Part shown: piece by piece, positions 1 through 64,000 of the stretch
Layout: every line of letters begins with the position of its first letter
How positions within the stretch are numbered: position 1 is the stretch's first letter
NCBI GenBank assembly: GCA_963600315.1
Contig: CAVCAW010000029.1
Span: 7,919-71,918 of the forward strand
DNA length: 64,000 nucleotides
Source of the DNA: Bacteroidaceae bacterium
GTDB lineage: Bacteria; Bacteroidota; Bacteroidia; Bacteroidales; Bacteroidaceae
Reading direction: 5' to 3'
Program-made: the position numbers and the translations under genes
The notes under the pieces: model-generated
What the model saw: only the letters and a program-made list of their open reading frames with translations
Told to the model about the DNA's origin: nothing
The model's database searches: none

Positions 1-1627
1 ACTGGCAGGTGGGCACCCAACCACAGGTGGCACACTCCAGCACGGGCGCATAGCCTCGCCTGTTTTGAAACAAGATGACCTGTTCGCCCACCTCCAGTGC
101 CTTGCGCATCTCCTCCTCGAGCTGCGGCGAGAATGGGGGTGTCATCATCTTGCGCTTCATGAGGTCTCTCACATCTGCCACGTTTATCTGAGGCAATAAC
201 ATGTCGCCAAACCGTTTGTCAAGGCGCACGTAGCCATATTTGCCATGCTCCGCATTGTAGAAGCTCTCCACCGAGGGGGTAGCAGAGCCGAGCAGCACCT
301 TGGCTCCGTGCAGGCGAGCCAGCACCATGGCGGTGTTTCTGCCGTTGTAGCGCGGTGCGGGGTCTTGCTGCTTGAAGCTCGTTTCGTGTTCCTCGTCTAC
401 TATCACGAGTCCGAGGTTGCGCTGTGGCAAGAAGAGTGCCGAACGGGCTCCCAGAATGATGTCATAAGGTTTGTCGCCCAGTTGCTTCCGCCACACCTCC
501 ACTCTCTCTGCGTCAGGGAGCTTGGAATGACTCACTCCCAGCTTGTCACCAAACACGCGTTGCAGACGTTTGGTAATCTGGGTGGTCAGGGCTATTTCGG
601 GCAGCATGTAAAGTACTCGCTTACCCTGAGCGAGACACTGCTTCATGAGCTGGATATAGATTTCGGTCTTGCCGCTCGACGTGACTCCGTGTAGCAGACA
701 CACGTCTTTTTCGACAAAGGCCTTGACTATGCTGTCGTGAGCTTCCTGTTGCGCCAGCGAGAGGGTTATCTTGTCGTTCACACTACCGCTGAAGGCGCGC
801 AGGCGTTTTACTTCGAAATCATAGAGTTCCACCACTCCTTTGGCTTTGAGCCCCAACAGAGCAGAGGAAGCGCCTCCCGTTTCTTTGAGCAGCTCAGTCC
901 TACTCACTTCGCGCAACAACTGGGGATTTTTCAGTTTCAAGGCAGCGCTCACTCCTGCCATCTCCACGAGTTTGGCTACTATGGCTTGGCGGCGTGGTGT
1001 TTTGACAAGCGACTTGAGGAGTTCGTCGAGTGCCTCTGCATTCATGTAGTTGCGGCAGAGCCTCACGTGTACTTCCTTCTTGGGCTTGTAGGTCTTCTCC
1101 AGTGTCTCGCTCACCTCCACAACTCCCTTGTCCATCAGCGACCTCACGCTGCGCATCAGTCCGCTCTTGACCACGGATTTCTGCAATTGGGCTATGGTGG
1201 TGCTCTTGCCGCTGCTTAGCAGGTCGACTATTGCGGCTTCGGCTTTTGACAGTTTGTCGAAGTCTTCGAATCCCTCTACAAGCCTCACGGTCGTTTCGCT
1301 GGCGAGTTTCATGCCGCCAGGCAGGGCAGCTTTCATCACGTCGCCCACCGAACACATATAGTAGTCCGCTATCCACTGCCACAGGCGCAGTTCGGTGCGC
1401 CCCACCACTGGAGCTTGGTCGAGCACGTCTGCCACCTGCCTTATCTTGAAGTCACCGGCAGGAGGTTCATCGCTCAGTGCCGCCACGATGCCAGTGTAGA
1501 GTTTGTCAGTACCAAAGGGCACCACTACCCTGCAGCCGACTGCCACACGGCTGCCGGCCTCTTCGCTCAAGGCATAAGTAAACATGCCCTTCACAGGTAC
1601 GGGCAATATCACCGACACGTAGGTCAT
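1..1627 (-). CDS. priA: Primosomal protein N' (PriA replication-restart helicase), N-terminal ~542 codons; the gene runs off the window start
   Basis: Absent from the ORF track because it has no stop in the window. Manual minus-strand translation from the ATG at 1627 gives MTYVSVILPVPVKGMFTYALSEEAGSRVAVGCRVVVPFG... In-frame Walker A LLHGVTSSGKTEIYIQLM (rc of ~644-697), DEEH box LVIVDEEH (rc of 386-409), and Cys-rich zinc-binding segment at the window edge. Confidence 0.85.
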   Translation of the reverse strand, partial: MTYVSVILPVPVKGMFTYALSEEAGSRVAVGCRVVVPFGTDKLYTGIVAALSDEPPAGDFKIRQVADVLDQAPVVGRTELRLWQWIADYYMCSVGDVMKAALPGGMKLASETTVRLVEGFEDFDKLSKAEAAIVDLLSSGKSTTIAQLQKSVVKSGLMRSVRSLMDKGVVEVSETLEKTYKPKKEVHVRLCRNYMNAEALDELLKSLVKTPRRQAIVAKLVEMAGVSAALKLKNPQLLREVSRTELLKETGGASSALLGLKAKGVVELYDFEVKRLRAFSGSVNDKITLSLAQQEAHDSIVKAFVEKDVCLLHGVTSSGKTEIYIQLMKQCLAQGKRVLYMLPEIALTTQITKRLQRVFGDKLGVSHSKLPDAERVEVWRKQLGDKPYDIILGARSALFLPQRNLGLVIVDEEHETSFKQQDPAPRYNGRNTAMVLARLHGAKVLLGSATPSVESFYNAEHGKYGYVRLDKRFGDMLLPQINVADVRDLMKRKMMTPPFSPQLEEEMRKALEVGEQVILFQNRRGYAPVLECATCGWVPTCQ

Positions 1628-1636
1628 TTGATGCGG

Positions 1637-2188
1637 CTATTCTCCCGACGGATTGATGAGAGTGTCAGGGTTCTCGTCGGTGAACCACTTGGAGTACATC
1701 AGGTAGTGCGACGCAATGCCCTTGTTGAGCTCCCTGGCTTGGTCGGGGTCTACCTTCTTTATGAACTTGGCAGGCACACCGCCCCATAGTTCTCCAGCAC
1801 CCACCTGGGTGTTTTTGAGCACCAGTGCGCCGGCAGCCACTATGGCTCCCTCGCCTATGCTGCAGTCGTCGAGCAGCGTGGCTCCCATACCTATCAGTGC
1901 GCCGCTGGCTATCTTAGCGCCGTGTACGGTCACATTGTGGCCTATGGTCACGTCGTCGCCTATCTCTATGGCGGCTTTCTTATAGAGGGTGTGCAGACAC
2001 GACCCGTCTTGCACGTTGACTCTGTTGCCCATCTTTATGTAGTTGACATCGCCGCGTACTACGGCGTTAAACCAGATGCTGCAGTTGTCGCCCATCTCCA
2101 CTTCGCCTATCACCGTGGCGTTTTCGGAGAGGTAACAGTCCTTGCCAAATTTAGGGGTCTTTCCTTGTATTGTCTTAATGAGTGCCAT
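1637..2188 (-). CDS. Gamma-class carbonic anhydrase-like / left-handed beta-helix (hexapeptide repeat) family protein
   Basis: 183-aa ORF with repeated hexapeptide pattern and YrdA/PaaY-like blocks (IWFNAVVRGDVNYIKMGNRVNVQDGSCLH, VTIGHNVTVHGAKI, LIGMGATLLD, GGVPAKFIKK). Confidence 0.85.
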   Translation of the reverse strand: MALIKTIQGKTPKFGKDCYLSENATVIGEVEMGDNCSIWFNAVVRGDVNYIKMGNRVNVQDGSCLHTLYKKAAIEIGDDVTIGHNVTVHGAKIASGALIGMGATLLDDCSIGEGAIVAAGALVLKNTQVGAGELWGGVPAKFIKKVDPDQARELNKGIASHYLMYSKWFTDENPDTLINPSGE

Positions 2189-2227
2189 GTCTTATGTAGT
2201 TGTGTGTGTATGGTGTTTCGGTAGATA

Positions 2228-4045
2228 TCAGTCTTGCGGCAGCGGAGCACATGCCTTCTGCAGCCATGCGCAGTCTGCCTCGTCGTTGAGAAGTGGCAGC
2301 AGAGTGTCGGCTACCGTCTTGTGATAGTCGTTGAGCCACGCCGTCTCAGTGGGTGTCATCATCGTGGTGTCGATCAGTCGTGTGTCGATGGGGCATAGGG
2401 TGAGTGGTTCAAAGCCCACAAACTTGCCAAACTCGGTCTCCTGGTGCGCCACGCAGAGCAGCACATTCTCTATGCGCACACCAAAGCGTCCCTCCAGATA
2501 GAGTCCTGGTTCGTCGGTCACGGTCATGCCTTCCACTATGGGCGCCGGCATATAGTTCATGCGTATCTGGTGAGGACCCTCGTGCACATTGAGGTGAGCG
2601 CCCACACCGTGACCTGTGCCGTGGCCGAAGTTATAGCCCTCCTGCCACATAGCGTAGCGCGCTGCGAGGTCGAGTTGTGTGCCGCTGGCTCCGCTCGGAA
2701 ATTTCAGGCGGCTCAGGGCTATGTGTCCCTTGAGCACCAGCGTGTATACCTTCTTCTGCTCTGGGGTAGCCTCGCCGCCCAGCAGCATGGTGCGAGTGAT
2801 GTCGGTGGTGCCACAGGTGTATTGTGCCCCAGTGTCCACCAGCAGTATTCCCTCTGCCTTGAGAGGCACGTCGGTCTCGGGTGTCGGTTCGTAGTGTACT
2901 ATCGCTCCGTGGGCATTGTAGGCGGAGATGGTGTCGAAGCTGAGTCCCTCGAAGTCGCCGTAGGCTTGGCGCAGCGACGTCAGTTTGCGGTCTACCGACA
3001 ATTCGGTCTCACCACCCTGGGGCACTGCCTCCTGCAACCACCTCAGCCACTTCACCAGTGCCACACCGTCTTGCAGCATGGCTTGCTTCATACCTCTCGC
3101 TTCAGCCTCGTTCTTCACTGCTTTCATAGCGGCTATCGGAGAGTCAGCCACCACGCACTGGTCTTCAGGCTCATCGCAGATCACAGCTGCGTCGAGTCGC
3201 AATGCCGCCAATGCCACATTGGTGAGCGGCGAGAGCATCACTGTTCCCTCTGCCTTGGCAAGCGAGGCTGTCACCATGTCGTAGGGATAGACACTTACTT
3301 TGTTACCATCAAGATATGCCTTGATCTCACTGCTTATCTTACTGCTGTCGCAATAGAGGGCTGTCTCCTTGCGGCTCACAATGCAGTAAGCCACAAATAC
3401 GGGATTGCAGTGCACGTCGCCACCACGCAGGTTGAGCAACCATGCCACTTCGTCGAGCTGACTGACGAGGATACTGCTGCACCCCTTGCTCTCTACGGCG
3501 TCCATCAGCCTCGCCACCTTGCTGCCAACGGTCTCGCCAGCCCACTCCAAAGGCTGTATCGCCACGGGCACACACGGCAACGGCGGTCTGCCGTCAGTCC
3601 ACAAGTCATCGGCAGCACTGTAGTCCGCCACAAGCTCAATGCCGCTCTCCGCCAGTTCGTCTTGCAGAGCGGTCGCCTCCCCATAGGTCACCAGATTGCC
3701 GTCAATGCCCACGCAGTCCTTAGTACTAAGTTGGGCGGCGAGCCACAGGGCTATCGACGGAGTGCCCTCCACTCTCTCCTTCATAAGTTCAAAGGGAGTG
3801 TCCTTCAGTGCTTCGGCAGCGGCTATGAAGTAGCGGGAGTCGGTCCACAGGGCAGCAGCGTCGAGCGTCACTACCGCCGTGCCGGCACTGCCTTCAAATC
3901 CGCTTATCCACTGGCGACACTGCCAGTGGTCGGGTATGTATTCACCCGCATGGGGGTCGGTCGACGTGAATACGTAGGCTGACAGCCCTTTCTGCTTCAT
4001 CCATTGGCGCAATGCTGCCACTCGGTCTGCGATGTCCTGTTTCAT
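2228..4045 (-). CDS. Aminopeptidase P family (M24B Xaa-Pro aminopeptidase) protein
   Basis: The tracked ORF extends to 4351, but a plausible start is the ATG at 4045 (MKQDIADRVAALRQWMKQKGLSAYVF...). Creatinase-like N-terminal region plus M24 pita-bread motifs (DTGAQY, GHGTGHGVGAHLNVHEGP, TDEPGLY, IENV). The upstream 306 nt read through a non-coding repeat array. Confidence 0.9.
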   Translation of the reverse strand: MKQDIADRVAALRQWMKQKGLSAYVFTSTDPHAGEYIPDHWQCRQWISGFEGSAGTAVVTLDAAALWTDSRYFIAAAEALKDTPFELMKERVEGTPSIALWLAAQLSTKDCVGIDGNLVTYGEATALQDELAESGIELVADYSAADDLWTDGRPPLPCVPVAIQPLEWAGETVGSKVARLMDAVESKGCSSILVSQLDEVAWLLNLRGGDVHCNPVFVAYCIVSRKETALYCDSSKISSEIKAYLDGNKVSVYPYDMVTASLAKAEGTVMLSPLTNVALAALRLDAAVICDEPEDQCVVADSPIAAMKAVKNEAEARGMKQAMLQDGVALVKWLRWLQEAVPQGGETELSVDRKLTSLRQAYGDFEGLSFDTISAYNAHGAIVHYEPTPETDVPLKAEGILLVDTGAQYTCGTTDITRTMLLGGEATPEQKKVYTLVLKGHIALSRLKFPSGASGTQLDLAARYAMWQEGYNFGHGTGHGVGAHLNVHEGPHQIRMNYMPAPIVEGMTVTDEPGLYLEGRFGVRIENVLLCVAHQETEFGKFVGFEPLTLCPIDTRLIDTTMMTPTETAWLNDYHKTVADTLLPLLNDEADCAWLQKACAPLPQD

Positions 4046-4104
4046 GTGTGTATGTCTTGTTTTTGTATTTCGGTTTGTGGCAAGCCACACTGACTTGCCA
4101 AAGG

Positions 4105-4112
4105 CAAAGTTA
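4105..4112 (-). promoter_or_regulatory. Candidate Bacteroides-type -7 promoter box (TAACTTTG on minus strand) for the aminopeptidase gene
   Basis: Exact match to TAnnTTTG, about 60 nt upstream of the ATG at 4045. Confidence 0.45.
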
Positions 4113-4226
4113 CTAAGTCCGCACCGTATTGCACCACCCACAGCCACAAAAAATCTTTCAGCGTCAGCCCAGCGTGATGCCACATGGCGGTTGCAACATC
4201 TGCCGTGCTTTAAACGCACAGCAACC

Positions 4227-4345
4227 TTTCCGCCGAAATTTTTGTTGTCGTCGTTTGGGAATTTCCGCGGAAATTGAATTGCGTTTCGGGGGAAATTGAT
4301 ATCCGTTTCAGCCGAAATTTTCATCAATTTCCGCGGAAACGCAAT
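4227..4345. repeat. Phased 22-bp repeat array, copy 1 (cores TTTCSGSSGAAA)
   Basis: Cores TTTCCGCGGAAA (4262), TTTCGGGGGAAA (4284), TTTCAGCCGAAA (4306) and TTTCCGCGGAAA (4328) start exactly 22 nt apart. An extra core TTTCCGCCGAAA sits at 4227, 35 nt upstream. Related arrays occur at 40521-40608 and 52761-52849. Confidence 0.9.
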
Positions 4346-4400
4346 TTTCAAATGGGCATTACATTGTTGAATGATGAAGATTTTTCTTGACCATGAGTTG

Positions 4401-4480
4401 TTCTAAGTGCCGAAAATGTGTATCTCTGCACGAAAGATGTACCAAAAATGTGAGCAATCACACATTTTCGGAACTTAGAA
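4401..4480. repeat. 21-bp inverted repeat (one mismatch) with a 38-bp spacer
   Basis: Left arm ttctaagtgccgaaaatgtgt (4401-4421). Right arm acacattttcggaacttagaa (4460-4480), which is the reverse complement except for one base. The AAAATGTG word recurs in the spacer. Confidence 0.8.
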
Positions 4481-5548
4481 TAAATTCAACCACACCGACG
4501 CATTAAATAAAGGAGATAGGAACATGTTCAACAGAAGCATAATGAAAGAATTAGAGGTGTGATTAGACGACAAGATGGCAAACACCCCACTCTTCCTTGC
4601 CGACCGTACTAAGGTAGTGATTCAAGGGTGCTGACTTGTCATGGGGCATCGCAGGCCAGCATGAGCGTTGGGGCGGTCCGTAAAAACATTTGGGGAGTTT
4701 CGAAAGGGCACCAGGGTGTGTTGAGCGGGTAATTGTATGCAAAAACGACGCAAACTTGACATATTTTTTGCGTTTTCATGCAATTTATCACGATTTTACT
4801 TGTTCTATTCGGGGAAAGCGGTACATTTGCAGCATAATAGCGGAGTTTTGAAAACCGGATTGTATGATTTGGATTTTATTCTCAGTTTTTGCAATTTGCG
4901 TGATTGTCCACGACAAAGCTATGGGTCGTGCCGGGCACGGCGAGTGTGACTATAGCGACAGGGGATATTGGCTGCTCAACAGCGAGAAGTGCCCCAATGA
5001 TGCCGGAAGGTTCTACAGAGACAACGGAAGGGAATGTGATTGCAATGGATGGTATTGCAATCACAACGAAAGACATTTCGACAGCAAGACAGCCTTTCCA
5101 CTTAATGTTGCTTCGTGTGGCAATGAGGTGAGCCCATTCTACGGGGGCATTTTTTACCACTTTGTCGGCATCTTCTCTTACCTTATTATATTAGTGAGGC
5201 GATGCTTGGCTATACCCACAACGCAGTTTATCCACCTGGGGGGGGTAAAATTTCAACAAACAAGACTATTGTTTCAGCGAACGGAGAGACTGTCTTGGCG
5301 AACGAGGACAACGAGGACGTGCGAGAGTCTTTCGACAGCATTGTTATACACTCCAGCGCAGCTGCCAGACACAGAAACACGCAGGCAGAACACGGCAAAT
5401 CATCTAAATTTACTAAAAATGGCATTATTGCGCTGCGGCCTTTATGTTTTTGCTCCCTGATTTTTGTAAACCGAAACTTCACTGATTTTGTAGCAGTTAT
5501 ACGCTCTTTTTTTAACAAAAAGCTTTTTGCCGTATAAGGAATTAGCAG

Positions 5549-5556
5549 TAATTTTG
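5549..5556 (+). promoter_or_regulatory. Candidate -7 promoter box (TAATTTTG) for the pilus operon
   Basis: Exact TAnnTTTG, 47 nt upstream of the ATG at 5603. Confidence 0.45.
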
Positions 5557-5602
5557 CAGCTCGTTTCAGGAAGTATACATAAATATTGAGATTTTGAATA
5601 AC

Positions 5603-7078
5603 ATGATTCGCTTTCTGTTTTTGATAGTATCACTGTTTGCCTTGAGTGGCAGCTACGCTGTGCCTTACGCAGCGCTACACGACAGCAAGCACCCCTACAT
5701 AGTGATAGCTGACGAAGATTCGCTTGACGATGAGATTCTTATCAGCGACTCGCTGTTCTACAAGATATCCAAACGGATACAGTTCCCAGTCAACAAATTC
5801 GTCATTCCGAAGGACTCGCCGCTGCGTCGCGAAATCCAAAACGAGATAATGCCCTACTCTAAAGGCGATTATACGCTGGAGGCTGTGATGCTGCGCGGTG
5901 CTGCTTCGCCCGACGGCCCCTATGAGTGGAACAAGACGCTGAGCCAGCTGCGCACCAAGTCGTTGCTCGACATCATACGTGGCAGCGTAGGCCACCATAT
6001 CGACAGTTGCCTCACGGTCAACGAAGTGCCCGAGGACTACCTCTGCCTCATCATGCTGATGAAGGAGCGTGGCGACAAGGACTGCGACCGCGTGACTGAG
6101 GTGGTGAACAAGTATATCTCTACCGACCAGGCACGACTCAAGAGGACGCTCATGGCTATGGACAACAAGCGATTGTGGACACGGCTCAGCAGGGAGTATT
6201 TCCCCAAGATGCGTGCCGCACGCGTGGTGTTGGTGTTCAGGAAGCACCGCAAGCCCGAACCACCCAAACCCATGGAGACACCCACGGTGGTAGTACCGCA
6301 GCCCGAAGAGAAGGTAGAGGTGACCGATTCGGTAACGCAAACAACAGTAGAGGAAGACACTACAGACTATGTAGTGCCTGCCGAACTGCTCCCGTCATTT
6401 ATGCCGCGCCGCGAACTGCTGTCGGTGAAGACAAACCTGCTGTTTGACTTTGCCTACGTGCCGGGCTACAACCGCTGGTGCCCGATACCCAATATAGCAG
6501 TGGAATACTACCCGCTCCACGGCCACTTCACCTATGGCGCATCGCTCGACTTTCCGTGGTGGCAGCACTACAGCCAGCACAAATATTTCCAGATACGCAA
6601 CTACCAGTTTGAGACACGCTACTACCTGCGCAACGGCGGTGTAGAACACACTGGCATCGGCAAGGGGGTAGCCTACAAAGGGCTCTACCTGCAGGGCTAT
6701 GTCAACCTGGCTCTCTACGGCATCTGCTTCGACAAGAACCGTGGCTGGGAAGGCGAAGGCGCAGGAGCCGGCGTGGGCATCGGCTACGTGTTGCCACTGG
6801 GCAAGAAGAGCCGCTGGCGCCTCGAAATGGGGGCACAGTTTGGAGTATTCTTCACCAAGTATGACCCCTACCAGTGGCAGAGTGTACTCTTCCCGGAGAG
6901 GCAGGACAAACTCTACTACTACAAGTGGAACAACTGGGGTAATTTCTTCCACAAGCGCCGCCACAGTTTCACGTGGGCGGGCCCTACACGCATCGGACTG
7001 ACTCTTAGCTACGACCTGCTCTACCGCCGCATAGCCAAGAAGGGTGCCAGCTTCAAAAGTAAGGAGGTACAGAAATGA
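5603..7078 (+). CDS. DUF3575-type outer-membrane beta-barrel protein (first gene of Bacteroidales fimbrial operons)
   Basis: The tracked ORF starts at TTG 5594; the ATG at 5603 gives MIRFLFLIVSLFALSGSYA (signal peptide). The N-terminal half has an OmpA-like block (LRGAASPDGPYEWNKTLSQLR). The C-terminal half has DUF3575-like strands (LSVKTNLLFDFAYVPGYN...PNIAVEYYP). Its stop overlaps the next start (ATGA at 7075-7078). Confidence 0.8.
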   Translation: MIRFLFLIVSLFALSGSYAVPYAALHDSKHPYIVIADEDSLDDEILISDSLFYKISKRIQFPVNKFVIPKDSPLRREIQNEIMPYSKGDYTLEAVMLRGAASPDGPYEWNKTLSQLRTKSLLDIIRGSVGHHIDSCLTVNEVPEDYLCLIMLMKERGDKDCDRVTEVVNKYISTDQARLKRTLMAMDNKRLWTRLSREYFPKMRAARVVLVFRKHRKPEPPKPMETPTVVVPQPEEKVEVTDSVTQTTVEEDTTDYVVPAELLPSFMPRRELLSVKTNLLFDFAYVPGYNRWCPIPNIAVEYYPLHGHFTYGASLDFPWWQHYSQHKYFQIRNYQFETRYYLRNGGVEHTGIGKGVAYKGLYLQGYVNLALYGICFDKNRGWEGEGAGAGVGIGYVLPLGKKSRWRLEMGAQFGVFFTKYDPYQWQSVLFPERQDKLYYYKWNNWGNFFHKRRHSFTWAGPTRIGLTLSYDLLYRRIAKKGASFKSKEVQK

Positions 7079-8238
7079 GAACAACACTGACCAGATGCCT
7101 ATGGCAGGCAGCAGCACTGGTGGGCCTGTGCACTGCGCTGACGAGTTGCGAGCGCAAGCCCGACCTGCACCTCGACTACAATGACGATGTAGTGATTGAT
7201 ATGCCTATGGTAGAACTGGAACTCGACGTATTCTGGAACTACGAGACCGAGGTAGGCGGCACCTACGACTGGAAGGGTGAATGGTACTATGGCTGGGACG
7301 ACGAAGACAAGGAGCTCTTCGGCGAGATAGGCTACACCAAGCCCTCCACCTTCCAGATACGCCGTTACTACACGGGCGATGAGCCCTATGCAGCCCACAC
7401 CAACGTGCTGGAGGCAATCATCTATGGCTACACCTACACCGGTGCCTTCAACTGGGGCTACTGGGACTTGCTGACATGGAACGAAGTGCAATCGCTCGAC
7501 GGTGTGCAGAGTTTGCGCTTCGACGAGCAGACCACACTCGAACACGTCACCGCCTACACGGGCCAGACGATGAACACCGTGCGCTACCAGGCACCCAAAT
7601 ACACCCACTCCTTCTACCAGCCCGAGGCTCTCTTCAGCGCCTACAAACAGGCCATAGAAATCAACAGAAACCTCGACGGCTTCGTCTACGACAAGGACCG
7701 CAATATGTGGGTCAAGAAACTGGAGATGCTACTAACGCCAATATCCTATATCTATCTGACCCAGGTGATAATCCATCACAACAACGGCAAGATAACGGGA
7801 GTGGACGGCAACGGCAACCTGTCGGGCATGGCGCGCAGCGTCAACGTCAACACGGGTGTGGCTGGCGAAGACGAGATTACAGTGCACTACTACGTGCGCT
7901 TCAAGAAGGGCTGCGACATGAAAGGCGAGAGCGTAGACATAGCTGGCGGACGACTCATGTCGTTTGGCATCTGCAACCTCAACGGTAACAAGGCTACCGA
8001 CTCCCCTACCAGCGGGGCACGCCACTATATGGACGTCAATATGCAGTTCAGCAACGGCATGGACTCCACCTTCGTCTTTGACGTGACCGACCAGGTGCGC
8101 AAACGCTATAAGGGAGGTGTCATCACCGTGGAGCTCAATGCCGACACCATCGATATGCCCAAGCGCAAGGGCGGTTCGGGCTTCGATGCCGTGGTCAAAG
8201 ACTTTGAGGACGGAGGCACACACGAATTTGAGATGTAG
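7075..8238 (+). CDS. FimB/Mfa2-family (DUF5119-like) fimbrial anchor/terminator lipoprotein
   Basis: Lipoprotein signal (LVGLCTALTSCERKPD). The W/Y-rich N-terminal region (VFWNYETEVGGTYDWKGEWYYGWDDED) and length are typical of the gene that follows DUF3575 in type V pilus loci. Translationally coupled to the upstream gene. Confidence 0.7.
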   Translation: MRTTLTRCLWQAAALVGLCTALTSCERKPDLHLDYNDDVVIDMPMVELELDVFWNYETEVGGTYDWKGEWYYGWDDEDKELFGEIGYTKPSTFQIRRYYTGDEPYAAHTNVLEAIIYGYTYTGAFNWGYWDLLTWNEVQSLDGVQSLRFDEQTTLEHVTAYTGQTMNTVRYQAPKYTHSFYQPEALFSAYKQAIEINRNLDGFVYDKDRNMWVKKLEMLLTPISYIYLTQVIIHHNNGKITGVDGNGNLSGMARSVNVNTGVAGEDEITVHYYVRFKKGCDMKGESVDIAGGRLMSFGICNLNGNKATDSPTSGARHYMDVNMQFSNGMDSTFVFDVTDQVRKRYKGGVITVELNADTIDMPKRKGGSGFDAVVKDFEDGGTHEFEM

Positions 8239-8291
8239 CATAAAAAGTCACTCCGCAGACAGACAGAGAGACAATGGCATGAACATAAGAG

Positions 8292-8320
8292 AAAAAAAAA
8301 CAACTTAAAAAAAACAACTT
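8292..8320 (+). repeat. Tandem A-tract repeat A9-CAACTT / A8-CAACTT just upstream of the first fimbrillin gene
   Basis: Read directly: aaaaaaaaacaactt aaaaaaaacaactt, 29 nt before the ATG at 8349. Confidence 0.9.
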
Positions 8321-8348
8321 AATATTAACTAACCAAAACACTCAACAC

Positions 8349-10196
8349 ATGAAAAGACTCAATTATCTTCTTTTCACCGCAGCTGCGCTCACACTCGCAA
8401 GCTGCGCCGACGACAACTCTATGGGTGTCGGCAACGAGTCCGCAAAATCGAATGCCGTAAGCTTCGGTTTCAGCGTACCTAACATGTTGCGTTCTGACTT
8501 GGTAGGCAACGATGCTGCCAATCAGCTCAGCAATGAGTTCGTAGTCTATGGCACCAAGCACCTGACCGGTGCTGAAAATGCCAGCGCCACCAACGACCAG
8601 GCTGTCTACACCAACTACAAGGTTGTCTACTCAGCCAACACCGCAGGTTCCTCTGAGTCAAACTCAGCTAACTGGGAGTATGTAGGAGAGACTCCGTATG
8701 ATGCCGCTACGGTTTCTCCTGCCGCTACTGGCACGCAGACCATCAAGTACTGGGACTACAGCGCAGCCAACGGCTACACCTTCACCGCTTTCGCCGGCAA
8801 GACTGAACTTGAGGCAGGCAACGTCGTTGTAACCAAGACAACCGATGCTACCGGCAACGGCGCGACTGCAAACAGCAAGGGTTATACTGTCAAGACTGCC
8901 AAGGCTGAGGCTAACCTCAACAACCTCTACTTCTCTGACCGTGTAGAGGTAGCCAAGGCTAAGTATGGCGAGCCTGTGACCCTCACATTCCGCAACTTCG
9001 GTTCGAGAGTACGTGTAGGTTTCTATGAAACCGTGCCCGGCTACTCTGTGAAGATTGACAAGTTCTACTTTGATGACAACGCAACAGAGGCTGTCACTAC
9101 CTACAAGGCAATGGACAAGGCCAACACCACCAACTTCGCAGCCGCTCACCGCAGCGTCACTCCTGCCACGACCAACGCCCTGACCGTGACCTACGACGAC
9201 CAGAACCAGCCTACAGTGACCAACACCACCGTTACCTACAGCAACACGCTGACTCTCGGCACCGGTGTTGTCAACACTACGCTCGGCAAATCGGCTACTG
9301 CTCCGTCTTGGGACCAGACCAACGGCACTTGGAACACTGTGTACCCCAACGAGGCTTGCACCACTCCGATGCTCATCCGTTGCGACTACACCCTCACCGC
9401 TGAGGATGGCTCCAACGAAGAGATTCACGTGAAGAACGCCCGCGTGGTTGTTCCCGCTGAATACATGAAGTGGAAGCCCAACTATGCCTACACCTATCTC
9501 TTCAAGATTTCTGACAAGACCAACGGTACTACCGGCACAACTCCTACCGATCCTGACAATCCGAAGCCATACGACCCAAGCAATCCTGACACCTCTGACG
9601 ATCCTGAAGGACTGCACCCCATCACTTTCGACGCTGTAGTAGTTGACGCTACCACTGGCAATCAGGAGACCATCAGCACTGTTTCTACCAACACCGTGAC
9701 TACCTACGCTGAAGGTTCTAACGTAACAACTAACGGCGAGTACACGGTTAACGAGACAATCAAGGCTATCAACACTAACACCAGCAACAAGACTGTCATC
9801 GTTCCTACCGCAGACAAAGCTAAGTTCGTTAAGCTCGACAAGGTTGCTACCGAGAGCGAAGTAAACGCACAGCTCAATGGTTCGTTGCTCGGCATCACCA
9901 TGACTGACGAGACTTCTACTGTCGACGGCAACTACTTGACCTTCACTCCGGCTGAGGCTGGCACCTACGCTTACATCTATACGAACACTGCTTACAAGGC
10001 AGCAGTTTACACCTCTGCTGCAACTGCCACCCACACCACTGGCACAGTATACTACGCCAAGACTACAAGCGGCGTGTACTACCCAGCTTCTGGCATCAGT
10101 GCAGAGAACTTTGACACTTACAAAGCCAACCTCTACACTCTCACTACTACAGCTACTACTGGTGTCTACGACATCAAGGTTATCACTGTAAAATAA
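8349..10196 (+). CDS. Mfa1-like fimbrillin family lipoprotein, paralog 1 (candidate major stalk pilin)
   Basis: Lipoprotein box LTLASCADD. Blocks shared with the next paralogs: NEFVVYGTK, NYKVVYSAN, WEYVG, QTIKYWDYSA, YFSDR, TFRNFGSRVRVGFYETVPGY, VVPAEYMKWKPNYAYTYLFKISD, HPITFDAVV. Candidate maturation site P-N-M-L-R48. Followed by a strong hairpin. Confidence 0.8.
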   Translation: MKRLNYLLFTAAALTLASCADDNSMGVGNESAKSNAVSFGFSVPNMLRSDLVGNDAANQLSNEFVVYGTKHLTGAENASATNDQAVYTNYKVVYSANTAGSSESNSANWEYVGETPYDAATVSPAATGTQTIKYWDYSAANGYTFTAFAGKTELEAGNVVVTKTTDATGNGATANSKGYTVKTAKAEANLNNLYFSDRVEVAKAKYGEPVTLTFRNFGSRVRVGFYETVPGYSVKIDKFYFDDNATEAVTTYKAMDKANTTNFAAAHRSVTPATTNALTVTYDDQNQPTVTNTTVTYSNTLTLGTGVVNTTLGKSATAPSWDQTNGTWNTVYPNEACTTPMLIRCDYTLTAEDGSNEEIHVKNARVVVPAEYMKWKPNYAYTYLFKISDKTNGTTGTTPTDPDNPKPYDPSNPDTSDDPEGLHPITFDAVVVDATTGNQETISTVSTNTVTTYAEGSNVTTNGEYTVNETIKAINTNTSNKTVIVPTADKAKFVKLDKVATESEVNAQLNGSLLGITMTDETSTVDGNYLTFTPAEAGTYAYIYTNTAYKAAVYTSAATATHTTGTVYYAKTTSGVYYPASGISAENFDTYKANLYTLTTTATTGVYDIKVITVK

Positions 10197-10220
10197 AGGG
10201 ATAACCTCACCATAAATTCG

Positions 10221-10247
10221 GTAGGGAGGGAGTGATACCCTCCCTAC
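10221..10247 (+). terminator. Intercistronic GC-rich hairpin (possible attenuator/partial terminator) after fimbrillin 1
   Basis: gtagggaggg (10221-10230), agtgata loop, ccctccctac (10238-10247). Perfect 10-bp stem 25 nt after the stop codon, with no clear T-run. Confidence 0.45.
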
Positions 10248-10287
10248 TGCCAAAGAAAAGGAAGAAAACTCTTAACATTTACGAATC

Positions 10288-11955
10288 ATGAAAAAAACTT
10301 ATCTTATTGTTGCGGCTGCAGCACTGCTCACAGCAAGCTGCGCTGACGACAGCACGACAGGCGGCAACGACTTCGCCAAGAGCGCACCTATCGCTTTTGA
10401 CATGCAGACTCCCGCTATGCTCAAGGCAACAGAGAGCGGTGCCACTGCCGCCACCAAGCTCGGAAATGAGTTTGTCGTATGGGGAGAGAAGAACGAAGGA
10501 GACGGCAAAACGGCTACCTCGACAGAGAACCTCGTGTTTAAGAACTACAAGGTGCAATATACCGCAAGTAGCGCATACACCACTACCAGCAACACCAAGG
10601 ACTGGGAGTATGTGGGCTACACCCCATACACTAATGCTCAGGTATATCCTGCCATAGCCGACGGCACAAAACAGACCATCAAGTACTGGGACTACAGCGC
10701 CAGCAGCTACACTTTCACTGCTGTGTCAGCTAAGCAAGAGGACATCACTAACGGCAAAGTGAAGATAACCAAGACTGAGACCGGCACCAACGGTGTCTAC
10801 GACAAAGGTTACACCATCGAACTGGCAGACGGAGCTACCACAGGCGACATCTATGTTGCTGACCGCAACGTCATCAGCAAGAGCAATGGTACTGACCGCA
10901 CTGCAACCAATGCCTACGGCGGCAATGTGACCTTCACCTTCCGCAGTTTCCAGACCAAGGTTCGCTTCGGTCTCTATGAGAGGATTCCCGGCTACAAGGT
11001 GAAGGTGACGAGCGTGAAGTTCGGCGGCACCGAAAACACTGCCAACTTCGGTGTTGACGGCAAGTTCATCACTGCCGGCACTGGCACCAAGTACACCGTT
11101 ACCTATGAGGACGGCACTAACAACACCACAGCCAACAGAGCAGTGGTAGCTGTAGACGGAACTTCTACAAGCACCAACACTCTGACGGGCGGCGCCAACA
11201 TATTTGGAGATGGCACTTACCTCGGCACTGCAGCCACTGCCCCTACCTACGATCAGGCAGGCGGTGCTTACACAGCCATTCTGCCTTACCCGGGCAACAC
11301 CACCAACATGAAGTTGACCATCTCCTACGACCTCATCTCAGAGGATTCGGGCGAAAAGATATCCATCAAGGACAAGACAGCGGAAGTACCCGCTGCCTAC
11401 TGCCAGTGGAAGTCCAACTATGCCTACACCTACCTCTTCAAGATTACCGACAACGCAGCTGACCTCTACCCCATCACCTTCGACGCTGTAGTAGAGACTG
11501 CCGAGGAGGGTACGCAGGAGACTATCACCAGCGAGACCGAGCCTTCTATCACTACGTTCGCAACCAGCGGCAACACGGTGGTTACTGGCAACGACGAGTA
11601 CAAGACAGGCAGCACTATCTACGCATCAGTAGTAGACGGTGGCACAGCGGTAACTCTGACCGACGCTACAGCCAAGGTTTACACCGTTTCGTCCACCGAC
11701 GAGGCCAACTTCCCAATTACTGCTGCTTCGGTAGCTAATGCTATTGAACACGCATCAGTCACTGATGCCAAAATAACGGCTACAGCTATAACAGGTGCGA
11801 CTATCGCGACTGTTGTACCTATGGGCGACGGCACAACAGCCACTCGCACTCTGTCAGCCATTTCATGGACAGCAGAGTCGGGCAAGACCTACGCTGTAGA
11901 GTACACCGGCACAACAGGCAAGAAGACCTACAAGATAATCAAGATTGCTGACTAA
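10288..11955 (+). CDS. Mfa1-like fimbrillin family lipoprotein, paralog 2
   Basis: Lipoprotein box LLTASCADD and the same conserved blocks (NEFVVWGEK, NYKVQYTAS, WEYVGYTPY, QTIKYWDYSAS, YVADR, TFRSFQTKVRFGLYERIPGY, EVPAAYCQWKSNYAYTYLFKITD, LYPITFDAVV). P-A-M-L-K46. Confidence 0.8.
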   Translation: MKKTYLIVAAAALLTASCADDSTTGGNDFAKSAPIAFDMQTPAMLKATESGATAATKLGNEFVVWGEKNEGDGKTATSTENLVFKNYKVQYTASSAYTTTSNTKDWEYVGYTPYTNAQVYPAIADGTKQTIKYWDYSASSYTFTAVSAKQEDITNGKVKITKTETGTNGVYDKGYTIELADGATTGDIYVADRNVISKSNGTDRTATNAYGGNVTFTFRSFQTKVRFGLYERIPGYKVKVTSVKFGGTENTANFGVDGKFITAGTGTKYTVTYEDGTNNTTANRAVVAVDGTSTSTNTLTGGANIFGDGTYLGTAATAPTYDQAGGAYTAILPYPGNTTNMKLTISYDLISEDSGEKISIKDKTAEVPAAYCQWKSNYAYTYLFKITDNAADLYPITFDAVVETAEEGTQETITSETEPSITTFATSGNTVVTGNDEYKTGSTIYASVVDGGTAVTLTDATAKVYTVSSTDEANFPITAASVANAIEHASVTDAKITATAITGATIATVVPMGDGTTATRTLSAISWTAESGKTYAVEYTGTTGKKTYKIIKIAD

Positions 11956-11982
11956 GCAATCGCTCGCAGGCAAGACCTGACA

Positions 11983-12017
11983 GGCAGGACGGGGTTCGAC
12001 TCCCCGCCCTGCTACCA
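11983..12017 (+). other. tRNA 3'-half-like minihelix (acceptor-like stem + T-arm + ACCA); not an intact tRNA
   Basis: ggcagga | cgggg ttcgact ccccg | ccctgct a cca. 5-bp T-stem, 7-nt loop matching TTCRANY, 6 of 7 acceptor-like pairs, and an encoded ACCA tail. No D-arm or anticodon arm upstream. Confidence 0.4.
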
Positions 12018-12133
12018 AAACAAAAAGATACAGTCCCCCACACACCACTGCGGCAAGGGCACGCTGGGCGACCGAGAGGGGAAAGAATAATACCAAGACC
12101 TGAGCGGGACGGTTTCGCTCATGCACAAACACT

Positions 12134-14161
12134 ATGTATAAAAGATTAGCAACATACCTCATGGCAGCACTGTCGCTTACGGCATGCGTAAACGACGAGG
12201 ACAACAGCCCGTCAATCAGCGGCGGCAAGGGCGTGATATCGTTTGGTCCCGAAGTGTCGCCAATGCTACGAGCCACCCAGACGGGAGCCACCGCCGCCAC
12301 CACGTTGGGCAACAAATTCTACGTATTCGGTATCAAGAACGAGAGCCGCGAGGGTGCTGGCAACGTGAGCAACGAGAACCTCGTGTTTCGCAACTACAAG
12401 GTGGCTTACACCACTGGCAGCGCCAACACCTCCACCACCAACACCAGCGGCTGGGAGTATGTGGGAGTGAAGCTCACCGACAACGAGGCTGCCAACCTGA
12501 TGCCCAACCCAAGTGCCGGCGACAACACGCAGACGGTGAAATACTGGGACACCAATGCCGACGACTATACCTTCTACGCCATAGCCGTAGCGAACAACGA
12601 CCTCGAGGACGGCAACGTGGCCATCACAAAGACCACCGACTACGCCTATAATGCCTATCGCAACGGCTACAGTGTAGCTCTGAAATCCACCGCCGACCCC
12701 ACAGCCCTCTACATAGCCGACCGATACAACGTCACTGCCACGGGCAGCGGTTCGGTCTATGGCGACAACGTGACATTCACGTTCCGCAACGCCATGGCAA
12801 AGGTGCGCGTGGCGATGTATGAGACGGTGCCGGGCTACACGCTCACCCTCGACGCTTTCCGCATAGCAGACAACAAGACAGTGCCCTCCTTCGGCGACAT
12901 GACGACAGCTGCTACCGGTGCCTTCAGCGCAAACCTAGCCACCAACAAACCGGGCCACGACGGCACCATGACCGTCATCTACAAGGAGACGGGCGAGGGA
13001 CAGAACATGGCGCAGGTAGCTTTTGATGCCACCAAAGACAACGTGCTCACCCTGGGCGACAACCTCAAGGCAGGCACACAGCTCACCAACACCTCCGCCA
13101 CCGCCCTCTACGACCATGCCGACGGCACGTACACCACGGTGTACCCCATGGAGGATAACAACAGCAACCTGAAACTGAAGGTGGACTTCACCCTCCACGC
13201 TACTACGGGCGAGACGATAAAGGTGACCGACGCTACCGCCGAGGTGCCCGCTGCCTACCTCAAGTGGAGACCGGGCTATGCCTACACCTACATCTTCAAG
13301 ATTAGCGACCAAACCAATGCCACCGTGGGCAGTCTCACGGGTCTTTACCCCATCACCTTCGACGCAGTGATGATAACTGACGGAATAGGCGAGGAGGAGA
13401 AGATATCCACCACGGGCACTGGCACCAATATCATCACCATGGGCTATGACCAGACTGCCAAGACCGTAGTGGTGGGCAAGGACGACTATGCAGAGGGCAA
13501 CACCATCTACGCTTCAATTGTAGAGTCGGACAATATCGTCACACCCACCAACAGCAATGCAAAGCTCTACACAGTGACGACCAACGACCCCGACAACCAC
13601 CCTGCCACTGAAGCTACAGTGGCAGAATACCTCACAGCATATGCCGCCGACAACACACTCATAGACCAGCCGGTGACAGCCTATGACATGACACTGCCGG
13701 CTGACGCCTTCGTAAACACAGTGCCGATCAGCAATGGTGACACACGCACACTGGACGCTGTGAAATGGACGGCTCAGAAGCACGTCTACGCTGTGGAATA
13801 CACCAACGCCTCGGGTAGCAAGAGCTACAAGATAGTGAGGGTTGGCGGATATGACGGCAAGACTTCGGGCACACTGACGCTCAACCGCACCACAGTGAGC
13901 AACATGGGTGGAGACATCAAGCCTCTACTCAAAGTAGACGATGAGACTATAAGCAACCAAGATGTGACATACGCTCTCGACTATGCCGGCACCTACGGAC
14001 TAGCCGTACCGACGAGTGTCATCATAGACTACGCCGGTACCGACGAAATAACCGTCAGCGTTCCGGCAGGCACGGCAGCCACCACTGGCGGCAACAGCTA
14101 CACCCTGATAGCCACCTATGGTCGCCGCACCTACACTACATCCTTTACAGTAAGCCAATAA
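12134..14161 (+). CDS. Mfa1-like fimbrillin family lipoprotein, paralog 3 (longest C-terminal extension)
   Basis: Lipoprotein box LSLTACVNDE and conserved blocks (NKFYVFGIK, NYKVAYTTGSAN, WEYVG, QTVKYWDTNA, YIADR, TFRNAMAKVRVAMYETVPGY, EVPAAYLKWRPGYAYTYIFKISD, LYPITFDAVM). P-M-L-R46. Confidence 0.8.
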   Translation: MYKRLATYLMAALSLTACVNDEDNSPSISGGKGVISFGPEVSPMLRATQTGATAATTLGNKFYVFGIKNESREGAGNVSNENLVFRNYKVAYTTGSANTSTTNTSGWEYVGVKLTDNEAANLMPNPSAGDNTQTVKYWDTNADDYTFYAIAVANNDLEDGNVAITKTTDYAYNAYRNGYSVALKSTADPTALYIADRYNVTATGSGSVYGDNVTFTFRNAMAKVRVAMYETVPGYTLTLDAFRIADNKTVPSFGDMTTAATGAFSANLATNKPGHDGTMTVIYKETGEGQNMAQVAFDATKDNVLTLGDNLKAGTQLTNTSATALYDHADGTYTTVYPMEDNNSNLKLKVDFTLHATTGETIKVTDATAEVPAAYLKWRPGYAYTYIFKISDQTNATVGSLTGLYPITFDAVMITDGIGEEEKISTTGTGTNIITMGYDQTAKTVVVGKDDYAEGNTIYASIVESDNIVTPTNSNAKLYTVTTNDPDNHPATEATVAEYLTAYAADNTLIDQPVTAYDMTLPADAFVNTVPISNGDTRTLDAVKWTAQKHVYAVEYTNASGSKSYKIVRVGGYDGKTSGTLTLNRTTVSNMGGDIKPLLKVDDETISNQDVTYALDYAGTYGLAVPTSVIIDYAGTDEITVSVPAGTAATTGGNSYTLIATYGRRTYTTSFTVSQ

Positions 14162-14170
14162 CGCACAGCA

Positions 14171-15379
14171 ATGAAGGACACTACAAAGCACACCCTACGC
14201 AGACTGAGCACCGCCGCCATCAAGACTACACTCATGGCGGCAGTGGTGGCAGCACTGCCCGGCTGCTCAGCCTCCGACGGAGACTCAACGACTCCCGCCG
14301 GCGAACTGCACAGCATATCGTTCAGTACCTCGGGAGAGATGAAGCAACAGCTGAAATCGATGACCCAGACAGGACTGGAGACGCTGGGCTACGAGTCCAT
14401 ACTCCTCTACGGCTACAAGACCATAGAGTCGGAACTGCAGAACGTCATGCCGGGCTACACGCTCAACTACACTGCCAACTCCGCTAATTCCTCTGCCTCA
14501 AACACCAACGACTGGGAGTATGTGGGGCAAGGCACCGACTATCTGGGCAACAAGCAGGAGATAAAGTACTGGGACGGCAACTCCAAGGACTACCGCTTCT
14601 TCGGAGTACTGCCAAAATACAAGGACAGACTGAAGTATAATGACGCCGCCATTACCTCATCGACCGTAGTGAGCGCCAGCGGCAACTTCAGCATGACCTT
14701 CGACGGACTGGAATATATGACTCTGACTGCCGACGGCAAGTACTACAATTCTGCCGGTACAGAGGTAGCCGAGAGCGAGATACCGATGTATGGCACCCTG
14801 TGGCAGGGCGACCCCGCCACAAGCTACGACAGTCCCGTGCCCATATCGTTCGCCAAGCCCTACGCACTGGTACGCGTAGTATTCGAACGACCCGCCGGCA
14901 CGACGACCACTGTATTGGGCAATGCCAGCGGCACCGACCACGCCATAACCTTCGGACCCAAAGACGGGTCTTCTCTGGCAGGTTCGGGCGTGGTGGACGT
15001 GAGCTGGTCGATGACAGACACCCACGAGACAGCCACAGCCACGGCAGGCACTGCCACACTGCCCACCATGAAGCTCGACCCGCTGACACTCGCCGAGCAG
15101 GACACACGCTATGTGGCATGGCCCGAATACTTGATGATACCCGTTAGCAATGCCGTGGACTTCAAATGCACTGCCCACATCCACACCACCAACTCATCGG
15201 GCACAGACGTCTACGACGAGCGCACCGCCATAGTGCCCGCAGCCTACATGGGGTGGCGCCCCGGTTTCGAATACACCTATGTGTTCAAGATAACGTCGAC
15301 CAACTCGATGGAGTTCAGCCACGTGGTGGAAGTCTACACCAAGTGGCAAGCAGGCTATACCGACGAGACTACTTGGTAG
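14171..15379 (+). CDS. Fimbrillin family lipoprotein, paralog 4 (short, divergent; candidate minor subunit)
   Basis: Lipoprotein box ALPGCSASD. Retains NDWEYVG, QEIKYWDGNSKDYRFFG and IVPAAYMGWRPGFEYTYVFKITS but lacks the long C-terminal extension. Starts 9 nt after the previous stop. Confidence 0.7.
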   Translation: MKDTTKHTLRRLSTAAIKTTLMAAVVAALPGCSASDGDSTTPAGELHSISFSTSGEMKQQLKSMTQTGLETLGYESILLYGYKTIESELQNVMPGYTLNYTANSANSSASNTNDWEYVGQGTDYLGNKQEIKYWDGNSKDYRFFGVLPKYKDRLKYNDAAITSSTVVSASGNFSMTFDGLEYMTLTADGKYYNSAGTEVAESEIPMYGTLWQGDPATSYDSPVPISFAKPYALVRVVFERPAGTTTTVLGNASGTDHAITFGPKDGSSLAGSGVVDVSWSMTDTHETATATAGTATLPTMKLDPLTLAEQDTRYVAWPEYLMIPVSNAVDFKCTAHIHTTNSSGTDVYDERTAIVPAAYMGWRPGFEYTYVFKITSTNSMEFSHVVEVYTKWQAGYTDETTW

Positions 15380-15446
15380 GACGATACGCCCAACCTGATT
15401 AGGGCAGTTACGACACCGACAAAGCACATACACACACATCGCAGAC

Positions 15447-16505
15447 ATGACACACACACTTCGCACAACAATCATACTGCCGGCTCTCACGCTGCTGGCA
15501 CTACTCGCCACAACGGCTTGCTCGTCGGACAACGACAGCGACCTGAGAGGCTCCAAGACCATAACGATAGACATTCCCATTGACATATACTCCGCAAGCG
15601 GCAGTCAAGGTCAGCTGAAAGCTACTGCCACGCAGGGCGATCCCGGCAATGATGCCAGTTTCAAAGCTCCGCTGTGGCTCTATGTAGTAGCCTTCGTATC
15701 GGAAAACGATGGTTCGGACTACGAGATACTGACCAAGACCCTCTCGTGGGCAGACGACGACGAAGCCAACGGAGAGTGGACCCTGCAAGACGAGGGAAAG
15801 CGCGAGGAACGCTGGCACAAGAACGTGCGCGTGACCTTCAACATCTCACGCGCCTTCAACAACTCGGTGGGAGCAAGCCGCGTCTACGCCATAGCCTCAC
15901 GCACCGACTTGAGCACGCTGCTGCCCGCTGACATCACAAGTTTCACCAGCATGACTGACCTTGAAGGCATCACGCTCGACATGAGCAGCCTCACAGCCAT
16001 CCAGCTGGGCGACACTTACTCCACACCTGCCTACGACCGCAGCACACCGGCTCAGGCAAGCGACAACGGCAACATTGCCGAAAACAACAAGTCGCTGACC
16101 TGTAGCACCGTGAAGCTTTACCACGTGGCAGCCAAGACAGACTTCACATGGGAGGTGGACGCCTCACTGCGCAAGACTACCGAACTGAAGTCAATAGTGT
16201 GCACAGGACTGCCTACTACGTGCAAGGTGTTCAAACCGACAGAGAATCCCGTTGGCACCGCCACCGCCACCGTGCTGGGCACAGCCGCCGACAATGCGGC
16301 GGTGATAGTAGACGAGGGCAACAAATGGACAGGTCGCGCTTACACTTACGTGCTACAGCCGCCCTCGCCCGGCACTGTGAACTACACCGTGACCTACGGC
16401 GGCAGCGCCGGCCGTGCCGAGACCAACAAGTCCTCCACCCCCGCAACAGGGGTCTACAACAATGTGTTTACGGGCTGGTATCGCATCACCGCTACGGTGA
16501 AATAG
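15447..16505 (+). CDS. Pilin-like accessory lipoprotein (candidate tip/adaptor subunit)
   Basis: Lipoprotein box LATTACSSDND. Beta-rich, with an LYHVAAKTDFTW block reminiscent of FimA/Mfa-type pilin folds. Its operon position corresponds to accessory subunits. The family call is weak. Confidence 0.5.
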   Translation: MTHTLRTTIILPALTLLALLATTACSSDNDSDLRGSKTITIDIPIDIYSASGSQGQLKATATQGDPGNDASFKAPLWLYVVAFVSENDGSDYEILTKTLSWADDDEANGEWTLQDEGKREERWHKNVRVTFNISRAFNNSVGASRVYAIASRTDLSTLLPADITSFTSMTDLEGITLDMSSLTAIQLGDTYSTPAYDRSTPAQASDNGNIAENNKSLTCSTVKLYHVAAKTDFTWEVDASLRKTTELKSIVCTGLPTTCKVFKPTENPVGTATATVLGTAADNAAVIVDEGNKWTGRAYTYVLQPPSPGTVNYTVTYGGSAGRAETNKSSTPATGVYNNVFTGWYRITATVK

Positions 16506-16577
16506 CCTTAAACGCACACACTCCGAACACTTCACAAGAACAATATACACACGACAACAAAAATAACACGCTGATAT

Positions 16578-19500
16578 ATGCACCGCAAGACATTCTGTTT
16601 GCTGATACTGATGGCACTGCTCTGCCACATAGGAGCAGCTGCCGACGAGATACGCTACGTAGCGAAGTACGGCTCGTATGCCAACGACGGCAAGACATGG
16701 AAAACAGCCAAGAACAACATACAAGACGCCATCAACGACCTCGTGGACAATGGTCTGACGGGCGAAGTGTGGGTGGCAGCCGGCACCTACACCCCTACGG
16801 AGAGTACGGAGTCGACGGGCGGTAGTACGCTCTATATGTCGTTTAAAATCCCAGCGGGCATCAGCGTCTACGGGGGTTTCAAAGGCGGCGAAAATGGAGA
16901 GAAGACGAAGGACGAACGCGAGGTTCTTACACCCAAGTCTACAGGCAAGTTCTACAAAAACTACACTATTCTCTCTGGCGACCTCTCGTCGGCAGCCAAG
17001 TTTGAATGGAACTACACCAAAGACCAGTGGAACACCTCATTCTACGGCAACTGCTACCACGTCGTGACCTTCGCCACTAACGGCTTCGATGCCACTACCG
17101 GCCGTGCCAACCCCAACGGCGGCGGTTACCGGTCGGCACTGCTCGAGGGCTGCATCATTGAACACGGCAACGCCACCAATACCGAAATAACAGGTCGTCC
17201 GCACAATGCCTACGGCGGCGGTGTCTACATGGTGGACGGTGCACATCTGAAGCAGTGCGTGGTGCGTGAGTGCGTAGCATCGCGCGACGGCGGCGGTATT
17301 TATATGGACGGTGGCGGCTACATAGAGCGTTGCTTCGTCACTGACTGCCAAGCATTGGGCATCGGCACAAACTACGGCTATGGCGGTGGTGTGTGCATGG
17401 ACGGTCCCGATAGCTACAAGAACGTACCGATGATTCAGCGTCAGTCGGGCATCTCGGGTTGCGTGGGCCGCATGGGTGGCGGTCTTGCCATCAAAGCCAA
17501 CGACACCAACGGCAACAACAAATACAAAATAGCCTGCACCGCCATGATCATAGCCAACAACACAGCCACGACCGAGGCAGGCGGTGTCTATATGCTCAAG
17601 GGTGGCGCCATCACCCAGACGACCATCGTCAATAACAAGTGTAATGGTGCCGGCGTGAGCATCAACGGAATGGCCACAGGCCGCTCAGCGGGAGTATACT
17701 GCCGCGACAACGGTATACTCGCCAACTCCGTGCTGTGGGGTGGCAAGTGTGATGCCAACAACGACATTCAGTATGCCACCTCCCACTCGGGCAACAGCCA
17801 AGATTTGCGCCCCTACGTCATGTATACGGCGCTGACCAAGAGCGACTACACCGACTGGTCGGGCGTAATCAAGAACCACGCCTTCAAGGTGTCAGACTAC
17901 AACACCCGTAAGGATGCCGAACAAGCAGGAGCCGTCATCAGCAGTTCGGAGAGTTTTCCCATGTTCTACCACCCGACACCCAAAGCTGGCTACATACACG
18001 AAAATCAACAGCACCAGTTCTTCATGAATCTGATTGATGGCATGACTGCTACCGACGAAAACGGTAATGCCATCACCGACCGTGAAGCTTACGACTTCCA
18101 GCCGACATCACGCTCTGGTATCGCCCACAAGGGTGTGGCCGTTATCGACATCGACCGCGACAGGCAGACTCCTGCCATGGAGGTAGACTGGGATATAGTC
18201 GGCACACAGTTCAACTCGCGACCTACGCTAGGAGGCTATACCACCTCTTCCATTGCGATAAGGCCTGAGGTAGACGACGCCAACAAGAAAGTCAACTTCT
18301 ACATAGACCCCAATGACAAGTCGGGTACGGAATACGACGACATCGGCAGCAGTTGGGACCAGCCGGTGCGTTTTCTCAACGACGCTCTAAGCTTTATCAG
18401 AGACGACCAAGCTCTCGACACACCCGTATATTGCAAGAGCGGCTATGCAATCAACGTCTACGTGAAAGAGGGTACGGTGGACAACACCAACTCGCGAACC
18501 ACCACCCGCGTGCGCAAAACGGGATTCGTCATGCCAAGCAATACCACCCTACTCGGCGGCTATCCGAGCGGCAACACAGGCACCGACCTCACGGGCCGCA
18601 ACAACAACGCACACCCTACTACCATCACGGGTAACGTGCAGGACGACTACGACCTCAACGTGATTCACCTGCTGCGCTTCAACGAGGGAACAGAGAACAC
18701 TACCATCGACGGCGTATACATACGCTACGCCAACGCCCGCAGCCAGATAGGTCGCGACGACAGCGGATACACCAAGGGTGGAGCCATCGCTATATATAAC
18801 AGCAAAAACATCAAGATTAGCAACTGCTTGATGGTGGGCAACACCGCCTCGGCAGGCTCAGCCGCATTTATCTACAAGTCGACCGGCATACAATTTGAGA
18901 ACTGCATTATCCGCAACAACGAAAGCCGCGAGGTAGACGCTGACGGCAACTTCACGTCAAACACCGGCAACGTAGTGGTGGGTCAGGAGAGTGAGGTCTC
19001 ATTCAACCACTGCGACTTCATACGCAACGTAGGTTTCGCCATCGACAGCTACGGCAAGACCAAGGTGACCAACTCTGTGTTCTACGGCAACATGAACCAA
19101 CCTGTGGAGGACACGCGCAACAACGAGAGCAGAGCCCTCTACGCCGTGCGCCTGCTGGACAACGGCACCTACTCGGGCGACCACAACCTCTATGACAAGA
19201 AGTCTGCCACCGCTGACTTCATGACCAAGCTGAGCGCCGACGAGCAGAAGACCAACGAGGCAATACTCACCTACGAATACAGCGAGACGTCGAACACCTA
19301 CCCACGCTTCCTCAACCCTACGAAGAACGCAGGTGTCAACACCAACGGCGACGCTACCTACTACGGTCGCACCGTGTCATACATGCCACACAACAACAAT
19401 CCCATGGTCAACCGCGCATCGAAAATCGATGACGAGGGCAACGCTAACGACGACCACAGCAAATGGGGCAACGACATGATTGGCATCAGCCGCGACTTCG

Positions 19501-22500
19501 GCGGACTGCCCGACATCGGTTCGCTTGAAAACCACGAAGCACTCGATAGCGATGCTGCGGACAAATCATATTCAGACGGTCAGAAAGCCTACGGAACGGT
19601 GATGTACGTGCGCGACTACAACACATACAACGCCGACGGAACAGTGGCAACTACTGACAACAGCACCACCCATGCTGACGGAACCCAGCGCGACGGAGCA
19701 TCGTGGGAGAATGCCATCAATGGTAATGCGGCATATAGCTTTACTTATACATACTCGAAGACTACCGCTCCGGTCACTATCACGCCCCACACTCCCACAG
19801 TGAGCACAAGCATCACAGCAGAAGACGCTACGGTCTACAAGATAGGTATGTTGTCTAACAATTCCGCAGGCAACACCGTCTACTACGCTACTCAAAACGG
19901 CAATTACCTTAAGAGCATCTCAGACGCTATCACAGGTGACGACTTCATCCTGCTCTCTGCAAGCGGAGGCTATTATTACATCTACAACAAAACAGCGAAG
20001 AAGTATGTCACTTACACTGAAGTCCTGAGAGGCGAGAACAAAGTTGTATTGTCTGACGCCAACACTTCAAACGCTACTTGGCGCCTATACCCTGTCAATA
20101 CTTCCGACAATTACCATACATACTGCATTCAGCCAAGCTCGACGGACAACAGCGAAAGTTCCTTGGCTTGGAATTATTACGGAGGAACAGGAAACAACAT
20201 TGGATTTTATAATGGTACAGATAATAATGGCAAATGGCAGTTCATCACTGCGACAGCAGGAAGCCCCACAACCACCACAACCCAAGAAACAAAAAACATC
20301 AACGGTCTGCAGTATGCGGTGAGCACCGTTGAGAGCGAGATGGCAAAGAACTACACTCAACGCATCACGCATGAGTTAGAAAAATCCGTTAGCGGAACCT
20401 ATACCACAACACATACCTATCAGGATTTGCCCGCAGACTACACGCAGCGCGAAGTGTGGGTAGGCGCCGGCATCTACACCAACACGAGCGGCTATGAGGT
20501 GCGCAACCACGTAAAGGTCTACGGAGCCTTCCCCAAGACTGGCACCCCAGGCAAGAACGAACGCCACCCACAGCTCACCACGGATATCGCCCTGTCTACA
20601 GCAAATCAAGGACTGACGGTGTCTGACTATGAGACCATACTCCAGACAAATTCAACCAAAGGGGCTACTACTTATAATCTGAGTGTGCTCAGCCAACCGT
20701 TAGAGTGTCGCGTCACTACCGACCATAACACCAACGTACCTGCCGACCGCGTCATTTATGAAGGGGCAGAATGGGATGGCTTCACCATCCGTTATGGTTA
20801 CAAGACTGGTATATCATCAAGCGGAAGTGGCGGTGGTCGCGATGGAGGAGCTGGTTTGAGGCTCTATGAGAATGTGACCGTGTCCAACTGTGTCATCCGT
20901 GACAACGTGTTGAAGGATGGTGTCAAGGGACGTGGTGCAGGAGTCTATGTAGATGGTTCCACTATCATCAACTGCTACATCATGGACAACGCAGGTTCTG
21001 GAAGTGAAATTTACGGAGGCGGAATGTACATGATAAAGGGTACCATCTACAACTCCGTGATTGTAGGAAACTCTCTCTCTGGTTCTACTATCCACGGTGC
21101 GGGTGCTTTCTTCGAGTCTGCCGACTTCTTCAACAACACAATGGTAAACAATACAGGTTGTGGTTCCATTGAGGTGTGGACTGCTTCTGCAGCCGAAGCC
21201 CACCTTACCCTTTACAACTCCATCATCATAGCTGGCGACAACAAGCTCGTTGACCGAAGCAACTCTACTAAGATTACATTCAAGAACTGTTTCCTTCAGA
21301 GTACCAATACAGCAAACGATGCAAAAAACAATACCGATTACTTAGTGGACGAAACAAACAAATGGTATTGTGGTGGTACTGCTTTTTCCGCTGCTACCTG
21401 CAACCCGTTCGCCAAGACATATACCGACGCCGTTAAGGACTATGACTTCCGCATTGAACAGAAAGACAACTACAATGCAGTGAACGCCGGTACAGAGTTC
21501 ATTGACCTTGATAATGACGGCAGCAGCGATATCACAATCCCGAGCTTCGACATGGACTACACCGACCGCGTGCAGGACTGCGAGATAGACATGGGTGCCT
21601 ATGAGTACAACGGAGCCTACAGTATCCAGCCCGACCTTTCGAGCGTGGACGGTCAGGCTATCTTCTACGTAACGCCAGATGGTCGCGGCAATGCCTCTGC
21701 CACCAACCCCGACAACGCTGCCTGCGCCAGCAAGTTGCAGAAAGTGCTTGACGCTGCCGGGCGCTACAAGTTCACTACACCTAACAAACGTGTCATCGTC
21801 AAGGTGGCTAATAGCAAGACTCTCGCCGACGACGGCGACGAGACCACCTACTTCAAGTACTACGCCTGCCGCACCACCGATGTCAACAACGACGACGTGC
21901 GCATCTGGTCAATCATCGTGCCACGCGGCGTAGAGGTATGGGGCGGCTACACCGACGAGTGGACTTCGTCAAGCGAAAATGGTTTCTACTCTAAGGACAG
22001 CAACGACACCGTCACCGACAAACGCGACATCACGGGCAACCCCACCTATTTCCACTCCTACTACTACAACTCGAGCGAGAAAACCAATGCCAACACCTAC
22101 CACGTGGTGACCTTCACCGACAAGGTGTTTGACGGCGATGGTAATGCCTACTCCACTGCCGACTATGACGCCAGCACCAATACGCTGAGCCACAATAGCA
22201 CCTATGCTGAGGGCGGCACATACCTTGAGGTCAACAGCAAGACCAACGACCGTGCTGTCATCGACGGCATCTTCATCACCGGTGGCCAGGCAGATGCAAA
22301 CACTGCCAGCTCGGAGGTCAACATCAACCAATATGGCGGTGCAGCCATCGTGACCGACTATGCCCACGTGCGCAACTGCATCGTCCGCAACAACGAAGCG
22401 ACCTACGGCGGCGCACTCGCACTGACCCACGGCGCACTAGTGTCGGGCTGCCTCATCGACCAGAACACTGCCGACTACGGCGGCGCTATCTACGTGTTTG

Positions 22501-25500
22501 AGAACGGCACCATTCTCTCCGACGGTACCACCATCAACTCGAAGGCGGGCACCGGCGAGGCTATGGACAAAAACATGGCACACGTCTACACCTCTACCAT
22601 CGTTAACAACCTCGCCAACGAGCAAGGCGGCGGTATCTTCTTCGGACAAGACGACGATAACATCAACGTGCGCGTCAACTCGTCGGTAATATGGCAGAAC
22701 AACAGTACCAATATGGCTAACGTGTCGGGACTCTACAACCCAACGCGAACCAACGAGACCATCAGTACACTGGAATTCTTCCCGTTCTCCTACTGCGGGG
22801 TGCAGAACCTGCGCATGTCGGGTGCCAACAACCTCTCGCTGGGCAACCTCAACAAGTCGGGAGCACGCTTTGCCGGCAGCAAAAACGCAGCCGGCAACAA
22901 CTCCACGCTGGCTGTAGAGACGGCAGACGAGGACTTCACCAGGTTCTCCGACTTCGGCTACTATGCTCTGACCGACTACTCCATACTCGTAAGGACGGGT
23001 ATGCCATCAACCGAATACACCAACTTGGTAAACAACTTGGGACTGTCGCAGTCAGACTTCACCGCAGTAGACCGACTAGTGTCGACCAACAAAAACCGCT
23101 CCTACATAGAGATGGGAGCACGCGCTCTGGACAAAATCATCAGCAACGGACAGCTCATGCTGCGCCTCTTCGTAGCCCAGCCTACCGACATCAACATAGA
23201 CGCTGCCGAGACAATGATGAACATGAAAACCACTGCCACCGCCGGCAGTCTGGAAGAATACTACAGCCAAGAAGGCTCGTCATTTGCCTACCCGATGCAG
23301 AGCCTGCAGGACGCCCTCGACTATATCATAGAAAAGCGTTCGGAATTCAACGACACCAAGACAGGACTCTTGGAGGAAGGTGCCAACAACCTACCCTTCG
23401 AGATATGCATGGGTCGCGGCACCTTCTACCCCACCCGCAATACCTATGGTATATACGGCAATTCGCCTGCCAACACCTTCGCCATTCCTGAGGGCGTGAG
23501 CATCTACGGCGGCTTCGCCGTGGGCAATCCAAACAAAGACTACTCCTTCTTCGGTCGCTACAACAAGAAGGGGTCTGACATATCGAGCATCACCGACAAC
23601 ACCAAGCCAGGCACCATAGCGGGCAATGTGGTGACAGTGATAGAGAACGATGCCGACACAACGGTCACCCTCATGAAAAACTACGAGATTGAGCAAATGC
23701 CAATCGACAAGATGCTATCGAGCCGCCGCTCCAACGACAACAATGGCAACAACATCATTGAGCCGTGGGAATTCCAGCACCAGACTGTTCTCTCGGGCGA
23801 TGCCGAGGGTCAGACATACTCAGGTGTATACCACGTAGTAACTGTTGTGGCAGACCAAAACGTGGTGGGCATGCTGCCTAAGCAGCTCAACTCCCACGAG
23901 AAGGCAAACACCACTTACCACACCATGTCGTATGACGACTATATCAAGAAGTTCGGCATTGGCTCTTTCGACTATGAGGAAGGTCAGTACGTCCTCCTTG
24001 ACGGTCTCCAGATTACTGGTGGTACAGCCTGCAACTTCATAGAAGGTTCTACTGGTTTTAACAGCAAGTATGACTTCTACTGCGGAGGCGGACTGCTCGT
24101 CGACGGCAACCGCTACTGCAACGACTTCAACAACTGGGACGGCACAACGTACGACGGCACCAACTCCAAGGGCGAGACGTGGGGCAACGTCGTTGACAAG
24201 CACAATGCCCAGATAGGCACAGCGGGCTACCGCGACATTCCATTGAACATCGTCAACTGCAAATTCTCCGACAATGAGGGAGGTCTGGGCGCTGCCATCT
24301 ACTCCAACGGCACGATGGACATCTATAAGTCATCGTTTGAACACAACAAAGCCCATAGCGGCGAAGAGACACTGAAAGATGCCAACAACATCGACAGACA
24401 GGTACAGTATCCTGGCAATGGCGGTGCCATCGTCTGCACCCACCAGTTGGGAGCCTACAACACCATCTTCGCCAACAACGAGGCTTACAGCGACAACACC
24501 AGTCTCGAACCTCATCTCTTTGAGAACATCGACAACGAAGGCAAGAACAAGATGCACTCCGGCAGCGGTGGTGCCATCTATATGGGTCCGTTTGGATTCT
24601 TCCACCTCGTCAACTGCAACATAGTGCGCAACCAAGCCAACATGTACCCCGCCGTCTTCACCCTCAACCCCAACCCCGACCTCACTAACGGTCGCCACGG
24701 CGGAGTGGGCCTGAGCAACACGCTGCGCCCGTCATCCGTTTACTACAACCAGTTCCTCAACACCGTGATTTGGGGCAACGACATCAGCAAGGCCAGTGCC
24801 AAAGCCAACGATGGCAATGAGCTCTTCAAGTTCAATGCCCGCATGATATGCAACTACTGGCTAGGCAGCCACGCTCCCGAAGACTCTCGCTATACCTCGC
24901 CGTCGTTCACCGATGCCGACAACATGCCTACCAACCAGGCTGACCTCGACGCTGACAACGACAAGGAGCAGAGCAAGTATGGCGAAGTGGCATGGTTCAG
25001 TGCCTATGAAGAAGGTCGCGGCATCACTCCGCTTAACGATGCCGACCTGCGCAACAACCAATACTCGCCCTTCACCTATGCACGCGACCTCGTCCACACT
25101 GCCGGACAGTCGCAGACACCAGCCATCGACACCTACCAGAACTGCAACATTCTGCTGTCGGCAACTAACTTCGACCTCGAAGGACCTAACTTCGTCAACC
25201 CAGCAGCTGACCCAGGCTACGACGGCTATGACGAGTCGTCAGACTGGAGCCCCGCCCGCCTCTCCAACCTCACCGACAACGGTAGCGGACAGGTAGCTCA
25301 GACCGTAGAACTCGTCAACGAGGAGTATATCGCCAAGTTCGACACCTATAGCGACTATGCCTCGCTGCCCAACCGCTCCGTATACTACGGTGGCGGTAAC
25401 CCCTATGGCTACACCTCAGAGAAGCCCGGTGACCTCAAGATTGAGGGAGCCTACACCGTCACCCGCATGCTCTACGGCTACGAAAACAACAAAACTTATA

Positions 25501-28500
25501 TGCCGGCAGGCAACATGGACTATATGACCTCTGCCGCCACCGGTCAGAAGCTCTACCGCATCTCCAAAGACCCCAACCCGACACACGACCAGACCTATAT
25601 CGACATAGGAGTGTATGAATATGCCCACACCGAGCTGCAATACACCACCAACGGCGACGAGGTCGACATCCTCTGGGTATCGCCCACCGAGAAGCCCGAC
25701 AACGGACTGCCCGACGGCAGCGCATGGAGCCAGCCTACGTCAGACCTCCAGCGAGCCATCGAGACGCTGCTCGCCAGCCGCAACGGCCACCGCAAGGAGA
25801 TACGCCTCATGAACGGAACCTTCACACCTATCTATAACATCGAAGACCACCTGGCGTTCTATATCGACACCAAGACCCTCAACAAGTCGGTCACCATGAC
25901 CGTCAAGAGCCGCGACGACAAAGGCAACGTCACAGCGTGGAACACTGGCTACGGAGTGAAGTCGCTCACCATCAAGGGCGGCTACAGCGAACAGATAGAA
26001 AACGTCTACGACCCCGAATCCTACCCCGCTATCATTCGCCAGCAATCGCGCACCAACGCCAGCTCCGACCGATGGGATCACCTCTTCTACATAGCCGACG
26101 CCACACAGCGCTACGGATACTACAACAACGGCGCCGAAGCCTATACCGATGCCAACGGCTATGGTAGCTATCAGGAGAAAGACGGTAGCTATGACCACAC
26201 CGTCAACACCATACCTATTCACCTCGACGGCGTGACCATCGTCAATAATCAGGCGCGCTCAGGACAGAACGGAGCGGCCATCTACTACGAAGACCGCACT
26301 GAGACCGAGGAGGTGACACCTACCACCGCCAACATGTCGGTCAACACCTACTTTACCGATGCCGACAAGACCATCGCCTCGACCAACAACGAACCTACTA
26401 ACTACTACAACCGCACCGTCGACAAATACTACACCGACGCTACCTACAGCACCGAGTCAGCGACACCGACAGCATACGCTACCTATAAGTATGGGGAGAC
26501 GAGTGCCAACAAGATTATCATCAGCAAGAGCAAGGTGATGAACAGTGGCTCCTACGAGAGCAACGACAACACCACCAGCGCCGTCTACATAGGCAAGAAC
26601 GGTGGCAACGCACTGCTCTACAACGACGTGATGCACAGCAACCTGGGCAACCCGCTCGTGTCGGCAGTGCCCACCATCATCGTCAACAACACCTATGCGC
26701 TCAACAACGGTCGCGTGGACCTCAACGGCGACAACACCGTGACATCATACCTCGACATCAACCAAGGTAGCGACGGAAGCGACTACGACGCCGAGGGCGG
26801 CGAGATGCTCTCGCCAAGCTACAGGGCTGCGGGCACCAAGTCTGCCACCATCACGGGGTCGGCAATCTACAACTCCGTCTTCTGGCGCAACAACTACAAC
26901 GGCACGCAGTTCACGCTGCCGGGCTATGTCAGCCCCGACAAGTCGGGCGACATCTTCTCGCACAATGCCGTCACGGGCATCCCCACTGCTCTGTACAACA
27001 CCAGCGCCACCAACTACAACGTGGGACTATCCGACACCAACAGCGACATCATCTACGGCCCTAACTTCACAGACCCCAAGGTCGATGCCACCACTACAGC
27101 ACTTGTCGAGGCACGCGACTTCACTATCCAGCCGTCGCAGCGACTGCTCAACACCGGATCCGACGACCTCTACAACGACAAAGTGGGAGACAGCGAGCAG
27201 AACATCATCGACCTGGCATGGAACACCACCACACGCATTGATGCCAGCGGACAAACCCGCTTCCGCTTCACCATAGACCGCGGAGCCTATGAGTATCAGA
27301 ACAACCTCAACCGCATCATCTATGTCAACCCCAACGACATGGTTACGGGTCTGGGCAACTCATGGTCTTCGCCTATAGGCTATGGTCAGCTGCAGACAGC
27401 CATCGACCTGGCTGCCGTATATCATGCCACATGGCCTACTGAAGAGGCCTACGTCTTGGTTAAGGGCTCCAACACCACCAACAGCGACCTCCACACAGGC
27501 GAGACCATCACCATGCGCGACGGCGTAAGTATCTATGGCAGCATTCTTCCTTCAATGTCCAAGGATTGCTCGTATAGGTTAGACGAATCAACCGGTGAAT
27601 ATCTCTATCCCAACGACGTTGTCAACAGCTATATCAATCTGATTCGGGCAGAACGTAACGGAATAGCCGCTCTCAATGCCAACAAGACCAGAGTGAGCGG
27701 CATTAAGCTGGAAGCAGGCGCTTCCTTAGACACTGACACTACCGGTTACATAGCGTCGCTCGTAGATGGATTCGACGTAACAGCCACAACCGACGACAAT
27801 ACTACTGGCACAGTCACTGCCCCCGTCATCGACGTGCAGCCAAAGACCGGCACAGCTGTGCTACGTAACATCATCGTACACGACAACGACCTCTCGGCCA
27901 CCGAGGGTGTCAACCTCGCCAATGTGGACAATGCCCTCATCTACGAGGCACTGTTCCGCGACAACAAGGTTGCCACAACCGGCTACAATCTTGCTCTCGG
28001 CTCGACCGGCTATGGCGTAAACCTCACCGTGGAGGGCAAGACCCGTGGTGCTGACGGAACCGTCACCTACAATGGCAAGGGCGATGCTGACCACCTCTAC
28101 TATTCCATCGTGAACTATGCCGGACAACCTGCCACGGAGAACACACTCTCGGGACATAACTACAAGTTGGCAAACCACGACCTTAACTATCAACTTACGG
28201 AGAATTCAACTCACATCGATGAGTTTGACAAGAAGAACCCGCTGACGGGTGTGGCAAAAAACTTGGCAAATTATATCCATTACAGTTCATACACAGACGA
28301 GGATTGGAATACCATACTCCTCGACCGCGACCTCCTCGGCACCCACCGCTTGCTGAACAACGTGACCAGCGAAAATAAGATTGACCGTGGTGCGTTCGAG
28401 ACTTGGCGAGTAGAGAATGATTTCACGTGCACAAGCACATACACCTGCTACGTCTCAGAGTATTCTCTTCAGCAAGATGTTTTTTCCGGTGAATGGACAT

Positions 28501-29807
28501 GGTGGGCAGACCAAGTACCCATTAAGATCAACAATCCGAAGTTCCCACAACCAGGCTCGGTTGTCTACATCATGCAGGGCAAGCGTCTCGAGATGCCGAT
28601 TCCGTCAAGTTCAGTCAGCTACCCCACACCTTTCACCCCGGGCTATCTGCTCCTGCAAGACGGTGCATCGCTCTATAGCAACGGCAATCAGGTGAGTGTA
28701 GCTTACGTGGGTGTGGAGCGCAGCGTGCGCACTGACGGCTCCTTAGTCAGTCTGCCCTACCCGATGCAGTATCTCGGCACTGACGCCGCCACCAACGGCG
28801 TGGGCACTCCGTCATATTCTTCTGACGGCGTGCTGGTCCTCACAAGAAACACCAACCTCGCGTCCTACAACTATAATGGAGTAGGTCGCTCGGCATGGAA
28901 CTCCGCATTCAGCGTCAGCAACTCACCCTACTGGACTGCCCAAGCTTCAGACGAGACTACACCAGCCAACCAGGGTGTACTGGTGGTAGGTGCTGTCCTC
29001 AGCGATGCGACCACCCAGGGAACGACAGTCCGCTTCACTGCCCAAGGTGATCCCGACGACATGACCGACTATCTCTACACAGAAGCCTCAGGCGAGACTT
29101 ACAAGACCGTCACTCTGACACAGTACGACGACCGCACGTCTACCGACGGTGCAGCCGACTTCACCGAGAAGGAAGACATGGGTTGGAACTGCATCGGTCT
29201 GCCCTATCTGGTTAGCGACTACAACACAGCAGCCACGGAGACCCTGACCGGCGACAGCCACTACAACATGGATATTCCTCACACCCTGTGGCTCTGGTAT
29301 GACGGCAAGACTCGTCCCGACGGCACCACCCTCGATGGCGACGGCGGCTTCTACAGCGTTAGCTCATGGGACAACAGCGACTGGCACCTCGCCTCGGGCG
29401 AAAAGGCACGCATCTGGGTCGGCGAAGGCATCTTCACGCAGACAGCAGCCGTGGCAGACACCGAGGAACTCACCTTCTACCGCCCGAAATACACCGCCAG
29501 CTCTAACCCGTCACCGCAGTATGAAGGCAACGGCGACCTCACTGAAGCCACCGTCCTCAACGCACGCCACTATGCTGGCACTGCCGACGACAACGACATG
29601 CGTCAGGACTTCACCATACGCACCGACGGACGCACACTCCACATCGACGGACTCTCGGGTGGCGAAACCATCACTCTCTACGATGCGGCAGGCCGCATCT
29701 ACAGCAGAGCCACTGCCTCGGCAGGTCGCTTCACCACCGCTGTCCACGCCCCTGGAGTCTATATCATCAGAGTGGGCAACAGCTCCAAGAAAGTCACAAT
29801 AAAATAA
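16578..29807 (+). CDS. Giant (4409 aa) secreted multi-beta-helix adhesin-like protein with T9SS C-terminal sorting domain
   Basis: Single 13.2-kb ORF with signal peptide MHRKTFCLLILMALLCHIGAAA. It contains about seven modules. Each opens with an (I/F)YV..P.G...G.SW..P...LQ.AI-like segment and closes with a D-x-G-A-Y-E-like motif (IDMGAYEY ~21585, IDIGVYEY ~25598, IDRGAYEY ~27274, IDRGAFE ~28378). Many GGAIY/GGGIF...N turns are typical of right-handed parallel beta-helix (Pmp-like) repeats. The C-terminus ...ETITLYDAAGRIYSRATASAGRFTTAVHAPGVYIIRVGNSSKKVTIK is T9SS CTD-like. Confidence 0.85.
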   Translation: MHRKTFCLLILMALLCHIGAAADEIRYVAKYGSYANDGKTWKTAKNNIQDAINDLVDNGLTGEVWVAAGTYTPTESTESTGGSTLYMSFKIPAGISVYGGFKGGENGEKTKDEREVLTPKSTGKFYKNYTILSGDLSSAAKFEWNYTKDQWNTSFYGNCYHVVTFATNGFDATTGRANPNGGGYRSALLEGCIIEHGNATNTEITGRPHNAYGGGVYMVDGAHLKQCVVRECVASRDGGGIYMDGGGYIERCFVTDCQALGIGTNYGYGGGVCMDGPDSYKNVPMIQRQSGISGCVGRMGGGLAIKANDTNGNNKYKIACTAMIIANNTATTEAGGVYMLKGGAITQTTIVNNKCNGAGVSINGMATGRSAGVYCRDNGILANSVLWGGKCDANNDIQYATSHSGNSQDLRPYVMYTALTKSDYTDWSGVIKNHAFKVSDYNTRKDAEQAGAVISSSESFPMFYHPTPKAGYIHENQQHQFFMNLIDGMTATDENGNAITDREAYDFQPTSRSGIAHKGVAVIDIDRDRQTPAMEVDWDIVGTQFNSRPTLGGYTTSSIAIRPEVDDANKKVNFYIDPNDKSGTEYDDIGSSWDQPVRFLNDALSFIRDDQALDTPVYCKSGYAINVYVKEGTVDNTNSRTTTRVRKTGFVMPSNTTLLGGYPSGNTGTDLTGRNNNAHPTTITGNVQDDYDLNVIHLLRFNEGTENTTIDGVYIRYANARSQIGRDDSGYTKGGAIAIYNSKNIKISNCLMVGNTASAGSAAFIYKSTGIQFENCIIRNNESREVDADGNFTSNTGNVVVGQESEVSFNHCDFIRNVGFAIDSYGKTKVTNSVFYGNMNQPVEDTRNNESRALYAVRLLDNGTYSGDHNLYDKKSATADFMTKLSADEQKTNEAILTYEYSETSNTYPRFLNPTKNAGVNTNGDATYYGRTVSYMPHNNNPMVNRASKIDDEGNANDDHSKWGNDMIGISRDFGGLPDIGSLENHEALDSDAADKSYSDGQKAYGTVMYVRDYNTYNADGTVATTDNSTTHADGTQRDGASWENAINGNAAYSFTYTYSKTTAPVTITPHTPTVSTSITAEDATVYKIGMLSNNSAGNTVYYATQNGNYLKSISDAITGDDFILLSASGGYYYIYNKTAKKYVTYTEVLRGENKVVLSDANTSNATWRLYPVNTSDNYHTYCIQPSSTDNSESSLAWNYYGGTGNNIGFYNGTDNNGKWQFITATAGSPTTTTTQETKNINGLQYAVSTVESEMAKNYTQRITHELEKSVSGTYTTTHTYQDLPADYTQREVWVGAGIYTNTSGYEVRNHVKVYGAFPKTGTPGKNERHPQLTTDIALSTANQGLTVSDYETILQTNSTKGATTYNLSVLSQPLECRVTTDHNTNVPADRVIYEGAEWDGFTIRYGYKTGISSSGSGGGRDGGAGLRLYENVTVSNCVIRDNVLKDGVKGRGAGVYVDGSTIINCYIMDNAGSGSEIYGGGMYMIKGTIYNSVIVGNSLSGSTIHGAGAFFESADFFNNTMVNNTGCGSIEVWTASAAEAHLTLYNSIIIAGDNKLVDRSNSTKITFKNCFLQSTNTANDAKNNTDYLVDETNKWYCGGTAFSAATCNPFAKTYTDAVKDYDFRIEQKDNYNAVNAGTEFIDLDNDGSSDITIPSFDMDYTDRVQDCEIDMGAYEYNGAYSIQPDLSSVDGQAIFYVTPDGRGNASATNPDNAACASKLQKVLDAAGRYKFTTPNKRVIVKVANSKTLADDGDETTYFKYYACRTTDVNNDDVRIWSIIVPRGVEVWGGYTDEWTSSSENGFYSKDSNDTVTDKRDITGNPTYFHSYYYNSSEKTNANTYHVVTFTDKVFDGDGNAYSTADYDASTNTLSHNSTYAEGGTYLEVNSKTNDRAVIDGIFITGGQADANTASSEVNINQYGGAAIVTDYAHVRNCIVRNNEATYGGALALTHGALVSGCLIDQNTADYGGAIYVFENGTILSDGTTINSKAGTGEAMDKNMAHVYTSTIVNNLANEQGGGIFFGQDDDNINVRVNSSVIWQNNSTNMANVSGLYNPTRTNETISTLEFFPFSYCGVQNLRMSGANNLSLGNLNKSGARFAGSKNAAGNNSTLAVETADEDFTRFSDFGYYALTDYSILVRTGMPSTEYTNLVNNLGLSQSDFTAVDRLVSTNKNRSYIEMGARALDKIISNGQLMLRLFVAQPTDINIDAAETMMNMKTTATAGSLEEYYSQEGSSFAYPMQSLQDALDYIIEKRSEFNDTKTGLLEEGANNLPFEICMGRGTFYPTRNTYGIYGNSPANTFAIPEGVSIYGGFAVGNPNKDYSFFGRYNKKGSDISSITDNTKPGTIAGNVVTVIENDADTTVTLMKNYEIEQMPIDKMLSSRRSNDNNGNNIIEPWEFQHQTVLSGDAEGQTYSGVYHVVTVVADQNVVGMLPKQLNSHEKANTTYHTMSYDDYIKKFGIGSFDYEEGQYVLLDGLQITGGTACNFIEGSTGFNSKYDFYCGGGLLVDGNRYCNDFNNWDGTTYDGTNSKGETWGNVVDKHNAQIGTAGYRDIPLNIVNCKFSDNEGGLGAAIYSNGTMDIYKSSFEHNKAHSGEETLKDANNIDRQVQYPGNGGAIVCTHQLGAYNTIFANNEAYSDNTSLEPHLFENIDNEGKNKMHSGSGGAIYMGPFGFFHLVNCNIVRNQANMYPAVFTLNPNPDLTNGRHGGVGLSNTLRPSSVYYNQFLNTVIWGNDISKASAKANDGNELFKFNARMICNYWLGSHAPEDSRYTSPSFTDADNMPTNQADLDADNDKEQSKYGEVAWFSAYEEGRGITPLNDADLRNNQYSPFTYARDLVHTAGQSQTPAIDTYQNCNILLSATNFDLEGPNFVNPAADPGYDGYDESSDWSPARLSNLTDNGSGQVAQTVELVNEEYIAKFDTYSDYASLPNRSVYYGGGNPYGYTSEKPGDLKIEGAYTVTRMLYGYENNKTYMPAGNMDYMTSAATGQKLYRISKDPNPTHDQTYIDIGVYEYAHTELQYTTNGDEVDILWVSPTEKPDNGLPDGSAWSQPTSDLQRAIETLLASRNGHRKEIRLMNGTFTPIYNIEDHLAFYIDTKTLNKSVTMTVKSRDDKGNVTAWNTGYGVKSLTIKGGYSEQIENVYDPESYPAIIRQQSRTNASSDRWDHLFYIADATQRYGYYNNGAEAYTDANGYGSYQEKDGSYDHTVNTIPIHLDGVTIVNNQARSGQNGAAIYYEDRTETEEVTPTTANMSVNTYFTDADKTIASTNNEPTNYYNRTVDKYYTDATYSTESATPTAYATYKYGETSANKIIISKSKVMNSGSYESNDNTTSAVYIGKNGGNALLYNDVMHSNLGNPLVSAVPTIIVNNTYALNNGRVDLNGDNTVTSYLDINQGSDGSDYDAEGGEMLSPSYRAAGTKSATITGSAIYNSVFWRNNYNGTQFTLPGYVSPDKSGDIFSHNAVTGIPTALYNTSATNYNVGLSDTNSDIIYGPNFTDPKVDATTTALVEARDFTIQPSQRLLNTGSDDLYNDKVGDSEQNIIDLAWNTTTRIDASGQTRFRFTIDRGAYEYQNNLNRIIYVNPNDMVTGLGNSWSSPIGYGQLQTAIDLAAVYHATWPTEEAYVLVKGSNTTNSDLHTGETITMRDGVSIYGSILPSMSKDCSYRLDESTGEYLYPNDVVNSYINLIRAERNGIAALNANKTRVSGIKLEAGASLDTDTTGYIASLVDGFDVTATTDDNTTGTVTAPVIDVQPKTGTAVLRNIIVHDNDLSATEGVNLANVDNALIYEALFRDNKVATTGYNLALGSTGYGVNLTVEGKTRGADGTVTYNGKGDADHLYYSIVNYAGQPATENTLSGHNYKLANHDLNYQLTENSTHIDEFDKKNPLTGVAKNLANYIHYSSYTDEDWNTILLDRDLLGTHRLLNNVTSENKIDRGAFETWRVENDFTCTSTYTCYVSEYSLQQDVFSGEWTWWADQVPIKINNPKFPQPGSVVYIMQGKRLEMPIPSSSVSYPTPFTPGYLLLQDGASLYSNGNQVSVAYVGVERSVRTDGSLVSLPYPMQYLGTDAATNGVGTPSYSSDGVLVLTRNTNLASYNYNGVGRSAWNSAFSVSNSPYWTAQASDETTPANQGVLVVGAVLSDATTQGTTVRFTAQGDPDDMTDYLYTEASGETYKTVTLTQYDDRTSTDGAADFTEKEDMGWNCIGLPYLVSDYNTAATETLTGDSHYNMDIPHTLWLWYDGKTRPDGTTLDGDGGFYSVSSWDNSDWHLASGEKARIWVGEGIFTQTAAVADTEELTFYRPKYTASSNPSPQYEGNGDLTEATVLNARHYAGTADDNDMRQDFTIRTDGRTLHIDGLSGGETITLYDAAGRIYSRATASAGRFTTAVHAPGVYIIRVGNSSKKVTIK

Positions 29808-29819
29808 GCACGGACTATT

Positions 29820-32800
29820 ATGAAATACAGCATCAACAAGATACTCGTCCTCCTCTGTCTGCTCACGGCGGGATTCACCAATGCCGCAGCTGAAGACTAT
29901 CTCTATGTCATCACTGACAACAACGGAAACTTCCTTGCCAACAACAGCGGCACACTCAGCAACTCCACATCTTTCAACCCCAAGACCTGCGTGTGGACTT
30001 GCTCGGGGAATGGTAGCGGAACATTGGCAAACCAGGGAAAATATCTGTATGCAAGCCTTTCTGCATTTAGCTCTTATTCGCTGTCAATAAATTCAAATTC
30101 CACAGAGTGGACGATATCTGGCAATAAAGTATATACTGGTTATCTTAATTCTTATTATATACAATTCAGTAACAACAGTTGGTCGACAAACAAATCCACG
30201 ACCAATGCAGCCTCTTGCTACAGCGCAACCAAGGTCTCCACTGAAGCTGTAAAAAACTTGTCTGTCGAAGGCGACAAGAAGCAGGAGCTCAAGCACGTAG
30301 GTGACCGCCGCAGCTACAATGCCAAGATGTCGTATACCCCAGCCTACAACACCTGGACATTCAACGGCACTTCCTACTACTCATCCACCGACGACTCCTA
30401 CGTAAGCACCAACGCTCCCGAAGCCATCACCAACAAGGCTAACTACAAGTGGAGCAGTTCAGCATCGTCCAACGTCAAAATGACCACCGATGACACCGAC
30501 GACAGTAAAGCCACAGCCAGCTATGACAGCCGAATCACCACGCAAGACGAAAGCGACCAAGGTGAAGTGTCACTCATGGTCACGGCTACCATTCCCGCCA
30601 GCAGTAGCAGCTTCTTGACCAGCGACATCATCGAGACGGCATCTGTCACCGAGACCTTGCTCACACGCAGCGTAGCCACCATCACTGCCAACGTTGACAA
30701 AAGCACCATCAGCATTGACGAAACAGCCAAAATCACCGCCACCGCATCGTCGGGCGGCACCATAAGCTATTCGTCAAGCAATACCGACATAGCCACCGTC
30801 AGCACCGACGGCACCGTCACCGCCGTCAGCACTGGTGGAGCGGAGACTGCCACTGTCACCATCACCCTGACTACACCGCAGACCGACGACTACGAAGCTG
30901 CTAGCTCCACCGTCGACATCACGGTGACCCGGCGGCCCAACCCTGTGGCTGCCGCTGCCGACAAGACAGAACTCTACGTTGGCGAGACAGCCAAAATTAC
31001 CGTCAGCCAAAACACATCGGGCGGCACCATCAGCTATTTGTCAGAAAACGAAGCTCTCGCCACCGTGGGCAGCGACGGAACCATCACCGCAGTCAGCACC
31101 GGCGGCGTGTCATCAGCCTCAGTGGCTATAAAGGTGACTTCGGCACAGTCTGGCGACTATCAAGTCGGCACCTCCTACGTCATCGTTTCAATCAAGAAGC
31201 GTCCCACCACGCTGAGCCTCGCCTACGACAAGTCGACCACCACCTACGGCAACCAAGCCCCCGTTCTGACGCAGTGCAAACTGACCGATGCCACCACCGG
31301 CAGCGAAATCTCCGGCAACGTGTCGTTCACTTCGTCCAGCCAGTGCATCACCCTCAACAATGCCATGGGTGAACTCACCGTCCACAAGGCGGGCACCGCA
31401 GTCATCACCGCCACCTTCACCGGCAACGACACCTACGATGCCGCAACAGCCAAATTCACAATAACCGTCAACAAGGCACCCACACTACTCACTTTTCCGC
31501 AAAGTGACTACGTGGCACAGCTGAGCCACACCTTCACGTCGCCCACCGCTACACTCATGCCAGCAGAGGCAGGCAACGTGACCTATAGCTTCACCAGCGA
31601 CACCGACGGACTGATAACCATCAACTCCACCACCGGCGAGGTACAGACCAACACCCTCACCGGCACAGCCACCGTCACCGCCACCTTTGCAGGCAACGAC
31701 TGCTACGAGGCAGCTACTGCGTCCTACACACTGCTCGTGTCGACAAAGGCCATGCCTACGCTGTCTGCCTCCGTCAAACCCCTCTTCTATGTTGACGAGA
31801 CAAACCAAGCCACTGCCTCCACCAACAGCACCAATGGCTGCAAGTTTGAGAGCACCGACACCGACGTCATCACAGTAGACGCCGATGGCACCATCACTGC
31901 CGTAGGCGAAGGCTATGCAGCTGTCAGGGTAACATCACTCGAAGACGACACCTATGTGGAGTATTACGAAGACTACCCTATCAACGTCTTCCGCTACCCC
32001 ACCCAACTCACTTTTTCTTATCCGCAAACCATCTATTTCACCGACCACGAGGGAGAAATCAGTCCGTCGCTATCACTCATCGAGACGGCTACAAACACCA
32101 CGGTAGACTTCGGCTCGCTGATGTCCTTCAATACCTCAGATGCCAACGTAGTCACCGTCGATGCCCTCACAGGTCACGTGACCATCAAGGGCAGCGGCAT
32201 CGCTGTCGTTACAGCCACCTACGGAGGTAATCGCAAATATCAATCCACGTCAAGCACTTTCATAATGATGATTAACTACGCCTCTAAGCCAGGTTCATTC
32301 ATCTATCTCAAAGACGCATCGGGCAACTACCTCTCTGCCGACGGCACCACAGTGAGCACCACCGCCACCCAAGACGCATCAGCCTTGATATGGTACGGCA
32401 CAGACCGCTCACTGCTCTTCTACCAGTGCGGTCGCTACCTTGGCTCAGCCGCACCGACGCTCGCCCCTGTCGTAGCTATGGGCGAGAGCGGCACCAGCTT
32501 CACCTACACCCACACCGACGACAAGACTATCATCAGCGACGGCACGCAAAACCTCTCCATGAACGGCAACGACACCTGGACCGTCGAACAAGCCCTAAGT
32601 CTCCCCCTCACATTCAAGAGCGTAGGCCACGGCTACTCCACCCTCTACAGTCCCTGTGCACTGCAATGTCCTGCCGGCGTGACAGCCTTCTACCCCACCA
32701 GCCGCACTGCCGACGACACTGGAGCTGCCGACTACGTGATTACACTCCAGTCCTTGTTGGCGGGAGTTATTCCCAAGAACACCCCCGTGGTGCTCTACAC

Positions 32801-33224
32801 TTCAGATATCGACACCTACCAGTTCACCATCATCGACTCTGACACCACCACACCCAACGACCAGTGGAGCGGACTGGCAGGAACCATGCCCGCCATCACC
32901 ACCGCATCGGCCTACCAGGGCACACAGTTCCCCTACACCCTGCAGCCCGACAAGTCAGGCTCGGCAGGCTTCTACCCCTGGCAGAGCAACTACCACTCCA
33001 CCATCGAACCATTCAGATGCTACATACCCGGTGCCAATGCGGCGCAGTCCAAGGGCTTCCGCTTCAGCATTAACAACGACGACGTCACCGGCATCAGCAC
33101 AATCACTACCGACACCGCTGACGACACCATCTACAACATCAATGGCACAGCGCTGGGCACCGAACTGAACACACTGCCGGCAGGCATCTATATCCGCAAT
33201 GGCAAGAAGATACTCAAGCGTTAG
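29820..33224 (+). CDS. Cell-surface protein with about six Big_2-type Ig-like repeats and a T9SS C-terminal sorting domain
   Basis: Signal peptide MKYSINKILVLLCLLTAGFTNAAA. Repeats of the type ...TISYSSSNTDIATVSTDGTVTAVSTGGAETATVTITL... span ~30630-32280. The C-terminus ...DDTIYNINGTALGTELNTLPAGIYIRNGKKILKR is T9SS CTD-like. Starts 12 nt after the giant gene. Confidence 0.8.
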   Translation: MKYSINKILVLLCLLTAGFTNAAAEDYLYVITDNNGNFLANNSGTLSNSTSFNPKTCVWTCSGNGSGTLANQGKYLYASLSAFSSYSLSINSNSTEWTISGNKVYTGYLNSYYIQFSNNSWSTNKSTTNAASCYSATKVSTEAVKNLSVEGDKKQELKHVGDRRSYNAKMSYTPAYNTWTFNGTSYYSSTDDSYVSTNAPEAITNKANYKWSSSASSNVKMTTDDTDDSKATASYDSRITTQDESDQGEVSLMVTATIPASSSSFLTSDIIETASVTETLLTRSVATITANVDKSTISIDETAKITATASSGGTISYSSSNTDIATVSTDGTVTAVSTGGAETATVTITLTTPQTDDYEAASSTVDITVTRRPNPVAAAADKTELYVGETAKITVSQNTSGGTISYLSENEALATVGSDGTITAVSTGGVSSASVAIKVTSAQSGDYQVGTSYVIVSIKKRPTTLSLAYDKSTTTYGNQAPVLTQCKLTDATTGSEISGNVSFTSSSQCITLNNAMGELTVHKAGTAVITATFTGNDTYDAATAKFTITVNKAPTLLTFPQSDYVAQLSHTFTSPTATLMPAEAGNVTYSFTSDTDGLITINSTTGEVQTNTLTGTATVTATFAGNDCYEAATASYTLLVSTKAMPTLSASVKPLFYVDETNQATASTNSTNGCKFESTDTDVITVDADGTITAVGEGYAAVRVTSLEDDTYVEYYEDYPINVFRYPTQLTFSYPQTIYFTDHEGEISPSLSLIETATNTTVDFGSLMSFNTSDANVVTVDALTGHVTIKGSGIAVVTATYGGNRKYQSTSSTFIMMINYASKPGSFIYLKDASGNYLSADGTTVSTTATQDASALIWYGTDRSLLFYQCGRYLGSAAPTLAPVVAMGESGTSFTYTHTDDKTIISDGTQNLSMNGNDTWTVEQALSLPLTFKSVGHGYSTLYSPCALQCPAGVTAFYPTSRTADDTGAADYVITLQSLLAGVIPKNTPVVLYTSDIDTYQFTIIDSDTTTPNDQWSGLAGTMPAITTASAYQGTQFPYTLQPDKSGSAGFYPWQSNYHSTIEPFRCYIPGANAAQSKGFRFSINNDDVTGISTITTDTADDTIYNINGTALGTELNTLPAGIYIRNGKKILKR

Positions 33225-33301
33225 GCAACGGTCTCTTGGCTACCCCCCCCCAAGGCCATCCCGCCCGACAAGCGGCTCAAAAGTTCTAAGCTAACATATC
33301 A

Positions 33302-33339
33302 GGCAACCGAGACACATCGTCCCGGTTGCCATTTTTTTT
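33302..33339 (+). terminator. Rho-independent terminator closing the pilus/adhesin operon
   Basis: ggcaaccg (33302-33309) and cggttgcc (33323-33330) form the stem, followed by T8 (33332-33339). Confidence 0.75.
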
Positions 33340-33380
33340 GCCCTTAAATTATCAAGAGACCCTTTCAATTGCGAGACACC

Positions 33381-34635
33381 TCACAGCCCAAGGCTGTCTG
33401 GTTTCATCAAGAAATCCAGCAGTCCCCTCGTAAGGATGCCATTCTCATCACGCCAAGGCTTTATTCCATCTTTCACAATGATTATTTTCTTGAAAGAATC
33501 GTTTATTCGCAGTAATGAAGCCGTTTCCTGATAGCGTTTGTTTTCGTCGGGCAAGACCAAAGCAGATTGAATATAGTATCTCTGGTTACCTTCATTCACA
33601 ACAAAATCCACCTCGAGTTGCTGGCGTTGCCACTTACCTTCCCTGTCAACTAGGCGCTGCTCCACAACTCCGACATCCACCCCGCAACCTCTACGCTTCA
33701 ATTCGTTGTATATGATGATATTCTCCATGATATGCGTTTCCTCCTGTTAGCGCATACCCAAAATAGCATTTCGCAATCCAAGATCAGAAAAATAATATTT
33801 CGCAAGACTGCCGATGTGTTTTTTACCCTTGACATCATATCTCTCTGACTTTTCTATCAAAAAAGCATCTTGCATATAGCCAAGATAACGGTCAATAGTT
33901 ACCGAATCAATGTTTACATTCTTAACACTCTTAAAACTATTTGCCAGTCTCGTAGGATTGTTGGGGGTACCTATGCAAGAAGCCACAATCCTTACAAGCT
34001 CTTCAAACTCCGCCTTATTTTTAATATGCTGTCGCTCTAAGATATCTATCAGATAAACACTTTCAAACAGATTGTTGAGGTAATCAATTTTCTTCTCTCT
34101 GTTTCGAGTGACAATATATGTGGCAGTCCACCATAAGTATAATAGTCATTCCACGCTTCTGCAGGCGACAGCCCACTACCCTCACAGTATTCTGAAAGAG
34201 AAAGAGGATAGAGACGAATCTCGTCTCCTCGACCACGAAACTCCGTGACGATGTCGCTCGACAAGAATTTCGAATTGCTTCCAGTTACGTAAATATCGGC
34301 ATTATCTATACGCAGCAAACTATTCAAGACCTCTTCGAATCGAGGGACAATCTGAATTTCATCCAACAGAATATAGTAAAGCCGTCGTCCGTCATTCTTG
34401 CCTTTATACTCTTATATAGTGTTAGCGGCTCACGCAGACCAGTGCTTTCAATGTCATCAAGTGCTATCTGTATTATGTGATTAGCGTCGACACCAACATT
34501 GATTAAATATTGCTTGAACAATTTGAACAACAGATATGACTTACCACAACGCCTGATGCCCGTCACTATTTTAATCAGACCATTTTGCTTGCCGTCTATC
34601 AGTTGTTGTAAATAGAAATCTCTCTTTATTTGCAT
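33381..34635 (-). pseudogene. Frameshifted AAA+ ATPase (AAA_14/DUF4143-type ATP-binding protein) pseudogene
   Basis: Four consecutive minus-strand ORF fragments in different frames: 34324-34635 with Walker A GIRRCGKSYLL, 34049-34366 with Walker B-like WMKF/MDEIQ, 33747-33986, and 33381-33728. Together they reconstruct one ~410-aa ATPase. The region is visibly AT-richer than its surroundings. Confidence 0.8.
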
Positions 34636-34647
34636 AACATCTTGTCT

Positions 34648-34687
34648 TACGCGGAATTTTTGGCAACATTGCCAAAAATTCCGCGTA
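34648..34687. repeat. Perfect 19-bp palindrome with a 2-nt centre
   Basis: tacgcggaatttttggcaa ca ttgccaaaaattccgcgta, 13 nt upstream of the ATPase pseudogene start. Confidence 0.9.
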
Positions 34688-34745
34688 CAGATTGTCTCTT
34701 TTTATTTGACTGATGCCACATTAAAAGTCACATAACGCCGCATAA

Positions 34746-34777
34746 TTAGCGACAAAATTGGCATCTTTTGTCGCTAA
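34746..34777. repeat. Perfect 12-bp inverted repeat with an 8-nt loop
   Basis: ttagcgacaaaa ttggcatc ttttgtcgctaa. Confidence 0.85.
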
Positions 34778-34888
34778 GCCAAACAATAACGCTTAACATC
34801 TCTACTCATGCGCCATCTATGTGCCCTAAATATCTCCAAAGAGTCAACAACATGATGCTGCCCTACTCCCTAACCCGAAGAAATTCGT

Positions 34889-34896
34889 TAACTTTG
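34889..34896 (+). promoter_or_regulatory. Candidate -7 promoter box (TAACTTTG) for the TrpB-like gene
   Basis: Exact TAnnTTTG, 65 nt upstream of the ATG at 34961. Confidence 0.4.
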
Positions 34897-34960
34897 ACTG
34901 CGCATTTCACCAACATAGTTTTATTCAGACACAAATTATCATCATAAAACACATAAAGAC

Positions 34961-36325
34961 ATGACAAAACAAAAAAGATTTTTCCTCACCGAAGAGGAAA
35001 TCCCGACGCATTGGTACAACATCCAGGCCGACATGCCCAACAAGCCCCTGCCAATGCTCAACCCCGCCACCAAGCAGCCCGTGAAGGCCGAAGACCTCTT
35101 CCCGGTGTTTGCCGAAGAGCTGTGCCGCCAAGAGCTCAACACCGTCGACCCTTGGATACACATTCCAGAGCCGGTCAGAGACATGTATAAGTACTATCGC
35201 TCCACCCCATTGGTGAGAGCCTACGGCCTGGAGCAGGCACTCGGCACGCCCGCCCACATCTACTTCAAAAACGAGAGCGTCAGTCCCGTGGGGAGCCACA
35301 AACTCAATTCGGCCATACCACAGGCATACTATTGCAAACAACAAGGCATCACCAACGTGACCACCGAGACAGGAGCCGGCCAGTGGGGAGCCGCCCTCTC
35401 CTATGCCGCCAGCGTCTTCGGACTCAACTGCACCGTCTTCCAAGTGAAGATATCCTATCAGCAGAAGCCCTACCGCCGCAGCATCATGGAGACCTACGGC
35501 GCTGAGGTACACCCCTCGCCCTCTGACGTGACCAAGGTGGGACGCGCAGTGCTCGCCAAGGACCCCGACAACCGCGGTTCGCTCGGCACAGCCATCTCCG
35601 AAGCCCTCGAGCGCGCCTTGGAGACACCCAACTGCCGCTACGTGCTCGGCTCGGTGCTCAACCACGTGTCGCTCCATCAAACCGTCATCGGACTTGAGGC
35701 TGAGAAGCAGATGGAGAAAGCCGGCGAATATCCCGACATCGTCATCGCCTGCTTTGGCGGTGGCAGCAACTTCGGCGGCTGCGCCTTCCCCTTCATGCGC
35801 CACAACTTCCTCGACGGCAAGAAGACCCGCTTCATTGCAGCCGAACCCACCTGCGCCCCCAAGCTCACACGCGGCATCTTCCAGTATGACTTCGGCGACC
35901 TGGCAGGCACCACACCGCTCATACCGATGTATACCCTCGGCCACGACTTCATGCCAGCCAGCATCCATGCCGGCGGACTGAGGTTCCACGGCGCAGGTTC
36001 CATCGTGAGCCAGCTCATCAAGGACAACATCATGGAGGCTGTCGACATAGCCCAGACCGAGACATTCCGCGCTGCCACCATTTTCGCCAAGGCCGAGGGC
36101 ATCATTCCCGCCCCCGAGAGCAGCCACGCCATAGCCGCCGCCATACGCGAGGCTATCAAGTGCAAGGAGACTGGCGAGGAGAAGGTAATACTCTTCAACC
36201 TCTCGGGCCACGGCCTTATCGATATGACAGCCTACGACCAATACCACGAAGGTCAACTGCAAGACTACGACGTGACCGACCAGGAGATATCACAGTTCAC
36301 CTCGTCGCTCGAACATATCATCTAA
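34961..36325 (+). CDS. TrpB-like pyridoxal-phosphate-dependent enzyme (tryptophan synthase beta-like, TrpB2 type)
   Basis: 454 aa with N-terminal extension EEEIPTHWYNIQADMP, PLP-lysine block NESVSPVGSHKLNSA, TETGAGQWG and GGGSNFGG, typical of stand-alone TrpB2-type proteins. Confidence 0.85.
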   Translation: MTKQKRFFLTEEEIPTHWYNIQADMPNKPLPMLNPATKQPVKAEDLFPVFAEELCRQELNTVDPWIHIPEPVRDMYKYYRSTPLVRAYGLEQALGTPAHIYFKNESVSPVGSHKLNSAIPQAYYCKQQGITNVTTETGAGQWGAALSYAASVFGLNCTVFQVKISYQQKPYRRSIMETYGAEVHPSPSDVTKVGRAVLAKDPDNRGSLGTAISEALERALETPNCRYVLGSVLNHVSLHQTVIGLEAEKQMEKAGEYPDIVIACFGGGSNFGGCAFPFMRHNFLDGKKTRFIAAEPTCAPKLTRGIFQYDFGDLAGTTPLIPMYTLGHDFMPASIHAGGLRFHGAGSIVSQLIKDNIMEAVDIAQTETFRAATIFAKAEGIIPAPESSHAIAAAIREAIKCKETGEEKVILFNLSGHGLIDMTAYDQYHEGQLQDYDVTDQEISQFTSSLEHII

Positions 36326-36382
36326 CCTCCTCCGTAGAGGACAGGCGCACACAGCAGCCACTTAGCCACCTTGCGCCCCCCA

Positions 36383-36424
36383 GTGCGGAACAGCTTTCTT
36401 CTAAGCTGTTCCGCACTTTTTTTT
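36383..36424 (+). terminator. Rho-independent terminator after the TrpB-like gene
   Basis: gtgcggaacagc (36383-36394) and gctgttccgcac (36405-36416) form a 12-bp stem, followed by T8. Confidence 0.8.
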
Positions 36425-36490
36425 GCACCTGCCAAATCGCCTCACCCCAAAAAGCCTTGCCACAACTATTGTTTTATAGCTTTTCTTGAC

Positions 36491-36498
36491 TACCTTTG
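36491..36498 (+). promoter_or_regulatory. Candidate -7 promoter box (TACCTTTG)
   Basis: Exact TAnnTTTG, 24 nt upstream of the ATG at 36522. It lies inside the TTG-started version of the ORF, which argues for the ATG start. Confidence 0.4.
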
Positions 36499-36521
36499 CA
36501 AATCCAAAAACACACAAGCCC

Positions 36522-37370
36522 ATGAAGCCTATCACTAACCTTTTGCGCACACTACCACTGGTCATAGCGACAATGGCAGCCCTCGCTGCTACAGCCGACG
36601 ACAAATTCTACCAACCGCGCGAACTGATACAAGTGAGCGACGACAACGTGCAGATGGCATACAACCAGCTCTCCGCCAGCGTAGCCGTGCAGACCAAGTC
36701 GACATGTGAGTTCTACTGCCGCAGCCCGTGGCTCAATGCCTCTCTCGACGGCAACACCATCCACATCACCGCCACCGAGAACCCCCTCTTCGTGCCACGC
36801 ACCGCCAAGATTATCATCACCACCCGCAAGGAGAACGTGTCGCGCGTAATCAGCGTGACGCAAAATCCCGAGGCCGGCCACAACGAGCACTTCATACTGC
36901 CCGTCCGAGCCAACATCTACCCCATGACCGACATGGACCTGACCAAAGCCACCCACGACCCCTACATCAGCACCGTGCTCAAGAACCGCGCCGTGGAGAG
37001 CAACAAGCCCAAGCTCAAGAACAACACCTACCAAACGACCATTGGCACCCATGCGCCATCCTCGTTCAAGATAAAGCTCAACGGAGCCACACGCTTCACT
37101 ACCGACCTTGGCATTGATGACGCAGTCCTCAACAAAGATGCCAACAGCAACGGCGACGCCACCTACAAGATAATGCTCGACGGGCAGGAAGTTGCCAGCG
37201 GGCGCATCACCATAACCGACCACGACGCCGTGCGCATCGACATCGACACCAACGGTGCCAAAATCCTCGAAATAGTCTTCGATCCCAACGGCTCCAACTG
37301 GGGAGACCACATCGATATGGGCAACCCCCATTTCGAAATCTCCACCGACAAGCCAATACTGATAGACTAA
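36522..37370 (+). CDS. Secreted BACON-like + NPCBM-like carbohydrate-binding domain protein
   Basis: Signal peptide MKPITNLLRTLPLVIATMAALAATA. BACON-like segment (CEFYCRSPWLNASLDGNTIHITATEN...RTAKIIITT...VISVTQNP). NPCBM-like segment (TIGTHAPSSFKIKLNG..RFTTDLGIDDAV...YKIMLDGQEV...GAKILEIVFDPNGSNWGDHIDMGNPHF). Confidence 0.6.
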   Translation: MKPITNLLRTLPLVIATMAALAATADDKFYQPRELIQVSDDNVQMAYNQLSASVAVQTKSTCEFYCRSPWLNASLDGNTIHITATENPLFVPRTAKIIITTRKENVSRVISVTQNPEAGHNEHFILPVRANIYPMTDMDLTKATHDPYISTVLKNRAVESNKPKLKNNTYQTTIGTHAPSSFKIKLNGATRFTTDLGIDDAVLNKDANSNGDATYKIMLDGQEVASGRITITDHDAVRIDIDTNGAKILEIVFDPNGSNWGDHIDMGNPHFEISTDKPILID

Positions 37371-37389
37371 CCCCCCCACTCACACCACC

Positions 37390-38349
37390 ATGCCAACCAC
37401 CCTCCCACAATCCACCAAGACACGCATAACCACGTCGACAGCCATGCTGCCGTTATCCATAGCCTGGGCATGCGGACTGTGGCTTGTCGACACCGACTTC
37501 TCATTGATGTCGATACTGGCTCTGGTCACACTGCTGGTGAGCACCATCGTGCTGCGCGCCTACAGCAATGACGTGCAGTTCATCAGAGTGCGCAGTTGGG
37601 CAGTGTCGTCGCTCTTCATAGTCATCAGCGCTCTCGGTGCCCACACCTACGGCTGGTCGCCGCTAAGCCAGGCGGGCGGTCTGCTGCTGCTCACCTACAC
37701 CATAGGTCTGCTGCTGTCTCACACGTCCTCCACACCCCAGGCACCCGTGCTCGCAGCCTCCGCTTCACTCTCCCTGCTCACCATGATTATGCCGCAACTG
37801 GCATGGCTCTTGCCGCTGTGCCTGCTGTCGCTGCTAATACCCCTCCGTTCGCTCACGCTGCGTTCGCTCTTGGCCATAGTGTTCGGACTACTGCTGCCCT
37901 ACCTCGCCTTCGTGGGCTGGCACCTATACTACGGTTCGGCCAACGAAGCCCTCCAGGCTTTGGCAACAGCCGCCGTTACCTATAGTCTGCCACAGCTGTC
38001 GGACATAGCCGCAGTCAACAACCCATGTGACAACCTCGCCGCCCCCCATCTCTACCGACTGGCGATGTGCCTGTTTGGCCTCATAGGTATTGTCCACTAT
38101 CTGCACACGCGCTATGCCGACAAACTGCACACGCGCATCTACTATGCCGCCATCGTCATGCACTGGCCCGCCATAGCACTCCTGCAATTCTTCACCACTG
38201 GCTGTGACTCGCTGCTAGCCTCCCTTACGGCACTCTACGGCGGCATACTGCTGGCTCACTATTTTGTTTTCTCACGGGGTTGGATAGCCAACACCCTGTT
38301 TTGGATATTCTTTCTGCTATGCTGCTATTTGACATTTCCGGTTTTCTGA
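37390..38349 (+). CDS. Polytopic integral membrane protein of unknown function
   Basis: 319 aa with about 8 hydrophobic segments and no motif I recognise. Compact spacing with flanking same-strand genes. Confidence 0.6.
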   Translation: MPTTLPQSTKTRITTSTAMLPLSIAWACGLWLVDTDFSLMSILALVTLLVSTIVLRAYSNDVQFIRVRSWAVSSLFIVISALGAHTYGWSPLSQAGGLLLLTYTIGLLLSHTSSTPQAPVLAASASLSLLTMIMPQLAWLLPLCLLSLLIPLRSLTLRSLLAIVFGLLLPYLAFVGWHLYYGSANEALQALATAAVTYSLPQLSDIAAVNNPCDNLAAPHLYRLAMCLFGLIGIVHYLHTRYADKLHTRIYYAAIVMHWPAIALLQFFTTGCDSLLASLTALYGGILLAHYFVFSRGWIANTLFWIFFLLCCYLTFPVF

Positions 38350-38774
38350 TTGACTACGGCTATGTAGGCATGGGCGTGGCAGCCTTCCTGGCTGGCAGCG
38401 TTGTCCCCTTCAGCTCCGAAGCCGTGTTGACCGCACTCTACGCTGGCGGTCTCAACCTGTGGACCTTGGTAATCGCCAGCACCGTGGGCAACGTGCTGGG
38501 CGGCATATTCAACTACATCATAGGTCGCATGTGCAACGAGGGTTGGGTCTACCGCCTGTTTCGCATCAAGCCCGAGAAACTCGGCTCCACCAAGGAGAAA
38601 GTGCGCAAATATGGCGCATGGACCGGACTCTTCTCAAGCATACCCATAGTGGGCGATGCCATAACCATCGCCCTCGGCATACTACGCGTAAACTTCGCCA
38701 AAGCACTAGTGTCCATGACCATAGGCAAGACCGTGCGCTACATAGCACTCGCCCTCATTCTCGACAGCCTGTAG
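38319..38774 (+). CDS. YqaA/DedA-related small membrane protein
   Basis: The tracked ORF starts at TTG 38280. The ATG at 38319 gives MLLFDISGFLIDYGYVGMGVAAFLAGSVVPFSSEAVL...GNVLGGIFNYIIGR, typical of the YqaA family. It overlaps the upstream gene by 31 nt. Confidence 0.7.
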   Translation: MLLFDISGFLIDYGYVGMGVAAFLAGSVVPFSSEAVLTALYAGGLNLWTLVIASTVGNVLGGIFNYIIGRMCNEGWVYRLFRIKPEKLGSTKEKVRKYGAWTGLFSSIPIVGDAITIALGILRVNFAKALVSMTIGKTVRYIALALILDSL

Positions 38775-39032
38775 CAACACGGAGTCAAACCATGATTCAA
38801 GCCGGCAGTCCGAGACAAAGACCTCATAGACCGCCACCTCGACAAAATCATGAATGCCGACTAGAGGCAGTTCTCCATCGAAGACGGCGACTCCAATACT
38901 CCCTACATCAAGAAAGTGCGCATAGTGACCACCGTGACCTATTCGCTCAAAGATTAACCCGCCATCGCCCCCTCCCTACGCCACTCGCAGCAATGCGGGC
39001 GGCACAACAACGGCACTGCCATCAGTGCAACA

Positions 39033-39076
39033 CCAAAGAGCCGCCTTGCAACAAAACTTGCAAGGCGGCTCTTTGG
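39033..39076. terminator. Bidirectional terminator hairpin between the convergent yqaA-like gene and tyrS
   Basis: ccaaagagccgccttgcaa (39033-39051) and ttgcaaggcggctctttgg (39058-39076) form a perfect 19-bp stem. Confidence 0.75.
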
Positions 39077-39098
39077 TGTATATAGAGGTATTGGCGAA

Positions 39099-40388
39099 TT
39101 ATTTCACGATAATCAGGAAGTAGTTCTTCTTACCCTTTTGAGCGAGGATATATTTGCCGTCGAGCAGGTCAGACGACGAGATGACAACCTCGGGGTCAGA
39201 TAGCTTCTCCTTGTTGACACTCACGCCACCGCCCTTGACCATCTTGCGAAACTCGCCTTTGGACGGGAAGCAGTCAGTAGTCTCCGCCAGCAAGTCTACA
39301 GCCTTGGCTCCAAGCACCTGGTCTTTGGAGAGCTCATATTGCGGCACACCCTCAAAGACGCTCAGCAGCGTCGCCTCGTCGAGTCTGAGGAGATTCTCCT
39401 TAGTAGCCTTACCGAAGAGCAGACTTGACGCCTCGAGAGCTGTTTGGTAAGCTTGTTCGCCGTGGACGAGGGTCGTCACCTCTTGGCCCAGTCGCTTCTG
39501 GAGTATGCGCTGACCAGGGTCGGCATGGTGCTGGGCTATGAGAGACTCTATTGTCTCGCGGTCGAGCGAAGTGAATATCTTGATGTAGCGTTCAGCGTCA
39601 TCGTCGCTCACGTTGAGCCAGAACTGATAGAACTTGTAGGGCGTGGTGCGGTTGGCATCGAGCCACACGTTGCCGCTCTCCGTCTTGCCAAACTTCTTGC
39701 CGTCGCTCTTGGTGATGAGCGGACAGGTGAGGGCAAAAGCTTCACCGCCGTTGGTGCGGCGTATGAGCTCCGTTCCGGTGGTTATGTTGCCCCACTGGTC
39801 AGAACCACCCATCTGCAACTTGCAGTTCTTGTGGGTGTTGAGGTAGAGGAAGTCATAGCCCTGCAGGAGCTGATAGGTAAACTCAGTGAAGCTCAAGCCG
39901 TCGCTTGCTTCACCGTTGAGGCGACGCTTCACGGAGTCCTTGGCCATCATGTAGTTTACGGTGATATGTTTGCCCACTTCGCGCGCAAAGTCGAGGAAGG
40001 AGTAGTTCTTCATCCAGTCGTAGTTGTTGACCAGTTCGGCGCGGTTGGGAACATCGCTCTCGAAGTCGAGGAAACGGGCCAGCTGTGCCTTGATGCACTC
40101 CACGTTGTGGCGCAACGTCTCTTCGTCGAGAAGGTTGCGCTCCTGGCTCTTGCCCGACGGGTCGCCAATCATGCCGGTTGCTCCACCGATGAGAGCCATC
40201 GGCTTGTGACCGCAGCGCTGGAAGTGGCGGAGCATCATCACACCACAGAGGTGGCCTATGTGAAGGCTGTCGGCGGTGGGGTCGATACCCACGTATGCCG
40301 TGGTGATTTCCTTGGTCAGTTGTTCTTCAGTGCCAGGCATCATCTGGTGAATCATGCCTCTCCATTTGAGTTCTTCTACAAAGTTCAT
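39099..40388 (-). CDS. tyrS: Tyrosine--tRNA ligase
   Basis: 429 aa with the HIGH motif (DSLHIGHL), KMSKS-type motif (KFGKTESG) and a C-terminal S4-like domain. Confidence 0.95.
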
Positions 40389-40436
40389 CGTCTTGTATTA
40401 TTCTGTATTTTAGTTGAAAGAGCTTATATTAATGTG

Positions 40437-40444
40437 CAAAGTTA
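40437..40444 (-). promoter_or_regulatory. Candidate -7 promoter box (TAACTTTG on minus strand) for tyrS
   Basis: Exact TAnnTTTG, 49 nt upstream of the ATG at 40388. Confidence 0.45.
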
Positions 40445-40520
40445 CACAATCTTATCCCAATAAGCTGTGGCAATGGTGCGAAATGTTGGTTTTGACCATT
40501 GGGGTGGTTGACCGGACTCA

Positions 40521-40608
40521 TGCGTTTCCGCCGAAATTGATATGCGTTTCGGGCGAAACCGATATCAATTTCCGCGGAAATTGACAACCGTTTCGGCGGA
40601 AACGCAAT
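40521..40608. repeat. Phased 22-bp repeat array, copy 2 (cores TTTCSGSSGAAA)
   Basis: TTTCCGCCGAAA (40525), TTTCGGGCGAAA (40547), TTTCCGCGGAAA (40569) and TTTCGGCGGAAA (40591), with exact 22-nt spacing. Cores 1 and 4 are exact reverse complements. Confidence 0.9.
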
Positions 40609-40648
40609 CGTCGTCTCAATCTCCGCAGAGAGCAGAGTGCGCTGAAAT

Positions 40649-41338
40649 TCAGCGAGATGATGCAAGGTCAGTCGTGTCGACGGAGATTGTTTGACCGTTG
40701 TTGCGCAATTTGTGGGCCTTGGCGAGGTGAAGGGCGACTTCTTCGGGGTTGGCTTTGTAGATTTTGAGTGTGCGCGAACGGGGAAAACGGTTGAAGTAAG
40801 GATCGGTGGTGGAGTACCACGAAGTCTGGCTCACGAGGGGGTGACGTGCGATTTTGTCCCACAGCTGGAAGATGCTGGTGGTGGTTGACACGGTGATGCC
40901 GGTGTGGCCGTTGGTGAGTTGGGAGACGCACACCAGATGGCGGCGCCGGCGAGTGTCCTGCGAGCTGGCATCGTAACGCTTGGACACGGTGATGTGGCGG
41001 CCGTAGCGGTCATTGATGTGCTGCATTATGCTGCGGAACTGCTCACCGTGGGGCGAGGTGTCCTTGATGCCTTTGGTGAGAATGTAGAGGTGTATCATCT
41101 CGTGGATGAGTATGTCTTCGTATTCGCTCTCGGAGAATTCGTGAAGTGTGCTTATGGAGATGGTGAGCGAACTATAGCGGCTGACAGCGAATATGCGCCG
41201 ATTGACGGTGTAGCTCAGACGACCGCCGAACGTGCGTGCGTGGCTCAGTCTGATGCTTACTTGCGGCAGCTTGCCACCGAAGCACAGGCTGTTGAAATGA
41301 TTGAATTTTTCTTGCAAAAAAGTGATTGTAGGGCGCAT
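40649..41338 (-). CDS. SprT-like zinc metalloprotease domain protein
   Basis: HEMIH zinc-binding motif (ILIHEMIHLYI) and an SprT-like N-terminal region (FNSLCFGGKLP). The ORF could also start 7 codons earlier, at 41359. Confidence 0.7.
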   Translation of the reverse strand: MRPTITFLQEKFNHFNSLCFGGKLPQVSIRLSHARTFGGRLSYTVNRRIFAVSRYSSLTISISTLHEFSESEYEDILIHEMIHLYILTKGIKDTSPHGEQFRSIMQHINDRYGRHITVSKRYDASSQDTRRRRHLVCVSQLTNGHTGITVSTTTSIFQLWDKIARHPLVSQTSWYSTTDPYFNRFPRSRTLKIYKANPEEVALHLAKAHKLRNNGQTISVDTTDLASSR

Positions 41339-41417
41339 ATATTCATCTATTTGACACAAAGATAGCTGTTTTATGCAAAATAAAGCAATGGACAGGGGCG
41401 TATATGTAAGAAATAAT

Positions 41418-41425
41418 TACTTTTG
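41418..41425 (+). promoter_or_regulatory. Candidate -7 promoter box (TACTTTTG) for the peptidase gene
   Basis: Exact TAnnTTTG. It overlaps the TTG start proposed by the ORF track (41423), so a downstream ATG is more likely. Confidence 0.4.
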
Positions 41426-41482
41426 CGTGTCTGCATGTCGGACAACAAAAAGAAAAGAGACCCACTAAAGAACCTAACGGCT

Positions 41483-44400
41483 ATGAGATTTATGAAATTG
41501 CTGGCGGCAGCGCTACTGCTGGCAGCGGGCAGTGCGACCGCTCAAGACTTCAAGGTAGACTACACTAAATATCCCGACGCTAACCCCTTGGGGGGACAAA
41601 ACGGCAGCAATGGCTACAATGCCAAAGGGACAACGCAAGGCGCAGCGCGGAGCGCAAGCTACAGAAGCACCAAGACGCGCCCCGACCATGTCAACAATGC
41701 TCTGACCAAGTTCTACCCACCAGTGTTCAACCAAGACGGCGGTTCGTGTGGGTCGGCTCAGGCGGTGGCCTACTGCATGACCTACGAAATGAATTCGTAT
41801 CGCAATGCCGATGCGTCGTATGCTGAGAACCAACTACCCACTCACTTCACTTGGCTCCACACCTATGCCGGCATCGAGAAATATCCCATAATGAACAAGC
41901 ACGGTGTGCCCAACGTGACCGACTATGGCGGCCGCACCTACAGTTCGCTGTTTGGCAACCAAGACACAGGGAGCCAGCACTATGGCTACATGCAGGGCTA
42001 TGACAAGTGGTACAGAGCCATGTTCAACCGCACGGTGGGCGGCGACACCTACTGCTCGGAGGGGCAGATGACTGAGGTGGGACGCGAGGAACTCAAGCAG
42101 TGGCTATGGAATCACTGGGGCGACGAGTCGTTTTATGCCGGCGGAGTGTCGGGCATAGGCGTGGCGAGCGGTGGTCAGTGGGGAAAGATTCCGTCGACTG
42201 CCACCAACAAGTCAATAGGCGTGGCAGGCATGTACTGCGTGAGCAGCTGGGGAAAGACTTATGACCACGCTCTCTCAGTAGTGGGCTACGACGACCGCAT
42301 AGAGTTTGACCTCGACTCCAACGGGGTCTATGGCGAAGAGGACAAAGACGAGAAGGGCGCCTGGATTATCTGCAATTCGTGGGGCGACGGGTGGTGTAAC
42401 AAGGGTTTCATCTACTGCCCCTACAAGTATAGCGTGGCGGTGGGTACTACCGTATCGCCCTGGAACTCGGGCCACTACACGTGGCGCAAAGACTATGAGC
42501 CCAAGCGCGTGCTCAAGATAGTGATGGACTATAGCCGCCGCTCCGAACTGAGCTTCTGCGCCGGAGTGTCGAGCGACACCACCGACACCAAGCCTGAGTC
42601 GAGCGAGGTGATGCCATTCTTCAACTATGCCGGCGACGGCAAGAAGCAGACGCCTGCGCCCGAGGTGCCCATGCTGGGCAAGTGGCGCACGCAGTTTAAC
42701 TATGACCCGATGGAGTTTGGCTATGACGTGACTGACCTTACTGAAAGCTACGACCTGTCGAAACCGCTGAAATACTTCTTTGTCATCAACTCACGCTCGA
42801 CAGCCGTAGGCAATGGCCACATCTACAAGATGTCGCTCATGGACTATGGCATAGAGGAAGACGGCATGGAGATTGCCGCCCGCATAGACACGGTGGACAT
42901 ACTCAACGGCGGCAAGACGACCATTGTGGCTGTCACCGTGGCAGGACGCCAACTCTACGCTCCGCTCAACACCTCGCTGGCGGGCAACAAATTGACGTGG
43001 AGCACACCAAAGCCGTCAAGCTACGACATTTCTCACTATAATGTCTACAAAGGCAGCCTGAAGGTGGCGGAGGTGCCGGCAATCAGCCATTCATACACTG
43101 TGGACGACCAAACTGCCACATACTACGTGGCAACGGCTTATACCTACAAGGATAAAACACTGCTGTCGGAGAAGAGCCTGCCTGCCCGCAACGAGGCAAC
43201 CTACTCGCTCGGCAGCCACAACGTGACGCTGATGCTCGACACGGCTTCGGTAGCAGTGCCCATAGCGCTGAAAGAGAAGCTGCAGCAAGCCACCATAGAA
43301 TTCTGGATAAAGCCCAACAACATCGATGGTAGCAGCAACCAGATAGGCAAGGCGTGGGGGACGTTTAACATAGCGGTGAGCAAGAGCGGACAACTCATGT
43401 GTGGGTGGGACACTTCAAACCGCATCACCACATCTGCCAACAGCATTCAGGCAGGCAAATGGTACCACGTGGCAGTCGTGGTGGACCACAACGTGCTCAC
43501 GCTCTACATCAACGGAATGAAGAGGGGTGTGCTGACCTCTACGTCCTACAGCGGACTGCCAGCTATGGACGAGCTATGCTTCGGCGCCGCTGGCGGATTT
43601 ATGGATGCCGAGATTGACGAATTCCGCCTGTGGTCAACGGCACGCACACAGAAAGACATCTTTACCAACAAAAACACCTATATCAGTTCTCCATCATCAC
43701 AGCCACAACTGATGGTCTACTACCCCATGGAGACTTATGAAGACGGAGGCGTGCTCTACCTCAAGGACTTAGCTTTGGGCTACGACGCTCCGCTAAGCAA
43801 AGCCACACAGGGCAGCGACGAAACACTGATGACCAATGCCAATGTGCTGAAGACGACTAGCTTCAGCTGCCTGAGCAACGTGATATATGCCGGCGAACCA
43901 GTGCAGTTCAAGTCGGAGTCGTCGCTCAACACTGTGAAGTGGAACTGGTCGGTCAAGAACCAGACCGGCATGAGCAGCAACATTGCCAACCCATACTTCA
44001 CATTTACGGCAGCCGGCAAATATCAACTGACACTCAACACAGAGGACCGCGAAGGCGACAAGGCAGAGTATACGGACACGGTGACGGTGATCAACCCCGA
44101 GGCACCCAAAGCCGACTTCGACATAGCCACCGACACTCTCGCAGAGGGCGAGATGTTTAACCTGGGCAACAAGTCGACTGGAGCCAACTGCACCTACACG
44201 TGGACTATGCCCGGTGCTGACAACGAGGAAATCAAGAGCGTCAATGCCCGCGTGAGCTACAGCAGCACGGGAGTCTACCCCGTAACCCTCACCGCCACCA
44301 ACGCTGGCGGCAGCGACAAGATAACCAAATACGTAGTGGTGACCCACACCGTGCCGGGCGTGGACTTCACCGTAGACCCCGACTTCATCGTGCTGGGCAA

Positions 44401-45511
44401 CACCACCTACCTCTGCGATGCCACCCGACACAACCCCGACACATGGAAATGGACAGTGACCAACGGCAAACACACTACCATAATCAACGGACAGAACTCG
44501 TCGTTCACACCCAAATGTCCCGGCATCTACAGCGTTACCCTTGAGGCATCTAACGACATAGGCTCCGCATCGAAGACCGAAGAGCAGAAATTCGTCGTGG
44601 CCAACGCCGAGAGCTACAACGCACTCAACTTTACGGGCGGACAACAAATATCTTCGTCAGCCGACTTCTTCGCCTCGGGAACTAAGGCGTTCACCATCGA
44701 ATGGTGGATGAACCCCACTAAGCAGACAGGCGCACTCAACATGTCTACGTCTAACGGACAGCTGTCCGTCACCACCGACTACAACGGAAATATGACAATA
44801 GAGATAGACGGCAAGAGCTGCAGCTCAGGCAACAACTTCGTGGTGGCAGGCGAATGGTGTCACTATGCCCTGACCTTCAACTTCGGACAGGTGAAGTTCT
44901 ACCGCAATGGCGAACTCATAACCACATCCTCATCGCGCATCGGCACCTCAACAACCAATTGGGGCACGCTGACCCTTGCCGGCGGCGACAATCCATTTGA
45001 CGGGCAGATCGACGAACTGCGCATCTGGAAAAAGTGCCTTACGCTCTCGACTATGAAAAATTATATCAACTCTCCACTCGACGACCCTGAGAGCCTCGCT
45101 CTATCAAGCGGCCTCGTGGCATACTATGACTTCAACCAAAACGGCGGTAGCGTGAAAGACCGCTCAGGCAACGGACTCGACCTCGAGCGCACGGGCTTCG
45201 GTCCCGACGGCGACGCATGGGGATTGTCGAAGGGCGTCTTCACCCTTGACTTCGACACGTCGACAACTGAGCCCGACGAAATCGACGCCGACGGACTCAC
45301 GCACATCTACGATGCCGTCAAGGCTGGAGTGGCAGGCAAGTTTGCCGGCGGACGCGGAACGATTCGCATGGTGATGGAGACCAAAGAAAATGTACGCATA
45401 TACAATGCAGCCGGACAGTGCGTCTTCAATGACCTCGTAGAGGGCGTGCACTACATCCCGTTTGAGCCCGGCGTATATGTCGTCAACGGAACTAAGGTCG
45501 TCGTCAACTGA
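41483..45511 (+). CDS. Secreted multidomain papain-like (C1 family) cysteine peptidase with 2 LamG-like and 3 PKD-like domains and a T9SS-type C-terminal domain
   Basis: The start at ATG 41483 gives a signal peptide MRFMKLLAAALLLAAGSATAQ; ATG 41435 is also possible. Catalytic blocks: FNQDGGSCGSAQA (~41725), DHALSVVGYDD (~42262), WIICNSWGDGW (~42370). LamG-like ends DEFRLWSTARTQKDI and DELRIWKKCLTLSTM. Three PKD-like repeats at ~43870-44600. C-terminus ...VRIYNAAGQCVFNDLVEGVHYIPFEPGVYVVNGTKVVVN. Confidence 0.75.
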   Translation: MRFMKLLAAALLLAAGSATAQDFKVDYTKYPDANPLGGQNGSNGYNAKGTTQGAARSASYRSTKTRPDHVNNALTKFYPPVFNQDGGSCGSAQAVAYCMTYEMNSYRNADASYAENQLPTHFTWLHTYAGIEKYPIMNKHGVPNVTDYGGRTYSSLFGNQDTGSQHYGYMQGYDKWYRAMFNRTVGGDTYCSEGQMTEVGREELKQWLWNHWGDESFYAGGVSGIGVASGGQWGKIPSTATNKSIGVAGMYCVSSWGKTYDHALSVVGYDDRIEFDLDSNGVYGEEDKDEKGAWIICNSWGDGWCNKGFIYCPYKYSVAVGTTVSPWNSGHYTWRKDYEPKRVLKIVMDYSRRSELSFCAGVSSDTTDTKPESSEVMPFFNYAGDGKKQTPAPEVPMLGKWRTQFNYDPMEFGYDVTDLTESYDLSKPLKYFFVINSRSTAVGNGHIYKMSLMDYGIEEDGMEIAARIDTVDILNGGKTTIVAVTVAGRQLYAPLNTSLAGNKLTWSTPKPSSYDISHYNVYKGSLKVAEVPAISHSYTVDDQTATYYVATAYTYKDKTLLSEKSLPARNEATYSLGSHNVTLMLDTASVAVPIALKEKLQQATIEFWIKPNNIDGSSNQIGKAWGTFNIAVSKSGQLMCGWDTSNRITTSANSIQAGKWYHVAVVVDHNVLTLYINGMKRGVLTSTSYSGLPAMDELCFGAAGGFMDAEIDEFRLWSTARTQKDIFTNKNTYISSPSSQPQLMVYYPMETYEDGGVLYLKDLALGYDAPLSKATQGSDETLMTNANVLKTTSFSCLSNVIYAGEPVQFKSESSLNTVKWNWSVKNQTGMSSNIANPYFTFTAAGKYQLTLNTEDREGDKAEYTDTVTVINPEAPKADFDIATDTLAEGEMFNLGNKSTGANCTYTWTMPGADNEEIKSVNARVSYSSTGVYPVTLTATNAGGSDKITKYVVVTHTVPGVDFTVDPDFIVLGNTTYLCDATRHNPDTWKWTVTNGKHTTIINGQNSSFTPKCPGIYSVTLEASNDIGSASKTEEQKFVVANAESYNALNFTGGQQISSSADFFASGTKAFTIEWWMNPTKQTGALNMSTSNGQLSVTTDYNGNMTIEIDGKSCSSGNNFVVAGEWCHYALTFNFGQVKFYRNGELITTSSSRIGTSTTNWGTLTLAGGDNPFDGQIDELRIWKKCLTLSTMKNYINSPLDDPESLALSSGLVAYYDFNQNGGSVKDRSGNGLDLERTGFGPDGDAWGLSKGVFTLDFDTSTTEPDEIDADGLTHIYDAVKAGVAGKFAGGRGTIRMVMETKENVRIYNAAGQCVFNDLVEGVHYIPFEPGVYVVNGTKVVVN

Positions 45512-45572
45512 CACCAACGGCAAAGCGGCATTTAAAACTAACCGACTGCCGCAGCAAACCGACCACACATGA

Positions 45573-45616
45573 TAGCAGCCGCCAAAGTTCTCACTTCGAG
45601 ACTTTGGCGGCTGCTA
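45573..45616 (+). terminator. Terminator hairpin after the peptidase gene
   Basis: tagcagccgccaaagt (45573-45588) and actttggcggctgcta (45601-45616) form a perfect 16-bp stem. Confidence 0.7.
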
Positions 45617-45669
45617 GCGTGAGCTGGCAGTTTTTTGGCAATTAGTAGGGAATTCTGAATATAAATGCT

Positions 45670-45702
45670 TAATTTTGCACAGCGAAAAAGAGGTGTGCAA
45701 AA
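45670..45702 (+). promoter_or_regulatory. Candidate -7 box (TAATTTTG, 45670-45677) overlapped by a 9-bp inverted repeat (candidate TetR operator)
   Basis: ttttgcaca (45673-45681), 12 nt, tgtgcaaaa (45694-45702). About 105-135 nt upstream of the TetR-family gene. Confidence 0.4.
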
Positions 45703-45806
45703 TCCAGACAGTGCAGTCTGACATCGTTTTTGCCATCAGAGTCTTTTTCAAACTAGCGCAGATGTGACCGCATCGGGAGCAAGAGTATAAAAAGAAAAAT
45801 ATTTGT

Positions 45807-46430
45807 ATGTCAACATCCAAGAAGAAAGCCCTTCTCATAGACGTGGCGCGCAAACTGTTTGCGCAAAACGGCCTTAACGGCACAACAATGAACGATATAG
45901 CCAACGAGTCTGGAATCTCCCGACGCACGTTGTACGTATATTTTTCAAACAAGGAGGAAATCTACTCGGCGGTGATAGAGACCGAAATAGAGCGTCTGTC
46001 GGACAAAATGGACGAGGTGGCTTCGCGCAATATCGACCCCGAACTCAAAGTGGCCACCCTAATCTACACTCATCTCAACGCAGTGAAAGAAACCGTGGTG
46101 CGCAATGGCTCGCTCCGCGCAGAGTTCTTCCGCAATATCTGGATGGTGGAGAAAGTGAGGAAAGCCTTTGACAACGAAGAGCTTGAGCTCTACCGCCGCG
46201 TGATTCAGGAGGGCTGCGAAACGGGACAGTTCCACGTGGAGAGCATCGACCTCGTGGCCGACGTGATTCACTACTGCATCAAGGGGCTCGAGGTACCCTA
46301 CGTCTACGGACGCCTGGGCAACGGCATGACCATCGACGAAAGCCGCCCCATCGTAATCAACATGGTCAAGCGTATGCTCGGCATCAACACCATGAAGCAG
46401 TGGGACGTGACCAAGTTTATTGAGGAATAA
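45807..46430 (+). CDS. TetR/AcrR family transcriptional regulator
   Basis: N-terminal HTH: ALLIDVARKLFAQNGLNGTTMNDIANESGISRRTLYVYFSNKEEIY. Confidence 0.9.
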   Translation: MSTSKKKALLIDVARKLFAQNGLNGTTMNDIANESGISRRTLYVYFSNKEEIYSAVIETEIERLSDKMDEVASRNIDPELKVATLIYTHLNAVKETVVRNGSLRAEFFRNIWMVEKVRKAFDNEELELYRRVIQEGCETGQFHVESIDLVADVIHYCIKGLEVPYVYGRLGNGMTIDESRPIVINMVKRMLGINTMKQWDVTKFIEE

Positions 46431-46508
46431 AACTATTCTTCGCAACGACCACCGATGGCGGTGCGAAGAAAAAACAACTGAATATAACAGCAAAACAACT
46501 TTATTATT

Positions 46509-47255
46509 ATGGGACTTTTAAGTGGAAAGACAGCCCTCGTTACAGGAGCTGCACGCGGCATCGGCAAAGCCATTGCCTTGAGATTTGCGCAAGAAGGCGC
46601 CAACATAGCGTTTACTGACCTCGTGATTGACGAAAACGGCAAAGCTACCGAGTCTGAAATAGCAGCCCTCGGTGTGAAGTGTGTAGGCTATGCGTCAAAC
46701 GCAGCAGACTTCGCCCAGACCGAAGAGGTAGTAAACAAGGTTAAAGAGGAGTTTGGCTCCATCGACATTCTCGTGAACAACGCAGGTATCACCAAGGACG
46801 GACTGATGATGCGCATGAGCGAGGCTCAGTGGGACGCAGTGATTGCCGTAAACCTCAAGTCGGCATTCAACTTCATCCACGCCTGCACTCCTATCATGAT
46901 GCGCCAGCGCAGCGGTAGCATCATCAACATGGCTTCTGTAGTAGGCGTTCACGGCAATGCCGGTCAGTGCAACTATGCAGCCTCCAAAGCCGGACTTATC
47001 GCCCTGGCCAAGAGTATCGCTCAGGAACTCGGTTCACGCGGTGTGCGCGCCAATGCCATCGCCCCGGGCTTCATCGAGACAGCCATGACAGCCGCTCTGT
47101 CGGAAGACATCCGCAAGGAGTGGATCAAGAGCATTCCTCTGCGCCGCGGCGGACAGGTTGAAGATATCGCCAACACCGCTGTATATCTCGCCTCTGACCT
47201 CTCCAGCTATGTCACCGGACAGGTTATCCAGGTCGACGGCGGCATGAACATGTAA
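46509..47255 (+). CDS. fabG: 3-oxoacyl-[acyl-carrier-protein] reductase (SDR family)
   Basis: TGAARGIGKA Rossmann motif, NNAGIT, and the catalytic YAASKAG block. 248 aa. Confidence 0.9.
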   Translation: MGLLSGKTALVTGAARGIGKAIALRFAQEGANIAFTDLVIDENGKATESEIAALGVKCVGYASNAADFAQTEEVVNKVKEEFGSIDILVNNAGITKDGLMMRMSEAQWDAVIAVNLKSAFNFIHACTPIMMRQRSGSIINMASVVGVHGNAGQCNYAASKAGLIALAKSIAQELGSRGVRANAIAPGFIETAMTAALSEDIRKEWIKSIPLRRGGQVEDIANTAVYLASDLSSYVTGQVIQVDGGMNM

Positions 47256-47301
47256 GAACACGACCCCTGACTACACCCTTCTCAATCAGAGCAAACGCAA
47301 G

Positions 47302-47994
47302 ATGGAGGTAATCTACGAAGACAACCACGTCATTGCCGTCAACAAGGCACCCGGCGAAATAGTGCAGGGCGACAAGACTGGCGACAAGCCGCTGAGCGAG
47401 ATGGTGAAGGACTATATCAAGGAGAAATACGCCAAGCCGGGTAACGTCTTTCTGGGCGTTACCCACAGGCTTGACAGGCCGGTGAGCGGCGTAGTGGTCT
47501 TTGCTCGCACGAGCAAGGCCCTGCCGCGCATCAACCGGCTATTCAGCAACGGGGAGGTAGAAAAAACCTATCTCGCCATTGTGGGCAACAAGCCTCAGCA
47601 GAGCGAGGGAGAAATAGTGTCGTGGCTCACGCGCAACGAAAGGCTCAACAAGTCGTTCGTAAGCAACAAAGAGACACCCGGCGCCCGACAAGCCTGCTTG
47701 CGCTACAAGCTCGTGGCATCTGCCGACAGATATCATCTGCTTGCCGTGAGACTGCTCACGGGGCGCCATCACCAGATAAGGTGTCAACTATCATCGATAG
47801 GCTGCCCCATCAAGGGTGACCTAAAATATGGGGCACCACGCAGCAACCCCGATGGCAGCATATCGCTACACTCGTGGAGAGCGCGGTTTGAACACCCCGT
47901 GTCGCACATGTCACTCGAAATAATTGCACACTGCCCCAACTCTCCTCTATGGGACGCACTGATGCGCAATGTTGACCACAGCCTGACTGTATAA
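47302..47994 (+). CDS. RluA-family RNA pseudouridine synthase
   Basis: IIYEDNHVIAVNKAPG-type block, catalytic HRLDRPVSG, and LTGRHHQIR. Confidence 0.85.
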   Translation: MEVIYEDNHVIAVNKAPGEIVQGDKTGDKPLSEMVKDYIKEKYAKPGNVFLGVTHRLDRPVSGVVVFARTSKALPRINRLFSNGEVEKTYLAIVGNKPQQSEGEIVSWLTRNERLNKSFVSNKETPGARQACLRYKLVASADRYHLLAVRLLTGRHHQIRCQLSSIGCPIKGDLKYGAPRSNPDGSISLHSWRARFEHPVSHMSLEIIAHCPNSPLWDALMRNVDHSLTV

Positions 47995-48076
47995 GCATTG
48001 ACACCCAAAACCGCTGATGCAGGCTCTTGGCAAGCAATACAAAATGCCACTGCAACAGCACAAGACTTCAAGCAAG

Positions 48077-48790
48077 ATGAGCAAAACCCTTTCCGTTATC
48101 ATTCCTTCCTACAATGAGGGAGCGAGCCTCTATGCCGTTCTTGAGAAAGTGGAGAAGGTGGAGTTGCCTTACGGCATAGGGAAAGAGGTGATTGTGGTGG
48201 ACGATGGTTCTACGGACAACACGCCCGAGTATGCGCAGAGATATATTGCGCAGCATCCTGGCTGCAACGTGCGTCTGCTTAGCCACAGCGTCAATCAGGG
48301 CAAGGGCATGGCAATACGCACAGCCCTCAAGGTGCTTACGGGCGACATCGTCGTGATACAAGACAGCGACGAGGAGCTCGACCCCAATGACATAGCCCTG
48401 ATGCTTAAGAAAATGACAGACGAGAATCTTGAGGTGCTCTACGGCTCAAGATTTCTGGACAAGACGGGCAATCGCTCGCTCTACCGCTCATTCTACTACG
48501 GCACTAAAGTACTGTCGTGGCTCGTCAACGTGCTCTACGGTCAAAGTATTACTGACGAACCTACGTGCTACAAGATGTTCAGCACACAGCTGCTCCGCTC
48601 CATACCGCTCAAATGCCAGGGCTTCGAGTTTTGTCCCGAAGTGACAGCCAAAGTCGCACGTCGCGGACTGAAGATAAAAGAGGTTCCCATCAGCTACTAT
48701 CCGCGCACGATCACTCAAGGCAAGAAAATCCGCACCAAAGACGGTTTCAAGGCCATCTGGTACCTCTTGAAGTACCGCTTCGTGAAATAA
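48077..48790 (+). CDS. Glycosyltransferase family 2 protein
   Basis: The ATG at 48077 gives MSKTLSVIIPSYNEGASL...VIVVDDGSTDNT...QDSDEE (DxD). The tracked ORF starts 20 codons earlier. Confidence 0.85.
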   Translation: MSKTLSVIIPSYNEGASLYAVLEKVEKVELPYGIGKEVIVVDDGSTDNTPEYAQRYIAQHPGCNVRLLSHSVNQGKGMAIRTALKVLTGDIVVIQDSDEELDPNDIALMLKKMTDENLEVLYGSRFLDKTGNRSLYRSFYYGTKVLSWLVNVLYGQSITDEPTCYKMFSTQLLRSIPLKCQGFEFCPEVTAKVARRGLKIKEVPISYYPRTITQGKKIRTKDGFKAIWYLLKYRFVK

Positions 48791-49163
48791 GCCGGCAATA
48801 AGCCGTGCCCCCAAGATGACATTGCTATAGCCACGATGCTGTCATAGCCGCAAATTGATGACCGCCGCATTGCTGGTCTGCAGAACTGCATTATAGAGCA
48901 GCGGAACTGCAATACAGATCAACAGTGTCGCTTTACTGTATAATGAGCTACATTGTAGGACAACGGCACTGCACTACAGGACAACAACACTCATTACAAA
49001 AAAGCAGAACGTCTACTAGTTTGTCTGAAGTAGTTTGTCTGAAGAGCCAAAACAACGCTCTAAGACAGCGATAGGTCACTGTATTTTGAAAGGGGAGTGA
49101 CAACACTCTCTCCTCATAACAAAAACTGTCTACCCCATAACAGGAAACATTCTACCTCATAAC

Positions 49164-49208
49164 AAAAAAAGCGCCCTCCGATGCAATTTAGTATCGGAGG
49201 GCGCTTTT
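49164..49208. terminator. Bidirectional rho-independent terminator between the convergent GT2 and tyrosine-kinase genes
   Basis: A7, gcgccctccgat (49171-49182), 10-nt loop, atcggagggcgc (49193-49204), TTTT. Confidence 0.8.
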
Positions 49209-49272
49209 CTATTTTACAGGGTTGGAGTCGATTGGGACTATTATTGGTTTGCCCAACAAACGATTTCTTCTT

Positions 49273-51732
49273 CTACCCCTTCTTGCTACGCAAGTTGAAG
49301 GCACGTTCCAAGAGAGTGCCTATCTTGGTGAGGTGCTTCTTGCGGTGTTTTACATCCTCGTAGTAACCATAACCATAGCCGTAACCATAGCCGTAACCAT
49401 AACCATAGCCGTGGGAATCCATGGCATTGGAACCATTGATAACCACCTGCATCTTGCGCAACTTGCCTTCCTGATAGATCTTCTCGAGGTCATCGAGGAA
49501 GCGGCGGTCTTCAACACCCACGCGGATAACGTAGAGAGTGAAGTCGGCAACGCGGTTCACTATGCTGGAGTCAGCCACGTTGATGGTCGGCGTGGTGTCA
49601 ACAACGATATACTTGTAGCCGTAGTCTTCACGAAGTTTCTTGATGAGTTCGTCAAGACGTTTGCTCAGCAGCAGTTCTGCCGGATTAGGCGGCCTTACGC
49701 CAGCCGGAATCATATCAAGTTCTTCGGTGACATTCTTTATGATGATATCGTCGACGTCGCACTGGTTGGCAAGATAGGAGGTCAAACCATATTGCGTGCG
49801 GTTCAAGCCCAAGACTTGCGAAACGGAGTTCTTGCGTATGTCGGTGTCGATAAGTATTGTCTTGGCACCACTGACGCTAAGGATATAGGCAAGGTTGCGC
49901 GACACGAAGCTCTTGCCCTGCGACGGAGTTGACGACGTGACGGCAATCACGCCTTCGGGCAACACCATGTTGATGTTGTAGCGCAGTATTCTGAATGCCT
50001 CTGATATGATAGTGTTGTTCTCGTTCTTGTTGAGCAGCTTGTCAGAGTTGACGTCGTCGTTCCACTGCGGAATGTCGCCCACGATAGGAGCCGACAGGCT
50101 GTCCTCAACATCCTTGCGCCCACGCACGGTCTTGTCCATCGAGGTGATAATCCACAATATGCCGGCAGGAATCAGCAGACCAACAATGAAGGCTATTAAC
50201 AATATGCGCATGGTATGGGGAGTCACGGGCAGTCCAGTGCCGTAGGGATATTCCACGATGCGCACGTTGGCCTCGTTGATGGCCAACTGGAGAGCCGTCT
50301 CTTCGCGCTTGTTGAGAAGGTAGGTGTAGAGCGTCTCCTTGATTTTCTGCTGTCGGGTAATGTCGAGTGTCTTAATCTCAGACTGAGGAGCGGAGGTCAT
50401 GGCCGACCTCAACTCGTTGTCGGAATTGCGAGCCTTGTTGACTTGTATCTTGATAGCGTCAACATAGCTGTCGATGCCGGCGCAGATGTTGGCGCGCATG
50501 GCTGTCAACACGCGGTCGCGCTCCATGATGGCATTGGCCGTGGGCGACGAGTTGACGAGCAAGTTGTTGCGCTCCACCATGAGCGTGTTATATTCGTTGA
50601 TTTGCTGCTCCATATTAGCATTGCCCAGCGCTCCGAGCACAGGTATCAGTTTGCCCTCAGAGGCGGCATGGGCGTAGATAAAGTCGCGTAGCGAGGTCAC
50701 CACGGCATAGCGTGTTTCGAGCTGCAAGAGAGCCTGGTGTGAAGTTGAGCTCTCGGAGAGGTAGTTGGTCACGTTGAGGTTGAAATCAAGCATGTTGCTC
50801 GACTGCTTGAAGTCCACGAGTTCTTTCTCAACATCGCTCAGTTGTTTGCCTATGAGCTCAATGCGGTCGTCAATGAATTTGGCAGTGTTGAGAGCCACGG
50901 TGTTCTTGGCATCAACGATGTCTTTTTTGTAGGCCTCGAGCAGTGCATTGAGTATCTTGTGAGCCCTCTGGTTGTTCTTGTCCTGACACACCAGGGTGAT
51001 GAGGTTGGCATCTTTATCGTTCTCGGCAGCGGCAATGCGACTGCGATAATAGTTGATGGCCAGTTCGCGCGGCATCCTGACGATGTGTAGAGTCTTATTG
51101 CTGAACCTCGGGAGATATTTGGTCTTCTGCAGCACCACGATGCCACCGGGGGTATTGACTGGCTCGCCGAACGACACCGACTTCTCGAAGCCAGTCTTCT
51201 TGCCTTCGACACGCAGATTCTTGATGAGCAGTTTACCACCGCTTATCTCGGCATCAAAGCTGAGTGCTTTCTTGTTTTGGTCGAGAAACTCGGCTAAGAC
51301 TGGAGTGTCGTCAAACAGCGTGATGGGAGTGAGGTTGTGGCTCATCGAATAGTCTACATTGAGCTTCAGTCGGTCTACCACTACCCCCATCAAGCGGCGT
51401 GAGGTGAGTATAAAGATTTCGTCCTTGAGATTGTCAGTAGTCTGTATGCCACTGATGTCTGACAGCGAGCTGAAAGCCTTGGTGCGGTTGTTGCGCGAGT
51501 CGCTCTCCTTGATGAGAATCGTGGCCGACTGGCTGTAGGTGCGCGGCTGGCGCTTGGTGAAGAGATATGCCACCCCCAAGCAAACCACTACGCTGAGGGC
51601 GAACCACCGCCAGTTTTTGCGCAGTATGAAGAGGCAATATAGGACAATGGCAAGAATGTTGGACGACTGCTCTTCCTCCTTCTTGGAGTTGTAGCCGTCG
51701 TTGGTCGTCAGGGTTTCTGTATTGAATGGCAT
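49273..51732 (-). CDS. Polysaccharide co-polymerase / bacterial tyrosine autokinase (Wzc-like)
   Basis: 819 aa. N-terminal Wzz-like region with two TM segments, long coiled-coil periplasmic part, C-terminal P-loop kinase (VTSSTPSQGKSFVSRNLA, IVVDTTP) and a tyrosine cluster H(GY)8Y. Confidence 0.9.
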   Translation of the reverse strand: MPFNTETLTTNDGYNSKKEEEQSSNILAIVLYCLFILRKNWRWFALSVVVCLGVAYLFTKRQPRTYSQSATILIKESDSRNNRTKAFSSLSDISGIQTTDNLKDEIFILTSRRLMGVVVDRLKLNVDYSMSHNLTPITLFDDTPVLAEFLDQNKKALSFDAEISGGKLLIKNLRVEGKKTGFEKSVSFGEPVNTPGGIVVLQKTKYLPRFSNKTLHIVRMPRELAINYYRSRIAAAENDKDANLITLVCQDKNNQRAHKILNALLEAYKKDIVDAKNTVALNTAKFIDDRIELIGKQLSDVEKELVDFKQSSNMLDFNLNVTNYLSESSTSHQALLQLETRYAVVTSLRDFIYAHAASEGKLIPVLGALGNANMEQQINEYNTLMVERNNLLVNSSPTANAIMERDRVLTAMRANICAGIDSYVDAIKIQVNKARNSDNELRSAMTSAPQSEIKTLDITRQQKIKETLYTYLLNKREETALQLAINEANVRIVEYPYGTGLPVTPHTMRILLIAFIVGLLIPAGILWIITSMDKTVRGRKDVEDSLSAPIVGDIPQWNDDVNSDKLLNKNENNTIISEAFRILRYNINMVLPEGVIAVTSSTPSQGKSFVSRNLAYILSVSGAKTILIDTDIRKNSVSQVLGLNRTQYGLTSYLANQCDVDDIIIKNVTEELDMIPAGVRPPNPAELLLSKRLDELIKKLREDYGYKYIVVDTTPTINVADSSIVNRVADFTLYVIRVGVEDRRFLDDLEKIYQEGKLRKMQVVINGSNAMDSHGYGYGYGYGYGYGYGYYEDVKHRKKHLTKIGTLLERAFNLRSKKG
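49360..49410 (-). repeat. Hexanucleotide microsatellite encoding the (GY)8Y tyrosine cluster
   Basis: The plus strand reads gta gta acc ata acc ata gcc gta acc ata gcc gta acc ata acc ata gcc. Confidence 0.9.
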
Positions 51733-51745
51733 AGATTCGATATTT

Positions 51746-52558
51746 TTAATTGGTTAGGGCAATGATGAGCGATATTACCGATGCCACCATGCTCACTAGT
51801 GTACCGGTGACGGTGAGGTAGGTGTAAGACGTGCTTCCCTTCACCTTGACAGACTTGTTGCCCTCCACAATGACCAGGTCGTTCTGCTGCATATAGTAGG
51901 CTGGTGAGCTAAACACCGACTTTGGGTCGGTCAAGTCAATCTTGTAAGTGGTGCGCTGCCCGTTTTCCTCCCTGAGCACCAGAATGTTGGTGCGTATGGC
52001 GCTGTTGTTGAGGTCACCAGCACGACCGAGAGCCTCGAGCAATGTCAGTCGCTGCCCCGTGTAGCTCTGCGTGCCCGGATTCTTCACGTCGCCCAGCACG
52101 GTAATCTTGAAACTCATTATCTTGGTGGCCACCTGCACGTCTTTGACGTCTTGCTGCAGCCTAGACTGTATCTGTGCTGAGAGCTGCTCAGGCGTTAGTC
52201 CTGCCGCCTTTATCCTGCCCACCACAGGGAAGTCGATAGTGCCGTCCTGGTAGACGTAGAAATAGCACACACCCGAATTGGTGATGCTCTGCGAGGCTCC
52301 AGTCTGATAGTTGCCCGACCCCACAAGCACGTTGTTGTTATACTGGTCAAGCAGAGCCTTGTCGCGCGACGAAATGGTGATGGCCAACTGGTCATCGCTT
52401 TGTATCAAGAGCTGGAAATTCTTATTGATTCCCACAGACTTAGCATATAGAGTGTCGACTCCCTGGAGATAAATCATCTCCTTGTTGCTTACACACGAAG
52501 TCATAAACGCGGTAGCCGCCAATAAAATCAAGAAGGTGGAGAGTATTGTCTTTCTCAT
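51746..52558 (-). CDS. Polysaccharide export outer-membrane lipoprotein (Wza-like)
   Basis: Lipoprotein box AFMTSCVSN, Poly_export-like block (YLLIQSDDQLAITI type), and SLBB-like segment (VTVLGDVKNPGTQSY). 13 nt upstream of the kinase gene. Confidence 0.85.
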   Translation of the reverse strand: MRKTILSTFLILLAATAFMTSCVSNKEMIYLQGVDTLYAKSVGINKNFQLLIQSDDQLAITISSRDKALLDQYNNNVLVGSGNYQTGASQSITNSGVCYFYVYQDGTIDFPVVGRIKAAGLTPEQLSAQIQSRLQQDVKDVQVATKIMSFKITVLGDVKNPGTQSYTGQRLTLLEALGRAGDLNNSAIRTNILVLREENGQRTTYKIDLTDPKSVFSSPAYYMQQNDLVIVEGNKSVKVKGSTSYTYLTVTGTLVSMVASVISLIIALTN

Positions 52559-52600
52559 GGTTTAACGAATACTTTTTATAAAAAATACTGTTTTGCTTCG

Positions 52601-52608
52601 CAAAAGTA
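52601..52608 (-). promoter_or_regulatory. Candidate -7 promoter box (TACTTTTG on minus strand) for the wza/wzc-like pair
   Basis: Exact TAnnTTTG, 43 nt upstream of the ATG at 52558. Confidence 0.45.
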
Positions 52609-52760
52609 ATAAAACTTTTTCGATTATGAACGAATTTGTCCAGCAAAGATAGAATTGGCAACAACAGAAGGACAACGGGCAGCACCACATCGATTCAGAA
52701 AGCGTTGAGTGGCGAGACACACAAAGCCTTCATAGCGTGCCACACGGAGCCTTCTCACCA

Positions 52761-52849
52761 GTGCGTTTCCGCCGAAATGGTTATCAATTTCGGGCGAAAC
52801 GTGCTACAATTTCGGGGGAAACGGAGTTCGATTTCCGCCGAAACGCTAT
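52761..52849. repeat. Phased 22-bp repeat array, copy 3 (cores TTTCSGSSGAAA)
   Basis: TTTCCGCCGAAA (52766), TTTCGGGCGAAA (52788), TTTCGGGGGAAA (52810) and TTTCCGCCGAAA (52832), with exact 22-nt spacing. Confidence 0.9.
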
Positions 52850-52907
52850 TGTGAGGTGGTGACTTCTGGGCATCGGCTCAGGCAGATGTTGACGACGGCA
52901 GTTCATG

Positions 52908-52951
52908 AAAAATCCCCCGGCTGTCTTGGAGAATACAGCCGGGGGATTTTT
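52908..52951 (-). terminator. Rho-independent terminator of the pyrophosphatase gene
   Basis: aaaaatcccccggctgt (52908-52924) and acagccgggggattttt (52935-52951) form a 17-bp stem that includes A/T runs. Confidence 0.8.
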
Positions 52952-53020
52952 AGCTTTTATAGTAGCGGTCATGAGCGGTGGGCTATTGCCCCGCTGCCAT
53001 GACGACCGCACTGAGAGTCA

Positions 53021-55204
53021 TTAGATGAAGGCTACGGTGAGACCTGCCATCACGATGCTTACCATCGACATGAGCTTGATAAGAATGTTGAGCGACGGAC
53101 CTGATGTGTCCTTGAATGGGTCGCCCACGGTGTCGCCCACGATGGTAGCCTTGTGGCACTCTGAGCCTTTGCCTCCGAAGTTGCCTTCTTCAACCATCTT
53201 CTTAGCGTTGTCCCAGGCACCGCCTGCGTTGCTCATGAAGATAGCGAGAGTGAAGCCTGCAGCCAGACCGCCTACGAGCAGACCGAGCACACCAGCTACG
53301 CCGAGCACCAAACCTACCACGATAGGAATGATGATGGCCAGAAGCGACGGGAAGATCATCTCGCGCTGAGCCGAGCGTGTGGAGATTTCTACACAACGGC
53401 CGTAGTCGGGAGTAGCCTTGCCCTCAAGGATTCCCTTGATTTCGCGGAACTGACGACGTACTTCCTGCACCATGTCTTCGGCAGCGCGACCAACGGCACC
53501 CATAGTGATACCGCTGAAGAGGAATGCTGCCATGGCTCCGAGGAACACACCAACAATCACCTTGGGGTTCATGAGGTTGACCTGGAAGTAATCCATGAAT
53601 GAGGGGATGTCCTGAATGTGGCTGAACACCTCTGACATGTGGGCATTGCCAGCCTCTGCCAAGCGGTGTACTGCTTCCTTGATTTCCTCAATGTAGGAAG
53701 CCAAGAGAGCGAGAGCCGTGAGGGCTGCAGAACCGATGGCGAAGCCCTTGCCGGTGGCGGCTGTGGTGTTGCCCAGGGCGTCGAGAGCATCAGTGCGCTT
53801 GCGTACTTCCTCGCCAAGTTCGCTCATCTCAGCGTTACCGCCAGCGTTGTCAGCGATTGGGCCATAGGCGTCGGTGGCAAGAGTGATGCCGAGGGTAGAG
53901 AGCATGCCGACTGCAGCAATGCCCACGCCATAGAGACCCATAGAGAGATTCGCAGAGTTCATGTCAAGCTGGAAACCGTTGGCGCAGAGGTAGCTGAGCA
54001 AGATTGCCACGGAGATGGTGACCACGGGAATCATCGTTGAGATCATACCAGTGCCCACACCCTTGATGATAACGGTGGCAGCACCTGTAGTTGATGCTTC
54101 CGAAATCTTCTGGGTGGGTTTATAGGAGTGAGAGGTGTAGTATTCGGTAGCCTGACCGATTATCACACCGGCGAGCAGACCTGTGATTACGGAGAACGAA
54201 ATGCCAATCCAGTTCTCTATCTGGAGGAGGTAGAGAATCACGAAAGAGGCAACGGCGATGAGAGCTGCGCTGACGTTGGTGCCGAGGCCCAGCGAGCGGA
54301 GCAACTGCTTCATCGTAGCACCTTCCTTGGTGCGCACGAGGAATATGCCAAAGAGAGAGAGGAATATGCCCACGGCAGCAATGACCATCGGAGCGATGAC
54401 TGACTTAACCTGCATAGTGGGGTTTGCCACGAAGGCTGTAGCACCCAGAGCTGCAGTGGAGAGGATGGCACCGCAGTAGCTCTCGTAGAGGTCTGCGCCC
54501 ATGCCGGCTACGTCGCCCACGTTGTCGCCTACGTTGTCGGCAATGGTAGCGGGGTTGCGAGGGTCGTCTTCGGGAATGTCGGCTTCCACCTTACCCACGA
54601 TGTCGGCACCCACGTCGGCAGCCTTGGTGTAGATACCACCGCCCACACGTGCGAACAGGGCTTGGGTAGAAGCACCCATGCCGAAGGTAAGCATGGTGGT
54701 GGTGATGGTGACGAGGCTGTCTATGCCGGCGGCATTGAGAATGATGTACCACACAGCGATGTCGAGCAGGCCGAGACCTACTACGGTCAAGCCCATCACG
54801 GCACCCGAGCGGAATGCTATGCGCAGTCCGGCATCAAGGCTGTTGCGAGCCGCATTGGCTGTACGTGCTGAAGCGTAGGTGGCTGTCTTCATGCCAAAGA
54901 ATCCTGCCAGGCCGGAGAAGAGACCGCCTGTGAGGAATGCGAACGGCACCCAAGGGTTCTGCATGTGGAAGCCGTAGGCCATGATGGCAAAGATTACGGC
55001 GAGCACTATAAACACGATGCAGACAACCTTGTACTGCTGCTTGAGGTAAGCCATGGCACCCTTGCGGACGTGCTCCGCAATTTCGCGCATACGGGGCGTT
55101 CCCTCATCTGCTTTCTTCATCTGCTTGAAGAAATAGAGGGCTGTTCCCAGTGCTACCACGGAGGCAATGGGGACAAGCCAGAATACGTTTAGAATTTTTT
55201 CCAT
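53021..55204 (-). CDS. hppA: Membrane-bound ion-translocating inorganic pyrophosphatase
   Basis: 727 aa with about 16 TM segments and signature blocks [28 protein letters not shown], and [15 protein letters not shown]. Confidence 0.95.
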
Positions 55205-55232
55205 TTGTTTGATAAAAATTTTTTGTGAGTTA

Positions 55233-55240
55233 CAAAATTA
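55233..55240 (-). promoter_or_regulatory. Candidate -7 promoter box (TAATTTTG on minus strand) for hppA; a second identical box lies at 55276-55283
   Basis: Exact TAnnTTTG matches 29 and 72 nt upstream of the ATG at 55204. Confidence 0.4.
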
Positions 55241-55345
55241 GTGTTATTTAACGGGAAAAGCTTGCTTAAAACCTACAAAATTACACTTAGAGAAGTGAGA
55301 ATGTCACCAAATGTAAGTTTCTGGGCATCATGGGTTACCAAAATG

Positions 55346-55397
55346 AGTTCCGCACGCCACAGCGGTGCTAGCGTGTGTGTGTGTGGCGTGCGGAACT
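55346..55397 (-). terminator. Terminator hairpin of the PAP2 gene, with a (GT)6 run in the loop
   Basis: agttccgcacgccaca (55346-55361) and tgtggcgtgcggaact (55382-55397) form a 16-bp stem. gtgtgtgtgtgtg lies at 55373-55385, and a T-run follows on the minus strand. Confidence 0.65.
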
Positions 55398-55457
55398 ATG
55401 TCGAATTGTTGCTGAGCTCGCTGTGTCAGCGGGTTGACTGCAATCAATCTTGCTAAA

Positions 55458-56465
55458 TCAGTGAGAACTGTGGTGGTGGTGATGGCCGAAGCGGTGAAGC
55501 GCATCAAACCCTTTGGGACGGTGGAAGAAAGAGGTGCGGTAGAGTTTTTCGGCAATGAAGATGAACAACGCTGCCGACACGAAGCCTCCGATGACGTCGA
55601 CGGCGTAGTGGGCACCGATATAGACGGTGGAGAGACAGAGTATGAGCCAGAAGGGCATCATCAGGAAGCCCCACATCTTCTTCAGTCGCATGACAAGGTA
55701 GAGTATCACGGTGGACGCACCTACGTGGCTGCTCGGAAAAGCGGCTATTGGCTTCTCGCTGCCCTGCGCCATGTGGACAAGATGGCTGAAGGGACCCGTC
55801 ACTGCGCTCATGTGGTTGAGTTCGGTATGGCTACCAAACCATGTGCCGACGGACGGGAAGACAGCATTGGCGACATCAACACCGGGACATTTGAAATAGA
55901 ACTGCGGACCTGCGGAGTTGTAGAGCAAAAACACAGTGTAGTACATGAAGAACGTGGACATGAGCACAAAGGTGGTACGGTCAAACTTGCGGGGCCTCTT
56001 GATGATGACAAGCAATACGACCGTTGCAATCATGAGGTAGTAGGAGAAGTAGCCCATATTGAACAGTTCGTTCCAGAAAGTGCCGTGGAGCACCTGGCTA
56101 AACATCACCGATGGTTGGCACCCGAAGATGGCTTGGTCTGCCAAGGCCAGAGTGTGGTCATGGCTGGGCATCATAGCCGCCAGATTGTAGATGTCGGGAT
56201 ACCAGAATGCCAACAAGGCGATTTGGAAGACTACCCTCAGCTGGTAGGTGGCATGGCACGGATGGCGGAAATATAGCCACACGAGCACGGCGGTGGCAAC
56301 CATGATAGCCAGGCGGCTGATGAGTATGTTTGTCAGAACCGTTTCGTCGAGGTCGGTATAGAAAACGGCTGTCAGGGCGAGGGTGATGCCAATGTAGATA
56401 GCGGCGGCTTTCTCTATGCCGTTGAGTCCCGGCATAGGGTGTTGAATGGTAAAGTAGTTTGCCAT
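55458..56465 (-). CDS. PAP2-superfamily membrane protein (lipid phosphatase / phosphotransferase-like) with a His-rich C-terminal tail
   Basis: Multi-TM protein with PAP2 motifs FPSSHVGAS and GAHYAVDVIGG. The C-terminus is FGHHHHHSSH. Confidence 0.8.
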   Translation of the reverse strand: MANYFTIQHPMPGLNGIEKAAAIYIGITLALTAVFYTDLDETVLTNILISRLAIMVATAVLVWLYFRHPCHATYQLRVVFQIALLAFWYPDIYNLAAMMPSHDHTLALADQAIFGCQPSVMFSQVLHGTFWNELFNMGYFSYYLMIATVVLLVIIKRPRKFDRTTFVLMSTFFMYYTVFLLYNSAGPQFYFKCPGVDVANAVFPSVGTWFGSHTELNHMSAVTGPFSHLVHMAQGSEKPIAAFPSSHVGASTVILYLVMRLKKMWGFLMMPFWLILCLSTVYIGAHYAVDVIGGFVSAALFIFIAEKLYRTSFFHRPKGFDALHRFGHHHHHSSH

Positions 56466-56532
56466 AGTTGTTAGGTTGTGGTTTGTGTTAGGTGAGTTGC
56501 GGCATGATGCGACACTGATATATATGTGTGTG

Positions 56533-57234
56533 TCACATTTCCCGCAGAATGGCTGCGAGCCGCTCCATGCCTTCGGTGGCTCCCGCCTTGATATGGGTCA
56601 CGCTGATGCCTTGGGGAGTCTTGACGTCTTTGGGGTCGATGAGGAAGATTGGGGTGCCTGCCGGGGCATAGTCAATGAGGCTGGCGGCAGGATAGACGTT
56701 GAGCGAAGTGCCGATGATGACGAAGATGTCGGTCGCAGCAACCTTGGCGGCAGCTGCTGAAATCATGGGCACTGCCTCTTCGAAGAATACTATGTAGGGG
56801 CGCAGCAGCGAGCCGTCGCCAGCCTTTTCGCCTGGCTTGACACGGTAGTCGCTTTCGCCAAGGATTTTCCAATAGCGCGGATTTTCTACATCTGCCGACG
56901 AGCATACTTTCTTCAGTTCGCCATGGAGGTGAATGACGTTGGTAGAGCCTGCCCGCTCGTGGAGGTCGTCGATATTCTGCGTGATGACGCTCACACTGAA
57001 GCTGTCCTCCAGCTGCGCCAGCAGTTTGTGGGCTCCACACGGCTGCGTCTGGAAGAGTTGCTGGCGGCGCTCGTTATAGAAGCGGTTGACCAGGTCGGGG
57101 TCTTTGAGCCATCCCGTGTGGCTTGCCACCTGCATCACTGGATATTGTTCCCACAGTCCACCCGAATCGCGGAAGGTGGAAATGCCGCTCTCGGCGCTGA
57201 TGCCGGCTCCTGTCAATACTGTAAGTTTCTTCAT
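56533..57234 (-). CDS. cobB: NAD-dependent protein deacylase (Sir2/CobB family)
   Basis: The ATG at 57234 gives MKKLTVLTGAGISAESGISTFRDSGGLWE. Also QNIDDLHERAG and HLHGEL. The longer ORF start (57291) is overlapped by a -7 box. Confidence 0.9.
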   Translation of the reverse strand: MKKLTVLTGAGISAESGISTFRDSGGLWEQYPVMQVASHTGWLKDPDLVNRFYNERRQQLFQTQPCGAHKLLAQLEDSFSVSVITQNIDDLHERAGSTNVIHLHGELKKVCSSADVENPRYWKILGESDYRVKPGEKAGDGSLLRPYIVFFEEAVPMISAAAAKVAATDIFVIIGTSLNVYPAASLIDYAPAGTPIFLIDPKDVKTPQGISVTHIKAGATEGMERLAAILREM

Positions 57235-57288
57235 CGCTAAAGGCTCGCTGACTGATGCCGGCGAGCGAATGTTTTGGTTAAATTCCTG

Positions 57289-57296
57289 CAAAGGTA
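57289..57296 (-). promoter_or_regulatory. Candidate -7 promoter box (TACCTTTG on minus strand) for the sirtuin gene
   Basis: Exact TAnnTTTG, 55 nt upstream of the ATG at 57234. Confidence 0.4.
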
Positions 57297-57390
57297 TTAA
57301 CTTTTCGCTAATGCTATGACGTTAGTTCAATAGAAATTGTGTTACTTTGCAGTGTTCAGACACCTTATTTAAATTAAAAGAACTACAGTC

Positions 57391-59640
57391 ATGGGGAAGA
57401 AATCTAATTTTCAAAGTCGTAAGAACAAGAGGGAGCTAGCCAATGCGTTGATGGACTTTTTTCTAGCCAATCCCAACACCGAGTTTGGCAGAACGGAGCT
57501 TTACACCGAGTTTGGACTCAAGAGCCATCCTGCGCGAGTGGTGATGGTCGACATTCTTGAAGACTTGGTCATGTGTGGTTACTTGACGCAGAGTACTTCG
57601 GGGTGTTACCTGCTCCAAGAGCGACAAGACCTGAAGGAAGGCACCGTGACACGCCACGGCAAGGACTACTCCTTCGTGCCCGATGGCGAGGAAGCCCCCG
57701 TCTACCTCGATGAACGCAACAGCGGTGGAGCCCTCAATGGCGACAGAGTGTCGGCCACGATGTCCTTCAGTCGCAGGGGCAATCGGCAAGAGGCGCGAGT
57801 GGTGGCTATCATCAGCAGGGCGAAGGACACGTTTGTCGGTGTACTCTCGGTAGACAAGCATTTCGCCTTTTTGGAAACTTCCGACAAGTATCTGCCCTAC
57901 GACATATTCATACCCAAAGCCAATATTGGCGCAGCGCACAACGGCGACAAGGTGATTGTGAAAATCATGGAGTGGCCGTCGAGCAACAACCGCTCGCCTG
58001 TAGGCAAGATTATCGACGTGCTCGGCGCTACGGGCGACAACACCGTGGAGATGCACGCCATCTTGGCGGAGTTCGGGCTACCCTACTCCTATCCTGAAAA
58101 CCTGGAGCAATTGGCCAACAAGATTTCAGACTCTATTCCACAGAAAGAGATTAAGGAACGCGAGGATTTCCGCAGCATAACGACGTTTACCATTGACCCA
58201 CGCGATGCCAAGGACTTTGATGATGCCCTCTCGCTACGCCGCCTTGACGATGGACTCTGGGAGGTGGGCGTACACATAGCCGACGTGACCTACTACGTCA
58301 AGGAAGGCTCACCCATCGACGAAGAGGCCTACAACCGCGCCACCAGCGTCTATCTGGTGGACCGCACCATACCCATGCTGCCCGAGCGGCTGTGCAACTA
58401 CATCTGCTCACTGCGCCCTAACGAGGAGAAGCTGGCATATAGCGTAATCTTCAGCATGAACGACAGCGCCGAAGTCATCGACTGGCACATAGCCCGCACT
58501 GTGATAAAGAGCGACCGCCGCTTTGTCTACGAAGAGGTGCAGGCCATCTTGGAACAAAACGGCGAAGCTTCACCCGAAGACCTCTCCAAGCCAGGGATTC
58601 ACCCTGCCCGAGTGAAAGCGACGGCCGACGGAAGCCCCGTGGGCGAGTATGCCACAGAGCTCATAGCGCTCAACCGATTGGCCAAACGGCTAAGGGAACA
58701 GCGCACCAAGAATGGGGCTATTGAGTTTGAGCGCGAAGAGGTGCGCTTTGAGCTCGACGACAAGGGACACCCCCTGAGCACTTATATAAAGGTGTCGCAA
58801 GATGCCCACAAGCTGGTAGAGGAGTTCATGCTGCTGGCCAACCGCTATGTGGCGCAAAAGATTGGCATGGTGCCCGCTGGCACTAAAGCCAAGGTGTTCC
58901 CCTACCGCATCCACGACGTGCCCGACCCCGAGAAACTGTCGAAGCTGTCAGGCTACGTGGCGCGTTTCGGCTACCGGCTCGACGCATCGGGGTCTCGCAA
59001 GCAAGTGTCTAAAGACATCAATGCCATGCTGGCCAAGGCTCAAGGCTCCAAAGAGAAGGAACTGATAGAGGAAGTCACACTGCGCTCCATGATGAAGGCA
59101 CGCTACAGCACACACAACATCGGCCACTACGGACTGATGTTCAAACACTACACCCATTTCACTTCGCCCATTAGGCGTTATCCCGACCAGATGGTTCACC
59201 GCCTGCTCACTCGCTATCTGGCGGGCGGGCGCAGTGTCAACAAACTAAAGTGTGAGGAACAGTGTGAGCACTCCAGCGCCATGGAGCAGTTGGCAGCCAA
59301 CGCAGAGCGCGCTTCTATCAAGTACAAGCAGGTGGAGTTTCTAGCCGACAAGGTAGGGCAGGAGTTTGACGGCAAGGTGAGCGGCGCTTCTGACTTCGGA
59401 CTCTTCGTGGAACTGACCGACTCCAAGTGCGAGGGGGCAGTACCCTTGCGCACTCTCCATGATGACTATTATAGCTTCGACGACCGGGCACTGTGTCTGC
59501 GCGGCCGACGTTCACACCGCACCATCAGCTTGGGCGACCCCGTCAGGGTACGAGTGGCCAGCGCCAATCTCGAGAAGCGCCAGCTCGACTTCGAATTGCT
59601 TGAGGTGAAGGGGCACAAGTACAAGTATAAGAAGCCATAA
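57391..59640 (+). CDS. rnr: Ribonuclease R (RNB-family 3'-5' exoribonuclease)
   Basis: 749 aa with cold-shock-like N-terminal domains, an RNB catalytic core (TIDPRDAKDFDDALS, VYLVDRTIPMLPE, HYGLMFKHYTHFTSPIRRYPD) and a C-terminal S1 domain (GKVSGASDFGLFVEL). Confidence 0.95.
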   Translation: MGKKSNFQSRKNKRELANALMDFFLANPNTEFGRTELYTEFGLKSHPARVVMVDILEDLVMCGYLTQSTSGCYLLQERQDLKEGTVTRHGKDYSFVPDGEEAPVYLDERNSGGALNGDRVSATMSFSRRGNRQEARVVAIISRAKDTFVGVLSVDKHFAFLETSDKYLPYDIFIPKANIGAAHNGDKVIVKIMEWPSSNNRSPVGKIIDVLGATGDNTVEMHAILAEFGLPYSYPENLEQLANKISDSIPQKEIKEREDFRSITTFTIDPRDAKDFDDALSLRRLDDGLWEVGVHIADVTYYVKEGSPIDEEAYNRATSVYLVDRTIPMLPERLCNYICSLRPNEEKLAYSVIFSMNDSAEVIDWHIARTVIKSDRRFVYEEVQAILEQNGEASPEDLSKPGIHPARVKATADGSPVGEYATELIALNRLAKRLREQRTKNGAIEFEREEVRFELDDKGHPLSTYIKVSQDAHKLVEEFMLLANRYVAQKIGMVPAGTKAKVFPYRIHDVPDPEKLSKLSGYVARFGYRLDASGSRKQVSKDINAMLAKAQGSKEKELIEEVTLRSMMKARYSTHNIGHYGLMFKHYTHFTSPIRRYPDQMVHRLLTRYLAGGRSVNKLKCEEQCEHSSAMEQLAANAERASIKYKQVEFLADKVGQEFDGKVSGASDFGLFVELTDSKCEGAVPLRTLHDDYYSFDDRALCLRGRRSHRTISLGDPVRVRVASANLEKRQLDFELLEVKGHKYKYKKP

Positions 59641-59680
59641 ACACACAGCACTTGTGGTTTGGCTTAGCTGACAAGTAACG

Positions 59681-59728
59681 AAAAAACGGCGGCGGAATCT
59701 TGAATGTTGAAGATTCCGCCGCCTTTTT
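59681..59728. terminator. Bidirectional rho-independent terminator between the convergent rnr and permease genes
   Basis: A6, ggcggcggaatctt (59688-59701), aagattccgccgcc (59710-59723), T5. Confidence 0.8.
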
Positions 59729-59741
59729 CGTTAGGCTTGCC

Positions 59742-61046
59742 CTACAAGAATATGTAGCGCAGCATGAAGACTATTGAAAGGACAATCATGCCCACATTGA
59801 GTTCTTTCACCTTGCCGCAACAGAGGTGTATCAGTACCCACGAGATTATTCCGAGCAGCATGCCCTCGGATATAGAGCACGTCATCGGAATAAAGGCTAT
59901 GCAGATAAAACAGGGTATGGCGGTAGCATAGTTGTTGAAGTCAATATTGCTGACAGCCCCCATGGTCATCACTCCCACCATGATAAGTGCGGGTGCTGTA
60001 GCCTGTGGTGGCACAGCGAGAAACAGAGGGGCGAAGAACAAGGCGGCAGCAAAGCACATGGCGGAGGTAAACGCTGTCAGTCCACAACGCCCACCCTCGT
60101 TGACTCCCGTGGCGCTCTCCATGGTGGTAGTAACGGTCGACGTGCCCAAAACGGCTCCTATTGTGGTGCCAACGGCATCGGCTATGAAGGCCTGCTTGAG
60201 ATGCGGAATATTGCCATCTTTGTCGATAATGCCGGCTCGCTCGCTTACACCCACAAAGGTGCCGATGGTATCGAAGATGTCGAAAAACAGCAGAGTGAAC
60301 ACACAAATCACCATGTCGAGGCAGAAGATGTTGTCCCACTCAAATTGGCAGAATATAGGTTGCAAACTTGGCGGTGCGCTAACCAGTGTAGTGAGCTTGG
60401 TTATGCCCAACGGAATGCCTATAGCGGTGACAATCAGGATGCCTATAAGCAATGCGCCAGTTACCTTGCGCACCAGCAAGACGGCACTTAGCACCAACCC
60501 GAAGCATGCCAACAACACCGCAGGGTCATGGAGGTTGCCCAGACCTATCAGTGTGGCATCGTTCTTAACTATAATGCCAGCGTTTTTCAAACCGAGGAAG
60601 GTTATAAACAATCCGATACCCGGCGAAATGGCCTGACGGAACATAGGTGGAAGGCAGTCCACAATTTTCTGGCGAAGGTCGGTAAGGGTCAGTATGATGA
60701 AGATAAGCCCCTCAATGAGCACTGCCGTGAGGGCAAACTGCCATCGGTAGCCCATGGCGAGCACCACGGTGTAGGCGAAGAAGGCACTAATACCAGTTCC
60801 AGGACCAAGAACAAAGGGAAGTTTGGCATAGATTGCCATTATGAGCGTAGCAACGATGGCCGACACGGCAGCGGCTGTAAACACTGCACTCTTGTCCATG
60901 CCAGTAGTCCCTAAAATGGTAGGGATAACGGCAAGAATGTAGGCCACGGTCAGAAAAGTGGTAATTCCGCCGACAATCTCCTTCTTGACGGTCATCTTGC
61001 TGTGGTCGAAGCCAAACAGCTTCTTCAATATTATATGCTTGGTCAT
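59742..61046 (-). CDS. NCS2/AzgA-family purine (adenine/guanine/hypoxanthine-type) permease
   Basis: 434 aa with about 12 TM segments. N-terminus LFGFDHSKMTVKKEIVGGITTFLTVAYILAVIP and internal ESATGV block typical of the AzgA-like branch. Confidence 0.85.
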   Translation of the reverse strand: MTKHIILKKLFGFDHSKMTVKKEIVGGITTFLTVAYILAVIPTILGTTGMDKSAVFTAAAVSAIVATLIMAIYAKLPFVLGPGTGISAFFAYTVVLAMGYRWQFALTAVLIEGLIFIILTLTDLRQKIVDCLPPMFRQAISPGIGLFITFLGLKNAGIIVKNDATLIGLGNLHDPAVLLACFGLVLSAVLLVRKVTGALLIGILIVTAIGIPLGITKLTTLVSAPPSLQPIFCQFEWDNIFCLDMVICVFTLLFFDIFDTIGTFVGVSERAGIIDKDGNIPHLKQAFIADAVGTTIGAVLGTSTVTTTMESATGVNEGGRCGLTAFTSAMCFAAALFFAPLFLAVPPQATAPALIMVGVMTMGAVSNIDFNNYATAIPCFICIAFIPMTCSISEGMLLGIISWVLIHLCCGKVKELNVGMIVLSIVFMLRYIFL

Positions 61047-61173
61047 AAGAATTAAGTTTTCTGTGGCTCATGGTGTGCCGTTGCAGAACAAGTGCCTTTG
61101 CCGTCATACCCTGTCGCATACAATCACTACAGGTTTCTCAATCTGCTCTGACAATGTTAACCATCGGCATCGT

Positions 61174-63688
<2,515 letters not shown>

Positions 63689-63692
<4 letters not shown>

Positions 63693-64000
63693 CCAACGAA
63701 GACTTCATAGCGCAACACTTGAGCGACGACATTAGGGCGCTCGCTCTCAAGAAGGCACCCGACGGCGTAGACGCAACGTGGTGTCTGCAGCAGATAGAGG
63801 GCTGGCAGTTGGCCAAAGCCAAAATACCGTCGTGGGCAACAACCCCCGGACTTTGGTTTCCGCCCAAACTGTCGATGGAACAGTGCTCCAGCGAACCGAC
63901 GGCGATTTATAAACAAAATCAGCTATTACGCCTACTACCCGACGAGGGCGACAGAACGGCTATGACAGACTTCACGGGCGGCTATGGGGTTGACTTCAGT
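63689..64000 (+). CDS. Probable class I SAM-dependent methyltransferase, N-terminal part (runs off window end)
   Basis: Manual translation from the ATG at 63689, which overlaps the previous stop (ATGA): MTNEDFIAQHLSDDIRALALKKAPDGVDATWCLQQIEGWQLAKAKIPSW...LSMEQCSSEPTAIYK. It resembles N-termini of Bacteroides methyltransferases. The catalytic domain is not in the window. Confidence 0.45.

Follow-up and report, generated by a model that had tools for sequence, protein, structure and literature searches.

The locus described here raises the question whether a giant secreted protein can be part of a type V pilus. In a 64-kb stretch of DNA (the window) from an uncultured Prevotellaceae-like member of the Bacteroidales of gut or rumen, genes for pilin-like lipoproteins are followed on the same strand by a gene for a 4409-aa protein with a T9SS sorting domain. 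So far, the only described case of a pilus operon with a T9SS-exported partner is that of P. gingivalis with its much smaller Mfa5. In our judgement it is an even call whether the locus is a chromosomal Mfa-type type V pilus operon that co-expresses a giant T9SS-dependent partner docking at the pilus tip. The strongest result of the analysis is synteny: the pairing of pilin and giant is conserved in many relatives.

The pilus gene set and its transcription signals

All nine ORFs of the preliminary description are present between 5603 and 33224, on the + strand like every feature reported below, with intergenic gaps from gene 1 to gene 9 of -4, 110, 91, 178, 9, 67, 72 and 12 nt. The single promoter that had been proposed (5549) corresponds to a real motif: a candidate Bacteroides-type promoter, TTTG-N19-TAATTTTG, lies at 5526..5556 (motif match only). 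This pattern has two matches in the 64-kb window, of which only 5526-5556 is on the + strand, and no further TAnnTTTG is found on the + strand in 5603-33224. An internal promoter before gene 8 (16578) had been named as evidence against co-assembly; the motif scan found none, and the 72-nt gap upstream of this gene is unstructured. At the other end, the claimed intrinsic terminator (33302..33339) consists of an 8-bp GC stem and an inner 3-bp stem followed by a T8 run (-19.2 kcal/mol, z -5.0; none of 200 shuffles equally stable). Judged solely by the absence of other motifs, genes 1 to 9 would form one transcription unit.

Gene 1 (5603..7078, alternative start TTG at 5594) encodes a secreted protein whose C-terminal DUF3575 domain, already recognised in the preliminary description, scores 40.8 bits against a Pfam cut-off of 21.1. 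The domain is a putative outer-membrane beta-barrel, and we know of no role for it. A DUF3575 gene stands 5′ of an anchor-like gene in 38 related loci and also in the loci L084-L086. Gene 2 (7075..8238) encodes a lipoprotein with the lipobox LTSC and occupies the Mfa2/FimB position. Its DUF5119 match (24.7 bits) falls slightly under the cut-off of 27, while 15 of 18 orthologs match the family. The Mfa2/FimB-like label stands by context and not by family profile, and gene 2 is a candidate anchor subunit, its assignment weakened by this sub-threshold match.

Every product of genes 2 to 7 is a lipoprotein. The four genes that had been called Mfa1-like fimbrillins are paralogs, 27-42% identical, each with a lipoprotein signal peptide. 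Gene 3 (8349..10196, 615 aa, lipobox, 42% identity to gene 4) and gene 4 (10288..11955, 555 aa) encode long pilins of the stalk type. Gene 5 (12134..14161, 675 aa, lipobox) encodes another long paralog, with 37-41% identity to genes 3 and 4, while the product of gene 6 (14171..15379, 402 aa, lipobox) is short and resembles genes 3 and 4 at 27-29% identity over the core only. Genes 3-5 carry an extra C-terminal extension of 150-280 residues that gene 6 does not have; gene 6 is a candidate accessory or tip pilin. In each paralog an R/K is found at the corresponding position, at about residues 47-58.

None of the four matches a sequence profile of Pfam, NCBIfam or PDB; the Mfa1-like label holds at the level of fold or context and not of family profile. 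When the AlphaFold model of gene 4 (pLDDT 80) is compared by Foldseek, each of the 11 matches at E <= 0.001 is a type V pilin of known structure from the Bacteroidales, Mfa2 among them; gene 4 thus has the type V pilin fold in its model and, by homology, so do genes 3, 5 and 6. Gene 4 has over 6590 homologs; PF13149 is found in a few of them, and Mfa_like_1 is matched by some members of this large pilin family. Eight Bacteroidales "putative cell adhesion protein" structures from structural genomics (3liu, 4jg5, 4k4k, 4gpv, 3up6, 3t2l, 4h40 and 3pay) are type V pilins that share the modelled fold of genes 4 and 7 (Foldseek probability 1.0) and the lipoprotein precursor form. However, sequence identity to them lies at only 9-15% and the modest TM-scores at 0.35-0.5, and the solved pilins do not have the C-terminal extension of genes 3-5.

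The giant protein and the Mfa4-like gene before it

Gene 8 (16578..29807) encodes a 4409-aa secreted protein with a Sec signal peptide that has no lipobox. The protein had been described as a beta-helix protein, and this view is strengthened by a Chlam_PMP match (25.2 bits), by weak repeats between its internal modules, at least six diverged Pmp-like ones in tandem, and by homologs with PF13229 (Beta_helix), PF02415 (Chlam_PMP) and PF18962. The C-terminus (29643..29804) matches the T9SS type A sorting domain TIGR04183 at 30.1 bits (curated cut-off 23, E 3.4e-7). The gene 8 product is thus predicted to be a Sec-exported chain of beta-helix modules with a T9SS sorting domain of type A at its end. 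Profile searches find no vWA domain in it, and no pilin-like domain is detectable, so the mfa5-like position is indeed held by a giant beta-helix protein of a non-vWA type. The 64-kb window contains neither T9SS genes nor a gene for a gingipain-like protease. Chlamydial Pmp-type or "choice-of-anchor Q" beta-helix surface proteins with T9SS tails share the Chlam_PMP repeats and the three Pfam families of the gene 8 homologs. Those known to us are single-module proteins of roughly 600-1700 aa, none linked to a pilus operon, whereas gene 8 is multi-modular and tied to an Mfa4-like gene.

This preceding gene, gene 7 (15447..16505), had been called a pilin-like lipoprotein, and its AlphaFold model (pLDDT 85, pTM 0.82) agrees. 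The top Foldseek match is 4rdb (E 4e-9), confirmed as Mfa4 of P. gingivalis strain W83, and 5nf4 (Mfa3) and other type V pilins are matched as well; the model thus indicates that gene 7 shares its fold with the accessory pilins Mfa4 and Mfa3. Together with the lipoprotein signals and the fold of gene 4, this bears out the Mfa-type (type V) pilus gene set.

In a synteny survey across relatives, every homolog of gene 7 precedes a giant of the gene 8 family. This holds even at 29-34% identity to gene 7, where the gene directly after it encodes a homolog collinear with gene 8 and 4892, 4805 or 3950 aa long. Among related operons, 28 extend far enough downstream to be informative, and in 23 of them this position is held by a giant ORF (>=900 aa). 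From both observations we conclude that the linkage is not accidental. One locus, L075, has a gene 7-like gene followed by a 719-aa "mini" version of gene 8; the entire mini aligns with 27411..29501, the last beta-helix module and C-terminal domain of our giant, at 29% identity (E 5e-70), which defines a conserved core. The order of the operon recurs in dozens of species-level genomes; in the loci L002-L004, for example, a DUF3575 gene and a 384-aa gene come first, then two pilins and two short genes, and finally a giant of 4054 aa. By sequence comparison, then, distant relatives keep not only the gene 7-gene 8 pair but the order of the entire operon. Most other operons of the pilin family have an unrelated giant in the place of gene 8, so that two giant families, unrelated to each other, use this position.

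Gene 9 (29820..33224) encodes an 1134-aa secreted protein with internal Ig repeats (Big_2, 36.5 bits, as had been claimed) and orthologs at 43-50% identity. The preliminary description counted two T9SS-sorted proteins, which is right for gene 8 only: the C-terminus of gene 9 failed the CTD profile search that this description had itself proposed as a check, with no match to any T9SS CTD model even at E <= 10. In its tail family TIGR04183 is matched by 3 of 15 members, all below threshold. What gene 9 has is a shortened CTD-like tail (33120..33221), a candidate T9SS signal that hhalign aligns with canonical CTDs at a probability of 85.8% with a 12-residue deletion. We regard gene 9 as another surface protein transcribed with the rest of the operon, and how it is exported is uncertain.

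Pilus tip or independent adhesin

In P. gingivalis, Mfa5 has a CTD, depends on PorU and on this CTD, and joins Mfa3 and Mfa4 at the tip of the fimbriae (PMC8512630; PMC7835359). When Mfa5 or its CTD is lost, Mfa3 and Mfa4 are missing from the fimbriae as well (PMC8512630). The mfa5 gene is reported to occur in tandem copies and to have a variable N-terminal and a conserved C-terminal half (PMC8512630), which parallels the mini-to-giant sizes and the conserved C-terminal core of the gene 8 family. The locus shares with the mfa1-mfa5 operon a same-strand set of stalk pilin, anchor and Mfa3/Mfa4-type accessory pilins and, as its last component, a non-lipoprotein with a T9SS C-terminal domain. It differs in starting with a DUF3575 gene and an anchor-like gene instead of the stalk pilin, in having three long pilin paralogs instead of one, in a far larger T9SS partner of beta-helix modules, in the second large protein after this partner, and in pilin genes (3-7) that match no curated fimbrillin family. 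From the conservation of the giant at the mfa5-like position in the synteny survey we conclude that this is a new and widespread variant of the Mfa1-5 arrangement.

Following the P. gingivalis model, the pilins would be carried to the outer membrane in lipoprotein form, an Arg/Lys-specific protease would cut off their N-terminal strand at the R/K, and the long pilins would polymerise on the gene 2 anchor by strand exchange, the fibre being capped by the short gene 6 pilin and the Mfa4-like product of gene 7. The giant would pass the outer membrane via the T9SS, dock on the accessory pilins by its conserved C-terminal core as Mfa5 does, and project a beta-helical adhesive fibre off the pilus tip. 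By this analogy the giant may be displayed by the pilus or co-assembled with it. Against tip docking, the giant has no vWA domain, the part believed to connect Mfa5 with the other accessory proteins. The missing curated fimbrillin matches of genes 3-7, the sub-threshold anchor match of gene 2, the failed CTD search of gene 9, the absence of T9SS and gingipain-like protease genes from the window and a transcription unit drawn from missing motifs count against the preferred reading as well.

The lack of a vWA domain, together with that of a pilin-like domain, would also fit an operon encoding co-regulated but physically independent products, namely a type V pilus and one or two giant T9SS adhesins anchored by the CTD sortase (PorU/PorV, A-LPS), which cooperate in adhesion and form no single structure. 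Cargo with a type A CTD usually becomes attached to the cell surface by itself, and the CTD of gene 8 is an ordinary one; moreover, two unrelated giant families at one position fit "any large adhesin" better than specific docking. Nonetheless, the direct adjacency of an Mfa4-like gene and a gene 8 homolog even where identity has dropped to about 30%, the C-terminal core retained even in the mini, which suggests a specific partner, and the loss of Mfa3 and Mfa4 with Mfa5 or its CTD all speak for docking. Independent products are a real possibility, but not what we would expect.

We consider it improbable that there is no long pilus and that the pilin-fold lipoproteins serve as an outer-membrane platform, with the DUF3575 barrel as a part of it, or as export or anchoring helpers for the giant, resembling non-filamentous type V pilin-like lipoproteins. 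Pilin-like lipoproteins in other roles do exist, for example PG1881 (PMC11225709), and the missing curated fimbrillin matches, the large extra domains on three long "pilins" and the DUF3575 gene would fit such a role. However, the locus has the full Mfa-operon set in canonical order (anchor-like, long pilins with the R/K site, short pilin, Mfa4-like), and its pilin family is very large, some members matching Mfa_like_1. Incidental adjacency of separate transcription units is very improbable, since, even if the hairpins behind genes 3 and 4 could be terminators and promoter prediction is weak in this group, the gap before gene 8 has no promoter motif, that between genes 8 and 9 is just 12 nt, and synteny in dozens of species-level genomes already disfavours it.

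Hairpins behind the long pilin genes

The hairpins themselves probably process or stabilise the mRNA, which would, under the preferred reading of a giant docked at the pilus tip, probably yield stalk pilin in excess over the giant. The first, 3′ of gene 3 (10219..10249), is a 12-bp GC-rich hairpin with the loop AGTGATA and no T-run; the 91-nt gap containing it folds at -25.7 kcal/mol (z -2.7), and it matches our model R1 weakly (16.6 bits). The second, behind gene 4 (11983..12017), is the only strong R1 match in the window, at 51.2 bits, a score for a copy that is itself part of the R1 training set. It reads as a tRNA-like minihelix, a resemblance seen in the letters: the 12-bp helix (7 + 5) carries the loop TTCGACT, closed by GG/CC, and is followed by a 3′ ACCA, as in the tRNA acceptor/T-arm minihelix, which is the smallest substrate for RNase P, for the CCA-adding enzyme and for enzymes that modify the T-loop. 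Unlike this minihelix, it lies in mRNA; it belongs to no tRNA gene and matched no Rfam family. In related loci, a covarying acceptor/T-arm-like minihelix recurs behind long (stalk-type) pilin genes. It lies within mRNA, a median of 24 nt past pilin stop codons, and among 47 copies the loop TTCGACT and the C at the second position past the stem are invariant.

Operon layout and the pilin genes

The locus is best filed as a widespread, previously undescribed form of the Mfa-type type V pilus operon and not as a separate kind of system. In the literature we found no description of Mfa5-like T9SS partners outside P. gingivalis, nor of the gene combination present here, which the preliminary description had likewise not known as a described system. 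Searches on DUF5119, on the function of DUF3575, and on tRNA-like mRNA elements in Bacteroidales, found nothing relevant.

The nine ORFs all lie on the plus strand, exactly where the preliminary description had placed them: gene 1 (5594/5603-7078, with two possible starts), gene 2 (7075-8238), gene 3 (8349-10196), gene 4 (10288-11955), gene 5 (12134-14161), gene 6 (14171-15379), gene 7 (15447-16505), gene 8 (16578-29807) and gene 9 (29820-33224). From gene 1 to gene 9, the successive intergenic gaps are -4, 110, 91, 178, 9, 67, 72 and 12 nt.

A Bacteroides-type promoter motif, TTTG-N19-TAATTTTG, is found at 5526-5556 (+), in agreement with the promoter proposed at 5549; the 64-kb window has just one other match. 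The -7 element TAnnTTTG has two plus-strand occurrences, at 4822 and 5549. The motif search found none on that strand within 5603-33224, and thus no internal promoter of this type before gene 8 at 16578; an independent promoter there had been named as evidence against co-assembly. At the other end, the terminator claimed at 33302 corresponds to a strong hairpin followed by T8 (33302-33339, +, -19.2 kcal/mol, z -5.0). A sigma-70 promoter scan, unsuited to Bacteroidota promoters, and a generic terminator scan gave background-level output.

An invertible promoter switch seems unlikely, since the sole repeat pair bracketing the promoter motif and the gene 1 start codon is a 14-nt imperfect one (5354-5367 / 5647-5660, 93% complementary), one of its arms falls within the gene 1 coding sequence, and scanning of flanking genes brought up no recombinase.

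On either side of the operon lie ordinary chromosomal genes (M24 peptidase, PLP enzyme, TyrRS, H+-PPase, RNase R, GH97 and capsule export). The 1.2-kb non-coding stretch from the M24 peptidase gene to the operon contains a 24-nt inverted repeat (4398-4421 / 4460-4483, 92% complementary, arms 38 nt apart) and a 198-aa ORF (4864-5460) that has no family match and appears non-genic. No AraC-family gene lies upstream of the operon in the window; in a widespread relative such a regulator gene is found directly upstream of the DUF3575 gene (loci L002-L004, 2475-4103). Just past the terminator, three short overlapping or adjacent minus-strand ORFs of 115, 105 and 103 aa (33381-34635) look like fragments of a single disrupted gene.

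Gene 1 is a DUF3575 protein as described, with a Pfam match (PF12099) at residues 276-439 scoring 40.8 bits against a cut-off of 21.1. Genes 2-7 all encode a signal peptide with a lipobox cysteine (LTSC, LASC, TASC, LTAC, PGC and TAC), and this cysteine is invariant or near-invariant across homolog alignments. The proposed Mfa2/FimB-like anchor, gene 2, is accordingly a lipoprotein in a fitting context, but its DUF5119 score (24.7 bits) falls just under the cut-off of 27. Because this sub-threshold family is matched by 15 of 18 gene 2 orthologs, gene 2 is a plausible candidate anchor.

Genes 3-6 are paralogs with 27-42% identity and comprise three long pilins (555-675 aa) and one short pilin (402 aa) that lacks the C-terminal extension. 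Genes 3-7 have no match to any Pfam or NCBIfam model, including P_gingi_FimA, Mfa_like_1, Mfa2 and Mfa1/FimB, so the family names first given to them are unconfirmed by profile; a few homologs of the pilin family carry PF13149. PDB sequences were searched with genes 2, 3, 6 and 7 and with family profiles for the pilins, gene 2 and gene 7, and nothing meaningful came back; compared with one another, the anchor, pilin and gene 7 family profiles aligned over no more than the signal peptide and N-terminal region.

The name "Mfa1-like fimbrillin", unsupported by curated profiles, nonetheless holds at the level of predicted fold. A Foldseek search with the AlphaFold model of gene 4 (pLDDT 80) gave 11 matches at E <= 0.001, every one a Bacteroidales type V pilin of solved structure; Mfa2 is among them, and the probabilities are 0.99-1.0. 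The gene 7 model (pLDDT 85, pTM 0.82) has 4rdb as its best match (E 4e-9), with Mfa3 and other type V pilins ranking next; 4rdb is the Mfa4 counterpart in strain W83 (PMC4789730). Structure prediction thereby settles the two-domain beta-sandwich type V pilin fold for genes 4 and 7, and for gene 7 this predicted match to Mfa4/Mfa3, together with its lipobox cysteine, bears out its description as a pilin-like lipoprotein. The same predicted fold would follow for genes 3, 5 and 6 from the 27-42% identity among paralogs. In both models the N-terminal 47-65 residues are of low confidence.

Type V pilins are cleaved at an Arg/Lys after the N-terminal strand and polymerise through strand exchange, in which C-terminal strands act as donors. 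Each paralog has Arg/Lys at about residues 47-58 (MLRS, MLKA and MLRA in genes 3-5, QLK in genes 6 and 7), which is consistent with membership in this family.

The giant protein of gene 8, gene 9 and their relatives

Gene 8 starts 72 nt downstream of the Mfa4-like gene 7, in the distal part of the operon, and its 4409-aa product begins with a Sec signal peptide lacking a lipobox. When scanned whole it has no Pfam match. Scanned as a segment, 22578-25577 matches the Chlam_PMP repeat (25.2 bits, cut-off 20.6), and the first module of the protein shows weak recurring similarity near residues 620-780, 1290-1520, 1770-1960, 2270-2320 and 3045-3090. Homologs retrieved with the N-terminal 1000 aa as query, a search that returned proteins of up to about 1750 aa and not the query itself, carry Beta_helix (PF13229), Chlam_PMP (PF02415), NosD (PF05048) and sometimes Por_Secre_tail. 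Together these matches point to a beta-helix protein, as the preliminary description had it.

The last 54 residues of gene 8 match the NCBIfam T9SS type A sorting domain, TIGR04183, with scores of 28.9 and 30.1 bits (cut-off 23), so that the C-terminus passes a T9SS C-terminal sorting domain (CTD) profile check. The Pfam counterpart of this model scores under its own cut-off, and a search of the C-terminus against PDB sequences gave nothing meaningful.

Gene 9 contains Big_2 and related Ig repeats, which agrees with its naming as an Ig-repeat protein. Its C-terminus matches no CTD model, even at E <= 10. Of the proposed two T9SS-sorted giants, therefore, gene 8 is borne out, and for gene 9 T9SS sorting is no more than a possibility. 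The gene 9 tail (…IYNINGTALGTELNTLPAGIYIRNGKKILKR) is a member of a recurrent C-terminal module; three of 15 members of this module match TIGR04183 below threshold (best E 0.0011), and its profile aligns with canonical CTDs at a probability of 85.8%, with a 12-residue deletion between two conserved motifs.

The C-terminal third of gene 9 (32200-33224) consists of a module of about 330 residues (…GFYPW…FRCYIPG…) followed by the short CTD-like tail. At least 17 of the 150 best-listed large proteins share this module, for which the libraries searched offer no family name. A protein identical to gene 9 is absent from the contig index, and two metagenome scans for gene 9 relatives gave nothing useful.

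More than 6590 proteins belong to the very large pilin family. Scanning species-representative genomes yielded 78 pilin loci, mostly from rumen and gut Prevotellaceae/Bacteroidales MAGs, of which 42 have an anchor-like gene upstream of the pilins and 38 also a DUF3575 gene upstream. In 28 anchor-positive loci the sequence reaches 5 kb or more beyond the last pilin match; 23 of these have a plus-strand ORF of at least 900 aa past that match, and nearly all of these ORFs extend past the end of the fetched sequence. Some of the operon contigs (L005, L007-L010, L013, L015, L021-L026, L028, L034, L039 and others) are filed under non-Bacteroidales MAG names, such as Bifidobacteriaceae, Faecalibacterium prausnitzii, Lachnospiraceae, Gemmiger, Oribacterium and Lactococcus garvieae; they are probably mis-binned, or come from mislabelled "cleanbin" MAGs.

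The giants, that is, the very large ORFs downstream of pilin genes, split into two unrelated families, one gene 8-like (8 ORFs) and a second with 29 ORFs. Second-family giants occupy the operon position of gene 8, downstream of the pilins (L002-L004, L016, L030, L033, L035, L037, L038, L040-L042, L045, L049, L051-L053, L056, L071, L074, L076, L077 and L082). Several begin with IGGNVYGGGN-type repeats, and one, in a widespread gut species, has a called length of 4054 aa. Pfam scans of five members, four of them whole and three of these plus the fifth in segments, gave no match.

The most telling result among the relatives is the conserved adjacency of genes 7 and 8. The gene 7 family is small (82 proteins). 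Where relatives of gene 7 are only 29-34% identical, the gene order is kept: a DUF3575 gene comes first, then one for a protein of about 400 aa, two long pilin genes, a short one and the gene 7-like gene, and a collinear gene 8 homolog of 4892, 4805 or 3950 aa starts within about 20-120 nt. The synteny survey proposed in the preliminary description thus finds the pairing of genes 7 and 8 kept in distant relatives.

In a horse-gut MAG, the gene 7-like gene is directly followed by a 719-aa "mini" relative of gene 8 (L075, 17074-19233). It corresponds to gene 8 from the last beta-helix module through the C-terminal domain, sharing 29% identity across some 700 residues (E 5e-70); its tail matches no CTD model, though it appears CTD-like by eye. 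Because this mini protein matches only that part, the gene 8 family, as judged from sequence, combines a C-terminal core that is conserved with an N-terminal array that varies and can expand.

A tRNA-like minihelix behind long pilin genes

Genes 3 and 4 are each followed, in the intergenic gap, by a 12-bp GC-rich hairpin lacking a T-run. The hairpin after gene 4 (11983-12013, +, extending through ACCA to 12017) has a 12-bp stem and a TTCGACT loop closed by GG/CC, and in its shape, loop and 3' ACCA it resembles a tRNA acceptor/T-arm minihelix. ARAGORN and Rfam gave no match at the hairpins; the minihelix is not a tRNA gene and is absent from Rfam.

Copies of the minihelix are found at 59 non-redundant places in the fetched loci (for example L005:11691-11725, L035:9827-9861, L035:11936-11970 and L002:9916-9950), compared to about one such hairpin expected by chance in an equal amount of sequence by our own estimate. 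Nearly all copies (68 of 70) are on the gene strand, and in 57 of the 59 places the element starts at a median of 24 nt past the stop codon of a pilin homolog, nearly always a long one: 53 of 157 long pilin ORFs have it, versus one of 59 short ones.

Across 47 distinct copies, the TTCGACT loop never varies, nor does the C two positions past the stem, and the 3' consensus is ACNA. Compensatory changes affect 11 of the 12 stem pairs; the covariation score is 0.754, where shuffles reach 0.247 and slid controls no more than 0.15, for copies that had been selected for pairing. Over the whole window, the covariance model of the minihelix finds the gene 4 copy alone, plus weakly the gene 3 hairpin.

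We hypothesize that the minihelix acts as an mRNA processing or stabilising signal, perhaps borrowing tRNA-processing enzymes. The hairpin after gene 3 (10219-10249, +, 12 bp, GC-rich, no T-run) has the loop AGTGATA and may be a variant of the same signal. A similar hairpin with the loop AGCGATA lies downstream of a pilin gene in locus L006.

Comparison with Mfa5 and a proposed model of the pilus tip

Apart from P. gingivalis, gut and oral Bacteroidales have type V pili as their chief organelles of adhesion. To our knowledge hardly anything has been described of the tips and ligands there, and we know of no T9SS substrate other than Mfa5 that joins a type V pilus.

Among the fimbrial components of P. 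gingivalis, Mfa5 alone is no type V pilin. It has a CTD, builds up inside the cell in porU mutants and when the CTD is deleted, and sits at the fimbrial tip; fimbriae that lose it also lack Mfa3 and Mfa4 (PMC8512630, PMC7835359, PMC13655056). Gene 8 resembles it in its distal position after an Mfa4-like gene, its non-lipoprotein signal peptide and its CTD. By position, signal type and partner, the Mfa4-like gene directly upstream, gene 8 is by analogy the Mfa5 counterpart. Its passenger is of another kind and far larger. Mfa5 has a vWA domain with a MIDAS motif and Ig-like stalk domains, whereas profile scans found no vWA family in gene 8 (whole and in segments) or gene 9, as the preliminary description had noted by motif. 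The vWA half is also missing from some P. gingivalis mfa5 genotypes (PMC8512630).

We regard a tip adhesin as the best single explanation of the operon, with our confidence evenly balanced; beyond fold, signals and synteny, its steps are what we infer. A lipoprotein-derived type V pilus and a T9SS-delivered giant would bring two export routes together in one organelle. The giant would form a beta-helix fibre of about 4000-4900 residues at the pilus tip, docked via the Mfa4-like pilin and its own conserved C-terminal core.

The main rival, a serious possibility though a rather doubtful one, is that the T9SS adhesins are co-regulated with the pilus but anchored to the surface independently. The lack of a vWA domain in gene 8 speaks for this reading, and the conserved pairing of genes 7 and 8 against it. 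As for the tip-adhesin reading in its widest form, a two-route pilus with a T9SS beta-helix tip fibre, general in gut and rumen Prevotellaceae with interchangeable giant families, and an mRNA punctuated by a tRNA-like minihelix that would recruit tRNA-processing enzymes such as RNase P and so set the ratio of stalk pilin to giant, we consider all of this jointly to be on the unlikely side.

The locus and its relatives suggest that a T9SS substrate carried on a pilus may be a general principle in Prevotellaceae, with unusually large cargo. How a T9SS substrate is handed over to a lipoprotein-built pilus becomes directly testable with defined partners: gene 7, which is Mfa4-like, and a conserved gene 8 core of about 700 residues. 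The giants, most of which wholly lack domain annotation, are plausible determinants of attachment to fibre, host or other microbes in rumen and gut Prevotellaceae. If functional, the minihelix after stalk-type pilin genes would be a new kind of bacterial operon punctuation.

Finally, no T9SS component genes are present among the window genes scanned. A 1362-aa secreted protein encoded at 41423-45511 (+), with Laminin_G_3, PKD and a weak Peptidase_C1 match, has a CTD-like tail (TIGR04183 at 16.6 bits, under the cut-off of 23), which hints that the host uses a T9SS.

What the first reader, a model, noticed from the sequence alone, without database searches (positions are those of the whole stretch)
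16578..29807. 4409-aa protein built from about seven divergent tandem beta-helix modules
Module starts and ends can be read from recurring motifs. Opening segments:
- IRYVAKYGSYANDGKTWKTAKNNIQDAINDL (~16640)
- KVNFYIDPNDKSG...SSWDQPVRFLNDAL (~18288)
- GTVMYVRDYN...GASWENAING (~19592)
- QAIFYVTPDGRGNAS (~21654)
- LRLFVAQPTD...MQSLQDALDYI (~23158)
- VDILWVSPTEKPDNGLPDGSAWSQPTSDLQRAIETL (~25660)
- RIIYVNPNDMVTGLGNSWSSPIGYGQLQTAIDLA (~27311)

Closing motifs: PDIGSLE (~19507), IDMGAYEY (~21585), IEMGARA (~23105), IDIGVYEY (~25598), IDRGAYEY (~27274), IDRGAFE (~28378).

Between them are GGAIY/GGGIF-type turns typical of right-handed beta-helices. The modules are divergent at the DNA level, with no long identical repeats seen, so this looks like an old, maintained concatenation rather than a recent amplification. 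A ~390-aa non-helix region precedes the CTD. The size and seven-fold modularity are unusual for an operon-encoded pilus-associated protein.
Basis: partly seen in the sequence, partly recalled or inferred. Interest (0 to 1): 0.65.

Follow-up and report, generated by a model that had tools for sequence, protein, structure and literature searches.

The report
Giant seven-module beta-helix surface protein
This is a real 4409-residue secreted protein of a Prevotella-like gut bacterium, built from seven ancient beta-helix modules. It belongs to an undescribed but widespread family that always sits at the end of a pilus gene cluster, so it is probably a giant adhesin that works with that pilus.

Summary
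ORF 16578..29807 (+) is intact and encodes 4409 aa: a signal peptide, seven tandem right-handed beta-helix modules, a distinct ~415-aa C-region, and a T9SS type-A sorting domain.

- **Modules.** A profile built only from outside homologues of module 1 finds all seven modules in order. Module 1 models confidently as a pectin-lyase-fold beta-helix.
- **Not an artefact.** The gene has no DNA repeat longer than 32 nt. Colinear orthologues occur in many independent assemblies.
- **Family.** An exhaustive search with the C-region finds 164 clusters, 86 of them giants (median 4281 aa). These share the same seven positionally orthologous modules, so the concatenation predates the family.
- **Context.** The gene always follows a small lipoprotein gene. 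That gene sits in a conserved DUF3575 / DUF5119 / Mfa-like fimbrillin operon, which puts the giant in the position of P. gingivalis Mfa5.

Best reading (partly inferred): a T9SS-exported giant adhesin fibre that works with a type V pilus. It is a new variant of known kinds, and the function is untested.

The parts
5594..7078 (+). First gene of the cluster: DUF3575 protein (predicted outer-membrane protein).
   Evidence: Pfam DUF3575 at E 1.9e-10. The gene is conserved at the head of the cluster in L006, L007, L021 and L023.
7075..8238 (+). DUF5119-like lipoprotein.
   Evidence: Pfam DUF5119 scores 24.7 bits, just under the cut-off of 27. Its counterpart in L021 passes at 27.8 bits.
8349..10196 (+). 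Mfa-like fimbrillin paralogue 1 (615-aa lipoprotein).
   Evidence: Member of family A3. A3 is homologous to a protein that passes Pfam Mfa_like_1 (hhalign 99.8%).
10288..11955 (+). Mfa-like fimbrillin paralogue 2 (555 aa).
12134..14161 (+). Mfa-like fimbrillin paralogue 3 (675 aa).
14171..15379 (+). Mfa-like fimbrillin paralogue 4 (402 aa, short form).
   Evidence: BLASTP E 5e-24 to L021:8606-9856. That protein scores 30.1 bits against the Mfa_like_1 cut-off of 27.
15447..16505 (+). 352-aa lipoprotein of an unnamed family. Its gene lies immediately upstream of the giant gene in all 13 relatives whose upstream flank could be read.
   Evidence: Synteny in L001-L003, L005-L008, L010-L012 and L021-L023. 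A weak homologue sits upstream of the minimal version in L018. The lipobox Cys, R59 and the GDPG motif are conserved. There is no Pfam or PDB match.
16578..16640 (+). Sec signal peptide of the giant protein (aa 1-21).
   Evidence: Read from the sequence: MHRKTFCLLILMALLCHIGAA.
16641..18287 (+). Module 1 (aa 22-570): right-handed parallel beta-helix.
   Evidence: AF2 pLDDT 86.7, pTM 0.90. Foldseek matches are to beta-helix proteins. Homologues are named beta-helix or choice-of-anchor Q proteins.
18288..19589 (+). Module 2 (aa 571-1004).
   Evidence: HMM hits at i-E 9e-20 and 3e-10. hhalign to M1 gives 97.5%.
19590..21653 (+). Module 3 (aa 1005-1692). Its N-terminal cap is split by a variable inserted domain (aa ~1049-1281, nt 19722-20420).
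   Evidence: HMM hits cover the cap (aa 1033-1048) and the body (aa 1282-1679, i-E 1.5e-20). The insert is absent in L002, L005 and L006 and in ~36 of 87 family members. choice_anch_Q matches aa 1647-1678.
21654..23156 (+). Module 4 (aa 1693-2193).
   Evidence: HMM i-E 2.4e-30. BLASTP to M1 at E 8e-11. POMP_repeat scores 23.8 against a cut-off of 15.
23157..25658 (+). Module 5 (aa 2194-3027): the longest module, with inserted loops.
   Evidence: Five colinear HMM pieces. hhalign to M1 gives 97.6%. Chlam_PMP scores 24.5 against a cut-off of 20.6.
25659..27311 (+). Module 6 (aa 3028-3578).
   Evidence: HMM hits on the cap (3e-5) and the C-terminal part (2.4e-8). hhalign gives 85-88% to M1 and M3.
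27312..28400 (+). Module 7 (aa 3579-3941): short and degenerate.
   Evidence: HMM hit on the cap at 6e-5. hhalign gives 95.8% to M2 and 90% to M4. AF2 pLDDT is 80-93 for aa 3579-3830. Fold search did not recover it as a beta-helix.
28401..29645 (+). C-region (aa 3942-4356): a conserved block unrelated to the modules that defines the family.
   Evidence: hhalign gives below 2% against all modules. The exhaustive search finds 164 representatives at E <= 0.001. 50 columns are at least 85% identical across 87 proteins. The fold is undetermined.
29646..29807 (+). T9SS type-A C-terminal sorting domain (aa 4357-4409) plus the stop codon.
   Evidence: TIGR04183 scores 25.4 and 26.6 bits against a cut-off of 23. 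The model matches the RgpB, RemA and RemZ CTD structures.
29820..33224 (+). Downstream 1134-aa secreted Big_2 protein, 12 nt after the giant gene.
   Evidence: Pfam Big_2. A Big_2 protein of 1163 aa follows the giant-gene remnant in L020. The tail reads like a short CTD but was not verified.

Best explanation
**Shown.**
- The gene is intact.
- It encodes a Sec signal peptide, seven tandem Pmp / choice-of-anchor-Q-type right-handed beta-helix modules joined by 5-20-aa linkers, a conserved ~415-aa C-region of unknown fold, and a type-A T9SS sorting domain.
- It belongs to an unnamed family of at least 86 divergent clusters of 3000-5600-aa proteins. These have the same seven positionally orthologous modules.
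- The gene sits at the end of a conserved cluster: DUF3575, DUF5119-like, Mfa-like fimbrillins, a small lipoprotein, then the giant gene.

**Inferred mechanism.**
1. The protein crosses the inner membrane through Sec.
2. The T9SS recognises its C-terminal domain and exports it across the outer membrane. The domain is then cleaved off by the PorU sortase.
3. On the cell surface it forms an elongated, roughly 40-50-nm multi-beta-helix fibre that acts as an adhesin.
4. It works together with the type V (Mfa-like) pilus encoded upstream, as the T9SS-dependent accessory protein Mfa5 does in P. gingivalis.
5. The always-adjacent 352-aa lipoprotein is the likely adaptor between the two.

The seven modules have each kept their own sequence signature since before the family radiated. 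This suggests that each has its own ligand or structural role, rather than serving as an interchangeable spacer.
For: **Real gene.** The ORF is intact. It has no repeat longer than 32 nt. Colinear orthologues at 39-69% identity occur in independent assemblies.

**Beta-helix modules.**. Pmp and choice-of-anchor Q signatures are above their cut-offs.

**T9SS cargo.** TIGR04183 is above its cut-off. The CTD model matches RgpB, RemA and RemZ CTD structures. CTD motifs B, D and E, as described for Prevotella in PMC11969387, can be read in ITLYDAAGR / PGVYII / KKVTIK.

**Family and fixed architecture.**

**Pilus context.**
- DUF3575 and DUF5119 lie at the head of the cluster.
- The upstream paralogues are homologous to a protein that passes Mfa_like_1.
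- The g15447-like gene is directly upstream of the giant gene in all 13 relatives whose upstream flank is held: L001-L003, L005-L008, L010-L012 and L021-L023.

**Precedent.** Mfa5 is a T9SS-dependent accessory protein of a type V fimbria, encoded last in its operon (PMC8512630, PMC7835359). T9SS cargo with 1-3 pectin-lyase-fold domains is common in P. intermedia (PMC11969387).

**Structural rather than catalytic.** Residues conserved across the family are mostly Gly, Asn, Ala and aromatic.
Against: - There is no experimental evidence for secretion, surface display, adhesion or any physical link to a pilus.
- No similarity to the solved N-terminal half of Mfa5 was found.
- The g15447 lipoprotein has no recognisable pilin signature.
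- T9SS machinery genes are not in the window, so a working T9SS in this organism is assumed.
- The minimal 751-aa relative in L018 is not in a fimbrial cluster.
- The fold of the C-region is unknown.
Confidence: 0.5

Rival explanations
1. A free-standing T9SS-anchored surface adhesin or coat fibre. It would be attached to the outer membrane through the usual LPS-type glycan anchor. It would be co-transcribed with the pilus genes without being part of the pilus.
For: - The type-A CTD is the signal used for glycan-anchored cargo in Prevotella (PMC11969387).
- The minimal relative in L018 lies outside any fimbrial cluster.
- Some relatives (L008, L010-L012) lack matches to this window's fimbrillin and DUF genes upstream, apart from the g15447-like gene.
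- Giant T9SS adhesins that stand alone are known, for example SprB (from my own knowledge, not checked here).
Against: - The g15447-like gene is strictly adjacent in every locus examined.
- The full DUF3575 / DUF5119 / fimbrillin cluster recurs in distant relatives.
Confidence: 0.3
2. A secreted multi-catalytic carbohydrate-active enzyme. Each beta-helix module would be a lyase, hydrolase or esterase for a different plant or host glycan.
For: - The best Foldseek E-values are to GH136 lacto-N-biosidases, pectate lyase Pel9A, pectin methylesterases and other glycan-active beta-helix enzymes.
- Each module has kept its own sequence signature, which would fit distinct specificities.
- The host lineage is a gut polysaccharide degrader, and the window contains GH97 and NPCBM genes.
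Against: - No module matches any enzyme family in Pfam or NCBIfam.
- TM-scores to enzymes are low (0.21-0.36 on the query). The best TM-score is to Rhombotarget A (0.50/0.63), for which my paper search found no function described.
- Conserved positions are mostly Gly and Asn.
- The neighbours are pilus genes. No SusC/SusD family was detected among the flanking genes scanned.
Confidence: 0.12
3. An assembly artefact, or a decaying pseudogene read through by chance.
For: The contig comes from an assembly that cannot be inspected at read level. Some relatives are fragmented (L009, L019, L020).
Against: - The frame stays open for 13.2 kb.
- There are no repeats that could mislead an assembler.
- Dozens of independent assemblies hold colinear full-length relatives.
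Confidence: 0.01

Closest known systems
Mfa5 of Porphyromonas gingivalis (T9SS-dependent accessory/tip protein of the Mfa1 type V fimbria)
   Same: - It is a large protein encoded at the distal end of an Mfa-type fimbrial operon.
- It has an N-terminal signal peptide and a T9SS C-terminal domain.
- It is the only non-pilin-fold component of the cluster (PMC8512630, PMC7835359).
   Different: - Mfa5 is 1228 aa and is built from a vWA domain and IgG-like domains.
- This protein is 4409 aa and is built from seven beta-helices plus an unrelated C-region.
- No sequence match to the solved part of Mfa5 was found.
Pectin-lyase-fold T9SS cargo proteins of Prevotella intermedia (1-3 beta-helix domains)
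   Same: Same genus-level lineage, same secretion signal and same domain fold (PMC11969387).
   Different: This protein has seven modules in a fixed, family-wide order, an added family-defining C-region, and a conserved fimbrial-operon context.
Chlamydial polymorphic membrane proteins (Pmp) and choice-of-anchor Q domain proteins
   Same: It has GGA(I/L/V)-type and FxxN-type repeat turns and the D-x-G-A-[YF]-E closing motif. The Pfam and NCBIfam repeat models score above their cut-offs.
   Different: Pmps are type V autotransporters with a C-terminal beta-barrel (from my own knowledge). Here the C-terminus is a T9SS sorting domain, and the beta-helix unit is repeated seven times.
SprB and RemA/RemZ of Flavobacterium johnsoniae (large T9SS-exported surface adhesins)
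   Same: They are very large T9SS cargo proteins displayed on the cell surface. The tails of some family members are homologous to the last ~300 aa of RemA and RemZ (E 4e-16 and 6e-15).
   Different: - Most of that match lies in a pre-CTD domain that the window protein lacks.
- SprB uses a type-B CTD and a different repeat type, and it serves gliding motility (from my own knowledge).
- No gliding context is seen here.

Membership tests
T9SS type-A CTD cargo | C-terminal sorting domain that matches TIGR04183 above the curated cut-off. | tested here: met
   25.4 bits for the whole protein and 26.6 bits for the piece, against a cut-off of 23.
T9SS type-A CTD cargo | The CTD folds as the small beta-sandwich seen in RgpB and RemA CTD structures. 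| tested here: met
   Foldseek matches 7pq4, 5ag8, 8gl8_D, 8gl6_D and 5hfs at probability 1.00, with target TM 0.38-0.71 (0.60-0.71 for four of them). pLDDT is only 53-81 in this part.
T9SS type-A CTD cargo | N-terminal Sec signal peptide. | tested here: met
   Read from the sequence: a basic N-terminus, a hydrophobic core and an AAA site within aa 1-23. No predictor was run.
T9SS type-A CTD cargo | A T9SS machinery is present in the same genome, and export depends on it. | not testable with these tools
   No T9SS component gene was recognised among the large ORFs of the 64-kb window that were scanned. The rest of the genome was not available.
Right-handed parallel beta-helix (pectin-lyase fold) | Three-stranded coiled beta-helix in module 1. 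| tested here: met
   AF2 pLDDT 86.7, pTM 0.90. All 21 Foldseek hits at E <= 0.001 are beta-helix proteins.
Right-handed parallel beta-helix (pectin-lyase fold) | The same fold in modules 2-6. | tested here: met
   Shown by homology only: HMM hits and hhalign probabilities of 85-99%. No structures were predicted for these modules.
Right-handed parallel beta-helix (pectin-lyase fold) | The same fold in module 7. | tested here: inconclusive
   hhalign gives 95.8% to M2 and 90% to M4. The AF2 strand pattern is confident. Fold search gave no beta-helix hit below E 0.04.
Choice-of-anchor Q domain (NF041518) | Match above the curated cut-off. | tested here: met
   31.9 bits against a cut-off of 25. 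Only the closing part of the model is matched (positions 28-58 of 58, aa 1647-1678). Weaker matches lie at the ends of M3 and M6.
Chlamydial Pmp autotransporters | Pmp/POMP repeats. | tested here: met
   TIGR01376 scores 23.8 against 15 in M4. Pfam Chlam_PMP scores 24.5 against 20.6 in M5.
Chlamydial Pmp autotransporters | C-terminal autotransporter beta-barrel. | tested here: not met
   No autotransporter domain was found. The C-terminus is a T9SS CTD.
Mfa5-type pilus accessory protein | Encoded at the distal end of an Mfa-type fimbrial operon and carrying a T9SS CTD. | tested here: met
Mfa5-type pilus accessory protein | vWA domain with a MIDAS site, plus IgG-like domains. | tested here: not met
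   No vWA hit in Pfam or NCBIfam. None of the PDB sequence searches returned an Mfa5 entry.
Mfa5-type pilus accessory protein | Homology to the conserved C-terminal half of Mfa5. | not testable with these tools
   Only Mfa5 residues 99-664 are in the PDB (PMC7835359).
Mfa5-type pilus accessory protein | Physical incorporation into the fimbria. | not testable with these tools
   This needs an experiment.
Type V (Mfa/FimA) pilus operon (the context) | Genes encoding fimbrillin-superfamily lipoproteins. | tested here: met
   The window paralogues have no direct Pfam hit. They are homologous to L021:8606-9856, which passes Mfa_like_1 at 30.1 against 27 (BLASTP 5e-24; hhalign 99.8%).
Carbohydrate-active beta-helix enzymes (PL, GH28, CE8, GH136) | Sequence membership of an enzyme family, with conserved catalytic residues. 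| tested here: not met
   No enzyme-family hit in Pfam or NCBIfam. Similarity is at the fold level only, with low TM. Catalytic residues were not assessed on structures.

The most novel reading that the evidence does not exclude
Gut and rumen Prevotellaceae carry a conserved class of type V pili whose distal component is a ~450-kDa fibre delivered by the T9SS. It would dock through the always-adjacent small lipoprotein and the family-specific C-region. Its seven non-interchangeable beta-helix modules would each bind, or cut, a different glycan. This would be a pilus-borne multi-tool, and a second and much larger example of cooperation between the T9SS and type V pili beyond Mfa5.
Probability: 0.2. 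Interest if true: 0.75.

Novelty: new variant of a known kind. Interest (0 to 1): 0.5.

Why it matters
Type V pili and the T9SS are the two signature surface-assembly systems of Bacteroidota. The only described link between them is Mfa5 of P. gingivalis, and how it is incorporated into the fimbria is still unknown.

This locus shows a large unnamed family: 164 clusters at 50% identity, 86 of them proteins of 3000-5600 aa. Members occupy the Mfa5 position in conserved fimbrial operons of gut Prevotellaceae and related Bacteroidales. These bacteria are abundant in gut microbiomes.

If the protein is displayed on or with the pilus, it is likely to be a major determinant of adhesion to food particles, mucus or other microbes. 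The conserved gene pair (small lipoprotein plus giant cargo) would then offer a workable handle on how T9SS cargo is handed to a pilus.

The fixed seven-module order is also a clean case of an ancient multi-domain concatenation kept without homogenisation.

Tried and rejected
- **Whole-protein searches.** The homologue search with the whole protein timed out. The whole-protein Pfam scan gave nothing, and only piecewise scans gave weak repeat hits.
- **PDB sequence searches that found nothing useful.** These covered:
  - the module-1 profile;
  - the C-region;
  - the M3 insert;
  - the fimbrillin-like paralogues;
  - the g15447 family;
  - the DUF5119-like protein.
- **Family scans of the upstream genes.** Pfam and NCBIfam scans of the window's upstream lipoproteins were negative. 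The pilin link came only through a distant relative.
- **C-region structure.** The AF2 model of M7 + C-region + CTD, built from 13 sequences, left the C-region at pLDDT below 50. Its fold is therefore undetermined, and the fold-search hits there are meaningless.
- **C-region versus the downstream protein.** I tested whether the C-region resembles the downstream Big_2 protein. It does not.
- **The M3 insert.** I suspected a beta-trefoil lectin from QxW-like motifs. No tool supported or refuted this, so it stays a guess.
- **Literature.** Searches for this family, for choice-of-anchor Q, and for giant Prevotella T9SS proteins found no description. Rhombotarget A, the best structural neighbour by TM-score, had no function described in the papers the search returned.
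- **Assembly artefact.** Rejected.
Full report
**1. The observation.** The window has one uninterrupted ORF at 16578..29807 on the + strand, 4409 codons long.
Openings are at aa 25, 571, 1005, 1693, 2194, 3028 and 3579. Closings of the D-x-G-A-[YF]-E type are at aa 977, 1670, 2177, 3008, 3566 and 3935.
- The gene has no tandem repeat and no direct repeat longer than 32 nt. The repetition is visible only at protein level, and nothing in the DNA would mislead an assembler.

**2. Are there really seven related modules?** Plain self-BLAST sees only part of it. M1-M4 is the best pair, at 27% identity and E 8e-11.
- I built an HMM from homologues of module 1 found in public data, leaving the window sequence out. 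It hits all seven proposed modules, colinearly and in order.
- I also made per-module profiles from orthologues in other genomes and compared them all against all.
  - M1-M5 are linked at 93-99% probability, apart from one weak pair (M3-M5, 10%).
  - M6 links to M1 and M3 at 85-88%.
  - M7 links to M2 and M4 at 90-96%.
  - The ~415-aa C-region, an internal negative control of similar composition, scores below 2% against every module.
- Module 3 has its N-terminal cap split by a ~230-aa insert. Module 5 is lengthened by loops. Module 7 is short and degenerate.

**3. What the modules are.**
- Homologues of module 1 are named 'right-handed parallel beta-helix repeat-containing protein', 'choice-of-anchor Q domain-containing protein' or 'outer membrane repeat protein'. 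They carry Pfam Beta_helix, Chlam_PMP and Por_Secre_tail.
- An AlphaFold2 model of module 1 built from 56 sequences is confident (pLDDT 86.7, pTM 0.90).
- All 21 of its Foldseek matches at E <= 0.001 in the PDB are right-handed parallel beta-helix proteins. They include GH136 lacto-N-biosidases, Pel9A, pectin methylesterases, tailspikes, AlgE4 and Rhombotarget A. Rhombotarget A gives the best TM-scores, 0.50 on the query and 0.63 on the target.
- Curated models confirm the repeat type:
  - choice_anch_Q scores 31.9 bits against a cut-off of 25;
  - POMP_repeat scores 23.8 against 15;
  - Chlam_PMP scores 24.5 against 20.6.
- No module matches an enzyme family. The positions conserved across the family are mostly Gly, Asn, Ala and aromatic, which are structural residues of beta-helix turns.

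**4. The two ends.**
- The N-terminus reads as a Sec signal peptide.
- The last 53 aa match the T9SS type-A sorting domain above its cut-off.
- In a model of M7 + C-region + CTD, this tail matches the solved CTDs of RgpB, RemA and RemZ.
- CTD motifs B, D and E, as described for Prevotella (PMC11969387), can be read directly in the tail.
- The C-region (aa ~3942-4356) is strongly conserved but modelled at pLDDT below 50, so its fold is unknown.
- A profile of the C-region plus the tails of family fragments matches the last ~300 aa of F. johnsoniae RemA and RemZ (E 4e-16 and 6e-15). Most of that score comes from an extra pre-CTD domain that the window protein lacks.

**5. It is one member of a large, fixed-architecture family.**
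- A genome scan found colinear relatives at 39-69% identity in Prevotella and Bacteroidaceae metagenome bins. Their ORFs stay open for more than 3800 aa until the fetched DNA ends.
- An exhaustive HMMER search with the C-region against 1.84 billion representatives found 164 proteins at E <= 0.001. Of these, 86 are 3000-5642 aa long, with a median of 4281.
- In a joint alignment, each of the seven modules and the C-region is present in at least 81 of 87 proteins.
- In ten of the most distant members, the best match of every window module detected is its positional counterpart, at 21-44% identity and E down to 1e-106. In one N-terminally shortened member (P0218), M2 found no match and M1 matched out of order.
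- The sevenfold duplication is therefore older than the family, and the modules have not been homogenised since.
- The only name found for any member is the generic 'right-handed parallel beta-helix repeat-containing protein' (MBQ8099350.1). I found no paper that describes the family.
- Short relatives of about 750 aa exist that consist of signal peptide + M7-like module + C-region + CTD (P0094, P0095).

**6. Genomic context.** Upstream lie seven genes on the same strand:
- a DUF3575 gene;
- a DUF5119-like gene;
- four paralogous lipoprotein genes;
- a 352-aa lipoprotein gene.

The four paralogues have no direct Pfam hit. Their counterpart in a distant relative (L021:8606-9856) passes Pfam Mfa_like_1 at 30.1 bits against a cut-off of 27. 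That protein is homologous to g14171 (BLASTP E 5e-24) and to the whole paralogue family (hhalign 99.8%). The paralogues are therefore Mfa-like fimbrillins.

The 352-aa lipoprotein gene lies directly upstream of the giant gene in all 13 relatives whose upstream flank could be read. A weak homologue precedes the minimal version. Its family has an almost invariant lipobox Cys, an Arg about 34 residues later, and a GDPG motif. It has no Pfam or PDB match.

The complete cluster recurs in distant relatives: DUF3575, DUF5119, fimbrillins, the small lipoprotein, then the giant gene. A 1134-aa Big_2 protein follows 12 nt downstream. A similar gene follows the giant-gene remnant in L020.

**7. How it most likely works.**
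- *Shown:* a T9SS-type cargo protein made of seven beta-helix modules, encoded in the Mfa5 position of a conserved Mfa-type pilus operon.
- *Inferred:* Sec export, T9SS export and CTD removal. The protein is then displayed as an elongated fibre that acts as an adhesin in concert with the co-encoded pilus, with the adjacent lipoprotein as a candidate adaptor. I estimate a fibre length of 40-50 nm from about 4.8 Å per rung and about 12-14 rungs per module.
- *Precedent:* Mfa5 is the T9SS-dependent accessory protein of the Mfa1 fimbria (PMC8512630, PMC7835359).
- *Not a family member:* this protein has no vWA or IgG-like domains and no detectable similarity to the solved part of Mfa5.
- *Rivals:*
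  - a free-standing glycan-anchored surface adhesin that is merely co-transcribed (0.3);
  - a multi-catalytic carbohydrate-active enzyme, supported only by fold-level similarity (0.12);
  - an artefact (0.01).

**8. Verdict.** The protein is not a one-off. It is a typical member of an undescribed, widespread family with a fixed seven-module plan. I rate it a new variant of known kinds (T9SS beta-helix cargo; Mfa5-like pilus partners). It is of moderate interest because it offers a testable second link between the T9SS and type V pili in abundant gut bacteria. The function remains untested.

Noticed in passing
window 19722-20420 (aa ~1049-1281 of the giant protein): A ~230-aa domain is inserted into the N-terminal cap of module 3. 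It is present in about 25 and absent in about 36 of 87 family members, always at this same site. Three-fold internal motifs (…TWRLYP…, …KWQF…) suggest a beta-trefoil lectin, but no tool confirmed this.
   Followed up: partly
window 23736-23771 (aa 2387-2398, module 5): The loop DNNGNNIIEPWE fits an EF-hand/dockerin-like calcium-binding pattern (positions 1, 3, 5, 8 and 12). D2387, N2389, N2391, E2395, P2396, W2397 and E2398 are at least 85% conserved across 87 family members.
   Followed up: no
window 29820-33224: A 1134-aa secreted protein with Big_2 domains starts 12 nt after the giant gene. Its tail (…IYNINGTALG…AGIYIRNGKKILKR) reads like the 'short' Prevotella T9SS CTD of PMC11969387, but TIGR04183 misses it. 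A similar gene follows the giant-gene remnant in L020.
   Followed up: partly
L018 10001-12256 (P0094); also P0095: Minimal family members of about 750 aa consist of signal peptide + one M7-like module + C-region + CTD. In L018 the gene is preceded by a 644-aa lipoprotein weakly similar to g15447 (E 7e-6), and the pair lies among housekeeping genes rather than in a fimbrial cluster.
   Followed up: partly
window 15447-16505 and alignment A5: The always-adjacent lipoprotein family has an almost invariant lipobox Cys, an Arg about 34 residues downstream, and an invariant GDPG motif. The Arg is placed as the Arg-Ala maturation site of type V pilins, as I recall it. The fimbrillin paralogues have a similar T-R-A site in their consensus.
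   Followed up: partly
L019 (contig SAHD_10001283): Here only a 760-aa C-terminal remnant of a giant gene is left. It lies directly next to an integrase, an HTH gene and a type I restriction-modification system. A mobile element has probably cut the gene.
   Followed up: no
L002-L006 (record titles): Contigs with this clearly Bacteroidales-type locus are filed under bins named Bifidobacteriaceae, Lachnospiraceae, Clostridium sp. CAG:302 and Oscillospiraceae. These are probably binning or labelling errors in those metagenome bins.
   Followed up: no
family members such as P0155, P0157, P0160, P0163 (C-terminal ~200 aa): A subset of the family has an extra domain of about 110 aa between the C-region and the CTD. 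It is homologous to the region before the CTD of F. johnsoniae RemA and RemZ. The window protein lacks it.
   Followed up: partly
window 41423-45511: Another large secreted-type protein (1362 aa) has Laminin_G_3 and PKD domains and a weak papain-family (Peptidase_C1) match. It may be a further surface or T9SS cargo protein.
   Followed up: no
window ~6000-32000: The + strand shows a sustained positive AT skew (0.15-0.30) and a negative GC skew across the whole fimbrial/giant gene block. All its genes are on that strand.
   Followed up: no

What the first reader, a model, noticed from the sequence alone, without database searches (positions are those of the whole stretch)
40521..40608. Dispersed family of exactly 22-bp-phased repeat arrays with palindromic TTTCSGSSGAAA cores (three copies in this window)
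Read directly from the sequence. Four 12-nt cores, TTTCCGCCGAAA (40525), TTTCGGGCGAAA (40547), TTTCCGCGGAAA (40569) and TTTCGGCGGAAA (40591), start exactly 22 nt apart.

The same architecture recurs at 52766/52788/52810/52832 and at 4262/4284/4306/4328, with a fifth out-of-phase core at 4227. The core is an (im)perfect palindrome, and cores 1 and 4 of this copy are exact reverse complements.

Spacers are also related between copies: ttgatatgcg / ttgatatccg / ttgaattgcg, and ccgatatcaa / tggttatcaa / ttttcatcaa. This gives alternating unit types, and every array ends GAAACGCWAT on the + strand.

All three arrays are intergenic and share one orientation. Each lies 133-203 bp upstream of the ATG of a minus-strand gene (aminopeptidase P, tyrS, wza-like) and 77-153 bp upstream of that gene's TAnnTTTG -7 box.

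A 22-bp period is about two helical turns, so all cores face one side of the helix. That is what cooperative binding of a dimeric DNA-binding protein would require. However, the downstream genes are functionally unrelated, which fits a REP/BIME- or MITE-like selfish or architectural element equally well. I do not recognise it as a described Bacteroidota repeat or operator.
Basis: partly seen in the sequence, partly recalled or inferred. Interest (0 to 1): 0.75.

Follow-up and report, generated by a model that had tools for sequence, protein, structure and literature searches.

The report
Mobile intergenic four-palindrome repeat element
The three 22-bp-phased palindrome arrays are real, but they are the conserved centres of small non-coding repeat elements scattered through intergenic DNA of some uncultured gut and rumen Prevotellaceae, and close relatives lack them at the same sites, so they are not shared operators of the neighbouring genes.

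Summary
Cores sit at 4262/4284/4306/4328 (plus a solo core at 4227), 40525/47/69/91 and 52766/88/810/32, with exact 22-bp phasing: 20 strand matches against 0.01 expected.

The arrays are not gene-specific operators. Each is the centre of a longer non-coding element of about 160-340 bp, with imperfect inverted arms.

The same design (15-nt flank, four cores, 15-nt flank, about 108 bp, plus lineage-specific arms) recurs in a few uncultured Prevotellaceae/Bacteroidales MAGs. In one MAG the copies are near-identical and break contigs.

All three window arrays are missing from the orthologous intergenic regions of the nearest relatives, although the promoters and terminators there are conserved. 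Relatives carry elements at other sites. Copies lie in convergent, tandem and divergent intergenic regions alike.

Cores are far better conserved than spacers or arms (0.9 against 0.35-0.5 pairwise identity).

Best reading: a MITE/BIME-like insertional repeat family whose four phased palindromes are binding sites for a dimeric protein. No transposase, target-site duplication or binding protein was found. The cores resemble ParB parS and Noc NBS sites, which is an untested lead. I found no Rfam, plasmid or literature match.

The parts
40525..40602 (.). Array B: four 12-bp cores (40525, 40547, 40569, 40591) at exact 22-bp phase, with spacers ttgatatgcg / ccgatatcaa / ttgacaaccg that alternate in orientation.
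40489..40648 (.). Maximal extent of element B. This is window-specific DNA between the SprT-like stop codon (40649) and the conserved tyrS promoter block that begins at GGTGCGAAATGTT (40476-40488). It includes 15-nt imperfect inverted flanks: 40510-40524 GACCGGACTCATGCG and 40603-40617 CGCAATCGTCGTCTC.
   Evidence: Alignment with the relative L043. The intergenic region is 260 bp here against 121-126 bp in five relatives. Flank comparison.
52766..52843 (.). Array C: four cores (52766, 52788, 52810, 52832) at 22-bp phase.
52661..52900 (.). Approximate extent of element C (boundaries +/- about 10 bp). It is a roughly 240-bp window-specific insert between the H+-PPase terminator (52908-52951) and the conserved wza-like promoter region. 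The left arm carries two 20-nt direct sub-repeats (52712-52731 and 52735-52754, ...AAGCCTTC / ...GAGCCTTC). Short imperfect inverted flanks lie at 52752-52765 TTCTCACCAGTGCG and 52844-52856 CGCTATTGTGAGG.
   Evidence: Alignment A5 with L134, L135 and L138. The intergenic region is 462 bp against 214-217 bp. Sub-repeats.
4262..4339 (.). Array A: four cores (4262, 4284, 4306 with one mismatch, 4328) at 22-bp phase.
4227..4238 (.). Solo fifth core TTTCCGCCGAAA, 35 bp (22+13) before array A and out of phase. It is probably the remnant of a further unit.
4160..4482 (.). Tentative extent of element A. The left limit is where homology to the relatives' aminopeptidase P promoter region ends. The right part contains a 21-nt-arm inverted repeat (4401-4421 / 4460-4480, 95% complementary) built of AAGTGCCGAAAATGTG-like units. 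These resemble the AAGTCCGCACGAAAAT arm repeats of the relatives' elements.
   Evidence: The similarity of the arms is by eye only, so these limits are uncertain.
40437..40444 (-). Context, not part of the element: the Bacteroidota-type -7 box TAACTTTG of tyrS, which is conserved in relatives that lack the array.
52908..52951 (-). Context, not part of the element: the terminator hairpin of the H+-PPase gene, which is conserved in relatives that lack the array.

Best explanation
Each array is the conserved centre of a small, non-coding, imperfectly palindromic repeat element. The design is MITE/BIME-like: about 108 bp minimal, and 160-340 bp with arms. The family has spread by insertion into intergenic DNA of a clade of uncultured Prevotellaceae/Bacteroidales.

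The four 12-14-bp palindromes RTTTC[SGSS]GAAAY are spaced exactly two helical turns apart. They are most likely four binding sites on one face of the helix for a dimeric DNA-binding protein. That protein could be the mobilising enzyme or, more likely given how conserved the cores are across lineages, a conserved host factor the element recruits. The inverted arms vary between lineages and are built of 21-22-bp sub-repeats. They would be the element's ends.

Shown: the repeat family, its architecture, its insertion/deletion polymorphism, its indifference to gene context, and the much stronger conservation of cores.

Inferred: protein binding, the mechanism of mobility, and which protein is involved.
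For: (1) A whole-collection scan finds the two-core pattern in only 42 places in 596 Gb. Of these, 33 lie in six related MAGs. All 32 complete family arrays listed have four units.

(2) A common frame holds across lineages: 15 nt starting GAC/GAnC, then four cores, then 15 nt ending GTC. It is a perfect 15-nt terminal inverted repeat in L039. Copies in different genomes at non-syntenic sites share about 225 bp at 80% identity, with roughly 65-nt inverted arms.

(3) Array B is absent from five loci of relatives with 94% identical TyrRS (intergenic 121-126 bp against 260 bp). It is also absent from L047, L132/133 and 80 more distant tyrS loci.

(4) Array C is absent from five loci with 95-96% identical PPase, although the terminator and promoter there are conserved. 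Array A is absent from two loci with the conserved promoter.

(5) Relatives instead carry an element downstream of tyrS that the window lacks.

(6) Context counts are 6 convergent, 13 tandem and 2 divergent.

(7) Five dispersed UMGS2057 copies share the same degenerate unit, which indicates descent from a master copy.

(8) In MAG CAVGQS01 the copies are near-identical and lie at 9 of 12 contig ends.

(9) Pairwise identity among copies is 0.90-1.00 for TTTC/GAAA and 0.69-0.85 for the core centre, against 0.42-0.49 for spacers and 0.35-0.48 for flanks. Per-position information is 1.0-1.8 bits in cores against 0.06-0.55 bits in spacers. In strain-level orthologues, 0 of 36 intact-core positions vary against 5 of 30 spacer positions.

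(10) The period of 22 is not a multiple of 3, and non-palindromic GC-rich centres (CGCC, GGGC, GGGG) are tolerated. Predicted single-strand folds differ from copy to copy. This fits recognition of duplex DNA rather than one conserved RNA fold.
Against: No target-site duplication could be defined, because no filled/empty pair had alignable flanks right up to the termini.

No transposase, RAYT or other candidate protein was found in the window or next to copies.

The interior is better conserved than the termini, which is the reverse of a typical MITE.

The three window copies are only about 45-70% alike outside the cores, so nothing shows recent movement in this genome.

For arrays A and C, loss in relatives cannot be formally distinguished from gain in the window lineage.

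Most comparison sequences are metagenome-assembled and some carry wrong taxon labels.

The cores were used to find the copies, which inflates their apparent conservation. The strain-level comparison is free of that bias, but it is small.
Confidence: 0.6

Rival explanations
1. Host architectural or regulatory sites. The arrays are functional binding platforms for a conserved host protein and are kept by selection where they sit. Candidates are a nucleoid-associated protein or a ParB/Noc-like clamp, acting as an insulator, an upstream activating element or a nucleoid anchor. Under this reading the element-like spread is only how they arose.
For: Cores are nearly invariant between gut and rumen lineages while arms and spacers differ. 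No variation occurs in intact cores among strain-level orthologues. Exact two-turn phasing and a fixed number of four sites suggest a defined protein complex. The cores resemble parS and NBS.
Against: None of the three window arrays is conserved at its site in the nearest relatives. There is no preferred position relative to promoters or gene ends. Neighbouring genes are functionally unrelated. No candidate protein was identified.
Confidence: 0.2
2. RNA-level REP-like element. The array is transcribed as part of neighbouring mRNAs, and its hairpins stabilise 3' ends, attenuate read-through or serve as a processing site.
For: All copies fold well as single strands, with z-scores of -3.4 to -9.6. 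Many copies lie 46-100 nt after a gene's stop codon. E. coli REP/BIME elements are known to act this way (own knowledge).
Against: Predicted folds differ between copies, because every core can pair with every other. The stem letters TTTC/GAAA never covary but are simply invariant. There is no T-tract terminator. Array C lies after a separate canonical terminator. There is no Rfam family, only sub-threshold microRNA-hairpin noise.
Confidence: 0.1
3. Invertible DNA switch (Bacteroidales 'inverton'). The inverted arms would be recombination sites and the centre would flip.
For: At the same locus downstream of tyrS, the central 115 bp or more in L129 is in the opposite orientation to L130 and L128, at 95% identity.
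Against: L129 ends inside the repeat at a contig end, in a MAG with many near-identical copies, so the orientation may be an assembly artefact. The centre is nearly palindromic and holds no promoter-like -7 box. No invertase gene is adjacent.
Confidence: 0.03
4. Plasmid- or phage-type iterons or a centromere marking an integrated replicon's origin or partition site.
For: Four contiguous 22-bp repeats is the classic iteron or centromere layout (own knowledge). One viral contig has 22-bp direct repeats with TTTCGGACGAAA cores.
Against: There are three copies in 64 kb among housekeeping genes, and no rep, par or phage genes nearby. There is no match in plasmids. The strict pattern gives no viral match.
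Confidence: 0.02

Closest known systems
BrickBuilt MITE of Porphyromonas gingivalis (Klein et al. 2015, PMC4596501)
   Same: Both are from Bacteroidales and strictly intergenic. Both have a central run of tandem units of about 22-23 nt predicted to form stem-loops, flanked by non-coding arms with short terminal inverted repeats. Both have about 10-20 or more copies, break assemblies, sit next to housekeeping genes including tRNA synthetases, and have no Rfam match.
   Different: The BrickBuilt unit is 23 nt, AGACCATAGTATCCTCTCATATG, with no similarity to TTTCSGSSGAAA. Its copy number runs from 1 to 22.8, whereas here it is fixed at four. Its leader and tail are long and non-repetitive and end in IS5-like GAGACCTTTGCA, which is not found here. 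BrickBuilt is limited to P. gingivalis and P. gulae.
REP / BIME / REPIN elements of Proteobacteria (own knowledge; Di Nocera et al. 2013, PMC3733652, found)
   Same: Both are short extragenic palindromes arranged in clusters with alternating orientation. Both occur in many copies and are intergenic in any gene context. The palindrome is conserved while linkers vary, and no target duplication is evident.
   Different: REPs carry a GTAG or CGTC tag and are linked to RAYT transposases. Neither the tag nor a RAYT was seen here. REP stems are 20-40 nt, whereas here the conserved part is 12-14 bp. The exact 22-bp phase and the fixed four units have no REP counterpart.
ParB parS (TGTTTCACGTGAAACA) and Noc NBS (TATTTCCCGGGAAATA) sites (Jalal et al. 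2020, PMC7383237)
   Same: The 14-16-bp palindrome has the same outer half-sites. GTTTC...GAAAC (parS-like) and ATTTC...GAAAT (NBS-like) both occur as flank types of the cores, and the centre is GC-rich. AATTTCCGCGGAAATT matches NBS at 12 of 16 positions. NBS sites are also dispersed around a chromosome.
   Different: Position 7 of the half-site is G here, against C in both parS and NBS. The canonical parS is present separately in a relative (L027:4350). Noc is confined to Firmicutes. No ParB-like gene was found near copies. parS and NBS sites are single, not four phased copies inside a repeat element. The resemblance is a lead, not a test.
Correia elements (CREE) of Neisseria and ERIC/IRU of enterobacteria (own knowledge)
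   Same: Both are 100-150-bp intergenic elements with terminal inverted repeats. They are present or absent between close strains, can carry host-factor (IHF) sites and affect neighbouring transcription.
   Different: Those elements have defined TA target duplications and no internal phased palindrome array. There is no sequence relation.
Plasmid iterons and type II centromeres, for example four tandem 20-22-bp repeats (own knowledge)
   Same: Both have four contiguous repeats at about two helical turns that are bound cooperatively by dimers.
   Different: Those are single-copy, lie next to rep or par genes, and are direct rather than palindromic or alternating repeats. Here the arrays are dispersed chromosomal copies without such genes.

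Membership tests
MITE (non-autonomous transposable element) | Small (<~500 bp), non-coding, multi-copy | tested here: met
   Elements are about 108-340 bp. The 22-bp period is not a multiple of 3. There are 14 and 11 loci in two MAGs and three in this window.
MITE (non-autonomous transposable element) | Terminal inverted repeats | tested here: met
   L039 has a perfect 15-nt inverted repeat, and L039/L003 have roughly 65-nt imperfect arms. The CAVGQS01 copies have CACTT...AAGTG ends with four ~21-bp sub-repeats per arm. The inverted repeats in the window copies are weak.
MITE (non-autonomous transposable element) | Presence/absence polymorphism at orthologous sites | tested here: met
MITE (non-autonomous transposable element) | Target-site duplication | tested here: inconclusive
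   No clean filled/empty pair was available. No consistent direct repeat was seen at the ends in L039, L003 or the CAVGQS01 copies. An 11-12-nt imperfect direct repeat (GACAACGGGCAG at 52671 and GACGACGGCAG at 52889) lies inside the approximate limits of element C, near each end, and has no counterpart in the empty sites.
MITE (non-autonomous transposable element) | Cognate autonomous element or transposase with the same ends | tested here: inconclusive
   None was found in the window or in about 0.9 Mb of fetched loci, where arm-motif clusters occur only beside arrays. Whole genomes could not be searched.
REP/BIME with RAYT | GTAG- or CGTC-tagged 20-40-nt palindrome | tested here: not met
   The position matrix covers only -5 to +16 around the 12-14-bp core and shows no tag there. 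No GTAG or CGTC tag was seen by eye in the flank listings.
REP/BIME with RAYT | RAYT (IS200/IS605-like) gene in the genome | not testable with these tools
None is present in the window.
BrickBuilt MITE | 23-nt unit AGACCATAGTATCCTCTCATATG in variable copy number | tested here: not met
   Here the unit is 22 bp, has a different sequence, and always occurs four times.
BrickBuilt MITE | IS5-like termini GAGACCTTTGCA | tested here: not met
   Only a loose GAGCCTTCT motif occurs in some flanks.
ParB/Noc binding sites | 16-bp palindrome matching parS or NBS | tested here: not met
   The match is 10-12 of 16 positions. The central bases differ and half-site position 7 is G rather than C.
ParB/Noc binding sites | Bound by a ParB-family protein | not testable with these tools
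   No GxRRxR-box ORF was found in the fetched loci. A biochemical test is needed.
cis-regulatory operator of a regulon | Conserved position upstream of orthologous genes | tested here: not met
Structured RNA family (Rfam) | Match to a curated covariance model | tested here: not met
CRISPR array | Repeats of 23 nt or more separated by unique spacers of similar length, near cas genes | tested here: not met
   The cores are 12 bp, the spacers are 10 bp and related to each other, there are four units, and there are no cas genes.

The most novel reading that the evidence does not exclude
The four phased palindromes may be loading or binding sites for a conserved dimeric host protein with ParB/Noc-like specificity. 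The core RTTTCSG|SSGAAAY would be a third class of site beside parS and NBS. If so, a mobile element has seeded the chromosomes of these Prevotellaceae with dispersed, centromere-like or NBS-like four-site platforms that organise the nucleoid or insulate genes.
Probability: 0.08. Interest if true: 0.8.

Novelty: new variant of a known kind. Interest (0 to 1): 0.45.

Why it matters
Small structured repeats shape bacterial genomes. They break assemblies, seed rearrangements and can rewire neighbouring transcription.

This family appears undescribed. It has an unusually regular design: exactly four palindromes at two-turn spacing that are conserved from human-gut to rumen lineages, while the element's ends drift. 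That pattern points to a specific and still unknown protein-DNA complex in a poorly studied, uncultured branch of the Prevotellaceae.

It also gives a practical marker for strain-level structural variation in these organisms. It explains spurious ORF calls in these intergenic regions, such as the 73-95-aa ORFs called over the array in L044-L046.

Tried and rejected
A T-box or other leader for tyrS is rejected: there is no Rfam hit and the array is absent in relatives.

A coding repeat is rejected: the period is not a multiple of 3, and the long TTG ORF 2228-4351 merely runs over array A.

CRISPR is rejected because the dimensions are wrong.

A replication origin or iterons of an integrated replicon is rejected: there are no rep or par genes, and no plasmid or viral match to the strict pattern.

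Membership of BrickBuilt is rejected because the unit and termini differ.

A search for an autonomous partner found arm-motif clusters only beside arrays.

A search for a ParB-like ORF by its arginine box found only out-of-frame noise.

An 11-mer match of the relatives' arm (TAAGTCCGCAC) at 4114-4124 is part of the conserved aminopeptidase P promoter, not of an element.

A resemblance of the unit to the 22-bp MuA end-site consensus (own memory) does not fit the spacing and was dropped.

The metagenome scan for tyrS returned only relatives with 79% identity or less, all without arrays. This helped as an outgroup but not for defining termini.

The genes next to the single viral contig with similar 22-bp repeats gave no Pfam or PHROG hit.

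The literature search for the core sequences found only unrelated eukaryotic papers.

Full report
OBSERVATION

TTTCSGSSGAAA gives 20 strand matches in the 64-kb window against 0.01 expected from dinucleotide-preserving shuffles. Every match lies in the three arrays or at the solo core at 4227.

One core (4306) has a single mismatch. Tandem Repeats Finder reports period 22 for all three arrays. A profile built from the family finds nothing else in the window.

The neighbouring genes are as stated: M24 aminopeptidase P, TyrRS with a SprT-like gene upstream of it, and a Wza-like exporter with an H+-pyrophosphatase upstream of it. Because the arrays are almost palindromic, the profile scores nearly the same on both strands. 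'Same orientation' therefore carries little weight.

THE FAMILY

A scan of one genome per species (596 Gb) for two strict cores 22 bp apart found only 42 places. Thirty-three of them belong to six MAGs:
- an uncultured Prevotellaceae, UMGS2057 (14 loci)
- CAVGQS01 (11 loci)
- two rumen MAGs, RGIG3638 and RGIG8180 (3 loci each)
- CAVEQO01 and CAVHBF01 (1 locus each)

TyrRS and PPase identities (94-96%) and gene order show that CAVGQS01, CAVEQO01 and CAVHBF01 are close relatives of the window organism. Their record titles say Lactococcus garvieae, Anaerovoracaceae and Bacteroides thetaiotaomicron. UMGS2057-like genomes are at 91%.

All 32 complete arrays listed have four units.

A common frame holds in every lineage: 15 nt beginning GAC or GAnC, then four cores spanning 78 bp, then 15 nt ending GTC. 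In L039 these flanks are a perfect 15-nt inverted repeat.

Further out lie lineage-specific inverted arms made of 21-22-bp sub-repeats:
- In CAVGQS01 the arms are four units with AAGTSS motifs and phased A/T tracts, and the element ends CACTT...AAGTG, for a total of 300 bp or more.
- In RGIG3638 the arm unit is GAAGTCCGCTTAAAATC.
- L039 and L003 have roughly 65-nt arms and a total of about 225 bp. They share 80% identity although their flanking genes are unrelated.

The 88-bp arrays are therefore the centres of larger elements.

NOT A CONSERVED OPERATOR

Array B. The SprT-tyrS spacer is 260 bp in the window but 121-126 bp in five loci from relatives with 94% identical TyrRS. These relatives keep the tyrS promoter block and lack the array. 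The array is also absent in L047 and L132/133 (90-92% identity) and in 80 more distant tyrS loci covering 305 kb. UMGS2057-like strains do have an array in this spacer, but at another distance and with unrelated flanks.

Array C. The PPase-wza spacer is 462 bp in the window against 214-217 bp in five loci with 95-96% identical PPase. The alignment shows a window-specific block of about 240 bp between the conserved terminator and the conserved promoter. Those 22-kb syntenic loci contain no TTTCN4GAAA at all.

Array A. Two loci at 79-80% identity keep the aminopeptidase P promoter (GGCACGGACTTAGTAACTTTGCC) but have no array.

Conversely, the 94% relatives carry a full element downstream of tyrS that the window and CAVEQO01 lack. 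Gene order diverges between two strains exactly at its outer end.

Across the family, copies lie between convergent (6), tandem (13) and divergent (2) gene pairs (heuristic ORF calls). The position upstream of a promoter in the window is therefore not a rule.

SIGNS OF COPYING

Five dispersed UMGS2057 copies share the same defective unit (gcc-AATCGGCCGAAA, or its complement TTTCGGCCGGTT-ggc). This is best explained by descent from one master copy.

In CAVGQS01 the copies are almost identical over more than 250 bp, and 9 of 12 loci end inside the element. That is the signature of a recently amplified repeat in a short-read assembly.

WHAT IS CONSERVED

Among paralogous copies, pairwise identity is 0.90-1.00 for the TTTC/GAAA arms and 0.69-0.85 for the four central bases. 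It is 0.42-0.49 for spacers and 0.35-0.48 for the 15-nt flanks. Information content is 1.0-1.8 bits per position in cores and 0.06-0.55 bits in spacers.

Because copies were found through their cores, this comparison is partly biased. However, four strain-level orthologues show 0 of 36 variable positions in intact cores against 5 of 30 in spacers, with about 7% in the rest of the intergenic region.

Spacers come in two mutually complementary forms that alternate (for example ttgatatgcg and ccgatatcaa). Every core is therefore the centre of a longer imperfect palindrome.

All copies fold well as single strands (z-scores -3.4 to -9.6), but the predicted pairing differs from copy to copy. The stem letters never covary. 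Non-palindromic GC-rich centres are tolerated.

I read this as recognition of duplex DNA by a dimeric protein, at four sites on one face of the helix. The cores stay the same from gut to rumen lineages while the arms change. This suggests a conserved host factor rather than a fast-evolving transposase, but that is inference.

COMPARISON WITH KNOWN THINGS

There is no Rfam match at gathering thresholds in the window or in three related loci. At a relaxed threshold only microRNA-hairpin noise appears. There is no match in plasmids. The strict pattern gives no hit in viral contigs. Literature searches with the core sequences found nothing relevant.

The nearest described element is the BrickBuilt MITE of P. 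gingivalis. It is intergenic, has a central minisatellite of 23-nt units that form stem-loops, and has a leader and tail with short inverted ends. Its unit (AGACCATAGTATCCTCTCATATG), its IS5-like ends and its variable copy number all differ. This is an analogue, not a member.

REP/BIME elements share the alternating palindromes, but they have GTAG or CGTC tags and RAYT genes, which were not seen here.

One resemblance is worth testing. With their flanks, the cores read CGTTTCSGSSGAAACG or AATTTCSGSSGAAATT. That is the outer half-sites of ParB's parS (TGTTTCACGTGAAACA) and of Noc's NBS (TATTTCCCGGGAAATA) with a different centre. A canonical parS exists separately in a relative, so any such protein would be an additional one. 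None was found near copies. I treat this as a lead only.

WHAT IS MISSING

No target-site duplication, transposase or binding protein could be identified. For arrays A and C, gain cannot be formally separated from loss.

An apparent inversion of the element's centre between strains rests on a contig end and may be an assembly artefact.

Bulk MITE catalogues for Bacteroidota exist and could not be checked.

VERDICT

The repeat is real and highly non-random. It is best explained as a MITE/BIME-like insertional element family with a four-site protein-binding core. It is a new variant of a known kind, of moderate interest. There is a small chance that it marks an unrecognised site-specific DNA-binding system.

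Noticed in passing
window 5594-33224 (+ strand): A same-strand cluster of about 28 kb encodes DUF3575 and DUF5119 proteins, five proteins of 352-675 aa with no Pfam hit, a 4409-aa protein with no Pfam hit at all, and a 1134-aa Big_2 protein. It may be a fimbria or adhesin-type surface locus.
   Followed up: partly
window 4340-5600: About 1.26 kb has no convincing ORF; the 198-aa ORF at 4864-5460 has no Pfam hit. The region lies between array A and the surface-protein cluster. It contains a strong inverted repeat at 4401-4421 / 4460-4480.
   Followed up: partly
L129 (CAVGQS010000001.1), L043/L134 (CAVEQO010000006.1), L138 (CAVHBF010000045.1): Three public MAGs are titled Lactococcus garvieae, Anaerovoracaceae bacterium and Bacteroides thetaiotaomicron. 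They encode TyrRS and PPase 94-96% identical to this window in the same gene order and have Bacteroidota-type promoters. The taxon labels look wrong.
   Followed up: partly
L128:11420-11700 vs L130:11420-11720: Two strains share the element downstream of tyrS, but gene order differs from the element's outer end onward: Fasciclin/SusC/SusD in one, HU-HIG and a restriction enzyme in the other. The repeat may be a rearrangement breakpoint.
   Followed up: partly
L129:11434-11548 vs L130:11513-11627: The central 115 bp or more of the orthologous element is in opposite orientation in the two assemblies (95% identity on the reverse strand). It is either a real inversion between the inverted arms or an assembly artefact at a contig end.
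   Followed up: partly
L032:3316-3510, L035:2189-2320, L041:7031-7130: Other Prevotella and Bacteroidales MAGs carry longer 22-bp minisatellites. Their units combine a GGGTTTCGGCCGAAACCC-type palindrome or GGTCAGGCGAGA with CTCTATAGAG-type spacers. This is a different repeat family, with the same period.
   Followed up: no
L031:2811-2910 (Hyphomicrobiales MAG), L008:1172-1215 (SAR324), L016:4949-5030: Unrelated phyla also have tandem 22-bp repeats with TTTCGGCCGAAA-like cores. These are direct repeats with identical spacers. The search pattern imposed the 22-bp spacing, so no link to this family is implied.
   Followed up: no
L141:7935-8115 (IMGVR_UViG_3300001598_001970): A viral contig has six or more direct repeats with (T)TTTCGGACGAAA cores, mostly 22 bp apart, inside a 1.4-kb gene-free stretch. 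The layout is iteron-like. Neighbouring ORFs have no Pfam or PHROG hit.
   Followed up: partly
L139:360-520: At the position where the window has array A, a relative has a different palindromic repeat (AACTCGCCAAAA...TTTTGGCGAG units, period of about 60 nt) upstream of the conserved aminopeptidase P promoter.
   Followed up: no
L027:4350: A canonical parS site (TGTTTCACGTGAAACA) lies in the close relative CAVGQS01, 4.2 kb from one of its elements.
   Followed up: no
window 48950-49170: The gap downstream of the glycosyltransferase gene holds several short tandem repeats (21-, 14- and 22-bp periods, 2-2.5 copies each). They are unrelated to the palindrome family.
   Followed up: no
whole window: The window matches the search pattern on both strands, yet its own contig (74,929 bp in NCBI) was not among the 42 hits. 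The window genome is apparently not a species representative in that collection.
   Followed up: no
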